Below the pieces are notes generated by a model, which was not told the DNA's origin, did no database searches, and saw nothing but the letters and a program-made list of their open reading frames with translations. The translations under genes were made by a program, and so were the position numbers. DNA of 64,000 nucleotides from Candidatus Altimarinota bacterium. Its GTDB lineage: Bacteria; Patescibacteriota; Gracilibacteria; BD1-5; UBA6164. Below are positions 1-64,000 of this stretch, piece by piece. The stretch covers positions 1,335 through 65,334 of the forward strand of contig JALSMB010000008.1 of the NCBI GenBank assembly GCA_026988025.1, in the 5' to 3' direction. Every line of letters begins with the position of its first letter. Positions within the stretch are counted from its first letter, which is position 1.

Positions 1-2000
1 TTATGTATAAATCAATGTGAATTAATACAGTTGATATGGTTATGGAAGATTCTGCTGTAAGATGAGTAGTTGTAGAAAAAACTAAGTCAGTTGAGTCTGT
101 ATGAAATGATTTAGAATATTCAAAAACTAATTCTCAAGTAGATTGAGTCGATGAATCTGATATTGTGAAAACAGATTGAAAGTACATTTATTATTATAAT
201 GAGTCTGATAAATATGTATATATTGTTGAAGTTGATTTACTAAATATTATTAAAAAAATTAAACTTCCTTCAAACTTTAATAGACCTGTATTATATATTT
301 GAAAAAACAGATTAACTATTATTTCAAATGGATATACAAATACAAATTATTCAAAATATAACTATTGGATTAATAGAAATGCAAAAACTTATACTATTGT
401 TTTTGATACTACAAATATAAAAAATCCTTCATTAGTTAAATTGTATGTATCTGATTGAAATTTAAAAAAATCAAGAAAAATTTGAGATTTAATATATGTA
501 ATAAGTAATAATAGTTTTAATATACCTTATAGAAATTTTAAATCAGTTGATGATATAAAAATAGATACAAATAAGCTTATTCCTAAAAAAATTGATATAA
601 GTAAAACATCTGATAAAGATAGACAAAATTTAAAATTGAGATGAATTAATCTACCTTATAATATTACTTCTTGAAATGTTGCTAAATGTAATGAGATAGA
701 ATACGTATTACCAGATACTGAAACGATGAAAAAATTTGATTTCAATCCTTCTTATAATATTATTTCAATTATTGATACTAAAAACACAGATAAAGAAGTA
801 AAAACTAAAGTTATAGCTGGGTCAAATGCTGAACTTTATATGAGTTTAGATAATATGTATTTAACTTCATATATGTACCAAAGTTATGATTTCAAATGTT
901 CTTCTAGGTTTAATTGTTTTATGCCTTGGTATTCTAGAGGGCAAAATACTCTTATTCATAAAATTAATGTTAATTGAAGTGATTTAAAATATCAAGATTC
1001 TACTATTATTCCAGGCTCTCCATTAACTCAATATAGTATGGATGAATATAAGTGAGATTTTAGAATTCTTACAAAGGTAAATAATTGGTCTAATAAATGA
1101 AATGAGAGACATACTAATTTATATATATTAGATAAAAATTTAAAATTAAAATGAAGTCTTAAAAATTTAGGTTCTGGTGAAGATTTTAAATCAAGTAGAT
1201 ATATTTGAAATAAGCTTTACCTTGTTACATTTAAACAAATTGACCCACTTTTTGTTATAGATATGTCTGATTCATCTAATCCAAAAGTTTTAGGTGAACT
1301 TAAAATTCCAGGTTACTCTACATATTTACATCCTTATGATGAAAATCATCTAATATGATTAGGATATGATACTACAATCAATAAATGGGGAGGTACTGTA
1401 AATAATGGTTTAAAGATAGACTTATATGATGTTTCAGATTTTAAAAATCCAAAACAAAAATATAGTTATACTTTATGAGAATATTGAAGTTATTCTGAAG
1501 CATTAACTAATCCTAGAATGTTTATGTGGAAAGCTTCTGATAATAAATTATTTTTACCTGCTACTTTATTTAAAAATGATGAGAATGATCAATATAGACA
1601 TGTAGATTTTTTCCAATGACTTGTTGTATTGGATATAGATAAAAATAACTGAATTAAAGAAGATTTTAGAATTACACATATAGATAAAGATGGTATTAAC
1701 GAAAAAAGAATAAAAGAATGTTCAAAATATATAGTCAAGAAAAATAAAGAACCTATATGTCATAAACTTTTAAATTGATGAGAATATTGTGAACCAGTTA
1801 GAAGTCAATATGTTCCAAAATATTGTTATGCTAATTCTACTATATGAGAATATATTGCATCAAGAAATTGGGAATATAGAAATAGTTTTGTTAAAAGAGC
1901 TCTATGGGTAGGTAATAATACTTATTCTATAAGTAATAATTTAATAAAAAGTACAGAAATAAGTACTTGAATTCAAACAGATAAAATTAAGTTAAAATAA
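1..2000 (+). CDS. Secreted beta-propeller domain protein (Beta_propel / COG4880-like); 5' end lies outside the window
   Basis: Frame 3 is open from the window edge to TAA 1998-2000 when TGA=Gly. Contains SSRYIGNKLYLVTFKQIDPLFVIDMSDSSNPKVLGELKIPGYSTYLHPYDENHLIGLGYD, the hallmark block of the Beta_propel family. Confidence 0.75.
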
Positions 2001-2011
2001 AATTTCTGAAC

Positions 2012-2048
2012 AATAAGGTTACTAATTAAGTTAGTGACCTTATTTTAT
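2012..2048 (+). terminator. Rho-independent terminator after the beta-propeller gene
   Basis: Inverted repeat aataaggttactaa / ttagtgaccttatt (one G-U pair) with a 5-nt loop and a T-rich tail, 12 nt after the stop. Confidence 0.6.
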
Positions 2049-2129
2049 GTTAAAAACTAAATCATTTAATTTGATTTTTATTTTTATATGTATATACTCT
2101 CCGCGAAAAATTAATATTTAACTTAATTT

Positions 2130-2930
2130 ATGCAAAATATAATAAATGACATGTTAGTTTGGCAAGCTAGTTTTACAGGACTTTTATTTGAAGTCTGAAT
2201 AATTGCTCTACTTTATATAGGTTATAAATTTTTTCCTAAAAGTGGTATTGTTATAATGTTTGAATTATTTTTCGAAAAAGCATATGAGTTTTTCGAAGAT
2301 ATACTTTGAAAAGATGAAAAGAAATGGATAAAAATGTATATTATAGGTATGTTTTTTATAATAGTTTTTTCAAATCTTTTATGAGTTTTTTTAGAATTTC
2401 TAACACCTGTGTTTTGACATTCTATGGAAGAATTTATAAAAATACCAACGGCTGATATTAACTTTAATATAGCTATGGCAGTTGTATGAGTTATAATTGT
2501 TATATTAGAACAATTTAAGGCTTTGTGATTTTGGAAGGCTATACATGAATATGTTCCAATTAAATGAAAAGATTTAATTCCTTTTGAAAGATGAAATCTT
2601 CCATTTGCTGTAGATTGGTTTGTATATATATTGGTAAAGTTTTTTGATATAGCTATATCAATGTTCTTATGAGTATTAGAAATAGTTGGTCACGCTGCAA
2701 AAGTTATTTCATTATCATTTAGGTTATTTTGAAATATGACATCAGGGGGAATATTATTAGCAATGTTGATATGAGGAGTGTCTGCTCTGACAACTTCATT
2801 GGTAGGTATAGAGTTTCCAATTATTTGACCTGTAATATTATATTTACAAGAATTACTTGTTGCTTTTATACAAGCATTAGTATTTCCATTATTGGTAGCA
2901 ATTTTTATTAAAGTTGCAAAAGTGCATTAG
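2130..2930 (+). CDS. atpB: F0F1 ATP synthase subunit a
   Basis: ATG 2130, TAG 2928-2930. Polytopic hydrophobic protein with AAKVISLSFRLFGNMTSGGILLAML (stator Arg in RLFGN; that Gly is a TGA codon). First gene of the atp operon. Confidence 0.9.
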
Positions 2931-2969
2931 TAAAATATTTTAAACAATTTAATTTTATAATTTATATAT

Positions 2970-4304
2970 ATGGATTTATTGAATTACGTATGACCTGGTT
3001 TAGCGGTATGACTTGCATGAGTATGAGTTGCAATTGGTCAATGAATGTTAGCTAAAAAAGCTATGGAAGTTATGGGTAAAAATAGTTCTTTAACTAGTTT
3101 TTACTTAACAATAACAATATTAGGTATAGCATTAGTAGAATCAGCAGTTATATACTGATTAGTAGTTGCTTTTCAATTAATAGGTTCACCTGATTTATCT
3201 CTTTCTTCTTCAATTTGAGCATGATTAGCTATTTGATTAGCTTGAATGTGAGCTTGAATCTGAGAATGATTTGTTATAGCTTGAGCATTGGATGCAATCG
3301 ATAGAAGACCAGAAATAAAATGAAAAATAATGAGTTTTATGGTTCTATTTGTAGCATTAGTAGAAGTAGTTGCAATATATGGTTTAATTATTGCATTTAA
3401 AATAATTGCTGATGGATGAGAATGAATTACTCATATATGAGCATGATTAGCAGTATGACTTGCGTGAGTATGAGTTGCAATTGGTCAATGAATGTTAGCT
3501 CAAAGATCTATGGAAGTTACTTCTAAGACTCCAGAACTTACTACTTTTTACTTAACAATAACTATATTAGGTATAGCATTAGTAGAATCAGCTGTTATAT
3601 ACTGATTAGTAGTTGCTTTTCAATTATTAGGAGCTGATACTGTATCATATTATGGAGCTATTTGAGCATGATTAGCTATATGATTAACTTGATTAGGTGC
3701 ATGAGTATGAGAATGACAATTAATAGCAGGTGCTTTATCTTCAATGAATAGAAATCCAGCAATTAAGGGTAAGTTAATGACATTTATGGTATTGTTTGTA
3801 GCTTTAGTTGAAGTTACTGCAATATATGGTTTAATTATTGCATTTAAAATTATAGATGGTTGAGTTACTGAACCACTATATGCAGTATGAGCATGATTGG
3901 CTATTTGATTAGCTTGATTATGAGTTGGTATTTGAAGATGATATATGTCTGAAAAATCACTTGAAGTAATGGGAAAAAATCCAAAAATGATTTCATTTTT
4001 CTTAACAGTATCTATTCTTTGAGTAGCACTTATTGAATCTGCTGCAATATATGGTTTAATCGTAGCATTTCAAATATTATCTTTTACTTGACCAGTAGCA
4101 GCTGCTGTTGCGGCATGATTAGCGATTTGATTTACAGGGTTAGGTGCTTGATTAGGTGAATGATTACTTATAAAATGAGCAATGGATGCAATGAACAATG
4201 ATCCAGAAGCTAAGGGTAAGATAATGGCATTTATGGTATTATTTGTAGCTTTAATTGAAGTAGTTGCAATATATGGTTTAATTATTTCATTCCAAGTATT
4301 GTCT
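2970..4304. repeat. Intragenic tandem triplication (about 447-450 bp unit, two c hairpins per unit)
   Basis: Units 1 and 2 are near-identical over long stretches (3003-3053 vs 3450-3500; 3099-3179 vs 3546-3626). Unit 3 (about 3879-4304) is clearly homologous but diverged. Confidence 0.85.
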
Positions 4305-4484
4305 CCTGTAAAAGATGTAGTTGAAGATATATCTGTTGTTGAAAATAATAAATGAGATATAGTTGAAGTTATTGATATTAAAGAAGAAATAAATAATAAT
4401 GAAATTGAAAAAGTTGTAGAAATTGTAACTTCTACTTGAATAACTAGTAATGAAAATACTTGAAGTATTGAACAAACTAAATAA
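2970..4484 (+). CDS. atpE: F0 subunit c, six c-type hairpins fused in one 504-aa polypeptide plus an acidic C-terminal tail
   Basis: ATG 2970, TAA 4482-4484, with no TAA or TAG in between. There are six repeats of a GxGxGxGxG helix-1 motif and an L(V/I)E(S/V)xAIYGL helix-2 motif, with carboxylates E57, E132, E206, E281, E356 and E430. Lies between atpB and atpF. Confidence 0.85.
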
Positions 4485-4505
4485 TTTAAAATTTAATTTA
4501 TATAT

Positions 4506-4979
4506 ATGGATGATTTAAATGTAGCTGTTATATTGGCTCAATTTATAAATTTCTGAATAGTCTTCTTCATTTTTTATTACTTTTTAGGTAAAACAATTGT
4601 TAAAACAATTGAAGAAAGAAGATCACAAATAGAAAACTTAGATAATTCTGAAGATGTTGTTAGAGAAAAACTTGAAGCAGCACAAGAAGAAGCTAAGGAA
4701 ATAATTAATGAGGCTAGAAAAAATGCTTCAGATATGCAAAAAAATGCTGATGAATTATCTAAAAGAGATACGGCAGCTAAATTAAAAATTGCTGAAGAAA
4801 AAGCAGAATGAATTATGAATTCAGCAAAAAGAGATATTGAAAAAGAAAGATTAAGTATGATTGAATCAATGAAGAAAAAAGTTCTTGATTTATCATTAAA
4901 AATCAATTCTAAAGTTTTTGATAATAAAGATAATAATAAAGAATTTATATCTAAAGAAGTTAATTCTATAAAACTATAA
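4506..4979 (+). CDS. atpF: F0 ATP synthase subunit b
   Basis: N-terminal TM helix (VAVILAQFINFGIVFFIFYYFLG) followed by a long charged coiled coil (EERRSQIENL...EEAKEIINEARKNA...). Operon position after atpE. Confidence 0.85.
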
Positions 4980-4982
4980 AAT

Positions 4983-5330
4983 ATGCAAAATCTAGAATGA
5001 TTAGATAAAGCTGAGTTAGAGGAACTTTTAAAAGATTTAAAAGTTTATAATGACTTAATTAAAAAAGTTTGAAAAAGATGAAAAGATATTTTCAATAATA
5101 AATTTAATTGAATTAATCAATATTCAGTTGAATATTACGGAGATATGGATGAATCTTATATTCTATCAGAAGCTAAGAAAATTTATAAAAAAATGTTTAA
5201 TATTGATGTTGCTGACGTTGATATTAAATTAATAAAGAATGAAAAAATAAAATGAGGAATGAAAATTTATCTAAATGATAATTTAGTTGATATGAGTTTC
5301 TTAAAATTTTACAATATGTTGAATAAATAA
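4983..5330 (+). CDS. atpH: F1 ATP synthase subunit delta (OSCP), unusually short at 115 aa
   Basis: Sits between atpF and atpA. C-terminal block KIKGGMKIYLNDNLVDMSF matches the conserved delta C-terminus (GG..i..gd.v.D.S). Confidence 0.65.
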
Positions 5331-5359
5331 TTTAATTTTATTATTAATAACTAATAATT

Positions 5360-6865
5360 ATGTCTAACGATTTACTTAATAATATCATAAGTGAAGTTGA
5401 AAAAAAATTAGACTCGACTTCTGTTAATCCAGAAATCGAAAATGTCTGAGAAGTTTTCTATTTATGAGATGGTGTTGCAAAAGTTTCTGGTTTAAGAAAT
5501 GTTGCTTACAATGAATTAGTTGAATTTGAAAGCGGTGCAGTTTGAGTTGCTCTTAACTTAGAAGAACATTATGTATGAGTAGTTATACTTTCAGGATTTT
5601 TATCTATTAAAGAAGGTGAAAAAGCTAAAGCTACTGCTAAAACATTAGAAGTTCCAGTTTGAAAAGGTCTTGTTGGTAGAGTAGTTGATGCACTTGGTAA
5701 TCCAATTGATGGATTAGGTGAAATGAAATCTACTGAAAAATACCCAATTGAAAGAGTAGCTACTGGTGTAATGGATAGAAAATCTGTACATGAACCAATG
5801 GAGACAGGGCTTAAAGCAATTGATGCACTTGTACCAGTTGGTAGAGGACAAAGAGAGCTTATTATCGGTGATAGGCAAACAGGTAAAACTCAAGTAGCTA
5901 TTGATGCAATTTTAAATCAAAAAGGTAACGGTGTAACTTGTGTTTATGTTGCTATTGGTCAAAAAGAAGCAAAAGTTGCTAGAGTAGTTGAAGAATTAAG
6001 AGCTAGAGGAGCAATGGATTATACTATTGTTGTTGTTGCTTGAGCTTCTGATCCAGCTTCAATGCAATATTTAGCTCCATATGCAGGTTGTGCGATGGCT
6101 GAATACTTTATGTTTAATAAAGGACATTCTTTAATTATATATGATGATTTAACTAAACAAGCAAATGCTTATAGAGAGATGTCATTGTTATTAAGAAGAC
6201 CACCAGGTAGAGAAGCTTACCCATGAGATGTTTTCTATCTTCACTCTAGATTATTAGAAAGATCTTCTAAATTAAATGATGAATTAGGTAATGGTTCAAT
6301 GACTGCACTTCCAATTATTGAAACTCAAGCTTGAGATGTATCTGCATATATTCCAACAAATGTAATTTCAATTACAGATGGTCAAATATTTTTAGAATCA
6401 GATTTATTTAATTCAGGTCAAAAACCAGCAATTAATGTATGATTATCAGTTTCAAGAGTATGAGGTGCTGCACAAATTAAAGCAATGAAAAAAGTATCAG
6501 GTACTTTGAAATTAGATCTTGCTCAATATAGAGAGTTAGCTGCATTTTCACAATTTGCTTCTGATTTAGATCCAGCTACTAGAGCTCAACTTGAAAGAGG
6601 TGAAAGAATGATGGAATTATTAAAACAAGGTGTATTTGAACCAGTTTCTGTTGCAAAACAAACTTGTGTAATGTATGCTTGAGGTAAAGGTTTCTTTGAT
6701 AAAATTGAAGTTTCTAAAATTAAAAAAGCTGAATCAGATTTATATTTAAGTCTTGATGAAGAAAAAACAATTATTGAAAGTATATCTAAAGATGGTAAAA
6801 TGTCTGAAGATGCTGAAAATAAATTAAAAGATGTTATAGCTAAAGTAGTTGAACTTAATAAATAA
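5360..6865 (+). CDS. atpA: F1 ATP synthase subunit alpha
   Basis: [14 protein letters not shown]-loop, [21 protein letters not shown] (Gly = TGA 6224-6226) and [24 protein letters not shown]. Confidence 0.97.
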
Positions 6866-6873
6866 TTTTTATC

Positions 6874-7779
6874 ATGGCAAATTGAAAAGAAATCAAAAGA
6901 AGAATCTGATCAATTAAAAATACAGCAAAGATAACTAAAGCTATGGAGCTTATTTCAACTGTAAAGATGAAAAAAGCTCAAGATTTAGCTCTTGAAAAGA
7001 AAGAATATATTACTTGAATACTTAAAGTAGTTGAAAATCTAAATGATAGTCTTTCTGAAAATGTATTTTTTGAATGAGTGGAGAATCCTTCTAAAACACT
7101 TTGAATTATTATTACTTCAAATAAATGATTATGTTGAGGTTATAATATAAATGTAATGAAAAAAGTTAATGAATATATGAAGTTAAATGATGAGCAAATA
7201 GATTTTGTTTCTCTTTGAAAAAGAGGGTCACAATTTATTGCTAGAACAGGGAATAAGATTATTGCTGATTTTTCTGAAGACTTTACTGATAATATTGATT
7301 ATTCTTTTTCGAAAAATGTATCTAGATTTATTAGTGAAAAATTTTCTACTGAAGGATATGATAAAGTTGTTATTTTTTATAATTATTATAAAAATACAAT
7401 TACTCAAATTCCTGTAGCTAGACAATTTTTACCTTTAACTGATAGAGGAATAGAAAAATATTTTGAAGCAATACTTTGAGATGAGTATAAAAAATCTGAA
7501 AATATTAAATCTTCATATAAGTATACTGTTGAGCCAACAGTTGAAGAATTAGTAGATGAAGTTTTACCAATGTTAATAGATTCAATGTTTTATGATATTT
7601 TGATTGAATCAAAAGCGTCAGAGCATAGTTCTAGAATGATTGCAATGAAGAATGCTAAAGATAATGCAAATAAATTTGCATCTAAATTACAACTTCAATA
7701 CAACAAGGCTAGGCAAGCATCTATAACAAAAGAAATTTCTGAAATTGTAGGTTGAGTTGAATCTATGAAAGATATGTAA
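6874..7779 (+). CDS. atpG: F1 ATP synthase subunit gamma
   Basis: N-terminus [36 protein letters not shown] and C-terminus [16 protein letters not shown], both canonical gamma termini. Confidence 0.93.
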
Positions 7780-7857
7780 CAATTAGAACTACAAAATATC
7801 TTTACAAATTCTAGATTTATTATAAAATAAAGAAGTTTATTTAAATAAAAATTATTT

Positions 7858-8205
7858 ATGAAAATTAAATTATATAGAATTATATTAAATATTTTATTTT
7901 ACGTATTTTACGTAATAGTAGTTTCAATTTCATTTTCTTTCATTTTTCCTACTATTCTTGTTATCTTATGACAAGATGTAATTGCTCCAAATAATCCTAT
8001 TTTTGATACTATACAAATAATAATAATAATCTTAGTTTTACTTATAAGTTTATTATTTAGAAGATTCTTTTATTTACCAATAAGAGAAAAAAATAAGATT
8101 AAAAAAGAATTAGAATTTAAAAAGTATGAAAAAAAAGATAAAAAAATAGAAGAAATAAATGATGAATTATGACTTGATATAAAAATAGGGAAAGAAATAA
8201 AATAA
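7858..8205 (+). CDS. Hypothetical small membrane protein inserted between atpG and atpD
   Basis: 115-codon ORF with two hydrophobic segments (ILNILFYVFYVIVVSISFSFIFPTILVIL; IQIIIIILVLLISLLF) and a Lys/Glu-rich tail. No family recognised. Confidence 0.5.
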
Positions 8206-8235
8206 TTAAAATTTTAAAAATTAATTTTGCAAAAA

Positions 8236-9636
<1,401 letters not shown>

Positions 9637-9650
9637 TTAATTATAAAATT

Positions 9651-10079
9651 ATGAAATTAGAAATATTATCATTTACATGAAACTTATTTAGATCTGAAAC
9701 TGTAGAAGAGGTTACTGCTATGACTAAAGTTGGTGAGATTACTATTTTAGATAATCATACTCCTTTAGTTACTGTTTTAAAACCTTCTATTATTAGTGTT
9801 ATTTATACTGATGAATCTTGAGTTAAATCTGAAAAAGATTTTGCAATAGGTTGAGGTGTTTTAGAAGTATCTGATTCTTCTATAAAGGTTTTAATTGATA
9901 TGTTAGTATCAATTGATGATGTTGATGTTGATGCTGCTGAAAAAGCTAAAAAAGATGCTTTAGCTATGATGGAAAAATTCAAAGATGCTAAGGATAAAGT
10001 TGATATGGAAAAATTCATTGAAGCTGAAGATATGCTAATGAAATCAGTTGCTAAACTTAAGTTAAGTGAGATAAAATAA
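9651..10079 (+). CDS. atpC: F1 ATP synthase subunit epsilon
   Basis: MKLEILSFTGNLFRSETVEEVTAMTKVGEITILDNHTPLVTVLKP, followed by a helical C-terminal domain. Last gene of the operon. Confidence 0.85.
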
Positions 10080-10080
10080 T

Positions 10081-10113
10081 AACTACAAAAAAGATTTGTA
10101 GTTATTTTTTTTT
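10081..10113 (+). terminator. Rho-independent terminator of the atp operon
   Basis: aactacaaa / tttgtagtt stem with a 5-nt loop, followed by a T9 run. Confidence 0.8.
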
Positions 10114-10154
10114 GAGTATAATTTTTATAGATTTATATATTAAATAATTATTAT

Positions 10155-10730
10155 ATGGAAGCATTTTTAAATGAGGTTGTAGATGGGGAAAAATTTGAAT
10201 TAACTATTGATACTAAAATTTTTAGTAAAGAAATAGTTTTAAAAACTGCTTATGTTTTTTTAGATAGATGATATTTCTTTTTTAAAATGGATAATAATTG
10301 AAATATAATTTTACAATTTACTAGAAAGGAAGAAAATAAAGAAGATCCTAAAAAAATAATTACTGATTTTGCTGACGAGTTATTATCTACATTATTAAGA
10401 GATACCCTTGAAAAGGATAATAAAGATATAAGAGAAAAAATTGTTTGAGCAGCTATAGCTAATAGCTTAGATTCAAATTGATTTACTTCTATTGATACTG
10501 ATAACATGTGAAATAATCAAGAAAATAATCAAATAGATTTTGATAAAGATATTGATGAAATATTAAAAGAAATAGAAAATGATCCTGAATTAAAAATAGA
10601 TGAGGAAGAAATAGAAAAGATACTTAGAGAGATAGAAGAAGAGACAGAGAATGAAATTGAAGAAATTAAACCCAATATTACAATAGATCCGGAGGCTGTA
10701 AAAAAAGCTAAAGAAAATTTTAAGAAATAG
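10155..10730 (+). CDS. hxsD: HxsD-like protein with an acidic C-terminal extension
   Basis: About 100-aa N-terminal domain with FADELLSTLLRDTLEKDNKDIREKI, resembling the LLNDYxLRE signature of His-Xaa-Ser system protein HxsD. Lies directly upstream of HxsB and HxsA. Confidence 0.55.
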
Positions 10731-10786
10731 AAAAAATATAATCTATTTCCTTTTTAAAAGGAATATATATAAGATAATAAAAAAAT

Positions 10787-10981
10787 ATGAAAAAAAAGTT
10801 TGAAATAAATATAGATATTTATTCTGAAGATATTATAAATCAAACAATTTGAGATTTTGAAGAAATATCTGAAATAAAATATACAGATAATAATTTAGAA
10901 ATACATTGAAGTTCTGAATCAGAAATTAATGAAATTTTTAATGAGTTTATGAATTATGTAATTTGATTAATTAACGAATAA
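10787..10981 (+). CDS. Small HxsD-like / hypothetical protein (64 aa)
   Basis: MKKKFEINIDIYSEDIINQTIGDFEEISEIKY...EINEIFNEFMNYVIGLINE. Same beta-then-helix layout as the preceding gene, and context only. Confidence 0.35.
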
Positions 10982-10987
10982 ATAAAA

Positions 10988-12469
10988 ATGTTAAATTTAG
11001 AAAAAATAAAATGATTAAATAAAAATACTGGTTTTTTTAGATTTAAACCATTTTGAAATGATTATTTAATTACTAATGATATAGCTAAACATGCTTTTTT
11101 AACTAAAAAAGAGTTTGGTGATTTTATTATGTGAAAAATAACTGAATGAGAAAAATATGAAGAATTATTAAATAGATGATTCATAAAAAATGATAAATAT
11201 AAAGCAAGCATGGCTTTGGCTTATGCTAAAAAAAATGAATTTTTATGATATGGACCTAGTCTTCATATAATTGTAACTACTTTAAGATGTAATCACAAGT
11301 GTCAATATTGTCATGCGGCTGTTGCTCCAATGTCAGCTAAAGAAATGGATATGACAGAGAAAACTGCAAAAAAAGTAGTTGATACTATTTTTTATACTTC
11401 TAATCCGAGTTTAACTATAGAATTTCAATGATGAGAAGCATTAGTTAATTGGAATGTTGTTAAATATATAGTAGAGTATGCAGAGACAAAAGCAGTTCAT
11501 TTGAAGAAAAATTTAAGTTTTGCTTTAGTTACAAATCTTACTTTGATGGATGATGAAAAACTAGATTATATTATTGATCATAATATATGATTATCGACAA
11601 GTCTTGATTGAGATGAAGAAACTCATAATTTTAATAGAACTTTTAAAGATTGAAATAGTTTCGAACAGGTGACTTATTGGATAAAAAAAATAAATAAAAG
11701 ATTTGAAGTAGAATGAATTAAGCAAAAAATATGAGCATTATTAACAGTTTCTAAAAGAACTCTATCAAAGTATAAAGAAGTTATTGATACTTATGTAGAG
11801 TTAGGACTTGATTGAATATTTTTAAGACCATTAAATCCTTATGGGTTTGCTGCTGCAGATTTAGAAAAGCTATGATATGAACCAGAAGAATTTATAGAGT
11901 TTTATAAAAAATCTATGGATTATATTATAGAACTTAATAAAAAATGAATAAAATTTAGAGAAGCTATGTCTTGAATATATTTATCTAAAATTTTAACTGA
12001 TAAAGATCCTAATTATCTTGATGAAAGAAGTCCCTGTTGAGCTTGTATTTGACAAGTAGCTTATAACTTTGATTGAAAAATATATTCATGTGATGAAGGA
12101 AGAATGCTTGGAAGAATGTGAGATGATAATTTTAAAATGTGAAAATTAGAAGAAACTTGAGAAGAAACATATAAAAAAATGATAGATTCTGAAACAACAA
12201 AAATTATGGTTCAAGCATCTACTCTTGATTGACTTCCATGATATAATGATAGTGTTTATAAACCATATATTTGAGTCTGTCCAATACATTCATATAAATC
12301 AACAGGTAATATAATTCCAAATTATTCTAAAGATGAAAAAAGAATATTAGGTCATAGTATACTTGATTATTTATTTGAAAATATTAGAATAGAAGAAAAT
12401 AAAAATATTTTTAAGGATTGGTTAGGTATGGGAGATAATTCTGTCACTAGTCAATGTGAATCAATTTAA
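10988..12469 (+). CDS. hxsB: Radical SAM/SPASM maturase, HxsB-like
   Basis: TTLRCNHKCQYCHA (CxxxCxxC), FQGGEALV, and C-terminal SPASM-type cysteines (SPCGACIGQVAYNFDGKIYSCDEGR ... IGVCPIHSY). Immediately precedes the His-Xaa-Ser repeat peptide. Confidence 0.75.
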
Positions 12470-12485
12470 TTTTTAATTTAATTAT

Positions 12486-13013
12486 ATGAGTGAAAAAAAG
12501 AAAAAACTTTTTCCAAAAATAAAGAAAAAGTTAAAGGGATTTATTGCTGATGAGAGTGGTAAGATAACAAAGAAAGATGCTCTAGGTTTGGCTGTATGAG
12601 CTATACTTTTTAGTTGAATTGAAGAAGTTAATGCTGCTGCTTGACATGCAAGTGGTAGTACTGTAACAGATTCTAGTATTTGAGCATCTTATTCTAGTGC
12701 TACACAACATTATAGTCAGACTTGATGTACAAATACTTCTCCTTGTAGTTCGGATCCAAGTATGTCAGATAGGTTGAAATGAGCTTCTGTAAATGCTTCA
12801 ACTTCATGTCAACATGCAAGTTGAATTGTTAACTGACATTATAGTTCTACACCTTCTTTAAATTCACCTACTACATATTATAAATGAGATTGAACTCATA
12901 TAAGTATGGATGCAACTCATGGTAGTCATGGTAGTCATGGTAGTCATGGTAGTCATGGTAGTCATGGTAGTCATGGTAGTCATGGTAGTCATGGTAGTGG
13001 TGGTTGGTGTTAA
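12486..13013 (+). CDS. hxsA: His-Xaa-Ser repeat protein (HxsA-like precursor), 175 aa
   Basis: Lys-rich N-terminus, one hydrophobic segment and a Ser/Thr/Cys-rich body with scattered HAS, HYS, HAS, HYS and HIS motifs. These are followed by nine HGS repeats and a terminal GGWC. Confidence 0.8.
12918..12998 (+). repeat. Perfect 9-bp tandem repeat catggtagt x9 (encodes His-Gly-Ser x9)
   Basis: Direct reading of 12918-12998. In frame with hxsA. Confidence 0.95.
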
Positions 13014-13035
13014 TTATATTTTATAAGTTGTAATT

Positions 13036-13734
13036 ATGAAGAAAAATATATTTATATTTATTATATTATTTTTTTTATGAATTAGTTTATATTTGAATTT
13101 TTTAGCTAAAAATAATATAGATACATGAAGTTTAGCTAAAAATAATATAGATACATGAAGTTTAGCTAAAAATAATATAGATACATGAAGTTTAGCTAAA
13201 AATAATATAGATACATGAAGTTTAGCTAAAAATAATATAGATACATGAAGTTTAGCTAAAAATAATATAGAAAGTATTATTGATGAATTTGATAAAATAA
13301 ATAATAAAAATAATTTTGATAAGTTTTTGAAAAAATATAATTGACAAAATTTACTATATACATTTTTAAGAGTTTGAAATAAAAAACTATTTTTAAAATT
13401 TCAAAAATATTCTTTTAAAAATAAAAACATATCATTAGAAAATTATGAAAATTATATGGGTAGAATCTTTGATAATTATAATTCTAAATGATATTTTAAT
13501 TGAAAATATATTAATAATTGAGAATATGATTATTTTTTAATATCTTTATTAAATAAAGATATTAAATTTAAGTTAAATTTATGTAATAAATGATTTAGTA
13601 ATGATATTGAAAGCTTAAATGCTTGTAAAAAATATTCACTATTTATGTCTTATGAAAATAATAATGATTGTAATAAAATGATGACATCTGTTGATAAAAA
13701 ATGGTGTATAGATACATTAAAATTAATAAACTAA
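13036..13734 (+). CDS. Secreted or membrane-anchored repeat protein (hypothetical)
   Basis: Signal-like N-terminus MKKNIFIFIILFFLGISLYLNF, then (LAKNNIDTGS) x5.7, then a Cys-containing C-terminal domain. Confidence 0.6.
13101..13270 (+). repeat. Perfect 30-bp tandem repeat, 5.7 copies (tttagctaaaaataatatagatacatgaag)
   Basis: Copies start at 13101, 13131, 13161, 13191 and 13221, with a partial copy at 13251. All are identical and in frame. Confidence 0.95.
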
Positions 13735-13740
13735 TATAAT

Positions 13741-15066
13741 ATGGATAATAATTTTGATACTAATTTTTATAATGATTTATCAGATTATATTGATAATGTT
13801 GATTATAGTTCTTATACTTTACAATATCCCCCTCCATTTATTTTAGAAAATAAATTTAATAATAAAGATTTTTTAGATTGATTTAAATTTACACAAAAAA
13901 AGGTATGAATATATATTCATATCCCTTTTTGTGATACAAAATGTACATTTTGTAGATATTATTCTATTATTGATTTTAAATTAGATACTTATTTTAAATA
14001 TGTTAATTATTTAATTAAAGAATTGGAAATTTATAAAAAAGTATTAGATACTAATAATATATTAATTGATACTATATATATATGATGAGGAACTCCTAGT
14101 ATTTTAGATGAAGTAAGTTTAGAAAAATTATTAAATTATATTTTTTTAAATATAAATTTAGATGATTCATATCAGTTTTGTTTCGAAGCAAATCCTAATA
14201 GTTTAAGTATAAAAAAGATAAAAATATTAAAAAAATATAATTGTAATAGATTAACTTTATGAATCCAGTCTTTAGATAGTAATGTATTAGAAAAGATAAA
14301 TAGAGTCCAATCTAAAAAAGATGTTATAAGATCAATTTATTATTGAAAAAAAATATGAATTGAATATATAAATGTCGATTTAATGTTATGAATTAAATGA
14401 CAAACGTATAAATCTTTTATTAATGATGTTAAAATTGTATCGTGATTAAAACCAGACATGATACATTTACATCCGTATACATCAACATGAAGAGTAATAG
14501 ATAATAAAAATTTCACATCAATTCGTGATGTTAAAATGAAAATGGAAAAAAATTGAACTTTATATTTAAAATCTAAATGATATTGAGATATAGAGTGAGA
14601 TGCATTATGATTCAATAATAATTCAAAAAATAAACAATTATTTAATGCTTTAAATTGATGAGAATATATATGAATTGGGGTATCTTCTGTATGATATAAT
14701 TCACTATTTAGAACTATAAATACTGATTCTTTAAATAATTATTATTCTTTTTTGGATAAATGAGCCCTCCCTGTTAAGTTTTGATCATTATTAACCAAAG
14801 AAGATAATATGATACAATATATTATTTATAATATAAGATATAATGAAATTTCAATAGGTAAATTTAATTCTATTTTTTGAGTTGATATACTTAAATATTT
14901 TAAAGAAGTTTTTTTATTATTAAAAGAAAAATGAATATTAGATATTATTAATAATAAAATTATTTTTTATTTTAAAACACCATATGAATACTCTGTATTT
15001 TCAAAATATTTTTATAGTAAGGAAATTTTATTAAAATCTAAAAAATTAATATATGAAAATAAATAA
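13741..15066 (+). CDS. HemN-like radical SAM protein (coproporphyrinogen-III oxidase family / class C rSAM methyltransferase-like)
   Basis: VGIYIHIPFCDTKCTFCRYY, IYIGGGTPS and NRLTLGIQSLD are the typical HemN/HemZ family blocks. Confidence 0.8.
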
Positions 15067-16723
15067 TAAATATGATTTAGTAGTTGCTTGATGATGACCT
15101 GGATGAGTAACCTCTGCTATAACTTTTAAAAAATTAAATCCAGAATCAAAAATATTAATTTTTGATATAAACTCATTTCCAAAACATAAAATATGAGAAG
15201 TTATACTTCCAGGGTCATTTATCATTTTAAGGAAATTATGATTATTAAAAGCTATAAAGGAGTACTGATTTTTGAGGAAAATGTGAGTTTATTACTATTG
15301 GTGAAAAAGTAAGGATAAATGATTTTTATTACCATCAAGTAGGCTAGAAGAAAAAAAATGAATATTTTATGATATGACTCCTGAAAATTATTCATATCAT
15401 GTAGAAAGATATCAATATGATAATATTTTAATTAAAGAAGCTATTAAGTTATGAATAGATTTCAAGCAAAATGTTAAAATTTGAGAAATTAATTATTTAG
15501 ATGATAATAATATTAATTATTTAGTTGTTAATAATGTAAAAATTAAAGCAGATTTTTATATTGATTCTACTTGAATTAATAAATGAATTATAACAAGTAA
15601 AATAAAAAAATTTAAAGAAAAAGATTTTTCATGAGATATATGTTATCATTGATATTTAGAATGAGCTAATTTTTTACATAATTTTAATTGATTAAAAAAA
15701 CGGGTTGCTACTACAGTTTGATCTTATTGAAATAAATGCTGGTTTTGGTATATACCAATTACAGAAAATATTGTTTCTGTATGAGTAGTATTTAAATCAT
15801 CTTGTAATAAGGATTTTGTTGAAATAAAAGATAAAGAAGAACTATTGATTAATGTTTTATGTAGTTTTACTAAAATTAAAAACGCAATTAAGGATGCTAA
15901 ATTTATAAATTATAAGTGATTAGAAAAAATAACTATTATTAAAAATTGGAACTGAATTTCTAATAAATTATGTTGAGATAATTGGATGTTAGTATGAGAT
16001 TCTGCTTTCTTTTCTGATCCAATTTTATCTGCATGAGTCACTATGGCTCATAAAACTTGATTTTTTGCTTGAACATTATTAAATAGTTATTTAAAGTCTG
16101 ATAGTAGTTCATATAAAAAATTATTATTAAAAACTTATGATTTGTATTGTAAAGATTTCTATTCTCAAGTATCAGATGTGATTAAATTTTGGTATGATTG
16201 AATGGACGAACAAAAAGATATTAATAGTCTATTTGATATATGAAAAGATACTATGAAAAAATTTGGTATTGTCGATAATGTATCATCTAGAAGCACATTT
16301 ATGTATGTAGTTAATTGATTATTTCAATCTATTGATACTTGATGAGATTATACTACTTTATATGAACAGGATGATTATGAAAACATAATAGAATGATTAA
16401 CATGAATTAATATTTCATTAAATGTTAATAATATTGATTGAAATGATGTATATGAATTTGTAAATGATTTTAATATAACGAAAAGGTTAAAATTAGATTG
16501 ATTTGATTTTAAATTAACTAAATTTTTACAAATTAAAAATATATATAATAGTTCATTTTTTATTAATGATTTTATATCTGATTTTGTTGATAATATTAAT
16601 TGAAATAATACTTTAAATGATATAATTACTATCTTAAAGTGAAAATATCATGATATTATTTTAGAAGATTTATACAAGATTATAAAAAAATTTATTCTTT
16701 TAAATTTAATTAAATGTATGTAA
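15053..16723 (+). CDS. Flavin-dependent halogenase (tryptophan-halogenase family)
   Basis: DLVVAGGGPGG (tga tga tga cct gga tga, 15089-15106), the WxWxIP motif as CWFWYIPI, and WMLVGDSAFFSDPILSAGV. Overlaps the upstream gene by 14 nt. Confidence 0.75.
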
Positions 16724-17217
16724 AAACTAATAAAAATGAATTATTAATTTTAAATAATTTTATTAATACTTTAAATGTTAATAAAATTTTAAATTATTTT
16801 TTTGAGAAAAAATTAGTGAATAAAAATACAGAGAAATATTCTTGTATGACTTATATTTTAAATAAAGAAGATTTATCTTTTTATTGAAATTTAATAGATA
16901 TAAGTAAAATATTGGATATTTTAAATTATAATTACTGAAAAAAATTTATTTTTTCATGAATATCTGAATATATTGAGATGAATAAATGAGATTTTTTACT
17001 TGAACATACTGATTGATTTCATGATTTTCAAGCAGTTTTATATTTATCTAATATAAATGAATTAGATTGATGAGAATTTATTATTGATAATTCATTATAC
17101 AATTTATTAGTGTGAGATATTGTAGTATTTAAATGAAAAAGGAGTCATTCAGTAAATTTAATAAAATGATGAAATAAAAGAATATCTATAAGTTTTTGAT
17201 TTAATAAAATAAACTAA
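16714..17217 (+). CDS. 2OG-Fe(II) oxygenase (prolyl-4-hydroxylase-like)
   Basis: LLEHTDGFHDFQAVLYLSN...GGEFII...GDIVVFKGKRSHSV...RISISF, giving an HxD...H...R facial-triad layout. Confidence 0.65.
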
Positions 17218-17222
17218 TTATT

Positions 17223-18374
17223 ATGAATAATATATGTTATACAATTAAATTGCATGAGTTATGTAATTATTGATGTTTATTTTGTTTCCAAAAACATGAA
17301 AATAGAGCTAATGCTGAAATAAAAGATAGGTTAGTTGTTTTTAATCTTATACTTAACGCTTATAAAAAATGATATAAATCTATAGAATTTACTTGAGGAG
17401 AACCTTTATTATCTAAAAATATATTTATATATCTAAAGTTTTCTAAAAAAATTGGTTTTAAGAATATTTTAATTAAAACTAATTGATATTTATTTTGAGA
17501 CTTAAATTTTGTTAATAATTGTATTTTATCTTGAATGACATCTTGCCATATTTCTATACATCATTATATATCAAAGAAACATGATTTTATTGTTTCTAAG
17601 GAATGAGCATTCTTTGAAACATTGAAATGAATTAGATATTTAAAAACTAAAAGATTACATTTATGATTACAAATAGTATTAAATAAAAATAATTATAAAG
17701 ATATAAAAGATATTATATTGTTTTTCTTAAATGAATGAATATTAGATTTTGTTATATTATTTCAAGAAATTGAATGAGAAGTTTATAATAATTTGAATGA
17801 TTTATTAATTTCTTATAATGAGGTTATCCCTTATTTATTAGATACTTTATCTTTATTTAATGGGATTAGCTGAAAGTATATAAAAATATTAAATTTTCCT
17901 TATTGTTTATTTCCATTAATCTATCACAAATATATAATTTCAGAAATCAATTTAACTGTCAATATCGAAGAGTGAGATATTAAATATATAAATAGAAAAA
18001 GAAATAGTAATTTAGCTTTAAATAAATGTAATAAATGTGATTTTTTTAAAAAATGTTCTTTAGTGGATATTAATTATTTAAATTTTTACTGAGAAGAAGA
18101 ATTTTGAAATAAAATATTATCTTCTAATTATAAAAATGAATTTAATATAATAGATATTTACATTAAATCTATAGTTAATTGAATATTTTATTCTAATATT
18201 AATGATTATATAGATTACGTTATATCTAAATTTTCATTTAGTGAATTTTATTTATATTTTCTTATTACTGATCAAAATAATACTTTATTTGAAGTTTTTA
18301 AGGATAACATAATTTTTGATGTTACTAGTTCAATTAATAAATTACATAACATTGGTATTATAAAATTAATATAA
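17223..18374 (+). CDS. Radical SAM protein (HxsC-like architecture)
   Basis: KLHELCNYGCLFCF, FTGGEPLL and a C-terminal CNKCDFFKKC (CxxCx5C). Frame verified open codon by codon. Confidence 0.8.
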
Positions 18375-18380
18375 GTTACA

Positions 18381-19025
18381 ATGAATACTTTTGATATTAA
18401 TAGATTTAATAATGAATTTGTTTTAAATAATAATAGTGAAAATATTGTTAAGGTCTTATATTGGTCTAAAACAAAATATAATAATGAATTTGTTATTAAT
18501 AAGATTAGACCATTTTTAAATAATACTAATCTTTTATTATTTAAAAAGATTATAAAAATAATATGATTTAAAAAAATACATATTTGATTTGATTTATCTA
18601 GAAAAGTAGTAAAATTTTATATATGAATATATGATCTTTGAATTAAAGAATCTTTTAAATTAATTAATGATATTAGGTTAGTTTTATGAATAAATGAAGT
18701 TTATGAAATTGAAAAAAATTTTTTAAAATTTGATTGTTTATGATTTGATGTATTATGTAATAATATTGAGCTTAAGGTATATGAAATAGTTAAAGATAAA
18801 TTTATGTATGATGAAATCGAATTATTAAATATAGATGAAATAGATATAAAGGAAATTTGATTTTTAAAAAGTTTTTCATGAAGAAAAAAAATTTTTTTCA
18901 GATTTAATAAATTAATAGATATATCTATTTTTAATAATATATTTTCTATTTCGGAAGATAATATTAATAAAAAAGTAAAATATTATTGTGTAGAAAATAA
19001 TAAAAAAGAAATATATTTTATTTAG
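18381..19025 (+). CDS. Hypothetical protein
   Basis: 214-codon ORF under code 25, tightly packed in the cluster. Recurrent (V/L)K(F/V)Y strands, but no confident family. Confidence 0.45.
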
Positions 19026-19037
19026 TATAATTTTTAT

Positions 19038-19690
19038 ATGAAAAAACTTTCTTACTGGATAAATCCTAAGTATTTATATCCAGGAAATATTATAAAATAT
19101 AGAAAAGAATTTTATGCAAAAGAATTAGTTAAAATAATTAAATTAGATAATTTTTTTAATGACTATATTATAAATAGAATAATAACTGAATTAAAACAAA
19201 AAAAAGCAAAATTTGAGTTTAATGATTCATACGAAAATTGAGTTGTAGATGTAGATTTTTTTCTTATAAATCAGTTTTTTTAGAAGAATTTAAAATTTTT
19301 TTATGAAGTAATACCTTTCTAAAATTTATTTCATTATTTTTTTGAAGAGATGTAAGATACGTTAATAATAGAGATTTAATTAATAAATATTCAAAATGAT
19401 GAATTCTAATTCAAACATTAAATAATAACAATCATATAAAATGGCATGATGACATAGATGATCAATGAATGTATATATTATATTTAAATGAAAATTATAA
19501 TAAAAAAATGTGAGGATTCTTAGAACTTTGATATAAAAATGGAGATGATTATATATGTTATGATAGAATCTCACCAGAATTAAATACTTTAGTTCTATTT
19601 ATGCCAAAGAAAGATTTATATCACCAGGTATCTAATATTTCTTATTGATTTGAGAGAAAAAATATTGTTGAACATTTATATTTTAAATAA
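19038..19690 (+). pseudogene. 2OG-Fe(II) oxygenase interrupted by a frameshift at a poly-T tract
   Basis: Frame 0 runs 19038 to TAG 19279-19281. The frame-2 continuation is open from 19223 to TAA 19688-19690 and carries HIKWHDDID, GGFLELG, LVLFMP..LYHQV and RKNIVEHLYF. T8 (19255-19262) and T7 (19275-19281) runs lie in the overlap. Confidence 0.6.
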
Positions 19691-19695
19691 TACTT

Positions 19696-20322
19696 ATGTT
19701 AAGTAATAATTATAAATACATATGTAATTTATATTGATGAAATTGATTTTCTAATTTACCAAATAGTATAAATACTTTTGAAAGGGTAATATATATTTTT
19801 GAAAAAATAAGTTGTTATAACGATTTTGAACATTTCCGTAGGAATTTTCCACCTGAATGGATTTTTATTCCATCAATAAGATTGAAAAGAAAAGATTTAT
19901 GGGTATCTTTTTTTAAGTATATATATATATATCATAAAAAAAATGACATAAATTTTTTAATAAGATTAAAAGAAAAAGGTATTTTTTGATCAGAAGGATT
20001 TACTGAATATATGGAAAGTTTGTATTATAATATTTTAAAATGATGATTAGATTATGATGAAGATTCTGATCTTACAATTACTTTTTCTAAATATACTACT
20101 AAATATATAATAAAGAACTATTGTACATTTAAAAAAGTAGATTTATTTAATAAAAAAATAAATATTCATCCTGTTGAGATAAGATGAGTAATAAATAAAG
20201 TATTGTTTTATAGAGCAACAATAGAGAATAATTTTGCAGATAAAATGTTTGATGATTATCCTGAATGAAAAAATTCAAAAAGGTTAGCGAAAGATTTTTT
20301 AAAATATTACTATAAAAAATAA
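19696..20322 (+). CDS. Hypothetical protein
   Basis: 208-codon ORF under code 25. No recognisable motif. Confidence 0.45.
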
Positions 20323-20323
20323 T

Positions 20324-21121
20324 ATGAATAAAGATATTTTATATAATTTAAAAAATATTGTCTCAAATGAATATCTTAATATTGATGTTTTAGGTTTTAT
20401 TTCAGATAATTTTAATAGTAGATTTCCTATACAGTATTATGTAATGGATAATTTTATTAATAAAGATTTGTATAAATCATTTGAAAATGAAATGTTAAAG
20501 AATATAGATTTTGATATTATCGATAAAAGAACAAATTCATTTATTAGTAATAAAAGTATATTATTGAATAATAAATCTTTTCTAAAAATTTATAATTTTT
20601 TTATATCTAAAGATTTTGAAATATTTCTTTCTATAATATTTAAAAGACATTTAAAAAGGTATAAAAAATTAGATTCTAAAAGAATTGAAGAATTAACTAA
20701 TATTAAGAATTCTTGAGTGGTTCAAATTTATGAGAAATGAGATTTTATGGATTGGCATACAGATATATCAAAAGATTTAAATAGGGATGAGTGTATATTA
20801 AAATGATGATATGAAGAATGGGATAAATGTATTGTAACTGAATTTGATGAAGTTGGAGCTTTTATTTACTATATATATAATTCTAATGATTTATGGAATT
20901 ATAATAATTGATGAAACTTAGAGTTATGAAAAATTTTAAATTGAGATATAAATGTATATAATAAAATTAAACCATTAAGAAATAGATTGGTTTTTATAAA
21001 ATCATCTAATGCTTCTTATCATAGAGTTAGTAAATTATTAAAAGAATGAGATTATAGAATTACTATACAAGATCTATTATTTGATAAATATTCAGAAATA
21101 TGAAATGAAATTCTACCTTAG
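20324..21121 (+). CDS. 2OG-Fe(II) oxygenase (P4H-like)
   Basis: GDFMDWHTDISK, GGNLELG, NRLVFIKSSNASYHRVS and RITIQ. Confidence 0.65.
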
Positions 21122-22827
21122 ATATTTATATAACAGAAATATGTAATTTAAATTGTGAATACTGTTATATTGATATTAAAAAGAAAGAATATAATTGATT
21201 TAATTATGTTGAATTTATTGATAGAATTAATTTACTACAATATAATACTATAAGATTTTTATGATGAGAGCCATTGTTAAAATGGAATGATCTGAAGAAT
21301 GTAATAAGAAATGTAAAGAAAATTAATGATAAAATTCAATTTATAATCATTACAAATTGAATTTTGTTGGATAATGAAAAATTAATTTTTTTAAGTAAAA
21401 ATAATGTTAGTATAGCTATATCTTTGCATTTTAATGTTATAAAGGAATTTAAAAATAAGGAGTTTTTAAAATTATTATATAAATATAATAATATTATATG
21501 ATTTATAGTTTTATTTAATTATAAAAAAGAATATTTATGAACAAATATAATGTTTTTTCTTGCAAATATATGATTTTTAAATTTTTCATTATCTCCAATT
21601 ACAACTGATAATTGGGATGATACTTTTTTATTAAGTATTGAATTAGAAAAAATATTTAATTTTTTATTATTAAACAAAAATATAAATATAGCAGAATCAG
21701 ATTGGAATTTTATAAAAAATCTTCATACTGATGATTTTTGTAGTAGGAAACAAGTAGATAAAGAATGAACATATAGACCTTGTAATAGATTTAATGATGA
21801 TTTTTTTAATAAAAATACTAATATTAAAGTAATAAAAGATTCATTTAATAAAATTAATAGTTGTAGTACTTGTAATGTAAGATGGTTTTGTGTATGTCCT
21901 TATTGATGGTATTATGATAATTTTTGAAATTCATTAGTTTATGATAAAAATAAAATAAAAAACTTCCATAATCTTAATAAAATTTTAATTGATTTTAATA
22001 AAAATGTAGCAAAACTGAGAAATAAAAAAAATTTTTTAATTGATGATATAGGTGAAATAAGATTTAATTTAACTAATCAATGTAATTTGAGATGTAATTA
22101 TTGTTATGTGCAATTTGATAATGATAAATTAGACTTAAATATATGAAAAAATATAATAAATTTCCTTTTAGAGCAAGAATGATTAAATAAAACTATTTCA
22201 TTTTTTTGATGAGAGCCTTTATTAGAATTTAAATTATTAGAAGATTTAACAAATTACGCAATTGAAAAATCAGTTTGATTAAATAAAATTGTTAACTTTA
22301 AAATTGCTACAAATTTATTACTTTTAGATAAATATATTTTAGATTTTTTTATAAAAAATAATTTTAAAATTCATATTTCGCTTAATTGAGATAAACAAAT
22401 AAATAATTCAAGTAGAGATAATAGTAGTGAACTTTTATTAAAAAAAATAGAATTATTAAATAAATGAAATATTAATTTTGATAATATAACTATATTAAAA
22501 TTAATATTTCCATATAATATTAATTTTTTAAATAAAAATTTAAAGTATATCTATGGTTTATGATTTAATAATATAAGTTTTGAATTATATTATTGAAAAA
22601 AATATACTCGGTCTAAAAAAGATATTTTATTGTTAGGTAAATCATTTTATTATCTCAAAAAATATTGAATATTAAATAAATTCAATATTTTAAACTGAAA
22701 GGATAATAATTATTTAGATATATCAGTTGATGGTAAGATAAATGATAATTCATTAGAATTTTTTAATTGAAGTATTGATTTTTCAATTAAAAAAATATTT
22801 AATAAAATTTTAACTAAAACAATGTAG
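21100..22827 (+). CDS. Didomain radical SAM protein (rSAM/SPASM fused to a second rSAM)
   Basis: Single frame checked codon by codon. Domain 1 has ITEICNLNCEYCY, FLGGEPLL and the SPASM-like CSTCNVRWFCVCPYG. Domain 2 has LTNQCNLRCNYCY and FFGGEPLL. Confidence 0.8.
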
Positions 22828-22828
22828 T

Positions 22829-24082
22829 ATGTGAAAAATTTTTTATTTTAAAGATAGGATAATTTTTAAAGATAATTTATTATGATTTGAAAAAGTACTT
22901 TTAGATTCAAAATATAATGATTATTGTATATATTTTGATTTTTATGATATTAAATTATCTTTAATAAAATTAAAATATATTATATTGAAAAATATTAATT
23001 TTATTGATTTTAATAATTTATATTTTTATAATTCTAATGATTTTATTAATCTATTACTAGATAAACCTATATATTTACCAAATAATATAAATTTATTTAT
23101 TAATGAAAAATGTTTTATTTGATGTAATTATTGTGATAATAATAATGATTGTTTCGAAAAATTATCATTATGAGACATAAAAATATTTCTTTGAAAATAT
23201 AATTTGTGAGATAATATTAATTATAATATCATATGACAATGAGATCCATTATTTCATTCAGATTTATTTAATATATTGGAATATATTAAATCTATTTGAT
23301 GACATATTACTTTTTTTACTTGATGAAAATCATTATTATATTGTAAAGATATAAATAAACTAAATAGTTTTGTAGATGAATTTAAAATAAATCTTTCTTC
23401 TTCAAGTTATCAGATATATAATAAAACTCATAGCAATAAGATAAATAAGGTTGAATTTGATAAGTTAATTAATAAAATTAAAATTATTGCTAAAAAATCT
23501 ACATTTATAACAATATTAACTAGTAAAAATATATCTGATTTATATAAATTTTATATGTTAGCAGTTAATTTAAATTGTTATTGATTAGAAATAAAAAAAA
23601 ATTTATTTTATAACAAAAATGATATTCTAAATAATTTAACAATAAAGAATAATATTATTAAATTATTAAAAATATTTTCAAAAAATAAATATATTAATTT
23701 CAGTTCAAATATAAATTGAAATTTTATACAATATAATAATATATCTAATTTTATTGATAGGTCTTCATTATTATTAGATAGATATATTAATAATAATTTT
23801 GATGATATAGATATTGATGATATAAATAAATTAGATAAATGTTTTCAATTTGGTAATTCAATTGATATTATTGAAAAATGAGTTGTATCTGTTTGTTGTC
23901 ATTATGATATTTGAAATATTTCTCAAATTGATTATGATGGTTTATATTATAATAATATATTATTTAAAGAAAAATATTTAAATTATAAAATTAAAACACC
24001 AAAATCTTGTGAAAAATGTCCAATGCCGATTGATAGGTACAAAAATTATTTAAAATATAATTTTGTGTCTTCATTAGTTTAG
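22829..24082 (+). CDS. Radical SAM protein
   Basis: INEKCFIGCNYC (CxxxCxxC), IIGQGDPLF and C-terminal Cys pairs (VCCHYD, CEKCP). Confidence 0.7.
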
Positions 24083-24098
24083 AAATTAATATTTTATA

Positions 24099-25328
24099 AT
24101 GCTTAAAAAATATATATTTGATACACATAGAATATGTTCTCCAAAAGAAACAGTTACACATGTTTTAAAAATAATAAAAAACACTTGAATTATAAATGAT
24201 ACTAATTTAAAAATATATTCAATAGGAGAATTGGATATTTTTAATGAATATGTATATTCAATATCCTCAAATATATGAAAAAGAAATAATTGGTGAAAAT
24301 GACTTACTAAGTATCAAGCATTAGCAAGTGCATTAATGGAATTTTCAGAAAGATATTCATGGTATAAAATAATTGAAAAAATTAATAATCAGAAAAAAAA
24401 TAAATTGATTAATATTAATGATAGAGAAGTATTAGATATTGATAAATTAATTTTAACAAATTCAGATAAAATAAAAAAAATAGAAAATATTAATTATTTT
24501 GATAATATATATATGAATTATATTGAGTGAATATCATTAATCACGAATAAAAAAATATTAATTCCTTGGTATGAACCTGAATTTATGACTACTAATTCTT
24601 TATGAGCCTGAAATAATAAAGAAGAAGCAACTATACATGCCATTTATGAAACAATTGAAAGACATAATCATAATGTTATGATGGCTAATCATGTTTTACC
24701 TTTATTAATAAATGATAATACCATAACTAATAGTAATATTATAAAATTGATAAATAAAATAAAATTATTAGGTTTTGAAGTTTATTTATTAGATTGTTCG
24801 TTTAATTTTAATATTAATACAATATGAGCAATAGTATATAATAAAAATTTTCAGTTCGTTGAACATTATTCGATGAATTTTCATTTATGAACACATAGTG
24901 ATAAAGATATTGCTATTATAAGAGCTTTAACAGAAGTTATTCAAAATAGGGCAACTAATTTTGATAATAATAAAAGTTCTATTTATAAAGAAGCAGATAA
25001 TATGATTTTAGATGAAAATAATATATCTAAAATAGTTAAATTTTATTTAGAAAATATTAGAAATAATAATTTAGAAATTATTAATTATAAAAATATTATA
25101 AATTATAATTTTAGTGATTTATGATTAGAGCTTGAATATATATTAAATGAATTAAAAAATAAATGACATGATGTTTTTTTAATAGATATTACTAATGATA
25201 AATTAAAAATACCTGCTGTTAGAGTTGTTATTCCATGATTACAACCAATGTTGTTTGAATTATTTGATGATTTTAATAATAAGAATATTAGACTATCAGA
25301 ATATATTGATAATGGATTTATAACATAA
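24099..25328 (+). CDS. YcaO-domain protein (ATP-dependent peptide backbone-modifying enzyme)
   Basis: WGKGLTKYQALASALMEFSERYSW and TTNSLGAGNNKEEATIHAIYETIERH are the canonical YcaO blocks. Confidence 0.85.
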
Positions 25329-25338
25329 ATAATTTATA

Positions 25339-26496
25339 ATGAGTATTTTTTTAAATGAAGTTGATAGTTATATATATATAAAATATTGTGAAAATTATTT
25401 ATATAATATATCTAGATTAAATAATATTTTTTTAACTGCTCCTTTTTTTTACTTTAGAAATGATTTTTTATTAAAGTTATACATAAATAAAAGTATAAAG
25501 ATAAGTAGTTTTATAGAAAAAAATAATAAAAAATATATGTTTTTAATTGATCAGGGTTGATTTGTTAAAAATCCAGAATTTTTAAACAATTATGAATTAT
25601 TTAAAATTAAAAAAATATTAAAATCCAATCCTTTAGATTTTTATGCATTATCTGCATATATAATATATCACTATAATAATGTTGATTTAAATTTATGAGA
25701 ATATTTTGATAGATTTTTTGAAATAGAACCTAATAATCCTCATATGTTATTAAGGTTATCTAGATATCAAGCTAGTACATTATATAAGAAGTATAATTAT
25801 GATAAAAAATATTTAATTTTATGAAAAAACAATATCTTAAAATTATTACGAGAATTTAAAAAATATAATAAGAGTGATGAAATTCCAACATTTTCATATT
25901 CGTGGTTATGATTCATAGAAGAAGAATTATGAAATTATAATGAAGCAATAAGATTATATGATTATACAATAAAATTAAATAAATGAATATCAATAGATGT
26001 TCCAGAACCATATGTTTGGAAATGATTTACTTTAAATAAATTGTTAAAATATACGGAAAGTTTAGATTTATTATTAAAATTAGAACAAGATGATAAAATA
26101 AATGAATATAATGATAAAAGAGATTTTAGATTATATAAGGTTATTTCAGATAATTATTATAATTTATGAGAATATAAATTATTTTATAAGAATTTAAAAA
26201 TAACCATAGAAAAATTTTTAGAAGTATTTAGTTTTCATTTTAATAACTGAAATTATATTTTAGATAAAAATAATTTTAAATTAATATTTAATAATAGATT
26301 AGATATTAATTCTTATAATTCTTTTTTAGATTATAATAAAATGTATATAAAAAGTAATATAGATTATATTATATTTGGAATATCTTTTTTATATAATAAA
26401 AAATTGATCTGAAAAAAAATTACATTTAATGATAGTAGAGGGATAGAAAGACTTTGTTTTAATTATTTAGAGTTAATTTATGAGTGAAAAATATAA
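25339..26496 (+). CDS. TPR-like helical repeat protein (hypothetical)
   Basis: 385 codons with a repetitive helix-pair pattern (e.g. GNYNEAIRLYDYTIKLN, GEYKLFYKNLKITIE). Overlaps the next gene by 17 nt. Confidence 0.45.
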
Positions 26497-27367
26497 TATA
26501 TTAATAGAATATATTCTTTACCTAAGAGATAGAAATCCAGATAAAGATTGGGGACATATATGGTGATGGACTACTATATATAGTTATTGTAGATGGAATA
26601 AAAATGAAGAAAGATTAATAGAAGAGTGAAAAAAATTATTGAAAGATAAAACAGAAGATATTTTTATTAAAATGATTCAAGAATGGTATGATTGAAAGTT
26701 TGAAAGAAAATATCTAAAAAAATATGAAGAAAAATTTAGTGATAATTATTTATATAATTTTATATATTGAATTTCTTTTGATAAAGCTACAGATAAAATT
26801 TATTATTTTAGGTTTTCAGAAAAATTAGATTTAATTTGACTTAAATATTTATTAAAATCTTATAAACAAAATTCAAATTATTTATTTACAAATATAGCAC
26901 TTTGAAGTTACTATCAACATAATCAGAAGTTTGACTTGGCTTATAAATTTTACTTAAATGATTTAAAATTAGATAAAGATAATCCTTGGGTTTTAGCTAA
27001 GTTAGCTATCCTATATTCTTCTATGTGATATTGAGAAAAATGATTATTAAAGGCTGAAGAAACTATGAGAAAGGTAATTACGTTACTTCCAGATATTCCT
27101 TGGGCTAATGCTTGGTATTGAGAAACACTTAATATGATTTGAAAATATGTAGAAGCTTTAAAATATTTTGAAAAATATGAAAAATTGACTCAGTGAAAAC
27201 ATAGAACTTTTGAACCTTTTATGAGAAAAACTGAATCTTATATTTGATTATGAGATTTTAAAGAAGCAAGATTTGAATTAGATAAAGAAAGTAAATATTA
27301 CTTTTGAGAATGATATAGATTTGTGTATAATGATTTAGATAAAAAATTAGAAAAATTATGATATTAA
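26480..27367 (+). CDS. TPR-like helical repeat protein (hypothetical)
   Basis: QKFDLAYKFYLNDLKLDKDNPWVLAKLAILY, GKYVEALKYFEKYEKL and GDFKEARFELDKE have a TPR-type A/Y/L periodicity. Confidence 0.5.
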
Positions 27368-27381
27368 TAAAATAAATTATT

Positions 27382-29292
27382 ATGCCTGATATAGCTCTAT
27401 GGTCAGCTTGTGATCATAAATGTACAATGTGTTCAAATTCAGTTGATTATATAGAAACAATAAGTGATTATTCATTTGAGGCTATCAAAAATAGAATTGA
27501 TGGCTTTGTTTGAGGTGATGATAGAAATTTTCATAGATTTCCAGATTTAAAAGATGATTGGACTATTACAGGTTGAGAACCAACATTAAATCCAGATTAT
27601 TACAAAATTTTAAGATATTTAAGGGAAAAATTTCCAAACTCTAAATTAGTTCAACTTACTCATTGAGATAGATTTTCTGATATTGAATTTACAAAAGATA
27701 TAGTGAGTTTATCTAATTATCATCTAGTTTTTCCTATACATTGATATAATAAAAAATCTCATGAAGCCATTGTAAGAAAGGAGTGAAGTTGGGAGGCTTT
27801 AATTAAATGAATATATAATGTTTTAAAATATAAAAGATTTGAGGATCAAACATTTGAAATAAGAATAATTATACAGTGACAGAATTATAAACATCTTGAT
27901 AAAATTTACGAATTTATATATAAATATTTTCCACAAGTTGATAGTATTGTTTCAATAATGATGGAATATGAATGACAGGCAATTGATAATAAAAACTTAA
28001 CTTCTGTTAATTATAATTATGTTTATGAGATAAATGAAAAAATATTTTTAAAGTATTGAAAAATATTTGGTGTAAATAAATTTAAATTATATCATTTTCC
28101 TTTATGTACATTAAAAAATCCAGAACTTTGGAAATATATGTGGAGAACATTACCTAGCCATGAAATTAATTTTGTATGAAAGTGTAGTACGTGTAAATTA
28201 TCTAAATATTGTATGTGAATTCATGAAACTTATTGTAAATTTAACTGAGAGGATGAAATAAAACCTTTTAAAATGAAAGATTTAGGTAATATAAAAATTA
28301 TTGAGAATTATGATAATTTTAGGTTCAACCCAATAAAAGAAGTGGAAATAAAAAATAATTGATGGAAAAGATGAAAAAAAACAGTAATTTTTACTTGATA
28401 TTGATGTAATAATATATGTAGGTTTTGTATTGATTTAAATAAAAGAGATATAGAACATACAACAAAACAAATATTAAAAGATATACTTATAGCAAAACAA
28501 AATTGAACTACTATTCTTGAAATAATATGAGGGGAAGTAACTATTAGAAAAGATTTTTTTATAATAATGCAATTTATAAAGTCTATGAATTTTAATCATG
28601 TTTATATGGTTACTAATTGAAATAAATTAGCTGATTATAATTTCGCAGAAAAATTTTATAATATGTGAGTTTTAGATTCAATAGTTTTTTCTATTCATTG
28701 AAGCTATTTAGAATTACATGATTTATTAGTTGCTACTCCTAAATCTTTTGAAAAATTATTAAAGTGAATAAAAAATTGGCAAGATTTATGATTTAATAAA
28801 AGAAAAATAGGTACTAATACTGCTATTGAAAAATGAAATTATAAAGATTTATTAAATATATGAAAATTAGTTAAAAAATTATGATGTTTAGGGAGTTCAG
28901 AGTTTATTTTTGCTGATCCAAATGTTTGATGAGTTCATGATAATTTTGAAGAATTAATGCCAAAAATTTTAGAATCAGCTCCTTATATGAGAGAATTACT
29001 TGATTGGTGAAATAGTAATGATATGATATATAGAGTAAGATATGTTCCTCTTTGTTATTTTGAAGATTATTTAGATAATAATATTTCAGAACTAAAAGAA
29101 ATTGAGATTTATTCTAATGTTACTCATAGTGCACCAGATTTTAATAATAGTGATGTGGTTGAGTGAAGAAAAAATTCATGAAGAGTTAAAACAAAAAAAT
29201 GTACAGATTGTAAGTTATTTGATAAATGTGAATGAATCTGGAAAACATATTATGAAAAACTTTGAGATGAAGAATTATTACCAATAAAATAA
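27382..29292 (+). CDS. Didomain radical SAM protein (two HxsC-like modules fused)
   Basis: Frame verified across the junction. Module 1 has WSACDHKCTMCSNS, ITGGEPTL and CSTCKLSKYCMG. Module 2 has TGYGCNNICRFCID, IIGGEVTI and CTDCKLFDKCEG. Confidence 0.8.
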
Positions 29293-29297
29293 TAATT

Positions 29298-29828
29298 ATG
29301 TTAGATGAGAAAGATTATAAATATAAAAAATTAATTCATTTTTTAAATTTATCAAAAGTAAACTTAATATGGTATATAAAAAATTCAAATAATATTATTA
29401 TATATAAAGATTATATTTATTTAAATGGTATTTATTTTTATTTGGATGACTTATACATAGAATGAAATAATGTTGATATATGGAATTACAAATGAAAAAC
29501 ATATTTTACTTATAATGCTGCTATTAGAGAAATAAATAAAATAGGAAAAAGACTTCTTTGAAAAAATGATTGGAAGAATTTAATTGATTTTTTACCAGGT
29601 AATATAGAGAATAAGATTATTTTTTTAAAGGATATTTTATGATTGTCTTTTTTTTGATTTAAATGCCGGGATAATTGATTTTATTGTAATTTTGGAAATG
29701 ATTGATGATATTGGTCTTTAGATTGTACTGAAACTCATGCTTATAATTTACATATAAGTAAAAATATTATAAATTTTAATGATTTAGAATTTAAAGATAT
29801 CTGATTTTTGGTTCGTTGTATAAAATAA
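29298..29828 (+). CDS. FISUMP-domain protein (Fibrobacter succinogenes major paralogous domain-like)
   Basis: YFTYNAAIREINKIGKRLLGKNDWKNLIDFL ... GGYWSLDCTETHAYNLHI ... GFLVRCIK, including the characteristic VRC-x-K ending. Confidence 0.55.
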
Positions 29829-29842
29829 TTATTGTTATAAGT

Positions 29843-30682
29843 ATGAAAAAATATATAGATCATCTTGTTCCTATAAATAATGTATGTAACCAAGCATGCA
29901 ATTTTTGTAGTGCTGAGTATAGAATGAAAACAAATAAATCCATTCCTTTAAAAACTATATTTAAACAAATTTTAGAAAAAGATAATTATATACAAATTTC
30001 AGGTTGAGAGCCTCTTCTTAGTAAAGATTTATATAATATTTTATATTTTATAAAAAAGCAAAAATCTAGATGTTTTATAGAATTTCAAACTAATTGAGTT
30101 TTTTTATTACAAAATTCTAATTTAGATAAATTACAAAAATTTTGAATAAATTTATATAATATCAATTATCCATGCCATATTGAAAAAATAAATGATGAGA
30201 TAGTTAGGTGAAAATGAAGTTTTCATCCTAGAGAAAAATCTATGAGGGAAATTATTAAAAGATGATTAAATTTAAGAATTAATATTATTGTAAATACTAT
30301 TAATTTTAAATATTTACCAAGTATGGTAGATTACATAAATAAAAATTTCAGTTGACTTGAAAGAATACAATTTAGTTTCACAAAAGCTATGTGAGCAGCA
30401 AATAAAAATGATGAAGTGGTGCCTAAATATGAAGATACTGAGGAATATTTTATAGATGCTCTGGCAAAATGTAAAAAATATAATATAATAGCAGATGTAG
30501 ACCATATTCCTATATGTTTCTTATGAAAATATTTTAAAAATCATGTAGATTATAGTAAATTAAAAAGATGAGAGAAGTGAGTTTTTTTAGTAGAAAAACA
30601 TTATGTAAAAAGATGTAACTTGTGTAATAAAAAGAATTTATGTACAGGTTTTAGAAAAGATTATTTAGAAATTTATAATTAA
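29843..30682 (+). CDS. Radical SAM protein (HxsC-like architecture)
   Basis: INNVCNQACNFCSAE, ISGGEPLL and a C-terminal CNLCNKKNLCTG. An alternative upstream ATG lies at 29816. Confidence 0.75.
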
Positions 30683-30684
30683 AA

Positions 30685-30852
30685 ATGATTAATATAATAA
30701 AAAAAATAGTTTTGATAATTAAACAATATTTTTTTGTACCAATATTGATTTTGATATTATACCCAATATATATATTATTATTTTTTTTATTTAGAAAATA
30801 TTTTATATCTACAATAATTAAAGTATCATGAAATATAAAAAGAATGTATTAA
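30685..30852 (+). CDS. Small hydrophobic protein (55 aa)
   Basis: MINIIKKIVLIIKQYFFVPILILILYPIYILLFFLFRKYF. Overlaps the carbamoyltransferase start. Confidence 0.35.
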
Positions 30853-32549
30853 AAAAATATTATTTATGATTATCTTGTTTTTTTCATGATTCTTCAGTTT
30901 CATTTATTGATGAATCATGAAAAATCTTATATTCATCATTAGAAGAAAGATTTTCAAAAATAAAACACGATAGTTCATTTCCATATAAATCTTTAGAATA
31001 TTGATTTATATATCTTAATATTAATTTAAATGATATTAATGAAGTTTTTTTTTATGAAAAACCATTGTTAAGATTTTTTTTAGATTTAAAATCAATTTCT
31101 ATTTTTTACCCATTTAGTTTTTATTTCTTTTTTAATTTTTTAAGAAATTTTTTTAAAAATTATAATGAATTAAATTCATATTTTTGTAAATATAAATGAG
31201 AAATTAACTATATTGATCATCATATTTCTCATGCTAGTCTAAGTTATTATTTGTCAAATTTTTCTAACTCTTGAATTTTAGTAGTTGATTGAGTTTGAGA
31301 TAATTCAACAATTTCTTTATATGAATGAAATAAAAAAGAAATAACTTTATTAAATGAAGTATATTTCCCAAATTCAATTTGATTATTATATTCACTTTTT
31401 ACTATTTTTTGTTGATTTGAAGCTAATGAATGAGAATATAAAATGATGTGATTAGCTTCTTATTGAAAACCTATATATGTTGATAAAATCTATCTTTTAA
31501 TAAAGAATAATAATATAAATGAATTTGAATTAGATATAAGTTATTTTAATTTTTCATCATTTAAAAACCCATTTAAAAAGAAATTTATAAAATTATTTTG
31601 AATATGAAGGAAAAAAGGCTCTAATATTGATATATATTATAAGGATATAGCATCTAGTATCCAAAAAGTATTAGAAGATATAATTATTAAATATTTAATA
31701 ATTATTAAATATAAATATGATTTTAATAATATGTGTTTTTGATGATGAGTTTTTTTAAATTGTAAATTAAATAAAGAGATTTATGATAAAAATATTTTTA
31801 ATAATATTTTTATTCCACCTAACCCTTGAGATTGATGAAATAGTTTAGGAGCAGTTTTATATTGATTTAACAGTATAAATAATACAAATAAAAAGATATC
31901 GTATAGAAAAATAGATTATATATTTTGATGATATAATATTGATATTGAAGTTAATATTGATAGTAAAATAAGTAATTATAAATATGATAAATTTGATATA
32001 AATGATGATGAAGAGTATTTTTCAATAATTTTTAATTATTTAAAAAATGAAAAAATTGTTTCTTTAATACAATGAAGTGCTGAATTTTGACCAAGAGCTT
32101 TATGAAATAGAAGTATAATATCTTCACCATTTAATAGTGAGATGAAAGATAAATTAAATAAGATTAAATGAAGGGAATTCTTTAGACCTTTTGCTCCTGT
32201 TGTTTTAGATGAAGATTTTAATAATAATTTTATTTGAAATATAGATTCTCCATATATGATGTATTTAGATGAGTTAAAAAATAGTAAATTATCTGCTATT
32301 ACTCATGTTGATAATACAGCTAGAACACAGGTACTTAAAAGTAATAATAATAATAATAATTTTCTATATTTATTATTAAAATATTATAAAAAATATACAT
32401 GATTTTGAGTATTGCTTAATACCTCATTTAACATGTGATGAGAGGTAATGGTAAATAATATTGATGATGCATTATTTACGTTTAAAAGAACTAATATTTC
32501 TTTATTAGTTATAAATAAAGGTAATAAAATATATATATTATATAAATAA
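30828..32549 (+). CDS. Carbamoyltransferase (NodU/CmcH family)
   Basis: LGLSCFFHDSSVSFIDESGKILYSSLEERFSKIKHD, DHHISHASLSYY, VVDGVGDNST, EYKMMGLASYG, AEFGPRALGNRSII, KGREFFRPFAPVV, THVDNTARTQV and NTSFNMGGEVMV. Confidence 0.9.
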
Positions 32550-32562
32550 TTAATTTATTATT

Positions 32563-33591
32563 ATGAAAAATAAACTTTTTAAATTATTATTAATGGTTTT
32601 ATGAATATTGTTTGCTTTATTTATCTTTGAATTTTGATTAAGAGTTTTTTTTGTTAACTGAATTTTTAATGAAAATGAAATTATAAATGATTCAAATAAA
32701 AATATGAAACATAATTTCGAAAAATGATCAGCAGAAGATAGTTGAAAATATTATGAATATTTTTGAGAAGAAATATATTTTTGGTATGAAGATAAATATA
32801 AATATCTTCATACCAAATCAGATAAAAAAAATATAGCTATTATTTGAGATTCTGTTGCTCAATGAGATACTGGATGAATGTCCAATTTTAAATTCTCAAA
32901 AATTATTAATGATGAAAATTGAAAATTGAATATTTTAAATTATTCTAGATGATGACATAATATTTCACAAGAGTATGTTCAATATGAACAATTTATTAAA
33001 GAAAATGATAATATAGATACAGTTATATATATATATTATAATAATGATTTATATTTTTCTAATATGATTAATGGATCAATATATACTTCTCCAATAATAA
33101 TTGATAATAGTTCATGAGACTTAGTTATAGAATTAATAGGTAATGAAAAAATAGATGCTTTTTTATCACATTTTTATATATATAAATATATTGCTAAAAA
33201 ATATTCATTAATTTTTAAAAAATTTGTTAATATTAAAGATTATAGGAAAATATATTATAATAATACTTATGGATATGAGGATTATTTAATAAATAGATTT
33301 TTAATGTATGTTAAGGACATAAATAATAGTTGTAAAGATAGTTGAAAAAAGTTTATTATATTAATTTCACCTACTCCAAAATTAATTAATGTAAATAATA
33401 ATTTTGATAAATATTTTATGCAAGATAATAGAGTTTATAAAAAGTTAAAAGCAGCTTGAATTAATGTATATAATTTATATGATTATGATGTACATAAAAA
33501 AGACTATTTTATTGATAATTGTTGTCATTTAAATAAGAAATGACATATTTATTATTCTAATTTCATAAAAAACATAGTATGAAACCAATAA
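32563..33591 (+). CDS. SGNH/GDSL-type hydrolase or acyltransferase, membrane-anchored
   Basis: N-terminal TM helix, block I IAIIGDSVAQGDTG and block V IDNCCHLNKKGH (DxxH). Confidence 0.6.
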
Positions 33592-33728
33592 TTAAAGAAC
33601 TACTTTTATTTATAAAAGAAAAAAAATTAACATTTTTATATCCTTTTTTATTAATATTATTAATTTTAATAAGCATAGTTATAATTTGAGAAAATATTGC
33701 TCCTTCAATAGTACTTTATAGTTTTTAG
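33579..33728 (+). CDS. DUF5989-like small membrane protein
   Basis: MKPIIKELLLFIKEKKLTFLYPFLLILLILISIVIIGENIAPSIVLYSF has the pattern typical of the about 50-aa proteins that accompany carbamoyltransferase genes. Confidence 0.55.
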
Positions 33729-33736
33729 AAAGAATA

Positions 33737-34417
33737 ATGAATAAAAATATAACTATTATAATTCCAATATATAATGAAAAAGATAATATTAGAGTATTAT
33801 TAGAAGAAATAATAAAAATGTATAAATGAATTAATATCTTAGTTGTAAATGATTGATCAATAGATAATGTAGAATTACTTTTAAAAAAAATTAATTATAA
33901 AAGATTTAATTATATTAATAATGTGCTTAATAAGTGATTAACATATTCTATTATAAAATGAATTAAAAATGTAAATACAAATTATTTTATTGTTATGGAT
34001 TGAGATTTACAACATCCTGTTAAATATATTAATAATTTTATTTTATTATTAGAAAAATGATATGATGTTGTAATTTGAAATAGAAAAAATATTTTTTTTA
34101 AAAATAATTATTATAGAAATTTATTTTCTAAATTATGAAATATTTTAGTTAATTTTAAATTATGAAATAATAAAATAAAAGACCCATTAACTTGATTTTT
34201 TTGAGGTAATACAAAGTTTTTTATAAATAATATTAGTATAAATAAAAAAAGATTTATTAATAAATGATATAAATTTTTATTTGAATTTTTGAAGTGTATT
34301 GATATAAAAAAAATAAAAATATATAATTTTTATTTTGAATTTTTAAATAGAAGATTTTGAAAATCAAAATTATGAATAAGGGAATATTTGAGTTTTATTT
34401 TATGATTAATTAAATAA
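33737..34417 (+). CDS. Family 2 glycosyltransferase (polyprenyl-phosphate sugar synthase-like)
   Basis: ITIIIPIYNEKDNI, LVVNDGSIDN and FIVMDGDLQHP (DxD). Confidence 0.8.
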
Positions 34418-34420
34418 AAA

Positions 34421-36061
34421 ATGTTAGATTTTTTATTAAAGTATATAAATAATGATTTGTTTATATGGAGTATAACCTGATATTGAATATTGATTTTATT
34501 TATATGACTTTGATTTTGATTTCTATTTATAAGAAAAGATTTATTTTTTTTTCTAAAAAAATATATATCTAAAAAAGATTTGGTATTAATATTTTTTTTA
34601 TTTGTATTTTCTTTAATTATAAGAGTCTATTTTTTGGATAATTCTCTTATAACAATGAATGATGAGTTTATGTATACTCAGCATGCAAGAGAGTTAATGG
34701 AAACTTGAAAAATATTATCACCTATTAGATCAGTTTGATGGAGTTTTTTGTTAGTATTTCCTTTTAGTATATTTTGAGTTTCAAGTTATATATGATTTTA
34801 TTTTTCAATATTTTTATGAAGTTTAACAGTAGTAATATTATATTTATTATTAAAAATAATTTTTGATAATAAAATTATTTCTTTTTATCCAGCATTATTA
34901 TTATCTATTTTGCCATTTCATGTATTTTGGTCTACTAAAATGGAAACAAATCTGTCATCACTTTTATTTATAGTAATAACAATATTATTTTTCATAATAT
35001 ATAGTCAAACTAAAAATATAAAAATATTTTATTTTACTATATTATTAACATTATTTTCTACAACTTTTAGATGAGAAAATATACCAGTATTAATATTATA
35101 TTTATTTTTATTAACAATAGTAAATTATAAACAAATATATTTAAATAAAAAGAATCTTTTTATATCTTTATTAACTTTTTTTATTTGAATAATAACTGTT
35201 TTACCTAATTATGTAAATCAATATAATTTTTCTACTTCTAAGGATTGGACATATTGAGAATGAAGTAATTTTTGATTAAATAATATTTTTTCTAATATAC
35301 ATTATTTTCTAAATTGATTTTTAAATAATAACTTATATTTTTATTATAATTATATAGTTATATTTTGAGTATTGCTTTTATTTTATAATTTATATTTTTG
35401 AGTTTTTAGAAAAATAAAGAAAGAAGTTTTTATTTTAATAACTCCTTTTGTTTTATTATTTTTTTTATATAATTTTATATGGTTAAAATATGTAGCACAA
35501 GAATCAAGATTATATATGGAAATTTATCCATTATATGGAATGTTTTTTTGATTTGCAGTATACAGTTTTATAACTTTTTTTAAAAATAATTTTATTAAAT
35601 ATTTAGTTACTTTTATTTTATTTCTACTTACTATTTGAAATTTATATAACACATATTGATATTCTAATAAATCAGATTATAAATATTTACAAACAATTGT
35701 TAGTAATACTTTTAATTATGATATTTATATAAAAAATAAAAAATGTATTTATATATTATATCAAAATACTTATTATACAGCATTTGTAGATATTCCATAT
35801 ACAAATATTTATGAGTTTTTATATAATAAAAAATTACAAAATGATATTTTAAATAAATTCAATTGTATAATATATATAAAAGATAAATTTGCTTTGGATG
35901 AATCTAGTTGAGAACATTTTTTTTGACCAGATTGAAATAAGTCAAATTTTTATTTTGATGAAGTAGAAAGTAATAATTTATTTAAATTTAGAGAAATAAA
36001 AATATATAAATATAATAATATTGAATATTGATTTTATAAATTAAGTAAAAATAATGACTAA
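34421..36061 (+). CDS. GT-C fold membrane glycosyltransferase (ArnT/PMT-like)
   Basis: More than 10 hydrophobic helices. The first loop RVYFLDNSLITMNDEFMYTQHAREL resembles GT-C acidic loop 1. Sits directly after the GT2 gene. Confidence 0.55.
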
Positions 36062-36587
36062 AAATAAAATAATAGAATTATTTGATAATGAAAAATATAA
36101 GGAGGTTTATAAATTAACTAATCCTTATAATAAAGATATTATTCTAGATTACGAGATATTATATTTTTTGAAATCAAAGTTAGTTTTAGATGATTTTAAG
36201 ATTAATAATAGTAATGAAATAAAAAAGATATTATTTTATTATTTTTATTTATTGTGAAAAATAAAATTTGAAAATAATTATAGTTTTTATTTTAAGAAGG
36301 AATTATTAAAACTTGATTTTAATAATTTAGAAAAGGATTTAAATTCATTAAAAGATTTCAAACAATATTTTGAATTGTGAAAAAATAAAGTATTTTTAAA
36401 TAAAATTATTGATAAAACTTTAAAAAATAATAATAAAATGGAATTTAGACAATGATCTAAAGAGGTTTATAATATTATTGATTTTTTTATAGAATTCACT
36501 AAAGAATGTTCTGAACTATATGCTTTTTCTTGAGAGCATTTTCCTTTATTTAAATGGCTTATTAATGAATTATCAGATGAAAAATAA
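36054..36587 (+). CDS. Hypothetical protein
   Basis: 177-codon ORF that overlaps both neighbours by 8-11 nt. Confidence 0.45.
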
Positions 36588-37845
36588 TATAGAAAGTAAA
36601 TTACAAAATAAATGAATAACAAAAGAGGATCTTGAAAAAAGAGATGAATTATTATCTTGAACTAAAGATAAAAAATCTCAAAATATTAGAAGTTGTTATG
36701 AAGTTATGGTACATAAATTATGCCAAGAAAAATGTTTTTTTTGTAGTCAGGATCATGCAAGTAGAATTACTGATGTTAAACCTGATGATTTAGATATTTA
36801 TAAAAGAATTTTGTTTTGAGTAAAAGAGTGATATTGAATGTTAGGTTTTACATGATGAGAACCTCTTATACATCAAAATATTATTAATTATATAAAATTT
36901 GCTTCTAAAGCATGATTTAAATTAGTTAGAATTCAAACTAATTGAGTTATGCTTTGAAATCCTTGATTTGCTAAAAAATGTGTTGATGCTTGAGCAACAC
37001 TTTTTAAGTTTTCTATACATCATTATAAATCAGAAATACACGATTATTTAGTATGACTACCATGAGCTTTAAAAAAAGTAGAATATTGAATAAAAGAATT
37101 AAGAAAACTTTGATGTAGAATGTGAATAAATATTGTACTTACAAAACAAAATTATAAAGATTTGCCTGAATTTTTATTACATTATTTAAATCTATGAATA
37201 TCTTCATTTGTAATTATTTTTCCACTTTACGAGAATAGTATGAAAGATGAAGCGGATGTAGTATGATTTAAATTTTCTGAATCTATTCCATATATAATAA
37301 AATCATTACATATATTTGATAAATTATGATTAAAAAGACCACTTGTTCTAAATTTACCAATGTGTTTACTACCTTGATATGAAAGTGCTATAATTCAGAC
37401 TTTTAATTGAACAGCAGTCTTAAATCTTGATTGATCAAAGACTAATATTGATGATAATAAGGCCTGATGAAAGAAGAGGGTAAAAATATGCTCTGATTGT
37501 GAGCATAATAAAATTTGTTTCGGTGTAGATGAAAAATACTTGGCTGTATTTTGAGAATGAGAATTTCAAGAAAAAAAGGAAAAATTAAATTTTAATTTTT
37601 CTTTAGAGGATTTAAAAATACAGAAGTATTTTTCTGATAATGAATTATGTTTAATTGAAATATTACAATATAAAAATAATTTAAAAATTAAAGATATAGC
37701 TGAATTAAAAGATAAATTTCAAATATGTAAAGATTGTGATAATATGGATAAAATTTGAGAAGTAGAAGAAAGTTTAGTAAAAAAATGAATTATTTTAGTG
37801 AAATGACAGTGATTAGAAAAGAAATATAGTTTAATTCCTAAATAA
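36577..37845 (+). CDS. Radical SAM protein (HxsC-like architecture) with a C-terminal extension
   Basis: VHKLCQEKCFFCSQDH, FTGGEPLI and CSDCEHNKICFG, followed by about 90 aa of helical tail containing ICKDCDN. Confidence 0.8.
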
Positions 37846-37864
37846 TATAATATTTTTTAGGAAT
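37834..37864. terminator. Hairpin between convergent genes (bidirectional terminator candidate)
   Basis: attcctaaa / tttaggaat 9-bp stem spanning both stop codons (37843-37845 on + and 37857-37859 on -). Confidence 0.45.
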
Positions 37865-39197
37865 AATTGAAAATATTTTTAATTATTTTAATTAAAAAGT
37901 TAAATATATTTTTGAAGATTTTATCTTGTAAGAAAAAAGTAATTAAAAATCATAGTAATATATAAGAAGCAAAAGAAAATGTATTTAGAATTTTTATAGT
38001 TATATTTTTTGTAAAATTAGTAGTTTTGTTGTTTATATGCCAACTATTTGTAATAGTAAATGATTTTTTAATAATCTTTAAAGTATTTTTATTAATAGGA
38101 TTTTTGATATTTTGGAAATAATTAGTTGGAGAGGGGGATAATATTTTTTTAGTATATTTTCTATTTTTATCTGGAATATGTCATAATCATATTTGATTTC
38201 AGAACATTTTTATTAAATATTCTTTATCTACCACAACACCTTCTTTTAAATCTTTTATATTAATATACTTATATTCAGCTATTCAAAATGTAATTTTATA
38301 AGAAAAAACTAAAATTTTGGTTATTAAATATATAGTTAAATAAATAGTAAAAATTTTAAATAAATAATTTTTAATTTCATTTGGATTTTGTAAATATTCA
38401 TAAATTATAAAACTAATCAAAAATATACTTAAAAATATAAGTAAAATATTTCAAATTAAATTAATATTTATTTTTAATTTTTTAGCTAAAAATTCTTTTA
38501 GTTTATTGATTCAAATTTTAAATAAATATAATCATCATATAAATATTAAAATAAATAAAATAATGATATAAATATTATATTTATCAATAATATTTTGTAA
38601 TATTTGCACTTTTCAAGTATTTGAATAAAGAATAGAATTTAATGAATATATTCTTATTAATCTTATACTTACAAAAATAAGTAAAAAAATAACTAACCAT
38701 TTTAATATTATTTTATAAGTATTTCATCATTTATTTCACTTATGAACTTTCCATTTTTCACTTAAATCTTGCTTTATATTTATCCATAAACTTTGTCTAT
38801 AATTTTTATTGAATAGAACTTTTCATAAATAAAAATATATAAAATATCAAAGTAAATATATTAAAGTAATTAATGCTATATTTCAGATAAAAGGTATTAT
38901 TCCCATATAAGGAATAAATAAAGCTAAGACAAGTAAATACTTAGCATCTCAAGCTGCCCAAATTCAAAAATAGTATAATACAAAACTAATTAAAAAAGTT
39001 AAAAATATTTGTCATACAAATAATAGATAATTAACTTCAGGAAAACTAAAAAAAATATAAATATAATAAAAAGGGATAAGTAATAGTAAATATCCTAAAT
39101 ATTTATTAGGAATTTTTTTAAATTTTAAATCTGAAACAACAATTTTATAATTTAAATATAAAAAGGGAAGAGTTAGTATGTATAAAATATATTGCAT
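37857..39197 (-). CDS. A24-family aspartic peptidase (prepilin-peptidase-like) with a long C-terminal membrane extension
   Basis: The minus-strand frame has no TAA or TAG from 39197 to 37860; I listed every tta/cta triplet. First Asp motif VVSDLKFKKIPN, second IWAAGDAKYLLVLALF, then about 290 further residues with more hydrophobic segments. Confidence 0.65.
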
Positions 39198-39248
39198 TTG
39201 TTTTTTGAAAGTATATAATTTATATAATTATATTTTAAATACTAGTTT

Positions 39249-40385
39249 ATGCAAAATTTAAAATACTATGTTTTATGAACAAGAAATTCATCACTTTTAA
39301 AAGAATATTTAGATAAATATTACAATAAGCTTATTTCTGATTTAGAAAATATAAAAAATCTCCCTTTCCCAAAGCGAGTACTCGAAGAATGAGGGGCGGG
39401 GGTTATAAAAAGTATAAATAATTTATTAAAAATAGAAAATAAAAACTTTATTTTAAATGCAGATATATCATCTTTAATTCAATCTATTATTTTAGAAAAT
39501 AATTTAGAATCTATAAGTAAATTAAAAAAAGAAATAAATATTTTTTTAGAAGAATGAATTGAATCAGAAAATCTTATTCAAAATAAATGACAAAAAATAG
39601 CTTGAACTAATATAAGATTAACATCAGATGATAATAATCCATACAATAAAATGGAAGCTCATCCAGATCATATAAACGAGTGAGCTGTATCTTGAAATTG
39701 GTGAGAAAAAACAGAAGAAGAGTGGTTAGAAGTATATGAAAAAACTTTCAATTTATTAAAAACTCTTGATGAGTGAGTTTTTGATGAATTAAATCAAATA
39801 ATTACAAAAATAATACCACTTGGAACTGCAAAGTGAATGCATAACTCAGCAAGTTATAAAGAATGTGTATGACATCTATATATGTGATATACTATAGATG
39901 CAGGAACTCCTGAAATAAATAACCTAGAAGCTATAATTCATGAATCAAGTCATAATAAATTAAATTTAATATTACAATTTGATCCAATAGTATTAAATGA
40001 TAAAAGTTTAAAATATTATTCAGCAATTAGGCCAGATGCTAGACATATTCATTGAGTATTTCTTGGTTATCACGCTTTTGCACCAACTATGTATATAGTT
40101 ATGAAAGCATATAAAGATTGACACTTATGAAATGATGAACATTGGCTTGAAAAGATAGTTTTATATCATATAAAAACTAAATTTTTACAAAAAGTTATAA
40201 AAAAATATGCAAAACTTACAGATTTATGAAAAGAGATAAGTGAAGAAATAGATTACGTTATTTCTAAAATGGATATTTTATTCAAAGAAATTAATCCAGA
40301 TAAAGAAATAATAAAAAGAGCAAAACAAAGACAAATAGAGCATTTTAATGAAGTAAATAGAAATTATCCACAATTGGAATATTAG
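39249..40385 (+). CDS. HExxH-motif peptide-modifying protein (mod_HExxH / aKG-HExxH hydroxylase-like)
   Basis: EAIIHESSHNKLN, followed by YYSAIRPDARHIHGVFLGYHAFAPT, in a 378-aa protein of the expected size. Confidence 0.6.
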
Positions 40386-40414
40386 AAATTTGCATTAAAA
40401 CAAAAAATATGAGA

Positions 40415-40453
40415 AAATAATAGAGAATTAATTTATATCTCTATTATTTTTTT
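40415..40453 (+). terminator. Rho-independent terminator
   Basis: Perfect 12-bp stem aaataatagaga / tctctattattt with an 11-nt loop and a T run. Confidence 0.7.
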
Positions 40454-42613
40454 ATGAGAAAAACTGTATTTTTAATTTTTGTATTAGTATTATTATGATC
40501 AAATAATACCTTTTCAGCTAATACCTATGATTGAAATTTAAATTATAATAATAATACTATTGAATGTTTAAATCAGTCTAGAAATGATACTTCTGGTACT
40601 AAATATATACCAAAAGTAAATAATTTTTCTGCACCTACATCTGCAAATGCAGATTTATGTGAATCGTACTGATTTTTTTGATGAGTATGGAGTTCTTGGT
40701 ATCCTATTAATAATAACTATACCTGTCCATCAAGTTGATATGCATCTATATTGGAAAGAAGAAACTCTGATACTGAATATAGGGTAAAATGTAAAACTAG
40801 ATTTGATGACACTTTAGTTGAATTGGATTCTGCCCCATTACAAGATAAATCTATTATTGCTGATTGACAAAATAAAAATGTCGAAATATCGTTTCCATTA
40901 TCTTCTGTTGAGTCAGATATAAATTATATTGATTTTATATTTATTGTAACTGATAATACTTCTATTGATTGGTTAACTAAAAATAAAAATACTATTAGTT
41001 CTAGTGTTGTTACTATAGAAGATACAACTACAGATAGTTTTACCTCTCAAATTAGAACAGTAACTTACAGATTGATAAATGGTTGAAATTTAGAAACTAT
41101 GAAAAGTTGAGATAAATTTAATTTTATATATAAATTTTATAATCCAACAGAAGTTGCAACAGATATTTTTCCAGCAATAAGTGATTGATTTATTTATAAT
41201 ACAATTAAGTATGATATTGTATTTACAGATTGAGGTTCTATTAATTGATATTATGTTGAAGATAAAGCGGATAATACAAATATAAACTCTTCTACTATTC
41301 CAGTTAAATTAAAGCCATTAATTGAATTAAATAATACTTGAATTTTAATTGGTAGTGGGTTCGTAGAATGAACAACTCAGACATGATGATTAGATATAAT
41401 TAATAATAACTGATCTGTTACATTGTGAAGTGCAGGATTGTATTTATCTATGACTTGAAGTATAACTAAGCCTGAAGCAGTAGATTATTTTACTTGAACA
41501 TGAAATATTGATTGATGAACTAAACAAACTATTGATAAGCCTACATTAACAAATATTTTTTTAAGTGATTTTACTAATTGACTTAGTTATGTTTTAGAAA
41601 CATTATTTACATTAGTTGACTCATCAGGATGATATATTGATGATATTAAAGATATTAGATTAAGAGAATTTGTTAAATATACTATTTGAGGTAAGACTAT
41701 TACATATTTAGTTTGAGTATTAAATCAAACAAATAGTAATAACTTTGAAACTTTAAAAATATACTGAAAAACAAATATTAGCGATAAAAAACAAAAAGAT
41801 TTAGTTGCTAACCAAGATTCATTAGATATTCAAAATTTAGCTTGAAATATTACGAAAGCATCACTTAAAAGAGATATTAAAAAAAGAGCCATTAATACAA
41901 TTAAGTTTATTGATACATCATCAATAACTCTTACGGCAGTTAATGATATTACAAATAATTCTTGGGATAATGGTAATTGAGGTAAAATTTTATGAAAAAT
42001 ATTATTTTATAATTATTCTTGAGTTGATGTATGAAAAAATGCTATAATATGAGATTGAACTGAATTATCTATTACATGAAGAAAAACATTAATTGTAAGA
42101 TGATGAAATATTAGAATTAAATCAAATATTATTAATACTAGTTCATCTGATATTCTTTGAATAATAGTATTAAAAGATGATAATTGAAATTGAGGTAAAG
42201 TATATATAGATAGCTCTGTTGATGAAGTTGATGCTGTTATCTATGCTGATAAATCAATTATTTGATATAATGATATTTATGATAATTGAGATAGTGATAG
42301 TATTATAAAACATGAAATTGATTGAAATATTAATAATAATATTTTAGATAATCAATTATATATTTATTGAAGTGTTTTTACTGAAAATACTATCTGAGCG
42401 TCTAGAATAGATCCACCTGTTTGTCCATTTTGGACTACTGTTCAAGGTATTACTTGTAATACTATTGAAGCTCAAAAATATGATTTTAATTATTTAAGAA
42501 CATGATTGTGAGTTAATCCTAAATTTGTTCCTATTAGTTGAAATAATTACCCAGTTGTAATTAAATATAATTCATCTATACAATCTACACCACCTCCATT
42601 ATTTGGTGAATAA
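40454..42613 (+). CDS. Large secreted protein (hypothetical, 719 aa)
   Basis: Signal peptide MRKTVFLIFVLVLLGSNNTFSA. Asn/Thr/Ser-rich beta-type sequence with C-terminal conserved-looking Cys (PPVCPFWTTVQGITCN). Confidence 0.6.
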
Positions 42614-42646
42614 AAAAATAATCGTTTATAAACGATTATTTTTTTA
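42612..42646. terminator. Bidirectional terminator between convergent genes
   Basis: Perfect palindrome aataatcgttta|taaacgattatt flanked by an A6 run and a T5 run. Touches both stop codons. Confidence 0.8.
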
Positions 42647-44086
42647 GAAAAATTTTATTTTATCAGCATTAGGATGCTCTCTTAATTTTTCTAGTGTTTT
42701 AGCTTCTATCTGTCTTATTCTTTCTCTTGTAACTCAGAATTCTTTACCTACTTCTTCAAGAGTATGTACATCTCATCAATCTAGACCAAACCTCATTATT
42801 ATTATTTTTCTTTCTCTAGGAGTAAGAAAATCAAGCATTTCATATAAATTATCTTTTAATAAATTCATATTTGTTTGAACATCTGGAGTTGGATTTTTAT
42901 CATCTTCAATAAAATCTCATAAACATGTATCTTCTTCTGATCAAACAGGAGAGTCCAGAGATAATATATCTTGAGAAATTCTCATTATTTGTCTTACTTT
43001 TCTTATGTCCATATCTAGCTCAGTTGCTAGTTCTTCCATAAGAGGTTCACGAGTAAGTTCTTGAGTAAGCCTTCTATAAGTATGAGTAAATTTATTGATT
43101 GTTTCAATCATGTGAACTGGAACTCTTATAGTTCTAGCTTGATCAGCTATTGCTCTAGTAACTCATTGTCTTATCCACCAAGTTGCATAAGTAGAAAATT
43201 TAAATCATTTTTCAGCATCAAATTTATCAACAGCCCTAAACAATCAAACATTTCATTCTTGAATAAGATCTAGTAAACCTAAACCTCTTCACATATATTT
43301 TTTAGCAATAGATACTACAAGTCTTAAATTAGCAGCAGCTAATTCTTTTCTAGCTTCCATACTACCAGCTTTAATAGCTTTTCAAAGTGAAAGTTCTTGT
43401 TCTCATGTAAGAAGTTCAACTCTTCAGATTTCATTAAGATACATCCTAATAGAATCATCACTTATTTCAGAAAGTGAAATAGACTGTTTAGAATCTTTTT
43501 TATCTTTTTTATCTTGACTAGTAAATAAGTTTTCTTTATCTAAATTATCTACTATATCAATTTTTAAAGTTAAAAATCTAGTATAAATTTCATCAAGTAA
43601 TTCTATGTCATCTTCTGCATTAGGCATAGCAGCCATTACTTCATCTTGAGTTACTTTAGAATCTTTTTTACCTTTTTTCATTAATTCTTGAATTTCTTCA
43701 GGCATTCATTCTAATAATTCTTCAGGTACTTTAACATCTATAAATTCTTTTAATCATTTACCAACTCTTCTTTTATCTTCACTTCTTTCTTTAGGTAATT
43801 TACTTAATCCTACTTCTTTTTGTAAAGCAACTGCTATTTCTTCTCAATCTTTAGTTAAATCAATTTTTTCTAATTTTGCTAATTCTTCTTCACTAGGACC
43901 ATCTTCTAATTCTAAAAAAGCTTCTTCTAAATCTTCTTTTATATCTAAAGGGTTTTTAGCTTCAGTATTTTTTCAAATATTTATATCTTTAAGTCAGTCT
44001 AAGTCTAATCATGCTTTTTTTAGATTTCATAAATCTAGTTTATCTAAATCTATTTCTTCTATATTGTTATCTTTTTTTGTAGACAT
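42644..44086 (-). CDS. rpoD: RNA polymerase sigma factor RpoD (sigma-70)
   Basis: [20 protein letters not shown] (region 2.3/2.4) read from the reverse complement of 43141-43200. C-terminus [17 protein letters not shown], and the length is exactly 481 codons. Confidence 0.93.
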
Positions 44087-44179
44087 TATTTTTTTGGTAA
44101 TGTATTAGAATTTTACTGCAAAATTATAGAGGAAATAGGTATAAAATCAAGTTTTATTTTATACTAATCTTTTTTTATT

Positions 44180-45859
44180 TTAAGAATTTTTACTAATTCA
44201 ATATATTTTTCATTTTTTTATAAGTTCAGTATATTTAATTAAAGCATTATTATCTCAGTTACTTATTCATTTTTTTAATATTTTTTCTATTTTAATATAT
44301 GTATTTTTATTTAAGTCTTTACATATTTTATATAACTCTATATTTAAATGTTCACTAGTAGTATGTTCACTATCAGTCTCAATTTTTAAAGAAATTCATC
44401 TTAATCTTTCTTTTTTATTTAATTCTAGATTATCAATATATGATAATCATTCTTCAAGTATAGATTTTAAATCATTTGATAATCATTCTTTGAATAACAT
44501 ATGTTTATTAAAAAAATCTATGTTTTCTTTATTTAAAATACAATATCAAATAGCTATTTCTTCACTTGTAATTTTTTCTACTGACGAATTATCTTCTTTA
44601 CTTGTATTTGTAGTAAATTTAATCCTATTAAAAGAATCATAAACTATATTTTGATTTATATCTAATAATTTAGATATTTCTTTTAAATAATAATCTTTTT
44701 CTATATTATCAGAATATGATTTAACAATATTTAATAATTCGATTAATAGTTTCTTTTTTTCATCAATACTTTCAGTATTGAAATCTGATTTTTTAATATA
44801 ATATCAGATAGGAGTTAATGCTCATTTAATATTTTCATTAAAATCTCAACCTGATTTAATTATGTCATCTGGATCTTTTCACTTTGGTAAAGAAATTATT
44901 TTTACTTCAAATCAATTATTTTTCATTTTTTCAAGAGCAGATTTTGTGGCTTTTTCTCATGCTGAATCTCAATCAAAACATAAAAATATTTTTTTTGTTA
45001 ATCTTTTAATTAATATTAAATGTTTATCTGTTAATGCACTTCATGAAACAGCAACTGTATTTGTAAATCATGCAGAATGTAGAGATATAGTATCCATTTG
45101 TCATTCTGTGATAATGATATGATCTTTTTTAGTTATTTCTGTTCTAGCATTAAAAAGTCAATATAATATATTTGATTTATCATATAAATCTGAGGCAGGT
45201 GAATTTAGATATTTTGGTTCTCATGATCAAAGTATTCTTGCTGTAAATGCTACAAAATCTCATCTAGCATTTTGAATAGGAAATATTAACCTATTTATAA
45301 ACTTATCTTTTTTAGTTTTTATATCTAGAAAAATATTTGATTTTTTTATTAAGTCATCATCATAACCTTTCTTTTTCAGGTAAGCAAAAAGTTCAACTCA
45401 ACTGTCTGCATAACCAAAATGGAAATCTTCCATTACTTGTTCATTTAAACCTCTGTCATATACATATTTTTTTACTTCAGGATATTTTTTGAGAGCATTT
45501 TTATAATAATTAACAGCATCTTTATATAATGAATAAATATTTTTCTTTGCTTCGTGTTTTTCTTTATCAAAGTTTGAATTAATAGCAATTCATGTATATC
45601 AACCTAATATTTCTATAGCTTCTCTAAATTCACAGTTTTCTATATCCATTATAAATTTTATAGGTCAACCTCATTTATGACAGCCAAAACAATATGCCAT
45701 TTGTTTAACAGGAGACACCATAAAACTAGGAGTTTTTTCATTATGCCCAGGGAATGGACAATTTGATTTATAATTGACTCCTGCTTTTTTTAAACTGGTA
45801 TACTTTGATACTAATTCTACTATATCAATGGCTGATTCTAACTGTTCAGAAATACTCAT
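44180..45859 (-). CDS. dnaG: DNA primase
   Basis: Zinc finger [37 protein letters not shown] motifs IITEGQMD and CFDGDSAGEKA, 560 codons. Directly upstream of rpoD. Confidence 0.9.
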
Positions 45860-45913
45860 TTATTTAAGTTATTTTTATTATTTATATTTTAGATGTTTTA
45901 TTTGTTTTGTAAA

Positions 45914-45941
45914 GAAAAAAACTGATGTTAATCAGTTTTTT
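45914..45941 (-). terminator. Rho-independent terminator (minus strand)
   Basis: aaaactgat / atcagtttt stem with loop gtta. The plus-strand A run gives a U tail on the minus transcript. Confidence 0.65.
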
Positions 45942-46629
45942 ATGCTACAAAAATTAAATCTAAATTATAATTTCCTTTTGATGTCTTTATTGTTAATTCT
46001 CATTCTGTTTGAGACTGTTCTTTTCTATACTTATTTCATTCTATGAATATAGTATTACCTTTTTCTATTTGTTCTCTTCATAAACGAATTCAGAATTGAT
46101 TATAAATACTTACATAATCACTTCAATCATAGTTTATTTGATATTTTTCAATTCTATTAGATCAATCTCTTTGTAATAGTAATTTATATCTATTTTTTCT
46201 TATTTTTTTGATATTATGCATTGTCAATTTGTGTTCTTCTCAGCTTTTTTCTTTATATTCTCATCATAATATTCAAAAATTTATATTATTTGGAAAAATA
46301 TGTATTTTTTCTTTATAATCTTGTTTTTCCAATACTGTTTTTAAATCTTTTAATTGTTTTAAATCATCTTTCGAGTGTTTATTTTCTAACTCATAATCTA
46401 TATATGTTATAACTTTTTTTTGATCCTGATTAGCATCAATTAAATCAAATAGAGGAGCATCAACTCATTTACTTTGATCTTTTTCTAAATAATGATCAAT
46501 ATATAACTTATATTCATCTTGTACTTCTTGAATTGTTTCACTTTTTGTTTTAAATTCTGATTGTTCAGCTTTAAAGTCTAGATTATTTGCTTGATTTGAT
46601 ATTTGTTCAGTATAAAATTCTTCTTTCAT
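45940..46629 (-). CDS. Hypothetical protein
   Basis: 230 codons open under code 25 (MKEEFYTEQISNQANNLDFK...). No motif recognised. Confidence 0.5.
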
Positions 46630-46761
46630 TTTTTTGTATTATATATTATATACTAAAATTTTATCATATATGTTTTTTATTATCAAAAAATGTATATATA
46701 ATATCATTAAATATGTTTTATAATATATAAATAAAAAAAATTTTGTTAATTAGTTTTCATT

Positions 46762-47568
46762 TTACTTATTAAATTGTAGCATTAAATGAACACCTATTTC
46801 TTTTAAATATACTTCTTTTTCGACTCATTTTATATAACTTTTTGTTTTTGAAAATTTATTAACTTTTTGAATTTTAGTATATTTATTTTTAAAATTTATT
46901 TTTCTATAAGAGTTTTTATTTTCCTCTATAAATTCTTCTTTGTGTGTAATATTACTATATCATAGATAATCATTTTTATTAAATGATTTTCATTCATAAA
47001 ACTCTATAATATTTCATCAATTATATTTAATTCAAATTTCTACATTTTTATTTCTTGAATATTTATATTTGAATATTCAACGGTTACTTCTTTTTATTTT
47101 TTGAAAATTAATTTTTAATATATGTTTGTTATTTCATATATATTCAATATTATTTCTTCAATCAAATTTATATGATCATATATATCAACTAGAAATATGA
47201 AAATCTCTTTTTCATATATTTTCTGTTTGTTCCTTTAGTGAATGTAATTTATCTTGTAAATCTCATATTTGATCGACATCATCATAATTTATATCAGAAT
47301 TTATTTTTCAATTATCTACTAGATATTTTAAATAATTTAAAAATTGAATTTTATTTTTATCTCTAATAACTTTTCTAAGTAATCTATCTCAAGCTTTTTG
47401 TCATGAAATATCTTCATAGTTTTTACTTAAAATTTGATTTAATCTTTTGTTATATAATCATCACATTTTATTAAAAATATTAGCTTTTTCTAAATATATA
47501 TTTTGTTTTCAATAAAAATCTTTTGCAGACTCAATATATCATGTATTCTCACTTAATTTATTATTCAT
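46762..47568 (-). CDS. Hypothetical protein
   Basis: 269 codons open under code 25 (MNNKLSENTGYIESAKDFYGKQ...). Confidence 0.5.
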
Positions 47569-47670
47569 AATTATATTTTATTATATATTTATATTATTTT
47601 ATCATAAAACTTCCATATTTTCAAAAAAGAGCTATAATTTAAAAAATTTATAAATTAAATACTTTATTTT

Positions 47671-48327
47671 ATGTTTATAGTTATTGATTGAATAGATTGA
47701 GCAGGGAAGTCTACACAGATTAAATTAATTAAAGAAAATCTTGAGAAAAACTGAAAAACTGTAAAAGTGATTAGCTATCCTAGATATAATGAGGAGTCTA
47801 GTTTTATGGTACATAAGTATTTAAATTGAGATTATGGTAGGGATGTTTGAGCTAAGCAAGCAAGTATTTTTTATGCTATTGATAGGTTTGATTCTAGTTT
47901 TGATTTAAAAGAAGATTTAGAAAATTATGATTATATTATTACAGATAGATATGTTTCTGGTAATATGATTCATCAAGCTGGTAAAATTCAAGATTATAAA
48001 GAGAGAGATGATTTTTTAGAGTGGTTAGAAGATTTAGAATTTAATATTTTTAATATCCCTAGACCAAATAAAGTGATATTTTTAAATATTTCAGCAAAAC
48101 AAAGTATGAAAAATACTCAAAGTAGATGATGAGAAGATAAAGAATATATTACTTGAGATAAAAAACAAGATATCCATGAAGATGATAAAAATCATTTAAT
48201 AAATGCTTGTTTATCTGCAAATTTTGTAGCTAAAAAATATAATTGGATTAAGATTGAATGTGAAGATAATTGAGAGATGAAGAGTATTGATAATATTAAT
48301 GAAGAAGTGATGGAAGAAATTTTGTAG
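47671..48327 (+). CDS. tmk: Thymidylate kinase
   Basis: MFIVIDGIDGAGKSTQIKLI P-loop and DRYVSGNMIHQ. Confidence 0.88.
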
Positions 48328-48352
48328 CCTCCTTCCTTTTGAAAGGAAGGAA
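48328..48352 (+). terminator. GC-rich hairpin after tmk (weak terminator candidate)
   Basis: ccttcct / aggaagg stem, with no clear T tail. Confidence 0.35.
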
Positions 48353-48395
48353 TTCAAGGATGGATTAGAAATAAAAAGATTAATTACAAAAAATT

Positions 48396-48752
48396 ATGAC
48401 TACAAAACAAAAATGAGATAAATGAGAAGTAATAGCTATTAAATATTTACAAAAAAAATGATATCAAATACTTGATACAAACTTTAAGTTTTGAAGATTT
48501 TGAGAAGTAGATATTATTGCAAAAACTGATAATTTAATAGTTTTTATAGAAGTAAAATATAGACAAAATACAAATTATTGAACTCCAGAAGAAGCTATAA
48601 CTGCAAATAAGCTTAAAAAATGTAAAAAAACTGTAGAATTTTATTTAGCTAAAAATCAGTATGATTTTGAAAATATTAGGTTTGATGTTATTACAATTTT
48701 AAAGTGAGAAAAAAGTTACAAATTAAAACATTATAAAAATATAGAAATATAA
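48396..48752 (+). CDS. YraN-family endonuclease (UPF0102)
   Basis: [37 protein letters not shown]...IVFIEVKYR. Confidence 0.85.
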
Positions 48753-48753
48753 A

Positions 48754-49407
48754 ATGAAAAGACCAGATAATCCATACAAAATAAAAGTTGAAAATCATAA
48801 TAAAATAATGGCTTTTGAAAAAGATTTTTTTAATAAATTTCAGTGAAAATGGAATGATTTTTTTTGAAATCAAAATCCAATTATTCTTGAAATATGAACA
48901 GGAATGTGAAATTTTTTTTCTAAGGAATCATCTAGAAATTTAGATAAAAATTTTATATGAATCGAACTTAAATATAAGAGACTTTATAATTCTGCAGAAA
49001 AATCTATAGAACTTTGAACTAAAAATTTTATAATGCTAAAAACTTTTGCTCAAAATATTGATAAGATTTTTTGAAAAGAAGAATTAGATAAAACTTATGT
49101 ATTTTTTCCTGATCCATGGGGGAAAAAAGATAGACAAAAAAAACATAGGCTATTTCAAGAAAAATTTATTAAGGATTTATATGAAAAAACAAAAATTTGA
49201 TGAAAACTAGTTTTTAAAACTGATCATTTAGAATATTTTGATACTACTATTTCTTTATTTAAAGAGATATGATTGTGGAAAATAAATATTTTATCAAATG
49301 ATTATGAAAATGAACTTGAACATTTTGAAACTAAAGAAATGACAGAATTTGAACATATTTTCAGAAAAGATAGAGTAAAAATAAATTATGTAGAATTTGA
49401 AAAGTAA
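48754..49407 (+). CDS. trmB: tRNA (guanine46-N7)-methyltransferase
   Basis: ILEIGTGMGNF, FFPDPWGKKDRQKKHRL and KLVFKTDH. Confidence 0.88.
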
Positions 49408-49438
49408 AAGAACTTAGAATTTTTAAAGTTCTTTTTTG
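49407..49438 (+). terminator. Rho-independent terminator
   Basis: aaaagaactt / aagttctttt stem with a 10-nt loop and a T tail. Confidence 0.7.
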
Positions 49439-49489
49439 ATTTTAAAATATTTATGTTATTATAATGATAATAATTCTTAGTAAAAATAT

Positions 49490-51589
49490 ATGACTAATTT
49501 TTTTAATATAAATTCTGTTGCAATAGTTGGTGCATCTGAAATAGAATGAAAAATAGGTAATAGCTTAGTAAAAAACTTATCTAGTTTTAAATGAAATAAA
49601 TATTGAGTAAATCCTAAATGATGAAGTTTTGAAGAAATAGTATTTTATAAATCTATTAGTGAACTACCAGAAGTTGTTGATGTTTTAGTTTTTTCTATTC
49701 CAGCAAAATTTGTTATTAATTCTTTAATTGAGGCTTGAAAAAAATGAGTAGAGAGAGTTATAGTTATTTCAGCTGGATTTAAAGAAGTATGAAATATAAA
49801 ACTTGAAAAAGAATTGATAGAAATATCAAAGAAATATGATATAGAATTACTTTGACCAAATTGTTTATGATATGTAGATACTGCTAAAAATTTAAATTTG
49901 AGTTTTTTAGCAAAATCTATAAATGCTTGTTCTACTAAAAATTGTCAAAATATAGCTATGGTTTCTCAAAGCTGAGCTATGGCAGTAGCTCTTACGGATT
50001 GGGCAAATTCTAGAAAAATGTGATTTTCAAAAATGGTTTCTATGTGAAATAAAGCATGAATAAATGAAAATGATTTATTGTTAGAATTAAAAGATGATAA
50101 AGAAACAAAAGTTATTTCTCTTTATCTAGAAAGTATAGAATTAGGAGAAGATTTTTCAAAAATAACTAAAGAACTTTCTAAACAAAAGCCTATAATATTA
50201 GTAAAATCTTGAGTTTCAGAAAAATGAAGTAGTGCTGCTAGTTCTCATACTTGAGCATTAGCTTCAAATAGAGATGTACTAGAAACAGCTTTTAAAACTT
50301 CTTGAATTCATTTTACTCAATCTCTTGAAAATTTCTTTTTATGGAGTCAAATTTTTTCAAAAGTAGAAGATATTTCTAAAGTTCCAGAAGAATTAGTTAT
50401 TATTACAAATGCATGATGACCTGCAGTAATGGCTACAGATCATACTGAAACTTATGGAGTAAGTTTAGCAGAATTTAGTGATTCAGAAAAAAATATTTTA
50501 AAAAATTGACTACCAGATTCAGCATCAGTTGCAAATCCAATAGATATTATATGAGATGCTACAAGCAAAACTTATGCACAAATACTTAACAATTTATCAA
50601 AAATTGTTAAAAAGAGAGCAATTTTAGTTATGCTTACTGCTCAATCTATTACAGATGTTGAAAATATAGCAAATACAATAATTGATTTTAAAATTTCTAA
50701 TCCAGATGAATTTATAATGGTTTCATTTATGGGTTGAGAATGAGTAGAAAGAGGAAGAGAAATATTATCAAATGCTTGAATTTTGGAATATGATTATCCT
50801 AAAAAAGCTATTAGAGCATATTCTAGATTATTAATTCAAAAAAAATGGCAAAATCAAGAAGAAAAAGAATATATTAGTTTTGCTTTACCAAAAAATTTAG
50901 ATGAATTAAAAGATGAACTAAAAAATGAAGATAAGTTTTGTTCAAATGCATTAACTGAAAAAATTCTTAAATCATTTAATATAAATACTATAACTGAAAT
51001 TTTAACTAATTCTGAAGATGAAGTAAGAAATGCTGTAAAAAAATTAAACAGAGAGGTATTAGTTGCAAGAATAAGTTCTCCAGATATTCCACATAAAACT
51101 GATGTTTGAGGAGTTATTTTAAATATAAAATGAGAAGAAGAAGCAGTAAAAGCTTATAATAAAATACTTAATAATATAAAACAAAAAGCTAATTGAGCTT
51201 TGATTAAATGAATTACTTTTTCTGAAATGGCTATTAAAAGTGATTCTTCTAAACAACTTTTTGTATGATTTAAGAGAGATATATCTTTTTGAAACATTTT
51301 GATAGTAGGTATGTGATGAATTTTTGTAAATATATTTGAAGATGTATCTAGAAGAATTTGATTAGTATCAAAAAATGAAATAATGGAAATGTTAAAAGAA
51401 TTAAAAGCTTTTCCAATATTAAATTGATACAGATGAGAAAATGGAATAAATTTTGATAAATTAATAGAGATAATTTTTAATCTACAATTTGTATTTAAAG
51501 AATTTAAAAATATAAAAGAAATAGATATAAATCCTATAATATCAGATGAAAATGATAGTATAGTTGTAGATGCAAAATTTTATTTATAA
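49490..51589 (+). CDS. ADP-forming acetyl-CoA synthetase (fused alpha/beta, NDP-forming acyl-CoA synthetase family)
   Basis: VAIVGASEIEGKIGN, ISAGFKEVG, LGPNCLGY, MVSQSGA and SSHTGALAS, plus a C-terminal ATP-grasp half (VARISSPDIPHKTDVGGV). Confidence 0.85.
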
Positions 51590-51621
51590 AAAAGTAGTTA
51601 TTTTAAAATAACTACTTTTTT
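51590..51621. terminator. Bidirectional terminator hairpin
   Basis: Perfect 15+15 palindrome aaaagtagttatttt|aaaataactactttt. Overlaps the 3' end of the minus-strand gene. Confidence 0.7.
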
Positions 51622-52251
51622 ATGCACTAATATTTTTAGAAAAATCCATAATATTATTATTAATAATTCAGAAATATCTCACTTTAATGTATATACATGT
51701 AAAACTGAAAATATAAAAAATAAATAAGTAAGCTTTTGTATATATTTCCATTTAGATTTTAGTATTTTTTGACTTATATTATTTGATGTTATAAAAGGGA
51801 AAAACATAAATATAGTTCACCATATTCACCAGAAATAAAAACTTCATAAATTAAATATTTTTTTATTTAAAAAATCAAATACATTAATATTATTTTTAAT
51901 GAAAAATCATATAATATGAGCTATTAAAAAATTTCATATAATTATTCATATTTCTCTTCTTAATAATATTATTTTGGATAAAATTTTGATTTTAGGAAAG
52001 ATTTTAAATAAAGGAGAAATTAATAATATAAAAATTAATAAATTATAAGAATATTCTCAAAAATCTTTGAATGACTTTGGATAAATAAAAATAGTAAATC
52101 ATATTAATGAAATATAAATTAAATATCTTTTAATAAACTGAAAATATGGAATATTTCAGTCTATTATTATATCTATTAATAAATATTTAGTATACTTATT
52201 TTTTTCTGATAATTTTATTAATTTATTGAAAAATTCATTTATTTGGTTCAT
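51598..52251 (-). CDS. Polytopic membrane protein, ferric-reductase / MsrQ-like (tentative)
   Basis: 218 codons with about 6 hydrophobic helices and conserved-looking His residues (LIAHIIGFF, SVLHVYT). The family call is tentative. Confidence 0.35.
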
Positions 52252-52376
52252 TTATTATTATTATTATATTTATATTAAATAAATATTAACTTATTATAAT
52301 AATTTTTCAATTATTATTTTGATAAAAATTAAAAAATTATATAATAAAAATAATTAATTTTTAATAAAAAAATATT

Positions 52377-52595
52377 ATGAGAATATTAGCTATAATACTT
52401 AGAGTATTGATAATAGTTATTTGATTTAAAATGTTGTCATTATCAAACTGGACTCCAGATACAGCACCTTTTTGTAGTTGAATTTGATTTATAGCAATTG
52501 GTATATATTTTGCTATTCAAGCAATTAAGTGACCTAAATCTACACTTTGTCCTGTAGTACATTGATTAAAATATGATACTCCTTGTAAAAAATAA
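52377..52595 (+). CDS. Small Cys-containing membrane protein (72 aa)
   Basis: Two TM segments plus Cys residues (APFCSG, TLCPVVHG, TPCKK). Confidence 0.4.
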
Positions 52596-52622
52596 TTAAT
52601 TTAATATTTAGAAAACAAAAAA

Positions 52623-53477
52623 ATGAAAAATTATCAATTTATAACTTTAATAGTTTTAATTTTAATAGGAATAGGTTCTACACACTATGTTTTATCTCAA
52701 GTTCCAGATAAAATAGTAGGGAAAATGCTTGCTATTGAATATGATAAAGTAGGTTGAATAAAAAACTATGTAAAAATAAATAAAATTCAAAAAGAACAAA
52801 TAATAGAATGATTAAAACAATATGAAGCACAAAATTGAAATATTGATACTCAAAATATTGTTCAAGAAAATCCTAAACAAGCTAATAATAATTGAAATAC
52901 AATATCTTTAGAACAAGCTAAAAAAGTTATTTGAGAAAATACATATGTTTTATGAAATCCAGATGCTGAAATATCTTTTGTAGAATATAGTGATTTAGAA
53001 TGTCCATTTTGTAAAAGATTACATGAATCTTGAACTATAGAACAAGTTTTAAAAGAATATTGAGATAAAGTAAATTTTATATTTAAACAATTTCCTTTAG
53101 GGTTTCATCCACAAGCACAAATGGAGGCAGAAGCAGCACTATGTGTATGAGATATATCTTGAAGTGATAAGTATTATGAATTTATAACTAATGTTTTTAA
53201 AAATTCTAAAGCTAATTGAAATAGTTATTCAATAGAAACTATAGTTGATTTAGCTTGAAATATTTGAGTTGATAAAGAAAAATTATCTGCTTGTATAAAA
53301 GCTTGAACAAATAAAGAATTAGCAAAACAACAAACACAAGAAGGTTCTAGTTTATTTGGAATTACATGAACTCCTTGAAATGTTTTTATAAATAATAAAA
53401 CTTGAGAATGGTCTAAACTTCCTTGAGCATATCCATTTGCTTCATTTAAACAAAAAATTGATTCTTTAATAAAATAA
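52623..53477 (+). CDS. DsbA-family thiol:disulfide oxidoreductase
   Basis: N-terminal anchor, thioredoxin motif YSDLECPFCKRLH, and GITGTPGNVFIN (cis-Pro loop). Confidence 0.8.
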
Positions 53478-53483
53478 AATTTT

Positions 53484-53512
53484 AAAAGTAGTTATTTATT
53501 TAGCTACTTTTT
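53484..53512 (+). terminator. Rho-independent terminator
   Basis: aaaagtag / ctactttt stem followed by a T run. Confidence 0.55.
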
Positions 53513-53535
53513 AGTTTATAATTTAATAAAAAAAT

Positions 53536-54081
53536 ATGAAAAAATTAATAATAACAGCTGCTCCAAATAAAAGTAGTTTTACACATGCTATAGCTGATAG
53601 AATAAAAGAAAAAAATAATAATTCTGAAATATTAAATTTATATTCTAATGATTATAAATTAGATTTTCTAGATTTTCAAAATAAAAGAGAAATGACTTTA
53701 ACTGATTGAATTAAAAAAATACAAGAAAAAATTACTGATTCAGATGAAATAATTTTTGTATTTCCAGTATGGTGGGGAGGAATGCCTGCTATTATGAAAA
53801 ATATGTTTGATTCAGTTTTTATTTCATGATTTGCATTTGAATATTGAGCAGAATGAAAAAAAGAATTATTAACTGATAAAATTTGAACTGTTATTGCTAC
53901 ATGTGATGCTCCAGCTAATATTTATTTAGAAAATAGTGACTGGACTTGAGTAAACTTAAAAACTTATTTTGAAAAATCATTATTTTGATTTTGTGGAATA
54001 AAAATGTGAGATTTTAAATTATTTTGAGAATTAAGAGCTAGTAGTGAATCAGATAGAAAAGAATTTTTAGAAAATTTATAA
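53536..54081 (+). CDS. NAD(P)H-dependent oxidoreductase (flavodoxin-like fold, quinone reductase family)
   Basis: DEIIFVFPVWWGGMPAIMKNMFD is typical of the Flavodoxin_2 family. Confidence 0.7.
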
Positions 54082-54171
54082 ATTAATTTTTAAATTTAAG
54101 TATTTTTAAATACTAAATAATTATGAAATTCATGATAGAAAAATAAATTTATTATTTAAATATAAATAAAT

Positions 54172-54612
54172 ATGAAAAAAATACTAATTTTAATATTTTT
54201 AGTTTGATTATTAAGTTCTTGTTGAAATACTAATTTAGTAAATAATATTAATAACAATAAAAATATTATTGAGAGTAAAGTTATTAATAATTTAAAAACT
54301 GTATGACCATCAGAATTTAAAAAAGAACTTGCTAAAAATGATTGAGTTTTAATTGATTTAAGAACTTTTGAAGAAGTTTCAAATTGAGTAATTCCTTGAG
54401 TTAAATTAAATTTAGATTATTATTCTACTAATTTTAAAGAAGAATTAAATTCATTAGATAAAAATAAAAAATATTTAATTTATTGTAGAAGTGGACATAG
54501 AAGTGGAAATACTTTTGAATTGATGAAAAAATTATGATTTAAAAATGTTATAAATCTAAATTGATGAATTAATAATTGGATAAAGAATTGATTAAATATA
54601 GAAAAATTATAA
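54172..54612 (+). CDS. Rhodanese-domain lipoprotein
   Basis: Lipobox LLSSC and active-site loop YCRSGHRSG. Confidence 0.8.
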
Positions 54613-54628
54613 CTATAACTAAAATCTA

Positions 54629-55378
54629 ATGACTATTTTTGATATTACATTACTTTGAATACATATTGCACCATCATATTATTGATTGATGTATGCTTTA
54701 TGATTTATTATTTGATACTATATTATAAAAAAAAGATGAATTATTTCAGTAAATAATTTAGATGATTTATTTACATATGTATTTTTAGGTGTTATTTTAG
54801 GTTGAAGATTAGGTTATACTTTGTTTTATAATTTTTCATATTATATAAATAATCCTTTAGATATTTTTAAAGTTTGGGAATGATGAATGAGTTTTCATGG
54901 TTGAGTTATATGAGTAGTTATAGCTTTAATTATTTTTTCAAAAGTAAAAAAAATAAATATTTGGAAATTAGGAGATGAAGTTGTAGCAGTTCTACCTATA
55001 TGACTTTGATTAGGTAGAATTTGAAATTATTTAAATAAAGAATTACTTTGATATTCACCATATAATTGATTTCTAGCTGTAGAAAAATGATGAATTTCAT
55101 ATTTTCCATCTCCACTTTTAGAATCATTTTTAGAATGAGGAGTATTATTTATTATTTTATACTTTGTTTATAAAAAGAGAAAATTTTACTGACAAATAGT
55201 TGCTTTATTTTTAATTTTTTATGGAATATTTAGAATATTTGTTGAAGCATTTTTTAGAACTCCTGATGTTCAAATAGGTTATATAATGTGATATTTTACT
55301 ATGTGAGAAATATTATCTTTACCTATGATTTTAATTTGAATTTATATTTATATTAAAAATAAAAAAAATATTATCTAA
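54629..55378 (+). CDS. lgt: Prolipoprotein diacylglyceryl transferase
   Basis: GGRLGY, VWEGGMSFHGG and GLGRIGNYLNKELLG. Confidence 0.88.
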
Positions 55379-55450
55379 TTATTTGGTAAAATACAAAAAA
55401 ATAGGTTACAATATATATGTAATCTATTTTTATTTTATAAATATTTAATT

Positions 55451-55996
55451 ATGGCAAAATATTTAAGTGAAGAGTGTGATTCTATTGTTAAATCTGAAAA
55501 ATGAGTTTGGTATATTATTCCTATTAAAAAACTTAGAGAAACTACAAGTGTGGAATTTGATGCTTTCCCTTTATTTAGAGAGATAAATGGTATTGATATT
55601 GTAAAACATGAACCTGGTGCTAGATCTCCTAGTTTACCAGATGGTGACTATGATGTATGGTATATGCATCCAGGTCAAGAAGATAATTTAATAACTCTTT
55701 GTGGGAATAGAACTGTAGAATTATATAATCCAAATACAAAAAAAATAGAAGTATTTGAAATTTCTCATGAGCAAATAAAATTAAATTGAGAATTAATTCA
55801 TAAATGACCAGCTATTTTAGGTTGGAATGAATGAATTTTTCATAGAAATCATTCTCCAGAAGGTTCAGTTAGTCAAAACTTTGCTGTTAGAGATGAAAAA
55901 TTTAATATTGATACTGAATTTAATATTTATAAATTAGATTTAGAAACAGGAGAATATTCAGTTGCTAGGATATGAAAACTTGATCAACCAAAATAA
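55451..55996 (+). CDS. Cupin-like hypothetical protein
   Basis: 181 codons. DVWYMHPGQEDNLITLCG and FHRNHSPEG are cupin-type His/Glu blocks. Confidence 0.4.
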
Positions 55997-56057
55997 TTGT
56001 TTGATTTTATAATGAGAATAAATATCATTATAATACTTAATTAATAAAAAATAATAA

Positions 56058-57314
56058 ATGACTGATAAATTAAATCCTTTTTTAAATGCAAGGAGACAAA
56101 TAAAACAAGCTTGTGAACTATATTGAAATTGTAAAGCTGATATAAATCAATATGAATTAATATCTAGTCCTAAAAGAATAATTGAAATAAATATTCCAGT
56201 TAGAATGGATAATTGAATTATTAAGACTTTTACATGATTTAGATCTCAACATAATAATGCTAGATGACCTTTTAAATGAGGTATTAGATTTCATCAAGAT
56301 GTATCTAGAGATGAAGTAAAAGCTTTGTCAATGTGGATGACTTTTAAATGTGCTGTTATTGATATTCCATTATGAGGAGGGAAATGATGAATTATAGTTA
56401 ATCCAAAAGAATTATCTAAATGAGAATTAGAAAGATTATCTAGATGATATGTTAGAGAATTATATAAATATATAGGACCAGAACTTGATATTCCAGCACC
56501 AGATGTTAATACTACACCACAAATTATGACATGGATGATGGATGAATATTCTGAGCTTGTTTGAAAATATTCTCCTGGTAGTTTTACTGGTAAACCATTA
56601 ACTTCGGGTTGATCAAAAGGTAGATGAAGAGCAACAGCTCAATGAGGATTTTATGTTTTAGAAGAAATTTTAAAACTTGAAAAAGATGAGATAAAATGAA
56701 AAAAGATAGTTATTCAATGAGCAGGTAATGCTTGATTAACTATGGCTGATATTGTTTGTAAAGCTTGAGCTATTTTAGTAGGTATTTCAGATTCAAAATG
56801 AGGAATCTATAATGAAAAAGGTTTATTCATAGATAAAATTCTTAGATTAAAAGAAGAAAGAAAATCAGTAATAGAATATTTAGATGCTGAAAAATTAAAT
56901 AACTGAGATATTTTAGAAAAAGAATGTGACATACTTATTCCAGCAGCACTTGAAAATCAAATTACAGAAAAAAATGCTGATAAAATAAAAGCTAAACTTA
57001 TTTTAGAATTAGCAAATTGACCAATTACTCCAGAATGAGATGAAATTTTATTTAAAAAAGATGTAATGGTTATACCAGATATATTAGCAAATTCAGGATG
57101 AGTTATGGTTTCATATTTTGAACAAGTACAAAATAATATAAATTTTTACTGGGAAGAAGAAGAAGTTGATATGAAACTTCATAAAAAGATAACTCATGCA
57201 GCAAATGCAGTTTATGAAATTGCAAAGCAAACAAATACTCATTTGAGAAATGGTGCATATATAGTAGCTATGAAAAGAGTTTTAGATGCTATGAAAGATA
57301 GATGAGAATTTTAA
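56058..57314 (+). CDS. gdh: Glutamate dehydrogenase (Glu/Leu/Phe/Val dehydrogenase family)
   Basis: [48 protein letters not shown] and the Rossmann motif IQGAGNAG. Confidence 0.9.
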
Positions 57315-57320
57315 TTTAAG

Positions 57321-57351
57321 AAAAAAGAATACATTTTTGTATTCTTTTTTG
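57321..57351 (+). terminator. Rho-independent terminator
   Basis: aaaagaataca / tgtattctttt stem with a 4-nt loop and a T tail. Confidence 0.8.
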
Positions 57352-57400
57352 ATTTATGATATTATTATATAAATAAAGTTTATTTATATAATAATATATT

Positions 57401-57964
57401 ATGACTATTATAAACAATGGTGTTAGAAAAATGTCTTTAATGGAAGAATTAGAGAAAAAAGCACTATATTGAGAAGCATTAGAAAGCGAAATAGCTACAG
57501 ATTTAAATTTGTTAAGAGATCGTATTTCAGGAGATATAAAAAATTTATTATTTGATGATTTGGAAACAAAGCTTGAATATGCTAAAAATAAATGATTAAA
57601 TATAGATAAATTAAAAGATCAATTTAATGAATTTAGAATTACATCATTTAAAAGAGATATTGAGAAAAAAATAGAAGATATTAAAGAAAAATGAAATGTT
57701 TTTAATACTGATACAACTGATATTTTTAATGAATATAGAGTCTTAAGTAGAATAGAATGAATAGATAAAGAAGAATTAAAAAGAATAATTGATAATCTAG
57801 ATGTAGAAATACAAAAATGAAGATTATTATTAAAGATAAAAGATATAGCTAGTTCATGATGAACTTCAGTTTATAATTTAGAAGATATTCAATTAGAATA
57901 TTCAAAATTAAAAGATAGAGAAATTGATGTATCAGAAATAGAAGAAATATTATTTGAAATTTAA
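57401..57964 (+). CDS. Coiled-coil hypothetical protein
   Basis: 187 codons with heptad-like Glu/Lys/Leu-rich sequence. Confidence 0.45.
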
Positions 57965-57967
57965 AAT

Positions 57968-58009
57968 AAAAGAGATTATTTATACTATAAATAATCTCTT
58001 TTATTTTTT
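57968..58009 (+). terminator. Rho-independent terminator
   Basis: Perfect 16-bp stem aaaagagattatttat / ataaataatctctttt with a 3-nt loop and a T run. Confidence 0.8.
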
Positions 58010-58071
58010 GTTAAATATTAAGTTTCTTTTTTATTTTTTTTGTGTACAATAGTCAAAATTTTAATATTAAT

Positions 58072-59538
58072 ATGTGAAAAATGGCAAAACCAAATGAGAC
58101 AGTAATAGGTTTTAAAAATGTTGATTTCAATTATGATATCAGAAAACCTATTTTAGATGAAGTAAATTTTAATGTAAGAAAATGAGCTAAAATTACTTTA
58201 ATGGGTCAAAATTGAGCTTGAAAATCTACTATTTTTAAGCTTATTAATGGTACTTTAGAAAAAACTTGATGAGTTATTAATATTGATCAAAAACTTACTA
58301 TTGCTACATGATTTCAAGTTGTAAAAGCTGAAGATAAAGAATTATCAGTATTTGATTATTTTGTTAAATATGCAACTAAAAATAACGAAACAAGTATAGA
58401 AAAACAAATAGCAGATATTTTAAATGTTGTAAATTTAAAAGTAAAAGATAATAGTAAAAAAATATCAGCTTTTTCAGGTGGACAACAAGCTAGACTTTTA
58501 TTAGCGGCAGCACTTATTTGAGAACCAGATATATTATTACTTGATGAACCAACTAATAATTTAGATACAGATGGAATTTGGCATTTAACTGAATTTTTAC
58601 AAAATTATAAAAATACAGTTATAGTTATTTCTCATGATGCTGAGTTTTTAAATAGTTTTACTACATGAGTATTATATTTAGATGTTCATAATCATAGAGT
58701 AGAACAATTTGTATGAGATTATCATGATGTAGTGGAAAAAATTGCTAAAAACATGGAAAAAGAAAATATGGCAAATGCTAGACTTGCAAAAGAAGCACAA
58801 GCAAAAAAAGATCAATCTAATGTTTTTGCACATAAATGAGGTAAATTAAGAGCTGTAGCAAAAAAGATGAAAGAAGCAGCAGCTGAAATGGAAGAAGCAA
58901 TGGTTGATACAAGAAAAGAAGATAAAACTATTAAAGATTTTACTATTCCTATGCAAGAATGAGTAGGGTGAGTTTTATTAGATATACACTCTGTGCATAT
59001 AATTCAACATGATGAAGTAACTGTTAGAGATGTAGAAATCCAAATCAGAAAAGATGATCATTTACAATTAGCATGACCAAATGGTATTTGAAAATCTACT
59101 TTACTTGAAAAAATAGTTAACTGAGATGAATCAGGTGCAACTTTATGAGAATGAGTTAAAATTGGTTATTATAGACAAGATTTTTCAAACCTAGATTTTA
59201 AACAAACAGTAATTGAATGTTTAAGAGAAGCAGCATGAGAAGAAATGACTGAACAAGATTTAAGATCCAAAGCAGCATGATTTCTTATAAATGGTGATTT
59301 AATGAAAACTGAAATTTGATTTTTATCGGAAGGGCAAAAAGGGCTTGTTGCATTTTGTAGAATAGTATTCTTAAAACCAGGTTTAATAATTCTTGATGAG
59401 CCTACTAATCATATAAATTTTAGACATATTCCTGTAATTGCTAAAGCATTAGATGAATATAAAGGTGGTATGATACTAGTTTCACATGTAAATGAGTTTG
59501 TATGGCAAATAAGAATGGATCAATATTTGGATTTATAA
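58072..59538 (+). CDS. ABC-F family ATPase (two ABC cassettes, no TMD)
   Basis: GQNGAGKST, FSGGQQARL and LLLDEPTNNLD in the first cassette. GPNGIGKST, LSEGQKG and IILDEPTNHINF in the second. An alternative start lies at 58081. Confidence 0.85.
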
Positions 59539-59607
59539 AAAATATTGACATAAATTATAATTTTATTATATTTCTGCTCCAAACAAAAATAAAAGAAGGA
59601 TATTAAT

Positions 59608-60030
59608 ATGAAAAAAGAAAAGAATAATTCTTATTTTTCAGATTTAAAAGAAGGAGATATGCTTTATGGTTTACTTTTTGGTAAAGGTAAAGTTGTAAAT
59701 GTATATGGTAAAGATGATTTTTATTATTTTGAGGTAGAATATAATAATAATTGCAATGTTCATTATACTATTGATGGTTTTCCAAATTGGGGAAATTTTG
59801 ATGAACAGACGGTTTTTTATCAAGATGATATAAATATCATAGATTATGATATTTCTCCAATTAGCAAGGTTCTTAGTATTAAACAGATAATTAAGCTTAT
59901 AAGTAAAAATAAGCTTGAAATAAGAACAAAAAGTGGTATATGGAGAGATTTCTGTAAAACTCCACATGATTATAGAGAAGAAACCCTTGAAAATAAACAT
60001 TTTCATCTTTTTAGAAAAAGACCTAGTTAA
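59608..60030 (+). CDS. Hypothetical protein (140 aa)
   Basis: Intact ORF even under the standard code. No motif recognised. Confidence 0.5.
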   Translation: MKKEKNNSYFSDLKEGDMLYGLLFGKGKVVNVYGKDDFYYFEVEYNNNCNVHYTIDGFPNWGNFDEQTVFYQDDINIIDYDISPISKVLSIKQIIKLISKNKLEIRTKSGIWRDFCKTPHDYREETLENKHFHLFRKRPS

Positions 60031-60049
60031 ATCTGGGTCTTTATTTTTA
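60017..60049 (+). terminator. Rho-independent terminator
   Basis: aaagacctag / ctgggtcttt stem (one G-U pair) with a T-rich tail. Similar in sequence to the terminator at 62709. Confidence 0.6.
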
Positions 60050-60061
60050 TAGTATTTTTTA

Positions 60062-60196
60062 ATGGTAGGCAGTAGTACAGAAGATTAGAACTGAAATAGA
60101 AGAATTTGAGTGATATGTAAATATAGCTAAATTGCATTAAAAAGGATAATATGCTAAAATTATTATACTAAATAAATAATAATTTTAGTAAATGGA
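60062..60196 (+). repeat. Copy A of the duplicated upstream leader of the toxin cassettes
   Basis: Aligns with 62833-62967. The last 85 nt (60112-60196) are identical to 62883-62967. Confidence 0.9.
60132..60160 (+). promoter_or_regulatory. Sigma-70-type promoter candidate (TTGCAT-N17-TAAAAT)
   Basis: -35 at 60132-60137 and -10 at 60155-60160, about 30 nt upstream of ATG 60192. Conserved base for base at 62903-62931. Confidence 0.55.
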
Positions 60197-61829
60197 AGGT
60201 TTTTCACATAATTATGAATCTATAAATAATAATGAAGGAATAATAAAGCAAAATATTCCTTCTTTTAATGATGCAGAAAATAATATAAAACAAAATTATG
60301 AAAATAATTTAGAGGGAGAAGGTTCAGATGATTTAGCATTAAAGCAATATAAAGAGCTACAACAATTAAAAAAACAAAAAGAAAGTCCTGTATTACAGGA
60401 AACAAAGGAATGATTAGATAAAGAAGCAATGATAAATGAAGCAAAGACAATGCTTTATGAAAAATTATGAATAGATGAAAATCAAAATAATAATAGTAGT
60501 TTTGAAAATTTTGAAAAATGAATAGTAGATGAATTAGTTTTAAATAATTATTATTTAGCTATTCATGTTTGGGAAACTAATTGAAAAATAATACTTGATT
60601 GATTAAGTCAGTTAGCAAGTTGGGAGTGATTAAAACAAATAGCAGAAGCAATATGAGAAAGTTTTATGAGTTTATTTACTTGAAATGCTTATGAAAAATG
60701 AAAAGTAGTAGCTGAATTATGATTAATATGAACTTGAATTTGAGCATGAGTATATATTTGAAAGAAAACTGTTAAGTTATGAATGAAACAAATATCAAAA
60801 TTAAGAGTAAATAAAGAAAGTTTAGTAAATAGTCCTGATGTAAAAGAAGTAGTTTGAGAAACTAATAGCAAGGTTGCTAATATAGTTCCAAAAAGAGAAT
60901 TTGATTTCGAAAATAAATTAGCTGATAATTTGTCAGAAGAACAGTTAAAGCAATTAAAAGATTTAAAACAAAAACTTGAAGATAAAGAATTTATAAAAAA
61001 TAGATTAGATTTAAAAGAATTTGAAAAATTAAATATTGACTGACAATTAGAAAAACTTTGAATACCAAAAGAATATTATGAATTATTGAATAAAAGTTGA
61101 TTTTTACCAGAAAACTTTGATATAGTAGATAGATATAAAAAATTACAATATAGAGATGAAGTTTTCACTAATAAAAAAATAATAAACTATCAATCTATGG
61201 TAGAAGAAGCAATTAATAAATACCCAGATTTGACTGAAACAGAAGCATTATTAATTTTTGCTTCAACAGATAAGTTTTTATTTGAAAATGTTAATACTAA
61301 ATTAAGAAGTTGAGATAAATTAAATATTTGAGAAAAAAGATTAGTTGATACTTTTAATGATTGATTAGATAAACTACCTGATTTAGATTGAAAAACTTTA
61401 AGATGAGATAAATGGGCTTGATGGTTAGTTAAAAATGCTGATGATTTTAAAGGAATTCAAAATTTAGATATATTTAATGATATTGATATATCTAAATTAA
61501 AAAGATGAGATGAAATTCCTTTAAATGCTCCTACTTATGTTTCAAATAATGTAAATGATATTTTCATAATACCAGAGCATAAAAAAAATAATACATTAAT
61601 TATAATTAAATGAATGGAATGACAAGTAAAAGATATATCATCATTAGCAATGTTTCCAAGATTTGCTGAAAAATTATGATTTAGAGAAATTTGATATGAA
61701 TGAGTAGTTAAACCAAATTCACTTGTAAAAGTAGAAAATATAAAACAAAGAAAAAAGGAATTACCTGATTGAAAATGATGAAAATTTATAGGAACAATTA
61801 TTGAAGTAAGAGTAAAACAAGTTAAATAA
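60192..61829 (+). CDS. Polymorphic-toxin-like protein with a C-terminal ADP-ribosyltransferase (R-S-E class) domain
   Basis: C-terminal region TETEALLIFASTDKFLFENVNTKLRSG, TLRGD (Arg motif), APTYVSNNV (STS-like) and GYEGVVKPNSLVKV (catalytic Glu region). Central Gly-zipper LGLIGTGIGAGVYIG. Confidence 0.6.
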
Positions 61830-61884
61830 TTACATTATTTTAAATAATAGTGTATAATATACTAAATAATTAATTATATATATT

Positions 61885-62697
61885 ATGAGTAATTGAAATA
61901 ATACATCATCTGAAAAATGATTTACAGATAAATTATTTGATAAAATAGAGGAAGAAAATAATTTATATTTTCAAAAATCACAAAAAGAAAAAAAACAATA
62001 TTGGGTATGAATAATAACAAGAGTTTTTCATGAGCTTGAAAATTGAGAAAAAATAGATATTTCTGAATATAGAGAAACAGAACCTAATATAGACTTATTT
62101 TTAAATGATATTATTTATAATATTGAAAGTTATCATTGGGAAGGTAGAGAAGATATTATCAATAATTATTTTATATTAGATAATCAAGCAAAAAAAGCAT
62201 TAGAAATTCAATCAAACATTTCTAATAATGCAGAACAAGTAGAAAATACTATTTCTTCAAAAACTGATAAAATAGAATGAATTAATATATCTAATGAAGA
62301 ATTAGCAGAAAAAGTATGAGATTTATTTTATGATAGTTTATCATCATTTATATCTTCTTTATGAGAACAAATAGACAATAAAGAAATATCTGAATTATTA
62401 AAAGAAGCAAGTAAAAATATAATGAATGCTTGGAATATATGCCTTCCATATGTAAGTGATGATTTTCCAGAAATGAAACATACAGCAGATGTTAAATGAT
62501 TAGATATTGGTAGGGAAGAATTAGTAAAAGGAATTTCAAATTTAGGAAATACTGAATTATCTGATTTTTTAGAAAAATTCTCATTAAAAATAGAAAAAGA
62601 TTGAGAAGCTGATAAATGAAGATGAAGAATAAAGTTAGCAAATGAGTTATTTACCTGTTCTGATAAATTAAAGAAATCAAGTGATATACTAAAATAA
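61885..62697 (+). CDS. Hypothetical protein, candidate immunity partner of the upstream ART toxin
   Basis: 270 codons immediately downstream of the toxin gene and cytoplasmic-looking. The call rests on context only. Confidence 0.35.
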
Positions 62698-62708
62698 TTT
62701 AGACAAAA

Positions 62709-62748
62709 GAAAAAGACCTATTTAATTATAGGTCTTTTTCTCTTTTTA
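62709..62748 (+). terminator. Rho-independent terminator
   Basis: aaaaagacctat / ataggtcttttt 12-bp stem with a 6-nt loop and a T-rich tail. Confidence 0.75.
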
Positions 62749-62832
62749 TTAGCATTAGACTTTTTGTGTATTTGAGGCTGATAATAGATATCAAACTCCA
62801 AATAGGTAATTAAATCTAACGTTGTTACATTC

Positions 62833-62967
62833 ATGGTCGGGTATAGTACATAAGATTAGAACTGAGGTAGAAGAATTTGATGGATATGTAAATATAGCTA
62901 AATTGCATTAAAAAGGATAATATGCTAAAATTATTATACTAAATAAATAATAATTTTAGTAAATGGA
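62833..62967 (+). repeat. Copy B of the duplicated upstream leader of the toxin cassettes
   Basis: See 60062-60196. There are 9 mismatches in the first 50 nt, followed by 85 identical nt. Confidence 0.9.
62903..62931 (+). promoter_or_regulatory. Sigma-70-type promoter candidate (TTGCAT-N17-TAAAAT), paralogous copy
   Basis: Identical to 60132-60160. Confidence 0.55.
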
Positions 62968-64000
62968 GGGACTTTCACATAATTATGAATCTATAAACAA
63001 TAATGAAGGAATAAAAGAACAAAATATTCCTTCTTTTAATGATGTGGAAAATAATATAAAACAAAATTATGAAAATAATTTATCAAAAGAAGGATCAAAT
63101 AATTTGGCATTAAAGCAGTTAAAGGAACAACAACAATTAAAAGAACAAAAAGAAAGCCCTATATTACAAGAAACAAGGGAATGATTAGATAAACAAGCTA
63201 TGATTAATGAAGCAAAAACTATGCTTTATGAAAAACTTTGAATTAATGATAATCTATGAAATAATAATTGGTGAGAAAATTTCTGAAAATGATTGGTAGA
63301 TACTTTGATTTTAGATAATTATGATTTAGCTATTCAAGTATGGGAAACAAATTGAAAAGTAATTATTGATTGAATAAAACAATTGTTTAGTTCATTGGAA
63401 AATATGAAAAAAGTAGCAGAAGCTTTGTGAGAAAGTGTTATGTGATTGTTTAGTTTAGATTGATATCAGACTTGAAAAAGTATAGCAGAGCTATGATTGA
63501 TATGAAGTTGAGTATGAGCATGAGTATATGTTTGAAAAAAGACAGTTAAATTGTGAATGAAACAAATATCAAAATTAAGAAAGTCTGCAGAGAGAGTTGT
63601 TGAGAGTTCTAAAACTAAGCAAGTAATTTGAAAAACAGTTTCAAAAGTTGATGAGATAATACCTAAAAAAGAAGTAGATATTGAGGCATTAGCTAAAAAA
63701 AGAGTTGATATAAAAGAGAAAGTTGAGTGATTGGAAAAATTATGAATTCCTGAAAGTATTTCAAGAGATATGCTAGAAAGTTGATTATTAAATGAAAAAT
63801 TTTATTGATGAGATTTATTAAAAAGATTTGATGCATTACAAAAGAAATGAATTGGTTATAATACTATGGTCGATGATGTAATAAAGCAAATTCCTGATTT
63901 AACAAGGGATGAAGCATTATTAATATTTACTTATACTGATGAACTTTTATATAGAAATTTAAATTGATATATGAGATGAATATGAGAAATTGTTAATAAA
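62963..64000 (+). CDS. Paralogous polymorphic-toxin-like protein (ART-type); 3' end lies outside the window
   Basis: The N-terminal 200 aa are roughly 80-90% identical by eye to the 60192 product. It retains LGLIGSGVGAGVYVG and DLTRDEALLIFTYTDELLYRNLNGYMRG, the start of the ART domain. Confidence 0.6.

What the first reader, a model, noticed from the sequence alone, without database searches (positions are those of the whole stretch)
17223..37845. Expansion of one HxsC-like rSAM architecture into at least five modules, including two didomain fusions
Five modules share the same layout: a CxxxCx(F/M)C cluster motif, (T/S/I)GGEP(L/T), and a C-terminal CxxCx5C.
- 17223: CNYGCLFC ... CNKCDFFKKC.
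- 27382 module 1: CDHKCTMCS ... CSTCKLSKYC.
- 27382 module 2: CNNICRFC ... CTDCKLFDKC.
- 29843: CNQACNFCS ... CNLCNKKNLC.
- 36577: CQEKCFFCS ... CSDCEHNKIC.

Gene 21100-22827 fuses an rSAM/SPASM domain to a second rSAM. I checked both fusion ORFs codon by codon and they are continuous. Two-rSAM-domain polypeptides are rare. The paralogue burst suggests iterative or site-specific modification of the repeated HxS motifs.
Basis: partly seen in the sequence, partly recalled or inferred. Interest (0 to 1): 0.65.

Follow-up and report, generated by a model that had tools for sequence, protein, structure and literature searches.

The report
Multi-HxsC radical SAM cluster, Gracilibacteria
A tiny uncultured bacterium that reads the stop codon UGA as glycine carries a conserved gene cluster of about 30 kb. 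In it, the single HxsC enzyme of the known His-Xaa-Ser (HXS) protein-maturation system is replaced by five old, diverged HxsC-type radical SAM modules, two of them fused into one protein, showing that this recently characterised antiphage chemistry has a large, unexplored and more elaborate branch outside Proteobacteria.

Summary

- **Modules:** Five modules (17223, 27382-N, 27382-C, 29843, 36520) align end to end. Canonical proteobacterial HxsC has the same four landmarks. HxsC or HxsC4 is the best NCBIfam hit for each module, but all score below the curated cutoffs.
- **Fusions:** Both are real. The 27382 didomain has about 30 full-length homologs (62-83% identity) and the 21100 didomain about 60. 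Both halves keep their cluster cysteines. The 21100 protein is HxsB/PapB-like, not HxsC-like.
- **Not a burst:** The modules are only 23-36% identical to each other. They fall into separate orthogroups with orthologs at 47-82% identity in other Gracilibacteria genomes.
- **Origin of the didomain:** Its two halves are separate adjacent genes in Woesearchaeota and Saccharibacteria loci, so it is a Rosetta-stone fusion.
- **Context:** The cluster is a variant HXS system with true HxsD and HxsB and an HxsA-like (HGS)8 precursor. It sits next to the ATP synthase operon, and three genomes share this position.
- **Function:** That these modules mature the repeat protein is inferred, not shown.

Verdict: new variant of a known kind, moderately high interest.

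The parts
10155..10730 (+). HxsD
   Evidence: TIGR03976 59 bits, above the cutoff of 50. 60% identical ortholog in CP042461.
10787..10981 (+). Conserved 64-aa ORF between HxsD and HxsB, function unknown
   Evidence: Same size and position in L001 and L017, with a shared C-terminal NEFMNYxIGLIN motif. Not HxsD-like by hhalign.
10988..12469 (+). HxsB, radical SAM/SPASM maturase
   Evidence: TIGR03978 501 bits, above the cutoff of 370, full-length match.
12486..13013 (+). HxsA-like precursor: conserved basic leader, hydrophobic segment with an AxA site, HASGIVNGHYS motif, (HGS)x8, and a GGWC tail
   Evidence: Sub-cutoff hits to the HxsA3 and HxsA4 models. A perfect 9-bp x 9.1 tandem array lies at 12917-12998.
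13036..13734 (+). Conserved 232-aa protein with an N-terminal hydrophobic segment and a perfect 30-bp x 5.7 repeat
   Evidence: 34% identical ortholog next to HxsA in L017. Repeat. No family hit.
13741..15066 (+). HemN-like radical SAM protein
   Evidence: HemN/HemW/ChuW-type hits, all below cutoffs. A 33% identical domain is fused to an HxsC-like module in L014.
15053..16723 (+). FAD-dependent halogenase / LodB / QhpG-like flavoenzyme
   Evidence: CmlS 137 bits, LodB 74 bits, QhpG 54 bits, all sub-cutoff.
16714..17217 (+). 2OG-Fe(II) oxygenase (weak)
   Evidence: PF13640 26.5 bits against a cutoff of 27.
17223..18374 (+). HxsC-like module 1 (17223-type), with a C-terminal extension of about 85 aa
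   Evidence: TIGR03977 95.8 bits. 47% ortholog in L010. Sister to the 36520-type, bootstrap 97.
18381..19025 (+). Conserved 214-aa protein, function unknown
   Evidence: 38% ortholog in the same position in L010. No family hit.
19696..20322 (+). Conserved 208-aa protein, function unknown
   Evidence: 52% ortholog in L010.
20324..21121 (+). 2OG-Fe(II) oxygenase
   Evidence: PF13640 34.4 bits. 60% ortholog in L010.
21100..22827 (+). Didomain radical SAM protein: an N-terminal radical SAM domain with SPASM-like Cys motifs plus a C-terminal PapB/HxsB-like radical SAM core. It is not HxsC-like.
   Evidence: About 60 full-length homologs. Both CX3CX2C triads are 100% conserved.
22829..24082 (+). Additional radical SAM protein
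   Evidence: PF04055 35 bits. 63% ortholog in L010.
24099..25328 (+). YcaO-domain protein
   Evidence: TIGR00702 145 bits, above the cutoff of 75.65. 57% ortholog in L010.
25339..27367 (+). Two TPR-like proteins (25339-26496 and 26480-27367)
   Evidence: Weak TPR hits. Orthologs in L010, L001 and L007.
27382..28296 (+). HxsC-like module 2 (N half of the didomain), the module closest to canonical HxsC
   Evidence: TIGR03977 143.6 bits. Grouped with canonical HxsC, bootstrap 70.
28354..29292 (+). HxsC-like module 3 (C half of the didomain), HxsC4-like, with GGEV in place of GGEP
   Evidence: NF038332 105.7 bits, matching positions 13-335 of 335. Lies in a bootstrap-99 clade with stand-alone orthologs.
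29226..29828 (+). Conserved protein of about 180-200 aa, function unknown; the true start is probably the Met near 29298
   Evidence: Orthologs in L010 and L007 next to YcaO and the 29843-type gene.
29843..30682 (+). HxsC-like module 4 (29843-type)
   Evidence: TIGR03977 103.3 bits. Orthologs at 64-75% identity in L006, L007 and L010. Clade bootstrap 100.
30828..36061 (+). Block absent from the syntenic relatives examined: carbamoyltransferase, a 342-aa protein with a GDS motif, a GT2 glycosyltransferase and a PMT_2 membrane glycosyltransferase. Probably not part of the Hxs machinery.
   Evidence: Pfam hits. No counterparts between the 29843-type and 36520-type genes in L006 or L010.
36054..36587 (+). 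Conserved 177-aa protein, function unknown; in most relatives it directly precedes the didomain
   Evidence: Orthologs at 38-75% identity in eight loci. Not HxsD-like.
36520..37845 (+). HxsC-like module 5 (36520-type); the start is probably 36565 or 36577, and there is a C-terminal extension of about 85 aa
   Evidence: TIGR03977 78.9 bits. Orthologs at 73-82% identity, 419-427 aa long, in L010 and L006.
37857..39197 (-). Membrane protein with an N-terminal peptidase A24 (prepilin peptidase) domain; it closes the cluster in every locus seen
   Evidence: PF01478 34.6 bits. Orthologs directly after the cluster in L001, L002, L009 and L010.
39249..40385 (+). aKG-HExxH-type peptide beta-hydroxylase
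   Evidence: TIGR04267 60.2 bits, above the cutoff of 40. Orthologs at 44-68% identity in L001, L009 and L010.

Best explanation
The window comes from a Gracilibacteria-type genome (code 25, about 18% GC). It carries an elaborated, chromosomally fixed variant of the His-Xaa-Ser (HXS) maturation system.

Shown:
- True HxsD and HxsB and an HxsA-like (HGS)8 precursor lie in D-B-A order next to the ATP synthase operon.
- No HxsC sits between B and A. Instead there are five deeply diverged HxsC-type modules, each with a radical SAM CX3CX2C cluster and a conserved four-Cys C-terminal motif (P-x-C ... CX2CX5C).
- The five modules belong to four or five old orthogroups that other Gracilibacteria share.
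- The strongly conserved didomain protein (27382) fuses an HxsC-proper-like N module to an HxsC4-like C module. In other lineages these two are separate neighbouring genes.
- A second conserved didomain (21100) fuses two HxsB/PapB-type cores.

Inferred:
- The C-terminal four-Cys motif binds an auxiliary Fe-S cluster.
- The didomain is the core HxsC function of this system. It acts as a covalently linked heterodimer with two active sites, as FbiC does for CofG and CofH.
- Together with HxsB and HxsD it installs radical-mediated modifications on the HxsA-like protein in the cytoplasm, before Sec-type export.
- The other three HxsC paralogues and the remaining tailoring enzymes add further, lineage-variable modifications. 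Those enzymes are the HemN-like protein, the extra radical SAM protein, YcaO, the 2OG oxygenases, the flavoenzyme and the HExxH hydroxylase.

Whether the mature product serves phage defence, as in E. coli, or another envelope function is open.
For: Genetic code.

Module homology and shared motifs. Canonical HxsC has the same four landmarks.

NCBIfam best hits: (HxsC 143.6 bits for the N half, HxsC4 105.7 bits for the C half).

HxsB 501 bits, HxsD 59 bits, and the HxsA-like precursor.

Fusions conserved: about 30 homologs at 62-83% identity and 100% coverage, including the complete genome CP042461; about 60 homologs. Cluster cysteines conserved at 94-100% in both halves. An independent N+C fusion exists in a protein without the W-for-G signature of code-25 homologs, so probably from a standard-code organism (P0033).

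Synteny of the whole cluster.

Orthogroups and the Rosetta-stone pattern (N-type and C-type as adjacent separate genes in L014, L015, L016). L014 also has D-B-A order, five HxsC-like genes and an HxsC-HemN fusion.

The didomain is as conserved between the window and CP042461 (75%) as sigma-70 (77%) and ATP synthase beta (73%).

AlphaFold model of the 75% identical homolog P0003: two radical SAM-type alpha/beta modules, pLDDT 85, pTM 0.74. Nearest solved folds are twitch/SPASM radical SAM enzymes such as BlsE, SuiB, SkfB and MoaA.

In E. coli, HxsB, HxsC and HxsD mature HxsA, and HxsC binds HxsD (PMC13128918). FbiC precedent: PMC11917521.
Against: - No experiment or expression data links any of these modules to the HxsA-like protein.
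- All five modules score below the curated HxsC and HxsC4 cutoffs.
- They lack the N-terminal domain of about 100 aa found in canonical HxsC.
- The HxsA-like protein lacks the peptidoglycan-binding domain of canonical HxsA and carries its repeats at the C-terminus.
- There is only one HxsD for five HxsC-type modules. The small proteins next to the paralogues are not HxsD-like.
- Module number does not track repeat number in the few loci seen.
- Deep tree nodes are unresolved (bootstrap below 30). The tree is neighbour-joining on simple distances, and some database sequences carry W for G.
Confidence: 0.7

Rival explanations
1. One reading: a recent, local burst of paralogues of one HxsC gene, giving one enzyme per repeat or per site for iterative modification of the HxS array.
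For: There are five homologous modules in one cluster with one repeat-bearing precursor. The 17223-type and 36520-type are sister groups (bootstrap 97).
Against: The modules are only 23-36% identical. Each has its own orthologs at 47-82% identity in other genomes and forms a separate clade. The N and C halves have stand-alone orthologs in Woesearchaeota and Saccharibacteria loci. In the loci seen, repeat number (4-8) does not follow module number (2-5). The HGS units are identical, so site-specific enzymes for each unit are hard to rationalise.
Confidence: 0.07
2. A supercluster of several independent peptide-modification pathways. Only the didomain, HxsB and HxsD act on the HxsA-like protein. 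The three sub-modules listed in the For line would then serve other substrates not yet recognised.
For: The three sub-modules are (a) the 17223-type gene, two unknowns, a 2OG oxygenase, the 21100 didomain and a radical SAM gene; (b) the 200-aa protein, YcaO and the 29843-type gene; (c) the 177-aa protein and the 36520-type gene.

They travel as blocks and are present or absent independently among genomes. L001 and L002 have the core but different accessory enzymes. Several conserved small ORFs have no assigned role.
Against: A precursor-profile search of all ORFs of at least 30 aa in the window finds only the one HxsA-type gene. No other repeat-bearing or Cys-rich small ORF was found in the gaps. 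The sub-modules always lie between HxsA and the closing A24-like gene, on the same strand and tightly packed.
Confidence: 0.2
3. The fusions are assembly or sequencing artefacts, or artefacts of reading through UGA stops.
For: Under table 11 both ORFs are broken by many TGA codons. No reads were available for this contig.
Against: UGA = Gly is established. About 30 and about 60 independent full-length homologs have the same length and junction. One comes from a complete genome annotated by NCBI. P0033, which lacks the W-for-G signature and so is probably from a standard-code organism, is also an N+C fusion. There is no in-frame TAA/TAG.
Confidence: 0.01
4. The HxsC-type modules act on small molecules or glycans, not on a protein. 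The cluster would then be an envelope-glycan or cofactor pathway that happens to lie beside HxsDBA.
For: The nearest solved structures are small-molecule enzymes (BlsE, viperin, MoaA, GDGT-MAS). The window has carbamoyltransferase, GT2 and PMT_2 genes inside the cluster. Relatives carry PEP-utilizer/PPDK_N genes or fusions.
Against: The glycosylation block is absent from the syntenic relatives examined. The best family hits for the modules are HxsC and HxsC4. The modules co-occur with HxsD, HxsB and HxsA in distant lineages. The structural matches cover only the generic radical SAM core.
Confidence: 0.08

Closest known systems
HXS antiphage system, HxsD-HxsB-HxsC-HxsA, of E. coli, Klebsiella and other Proteobacteria (PMC13128918)
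   Same: The window has true HxsD and HxsB by curated cutoffs. It has a precursor with tandem His-Xaa-Ser units and an N-terminal export-type segment. Its HxsC-type radical SAM enzymes carry the same CX3CX2C / GGEP / P-x-C / CX2CX5C landmarks.
   Different: The order is D-B-A, with no HxsC between B and A. There are five HxsC-type modules instead of one, two of them fused. All score below the HxsC cutoff and lack the canonical N-terminal domain of about 100 aa. The precursor has no peptidoglycan-binding domain and carries its repeats at the C-terminus as (HGS)n. Many extra tailoring enzymes are present. The locus is chromosomal, beside the ATP synthase operon, rather than on plasmids or islands. 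The paper reports 99.7% of systems in Pseudomonadota and more than 99.8% with four genes.
NCBIfam variant models HxsC4 (NF038332), HxsA3 (NF038309) and HxsA4 (NF038313)
   Same: The C half of the didomain matches HxsC4 over its full length (positions 13-335 of 335, 105.7 bits). The precursor's leader matches HxsA3 and its repeat tail matches HxsA4. Curators have therefore already recognised variant Hxs families of this general type.
   Different: All scores are far below the curated cutoffs (500, 65 and 55 bits). The models' source organisms and descriptions could not be read here. I found no publication describing multi-HxsC or fused systems.
FbiC (FO synthase), a fusion of the radical SAM enzymes CofG and CofH (PMC11917521)
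   Same: A single polypeptide carries two radical SAM domains that are separate, adjacent genes in other lineages, and each domain has its own cluster. This is the same Rosetta-stone pattern as N-type plus C-type HxsC.
   Different: The family and substrate are unrelated (a small-molecule cofactor). Here the two domains are paralogues of each other, and the substrate is presumed to be a protein.
Twitch/SPASM radical SAM enzymes (BlsE, SkfB, SuiB, MoaA)
   Same: These are the best structural matches to the didomain model and to the module profile. Like them, the modules have a C-terminal Cys-rich extension that could hold an auxiliary cluster.
   Different: Sequence matches stop at the radical SAM core, about positions 5-216 of 302. 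The P-x-C ... CX2CX5C region has no solved counterpart, and there is no full seven-Cys SPASM motif.

Membership tests
HxsC equivalog (TIGR03977) | Whole-protein score at or above the curated cutoff of 267.9 bits | tested here: not met
   Scores are 143.6 (27382-N), 103.3 (29843), 95.8 (17223), 78.9 (36520) and 64.1 (27382-C) bits. The whole didomain scores 196.2 bits.
HxsC equivalog (TIGR03977) | Radical SAM CX3CX(F/M)C motif, GGEP, P-x-C and a C-terminal CX2CX5C, as in canonical HxsC | tested here: met
   Present in all five modules and in Aeromonas, Klebsiella and Mesorhizobium HxsC. 27382-C has GGEV.
HxsC equivalog (TIGR03977) | N-terminal domain of about 90-115 aa before the cluster motif | tested here: not met
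   Canonical HxsC has its CX3CX2C at residues 100-117. In the window's modules it lies at residues 10-18, and at residue 68 of the 441-aa 36520 ORF.
HxsC equivalog (TIGR03977) | Gene located between hxsB and hxsA (D-B-C-A order) | tested here: not met
   The window order is HxsD, 64-aa ORF, HxsB, HxsA, with the first HxsC-like gene 4.2 kb downstream. The canonical order is documented.
HxsC equivalog (TIGR03977) | Phylogenetic grouping with canonical HxsC | tested here: inconclusive
   27382-N groups with canonical HxsC at bootstrap 70. The other four modules fall in the same superclade (bootstrap 93 against outgroups) but with unresolved deep nodes.
HxsC4 (NF038332) | Score at or above the curated cutoff of 500 bits | tested here: not met
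   27382-C scores 105.7 bits. This is its best hit and is full-length (13-335 of 335), but far below the cutoff.
HXS system (HxsA/B/C/D) | HxsB present | tested here: met
   TIGR03978 501.1 bits, above the cutoff of 370.
HXS system (HxsA/B/C/D) | HxsD present | tested here: met
   TIGR03976 59 bits, above the cutoff of 50.
HXS system (HxsA/B/C/D) | HxsA effector with tandem HxS repeats | tested here: met
   (HGS)x8 at 12897-12998, with 14 HxS triplets in total.
HXS system (HxsA/B/C/D) | HxsA carries a peptidoglycan-binding domain | tested here: not met
   The paper describes a PG-binding domain, and canonical HxsA sequences have a C-terminal domain after the repeats. The window's protein ends at the repeats, and Pfam finds no such domain.
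HXS system (HxsA/B/C/D) | Confers antiphage defence by blocking DNA entry | not testable with these tools
   Needs experiments. The genomic context is housekeeping (ATP synthase, sigma-70, DnaG), not a defence island.
Radical SAM superfamily (PF04055) | CX3CX2C cluster motif and a Pfam hit above the gathering score | tested here: met
   PF04055 60.5 bits for 36520. PF04055 is precomputed for the homologs. Both triads are conserved.
Twitch/SPASM auxiliary-cluster domain | Cys ligands positioned to bind an auxiliary Fe-S cluster | tested here: inconclusive
   Four conserved Cys (P-x-C plus CX2CX5C) are 94-100% conserved, and the top fold match is the twitch enzyme BlsE.

The most novel reading that the evidence does not exclude
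In Gracilibacteria, and more widely in CPR bacteria and DPANN archaea, the Hxs-type machinery may not be a sporadic, mobile phage-defence module. It may instead be a vertically inherited core pathway that builds a heavily radical-modified, His-rich secreted or surface protein needed for the episymbiotic lifestyle, for example for attachment, metal capture or envelope function. On this reading the fused HxsC-HxsC4 didomain is an obligate two-active-site enzyme, and the proteobacterial four-gene antiphage HXS system is a streamlined offshoot of this older and richer system.
Probability: 0.2. Interest if true: 0.8.

Novelty: new variant of a known kind. Interest (0 to 1): 0.6.

Why it matters
The HXS system was shown only in 2026 to be an antiphage defence. 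Its chemistry is unresolved: a +8 Da change at one SHRSS motif. It was also reported to be almost confined to Proteobacteria (PMC13128918).

This window and its relatives point to a large hidden branch in CPR bacteria and DPANN-type archaea:
- 384 precursor clusters turned up, and about 8,000 HxsC-like cluster representatives at E <= 1e-3, though that looser set may include other radical SAM families.
- HxsC has diversified into several orthogroups that are often fused into proteins with two to four modules.
- These combine with other radical SAM enzymes, YcaO, oxygenases and a hydroxylase.

A genome of roughly 1.3 Mb, judging by the complete relative CP042461, devotes about 30 kb and ten radical SAM domains to this cluster. 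It keeps the core didomain as conserved as sigma-70. That argues for an important function.

The fusion gives a natural handle for biochemistry and structure, because the partner enzymes come in fixed 1:1 stoichiometry. The module types also give a comparative series for working out what HxsC-type enzymes do.

There is a practical point too. Most database homologs are mistranslated, with W in place of G, because UGA was read as Trp.

Tried and rejected
1. Table-11 tools are unusable on this window, so all ORFs were re-called in Python with code 25.
2. No tRNA genes were found in the window, so no tRNA-Gly(UCA) check was possible.
I modelled the 75% identical, correctly translated homolog P0003 instead. 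Model coordinates are not returned, so Cys-Cys geometry for an auxiliary cluster could not be measured.
4. I asked whether each HxsC paralogue has its own HxsD-like partner. hhalign of the 177-aa, 200-aa, 214-aa, 208-aa and 64-aa conserved proteins against HxsD, and among themselves, gave probabilities below 2%. Rejected. The Pfam copy used does not detect even the true HxsD.
5. I asked whether the HxsA leader KG|F...E(+5) is a prepilin-peptidase site for the adjacent A24-like protein. The residue at -1 is G in most homologs but N, S or D in L009, L007 and L014, and the hydrophobic segment starts about 15 residues later. This is only a weak lead. A long basic leader followed by a Sec-type h-region and an AxA site fits better.
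6. A search for further precursors in the window, using a profile against all ORFs of at least 30 aa, found none.
7. The first tree runs timed out or had saturated distances. I redid the tree with capped distances.
8. Literature searches for Gracilibacteria plus radical SAM, and for proteins with two radical SAM domains, returned nothing on this system.

Full report
**Genetic code and the observation.** Under the standard bacterial code the region is almost free of ORFs: 11 ORFs of at least 60 aa in 25 kb. Treating only TAA and TAG as stops restores dense coding, with 57 kb of ORFs on the + strand.

In-frame TGA is very frequent, up to 50 codons in the Gly-rich ATP synthase c ORF. It falls on invariant glycines, for example the F1-beta Walker A motif GgAgVGKT. 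Database homologs that were called with TGA = Trp alternate G and W at the invariant GGEP motif. The window therefore uses code 25 (UGA = Gly). With about 18% GC and best hits to Candidatus Gracilibacteria, it is a Gracilibacteria-type genome.

The only correction is that the second module of 27382 has GGEV, not GGEP. Both fusion ORFs are continuous.

**The five modules are one family and are HxsC-like.**
- The excised modules match each other with blastp E-values from 1e-9 to 1e-57 over nearly their full length, at 23-36% identity.
- They align end to end with 17 invariant columns.
- An HMM of the five finds exactly these five in the window.
- NCBIfam's best hit is HxsC (TIGR03977) for four modules and HxsC4 (NF038332, full-length) for 27382-C. 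All scores (64-144 bits) are below the curated cutoffs of 267.9 and 500.
- Canonical HxsC from Aeromonas, Klebsiella and Mesorhizobium plasmids has the same four landmarks. It also has an N-terminal domain of about 100 aa that the window's modules lack.
- The 21100 protein is different. Its halves resemble HxsB, PapB and generic SPASM enzymes, not HxsC.

**The fusions are real.**
- The 27382 didomain has about 30 full-length homologs (about 632 aa, 62-83% identity, 100% coverage) from independent assemblies. One comes from the complete genome CP042461.
- The 21100 didomain has about 60 homologs (29-56% identity, 97-100% coverage). Several lie on the same contigs as 27382-type genes.
- In both families the radical SAM Cys triads of both halves are conserved at 94-100%. 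In the 27382 family the P-x-C and CX2CX5C cysteines of both halves are conserved as well.
- P0033, a protein without the W-for-G signature and so probably from a standard-code organism, is also an N+C fusion.
- An AlphaFold2 model of the 75% identical homolog P0003 is confident (pLDDT 85, pTM 0.74) and shows two alpha/beta radical SAM-type modules.
- Its nearest solved folds are twitch/SPASM radical SAM enzymes: BlsE, SuiB, SkfB, MoaA and viperin. No HxsC-type structure exists, and PDB sequence matches cover only the radical SAM core.

**Genomic context: a variant HXS system.** Upstream lie a true HxsD (59 bits, cutoff 50) and a true HxsB (501 bits, cutoff 370). Next comes an HxsA-like ORF ending in (HGS)x8-GGWC. 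It is encoded by a perfect 9-bp tandem array.

The cluster runs on one strand from 10155 to 37845. A divergent A24-peptidase-like membrane protein and an aKG-HExxH hydroxylase close it. Between these ends lie:
- a HemN-like radical SAM protein
- a flavoenzyme
- two 2OG oxygenases
- the 21100 didomain
- another radical SAM protein
- a YcaO protein
- two TPR proteins
- the five HxsC-type modules

That makes ten radical SAM domains in 27 kb.

The same frame recurs in other genomes. In CP042461 (L001) and GCA_028691535.1 (L010/L017) it runs: ATP synthase beta and epsilon, HxsD, a 64-aa ORF, HxsB, HxsA-like, variable enzymes, the 177-aa protein, the didomain, the A24-like protein and the HExxH hydroxylase. 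Parts of it recur in L002, L006, L007, L008, L009 and L013.

L010/L017 is almost gene-for-gene syntenic with the window. It has all five HxsC-type modules (47-76% identity), the 21100 didomain (56%), the extra radical SAM protein (63%) and YcaO (57%). L006 shows the window's local order of didomain, 29843-type, 177-aa protein and 36520-type at 75-82% identity.

The carbamoyltransferase / GT2 / PMT_2 block (30828-36061) has no counterpart in those relatives.

**Evolution: old orthogroups, not a burst.** I built a neighbour-joining tree of 62 modules with 100 bootstraps.
- All HxsC-type modules, canonical HxsC included, separate from the HxsB and 21100 outgroups (bootstrap 93).
- The didomain-N modules form a clade (100) that groups with canonical HxsC (70).
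- The didomain-C modules (100) sit in a clade (99) with stand-alone orthologs, some from Woesearchaeota and Saccharibacteria MAGs.
- The 17223-type and 36520-type are sister groups (97). The 29843-type is its own clade (100). Deeper nodes are unresolved.
- N-type and C-type modules are separate adjacent genes in L014, L015 and L016 when read with the standard code. This is a Rosetta-stone pattern like CofG/CofH and FbiC.
- L014 also has HxsD-HxsB-HxsA in the same order, five consecutive HxsC-type genes, and an HxsC-HemN fusion.
- An exhaustive search with the didomain found 7,998 cluster representatives at E <= 1e-3 and 195 at E <= 1e-30. About a third of the top 150 are 560-1400 aa long with 2-4 matched stretches. 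Multi-module proteins are therefore typical of this family.
- The precursor profile finds 384 clusters. None carries an Hxs name; the few that are named are 'hypothetical protein'.

**How it most likely works.** In E. coli, HxsB and HxsC are both required to mature HxsA. HxsC binds HxsD, a +8 Da change maps to one SHRSS motif, and the product is exported (PMC13128918).

By analogy I infer the following, none of it shown:
- The Gracilibacteria HxsA-like protein has a conserved basic leader, an h-region with an AxA site, a HASGIVNGHYS motif, an (HGS)n array and a Cys/Trp tail. It is modified in the cytoplasm by HxsB, HxsD and the didomain, and then exported.
- The didomain supplies the HxsC function as a covalently linked pair of active sites.
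- The four conserved C-terminal cysteines of each module probably hold an auxiliary cluster.
- The accessory paralogues and other tailoring enzymes, which come and go as blocks among genomes, add lineage-specific modifications.

Between the window and CP042461 the didomain is as conserved (75%) as sigma-70 (77%) and ATP synthase beta (73%). The locus also keeps its position beside the ATP synthase operon in three genomes. This looks like vertical inheritance of an important function rather than a mobile defence island, but a defence role is not excluded.

**Comparison with what is known, and novelty.** The system contains true members of the HxsB and HxsD families. Its HxsC-type modules and its precursor fail the curated membership tests, and they differ in domain content, gene order and number. 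NCBIfam's HxsC4, HxsA3 and HxsA4 models show that curators have seen variant families. I found no publication on multi-HxsC or fused systems, or on Gracilibacteria radical SAM clusters. The 2026 paper states that 99.7% of HXS systems are in Pseudomonadota and more than 99.8% have four genes. I therefore class this as a new variant of a known kind.

**Limits.**
- No reads, expression data or biochemistry were available.
- The structure is of a homolog, and coordinates could not be inspected.
- The tree uses simple distances, and some database sequences carry W for G.
- Synteny rests on about ten loci.

Noticed in passing
whole window: The genome uses genetic code 25 (UGA = Gly) at about 18-25% GC. 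Most public homologs of the cluster proteins are stored with W at UGA positions (called as code 4), for example 'TGWEPT' for TGGEPT. This inflates Trp content to 5-7% and will degrade alignments and models built from them.
   Followed up: yes
window 2970-4484 (+): The ATP synthase c-subunit ORF is 504 aa and has six GxGxGxG helix-1 motifs at a spacing of about 75 aa. It appears to encode six fused c-subunit hairpins in one polypeptide, followed by an acidic tail. That is unusual for a bacterial F-type operon.
   Followed up: partly
window 12917-12998 and 13101-13271: There are two perfect (100% match) tandem DNA arrays. One is 9 bp x 9.1 and encodes (HGS)n in the HxsA-like gene. The other is 30 bp x 5.7 and encodes LAKNNIDTGS repeats in the next gene. 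Perfect identity suggests recent slippage and variable copy number; HGS copy number is 4-8 in relatives.
   Followed up: partly
window 10787-10981 (+): A conserved 64-aa ORF lies between HxsD and HxsB, with the same size and position in CP042461 and GCA_028691535.1 and a shared NEFMNYxIGLIN C-terminus. It has no family hit and is not HxsD-like by hhalign.
   Followed up: partly
window 37857-39197 (-) and the leader of 12486-13013: An A24 (prepilin peptidase)-like membrane protein ends the cluster in every locus seen. The precursor leader contains KGF(I/L)x(D/E)E, which resembles a prepilin site with Glu at +5. However, the residue at -1 is not always Gly in homologs, and the hydrophobic segment lies further downstream. 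This is a weak lead.
   Followed up: partly
window 15053-16723 (+) and the C-terminus of 12486-13013: The flavoenzyme's sub-cutoff hits include LodB, GoxB and QhpG, which are maturases that make cysteine tryptophylquinone. The precursors end in Trp/Cys-containing tails (GGWC, HCSW, CCCCSNW). A Trp-Cys derived cross-link or quinone is a speculative possibility.
   Followed up: no
window 19038-19283 and 19469-19690 (+): Two short ORFs (81 and 73 aa) lie between the 18381 and 19696 genes. The first has a weak Ofd1_CTDD hit (2OG-oxygenase C-terminal region). The second looks, by eye only, like the C-terminal part of a 2OG oxygenase. Neither has a counterpart between the orthologous genes of L010, so they may be remnants of a decayed oxygenase gene.
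   Followed up: no
window 30828-36061 (+): A block of carbamoyltransferase, a 342-aa protein with a GDS motif, GT2 and a PMT_2 membrane glycosyltransferase lies inside the cluster but is absent from the syntenic relatives L006 and L010. It has the lowest GC of the region (15-18%). It is probably an insertion unrelated to Hxs maturation.
   Followed up: partly
L001 11902-13640; proteins P0041 and P0305: In relatives the didomain or its C-type module is followed by, or fused to, PEP-utilizer and PPDK_N (phosphotransferase) domains. This hints at phosphorylation of the Ser-rich substrate in some versions of the system.
   Followed up: no
L014 243-10145: A MAG with 26% GC and the standard code, labelled Methanosarcinales, carries HxsD-HxsB-HxsA plus five consecutive HxsC-like genes, one of them fused to a HemN-like domain. 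The taxonomic label looks doubtful for that GC and gene content.
   Followed up: partly
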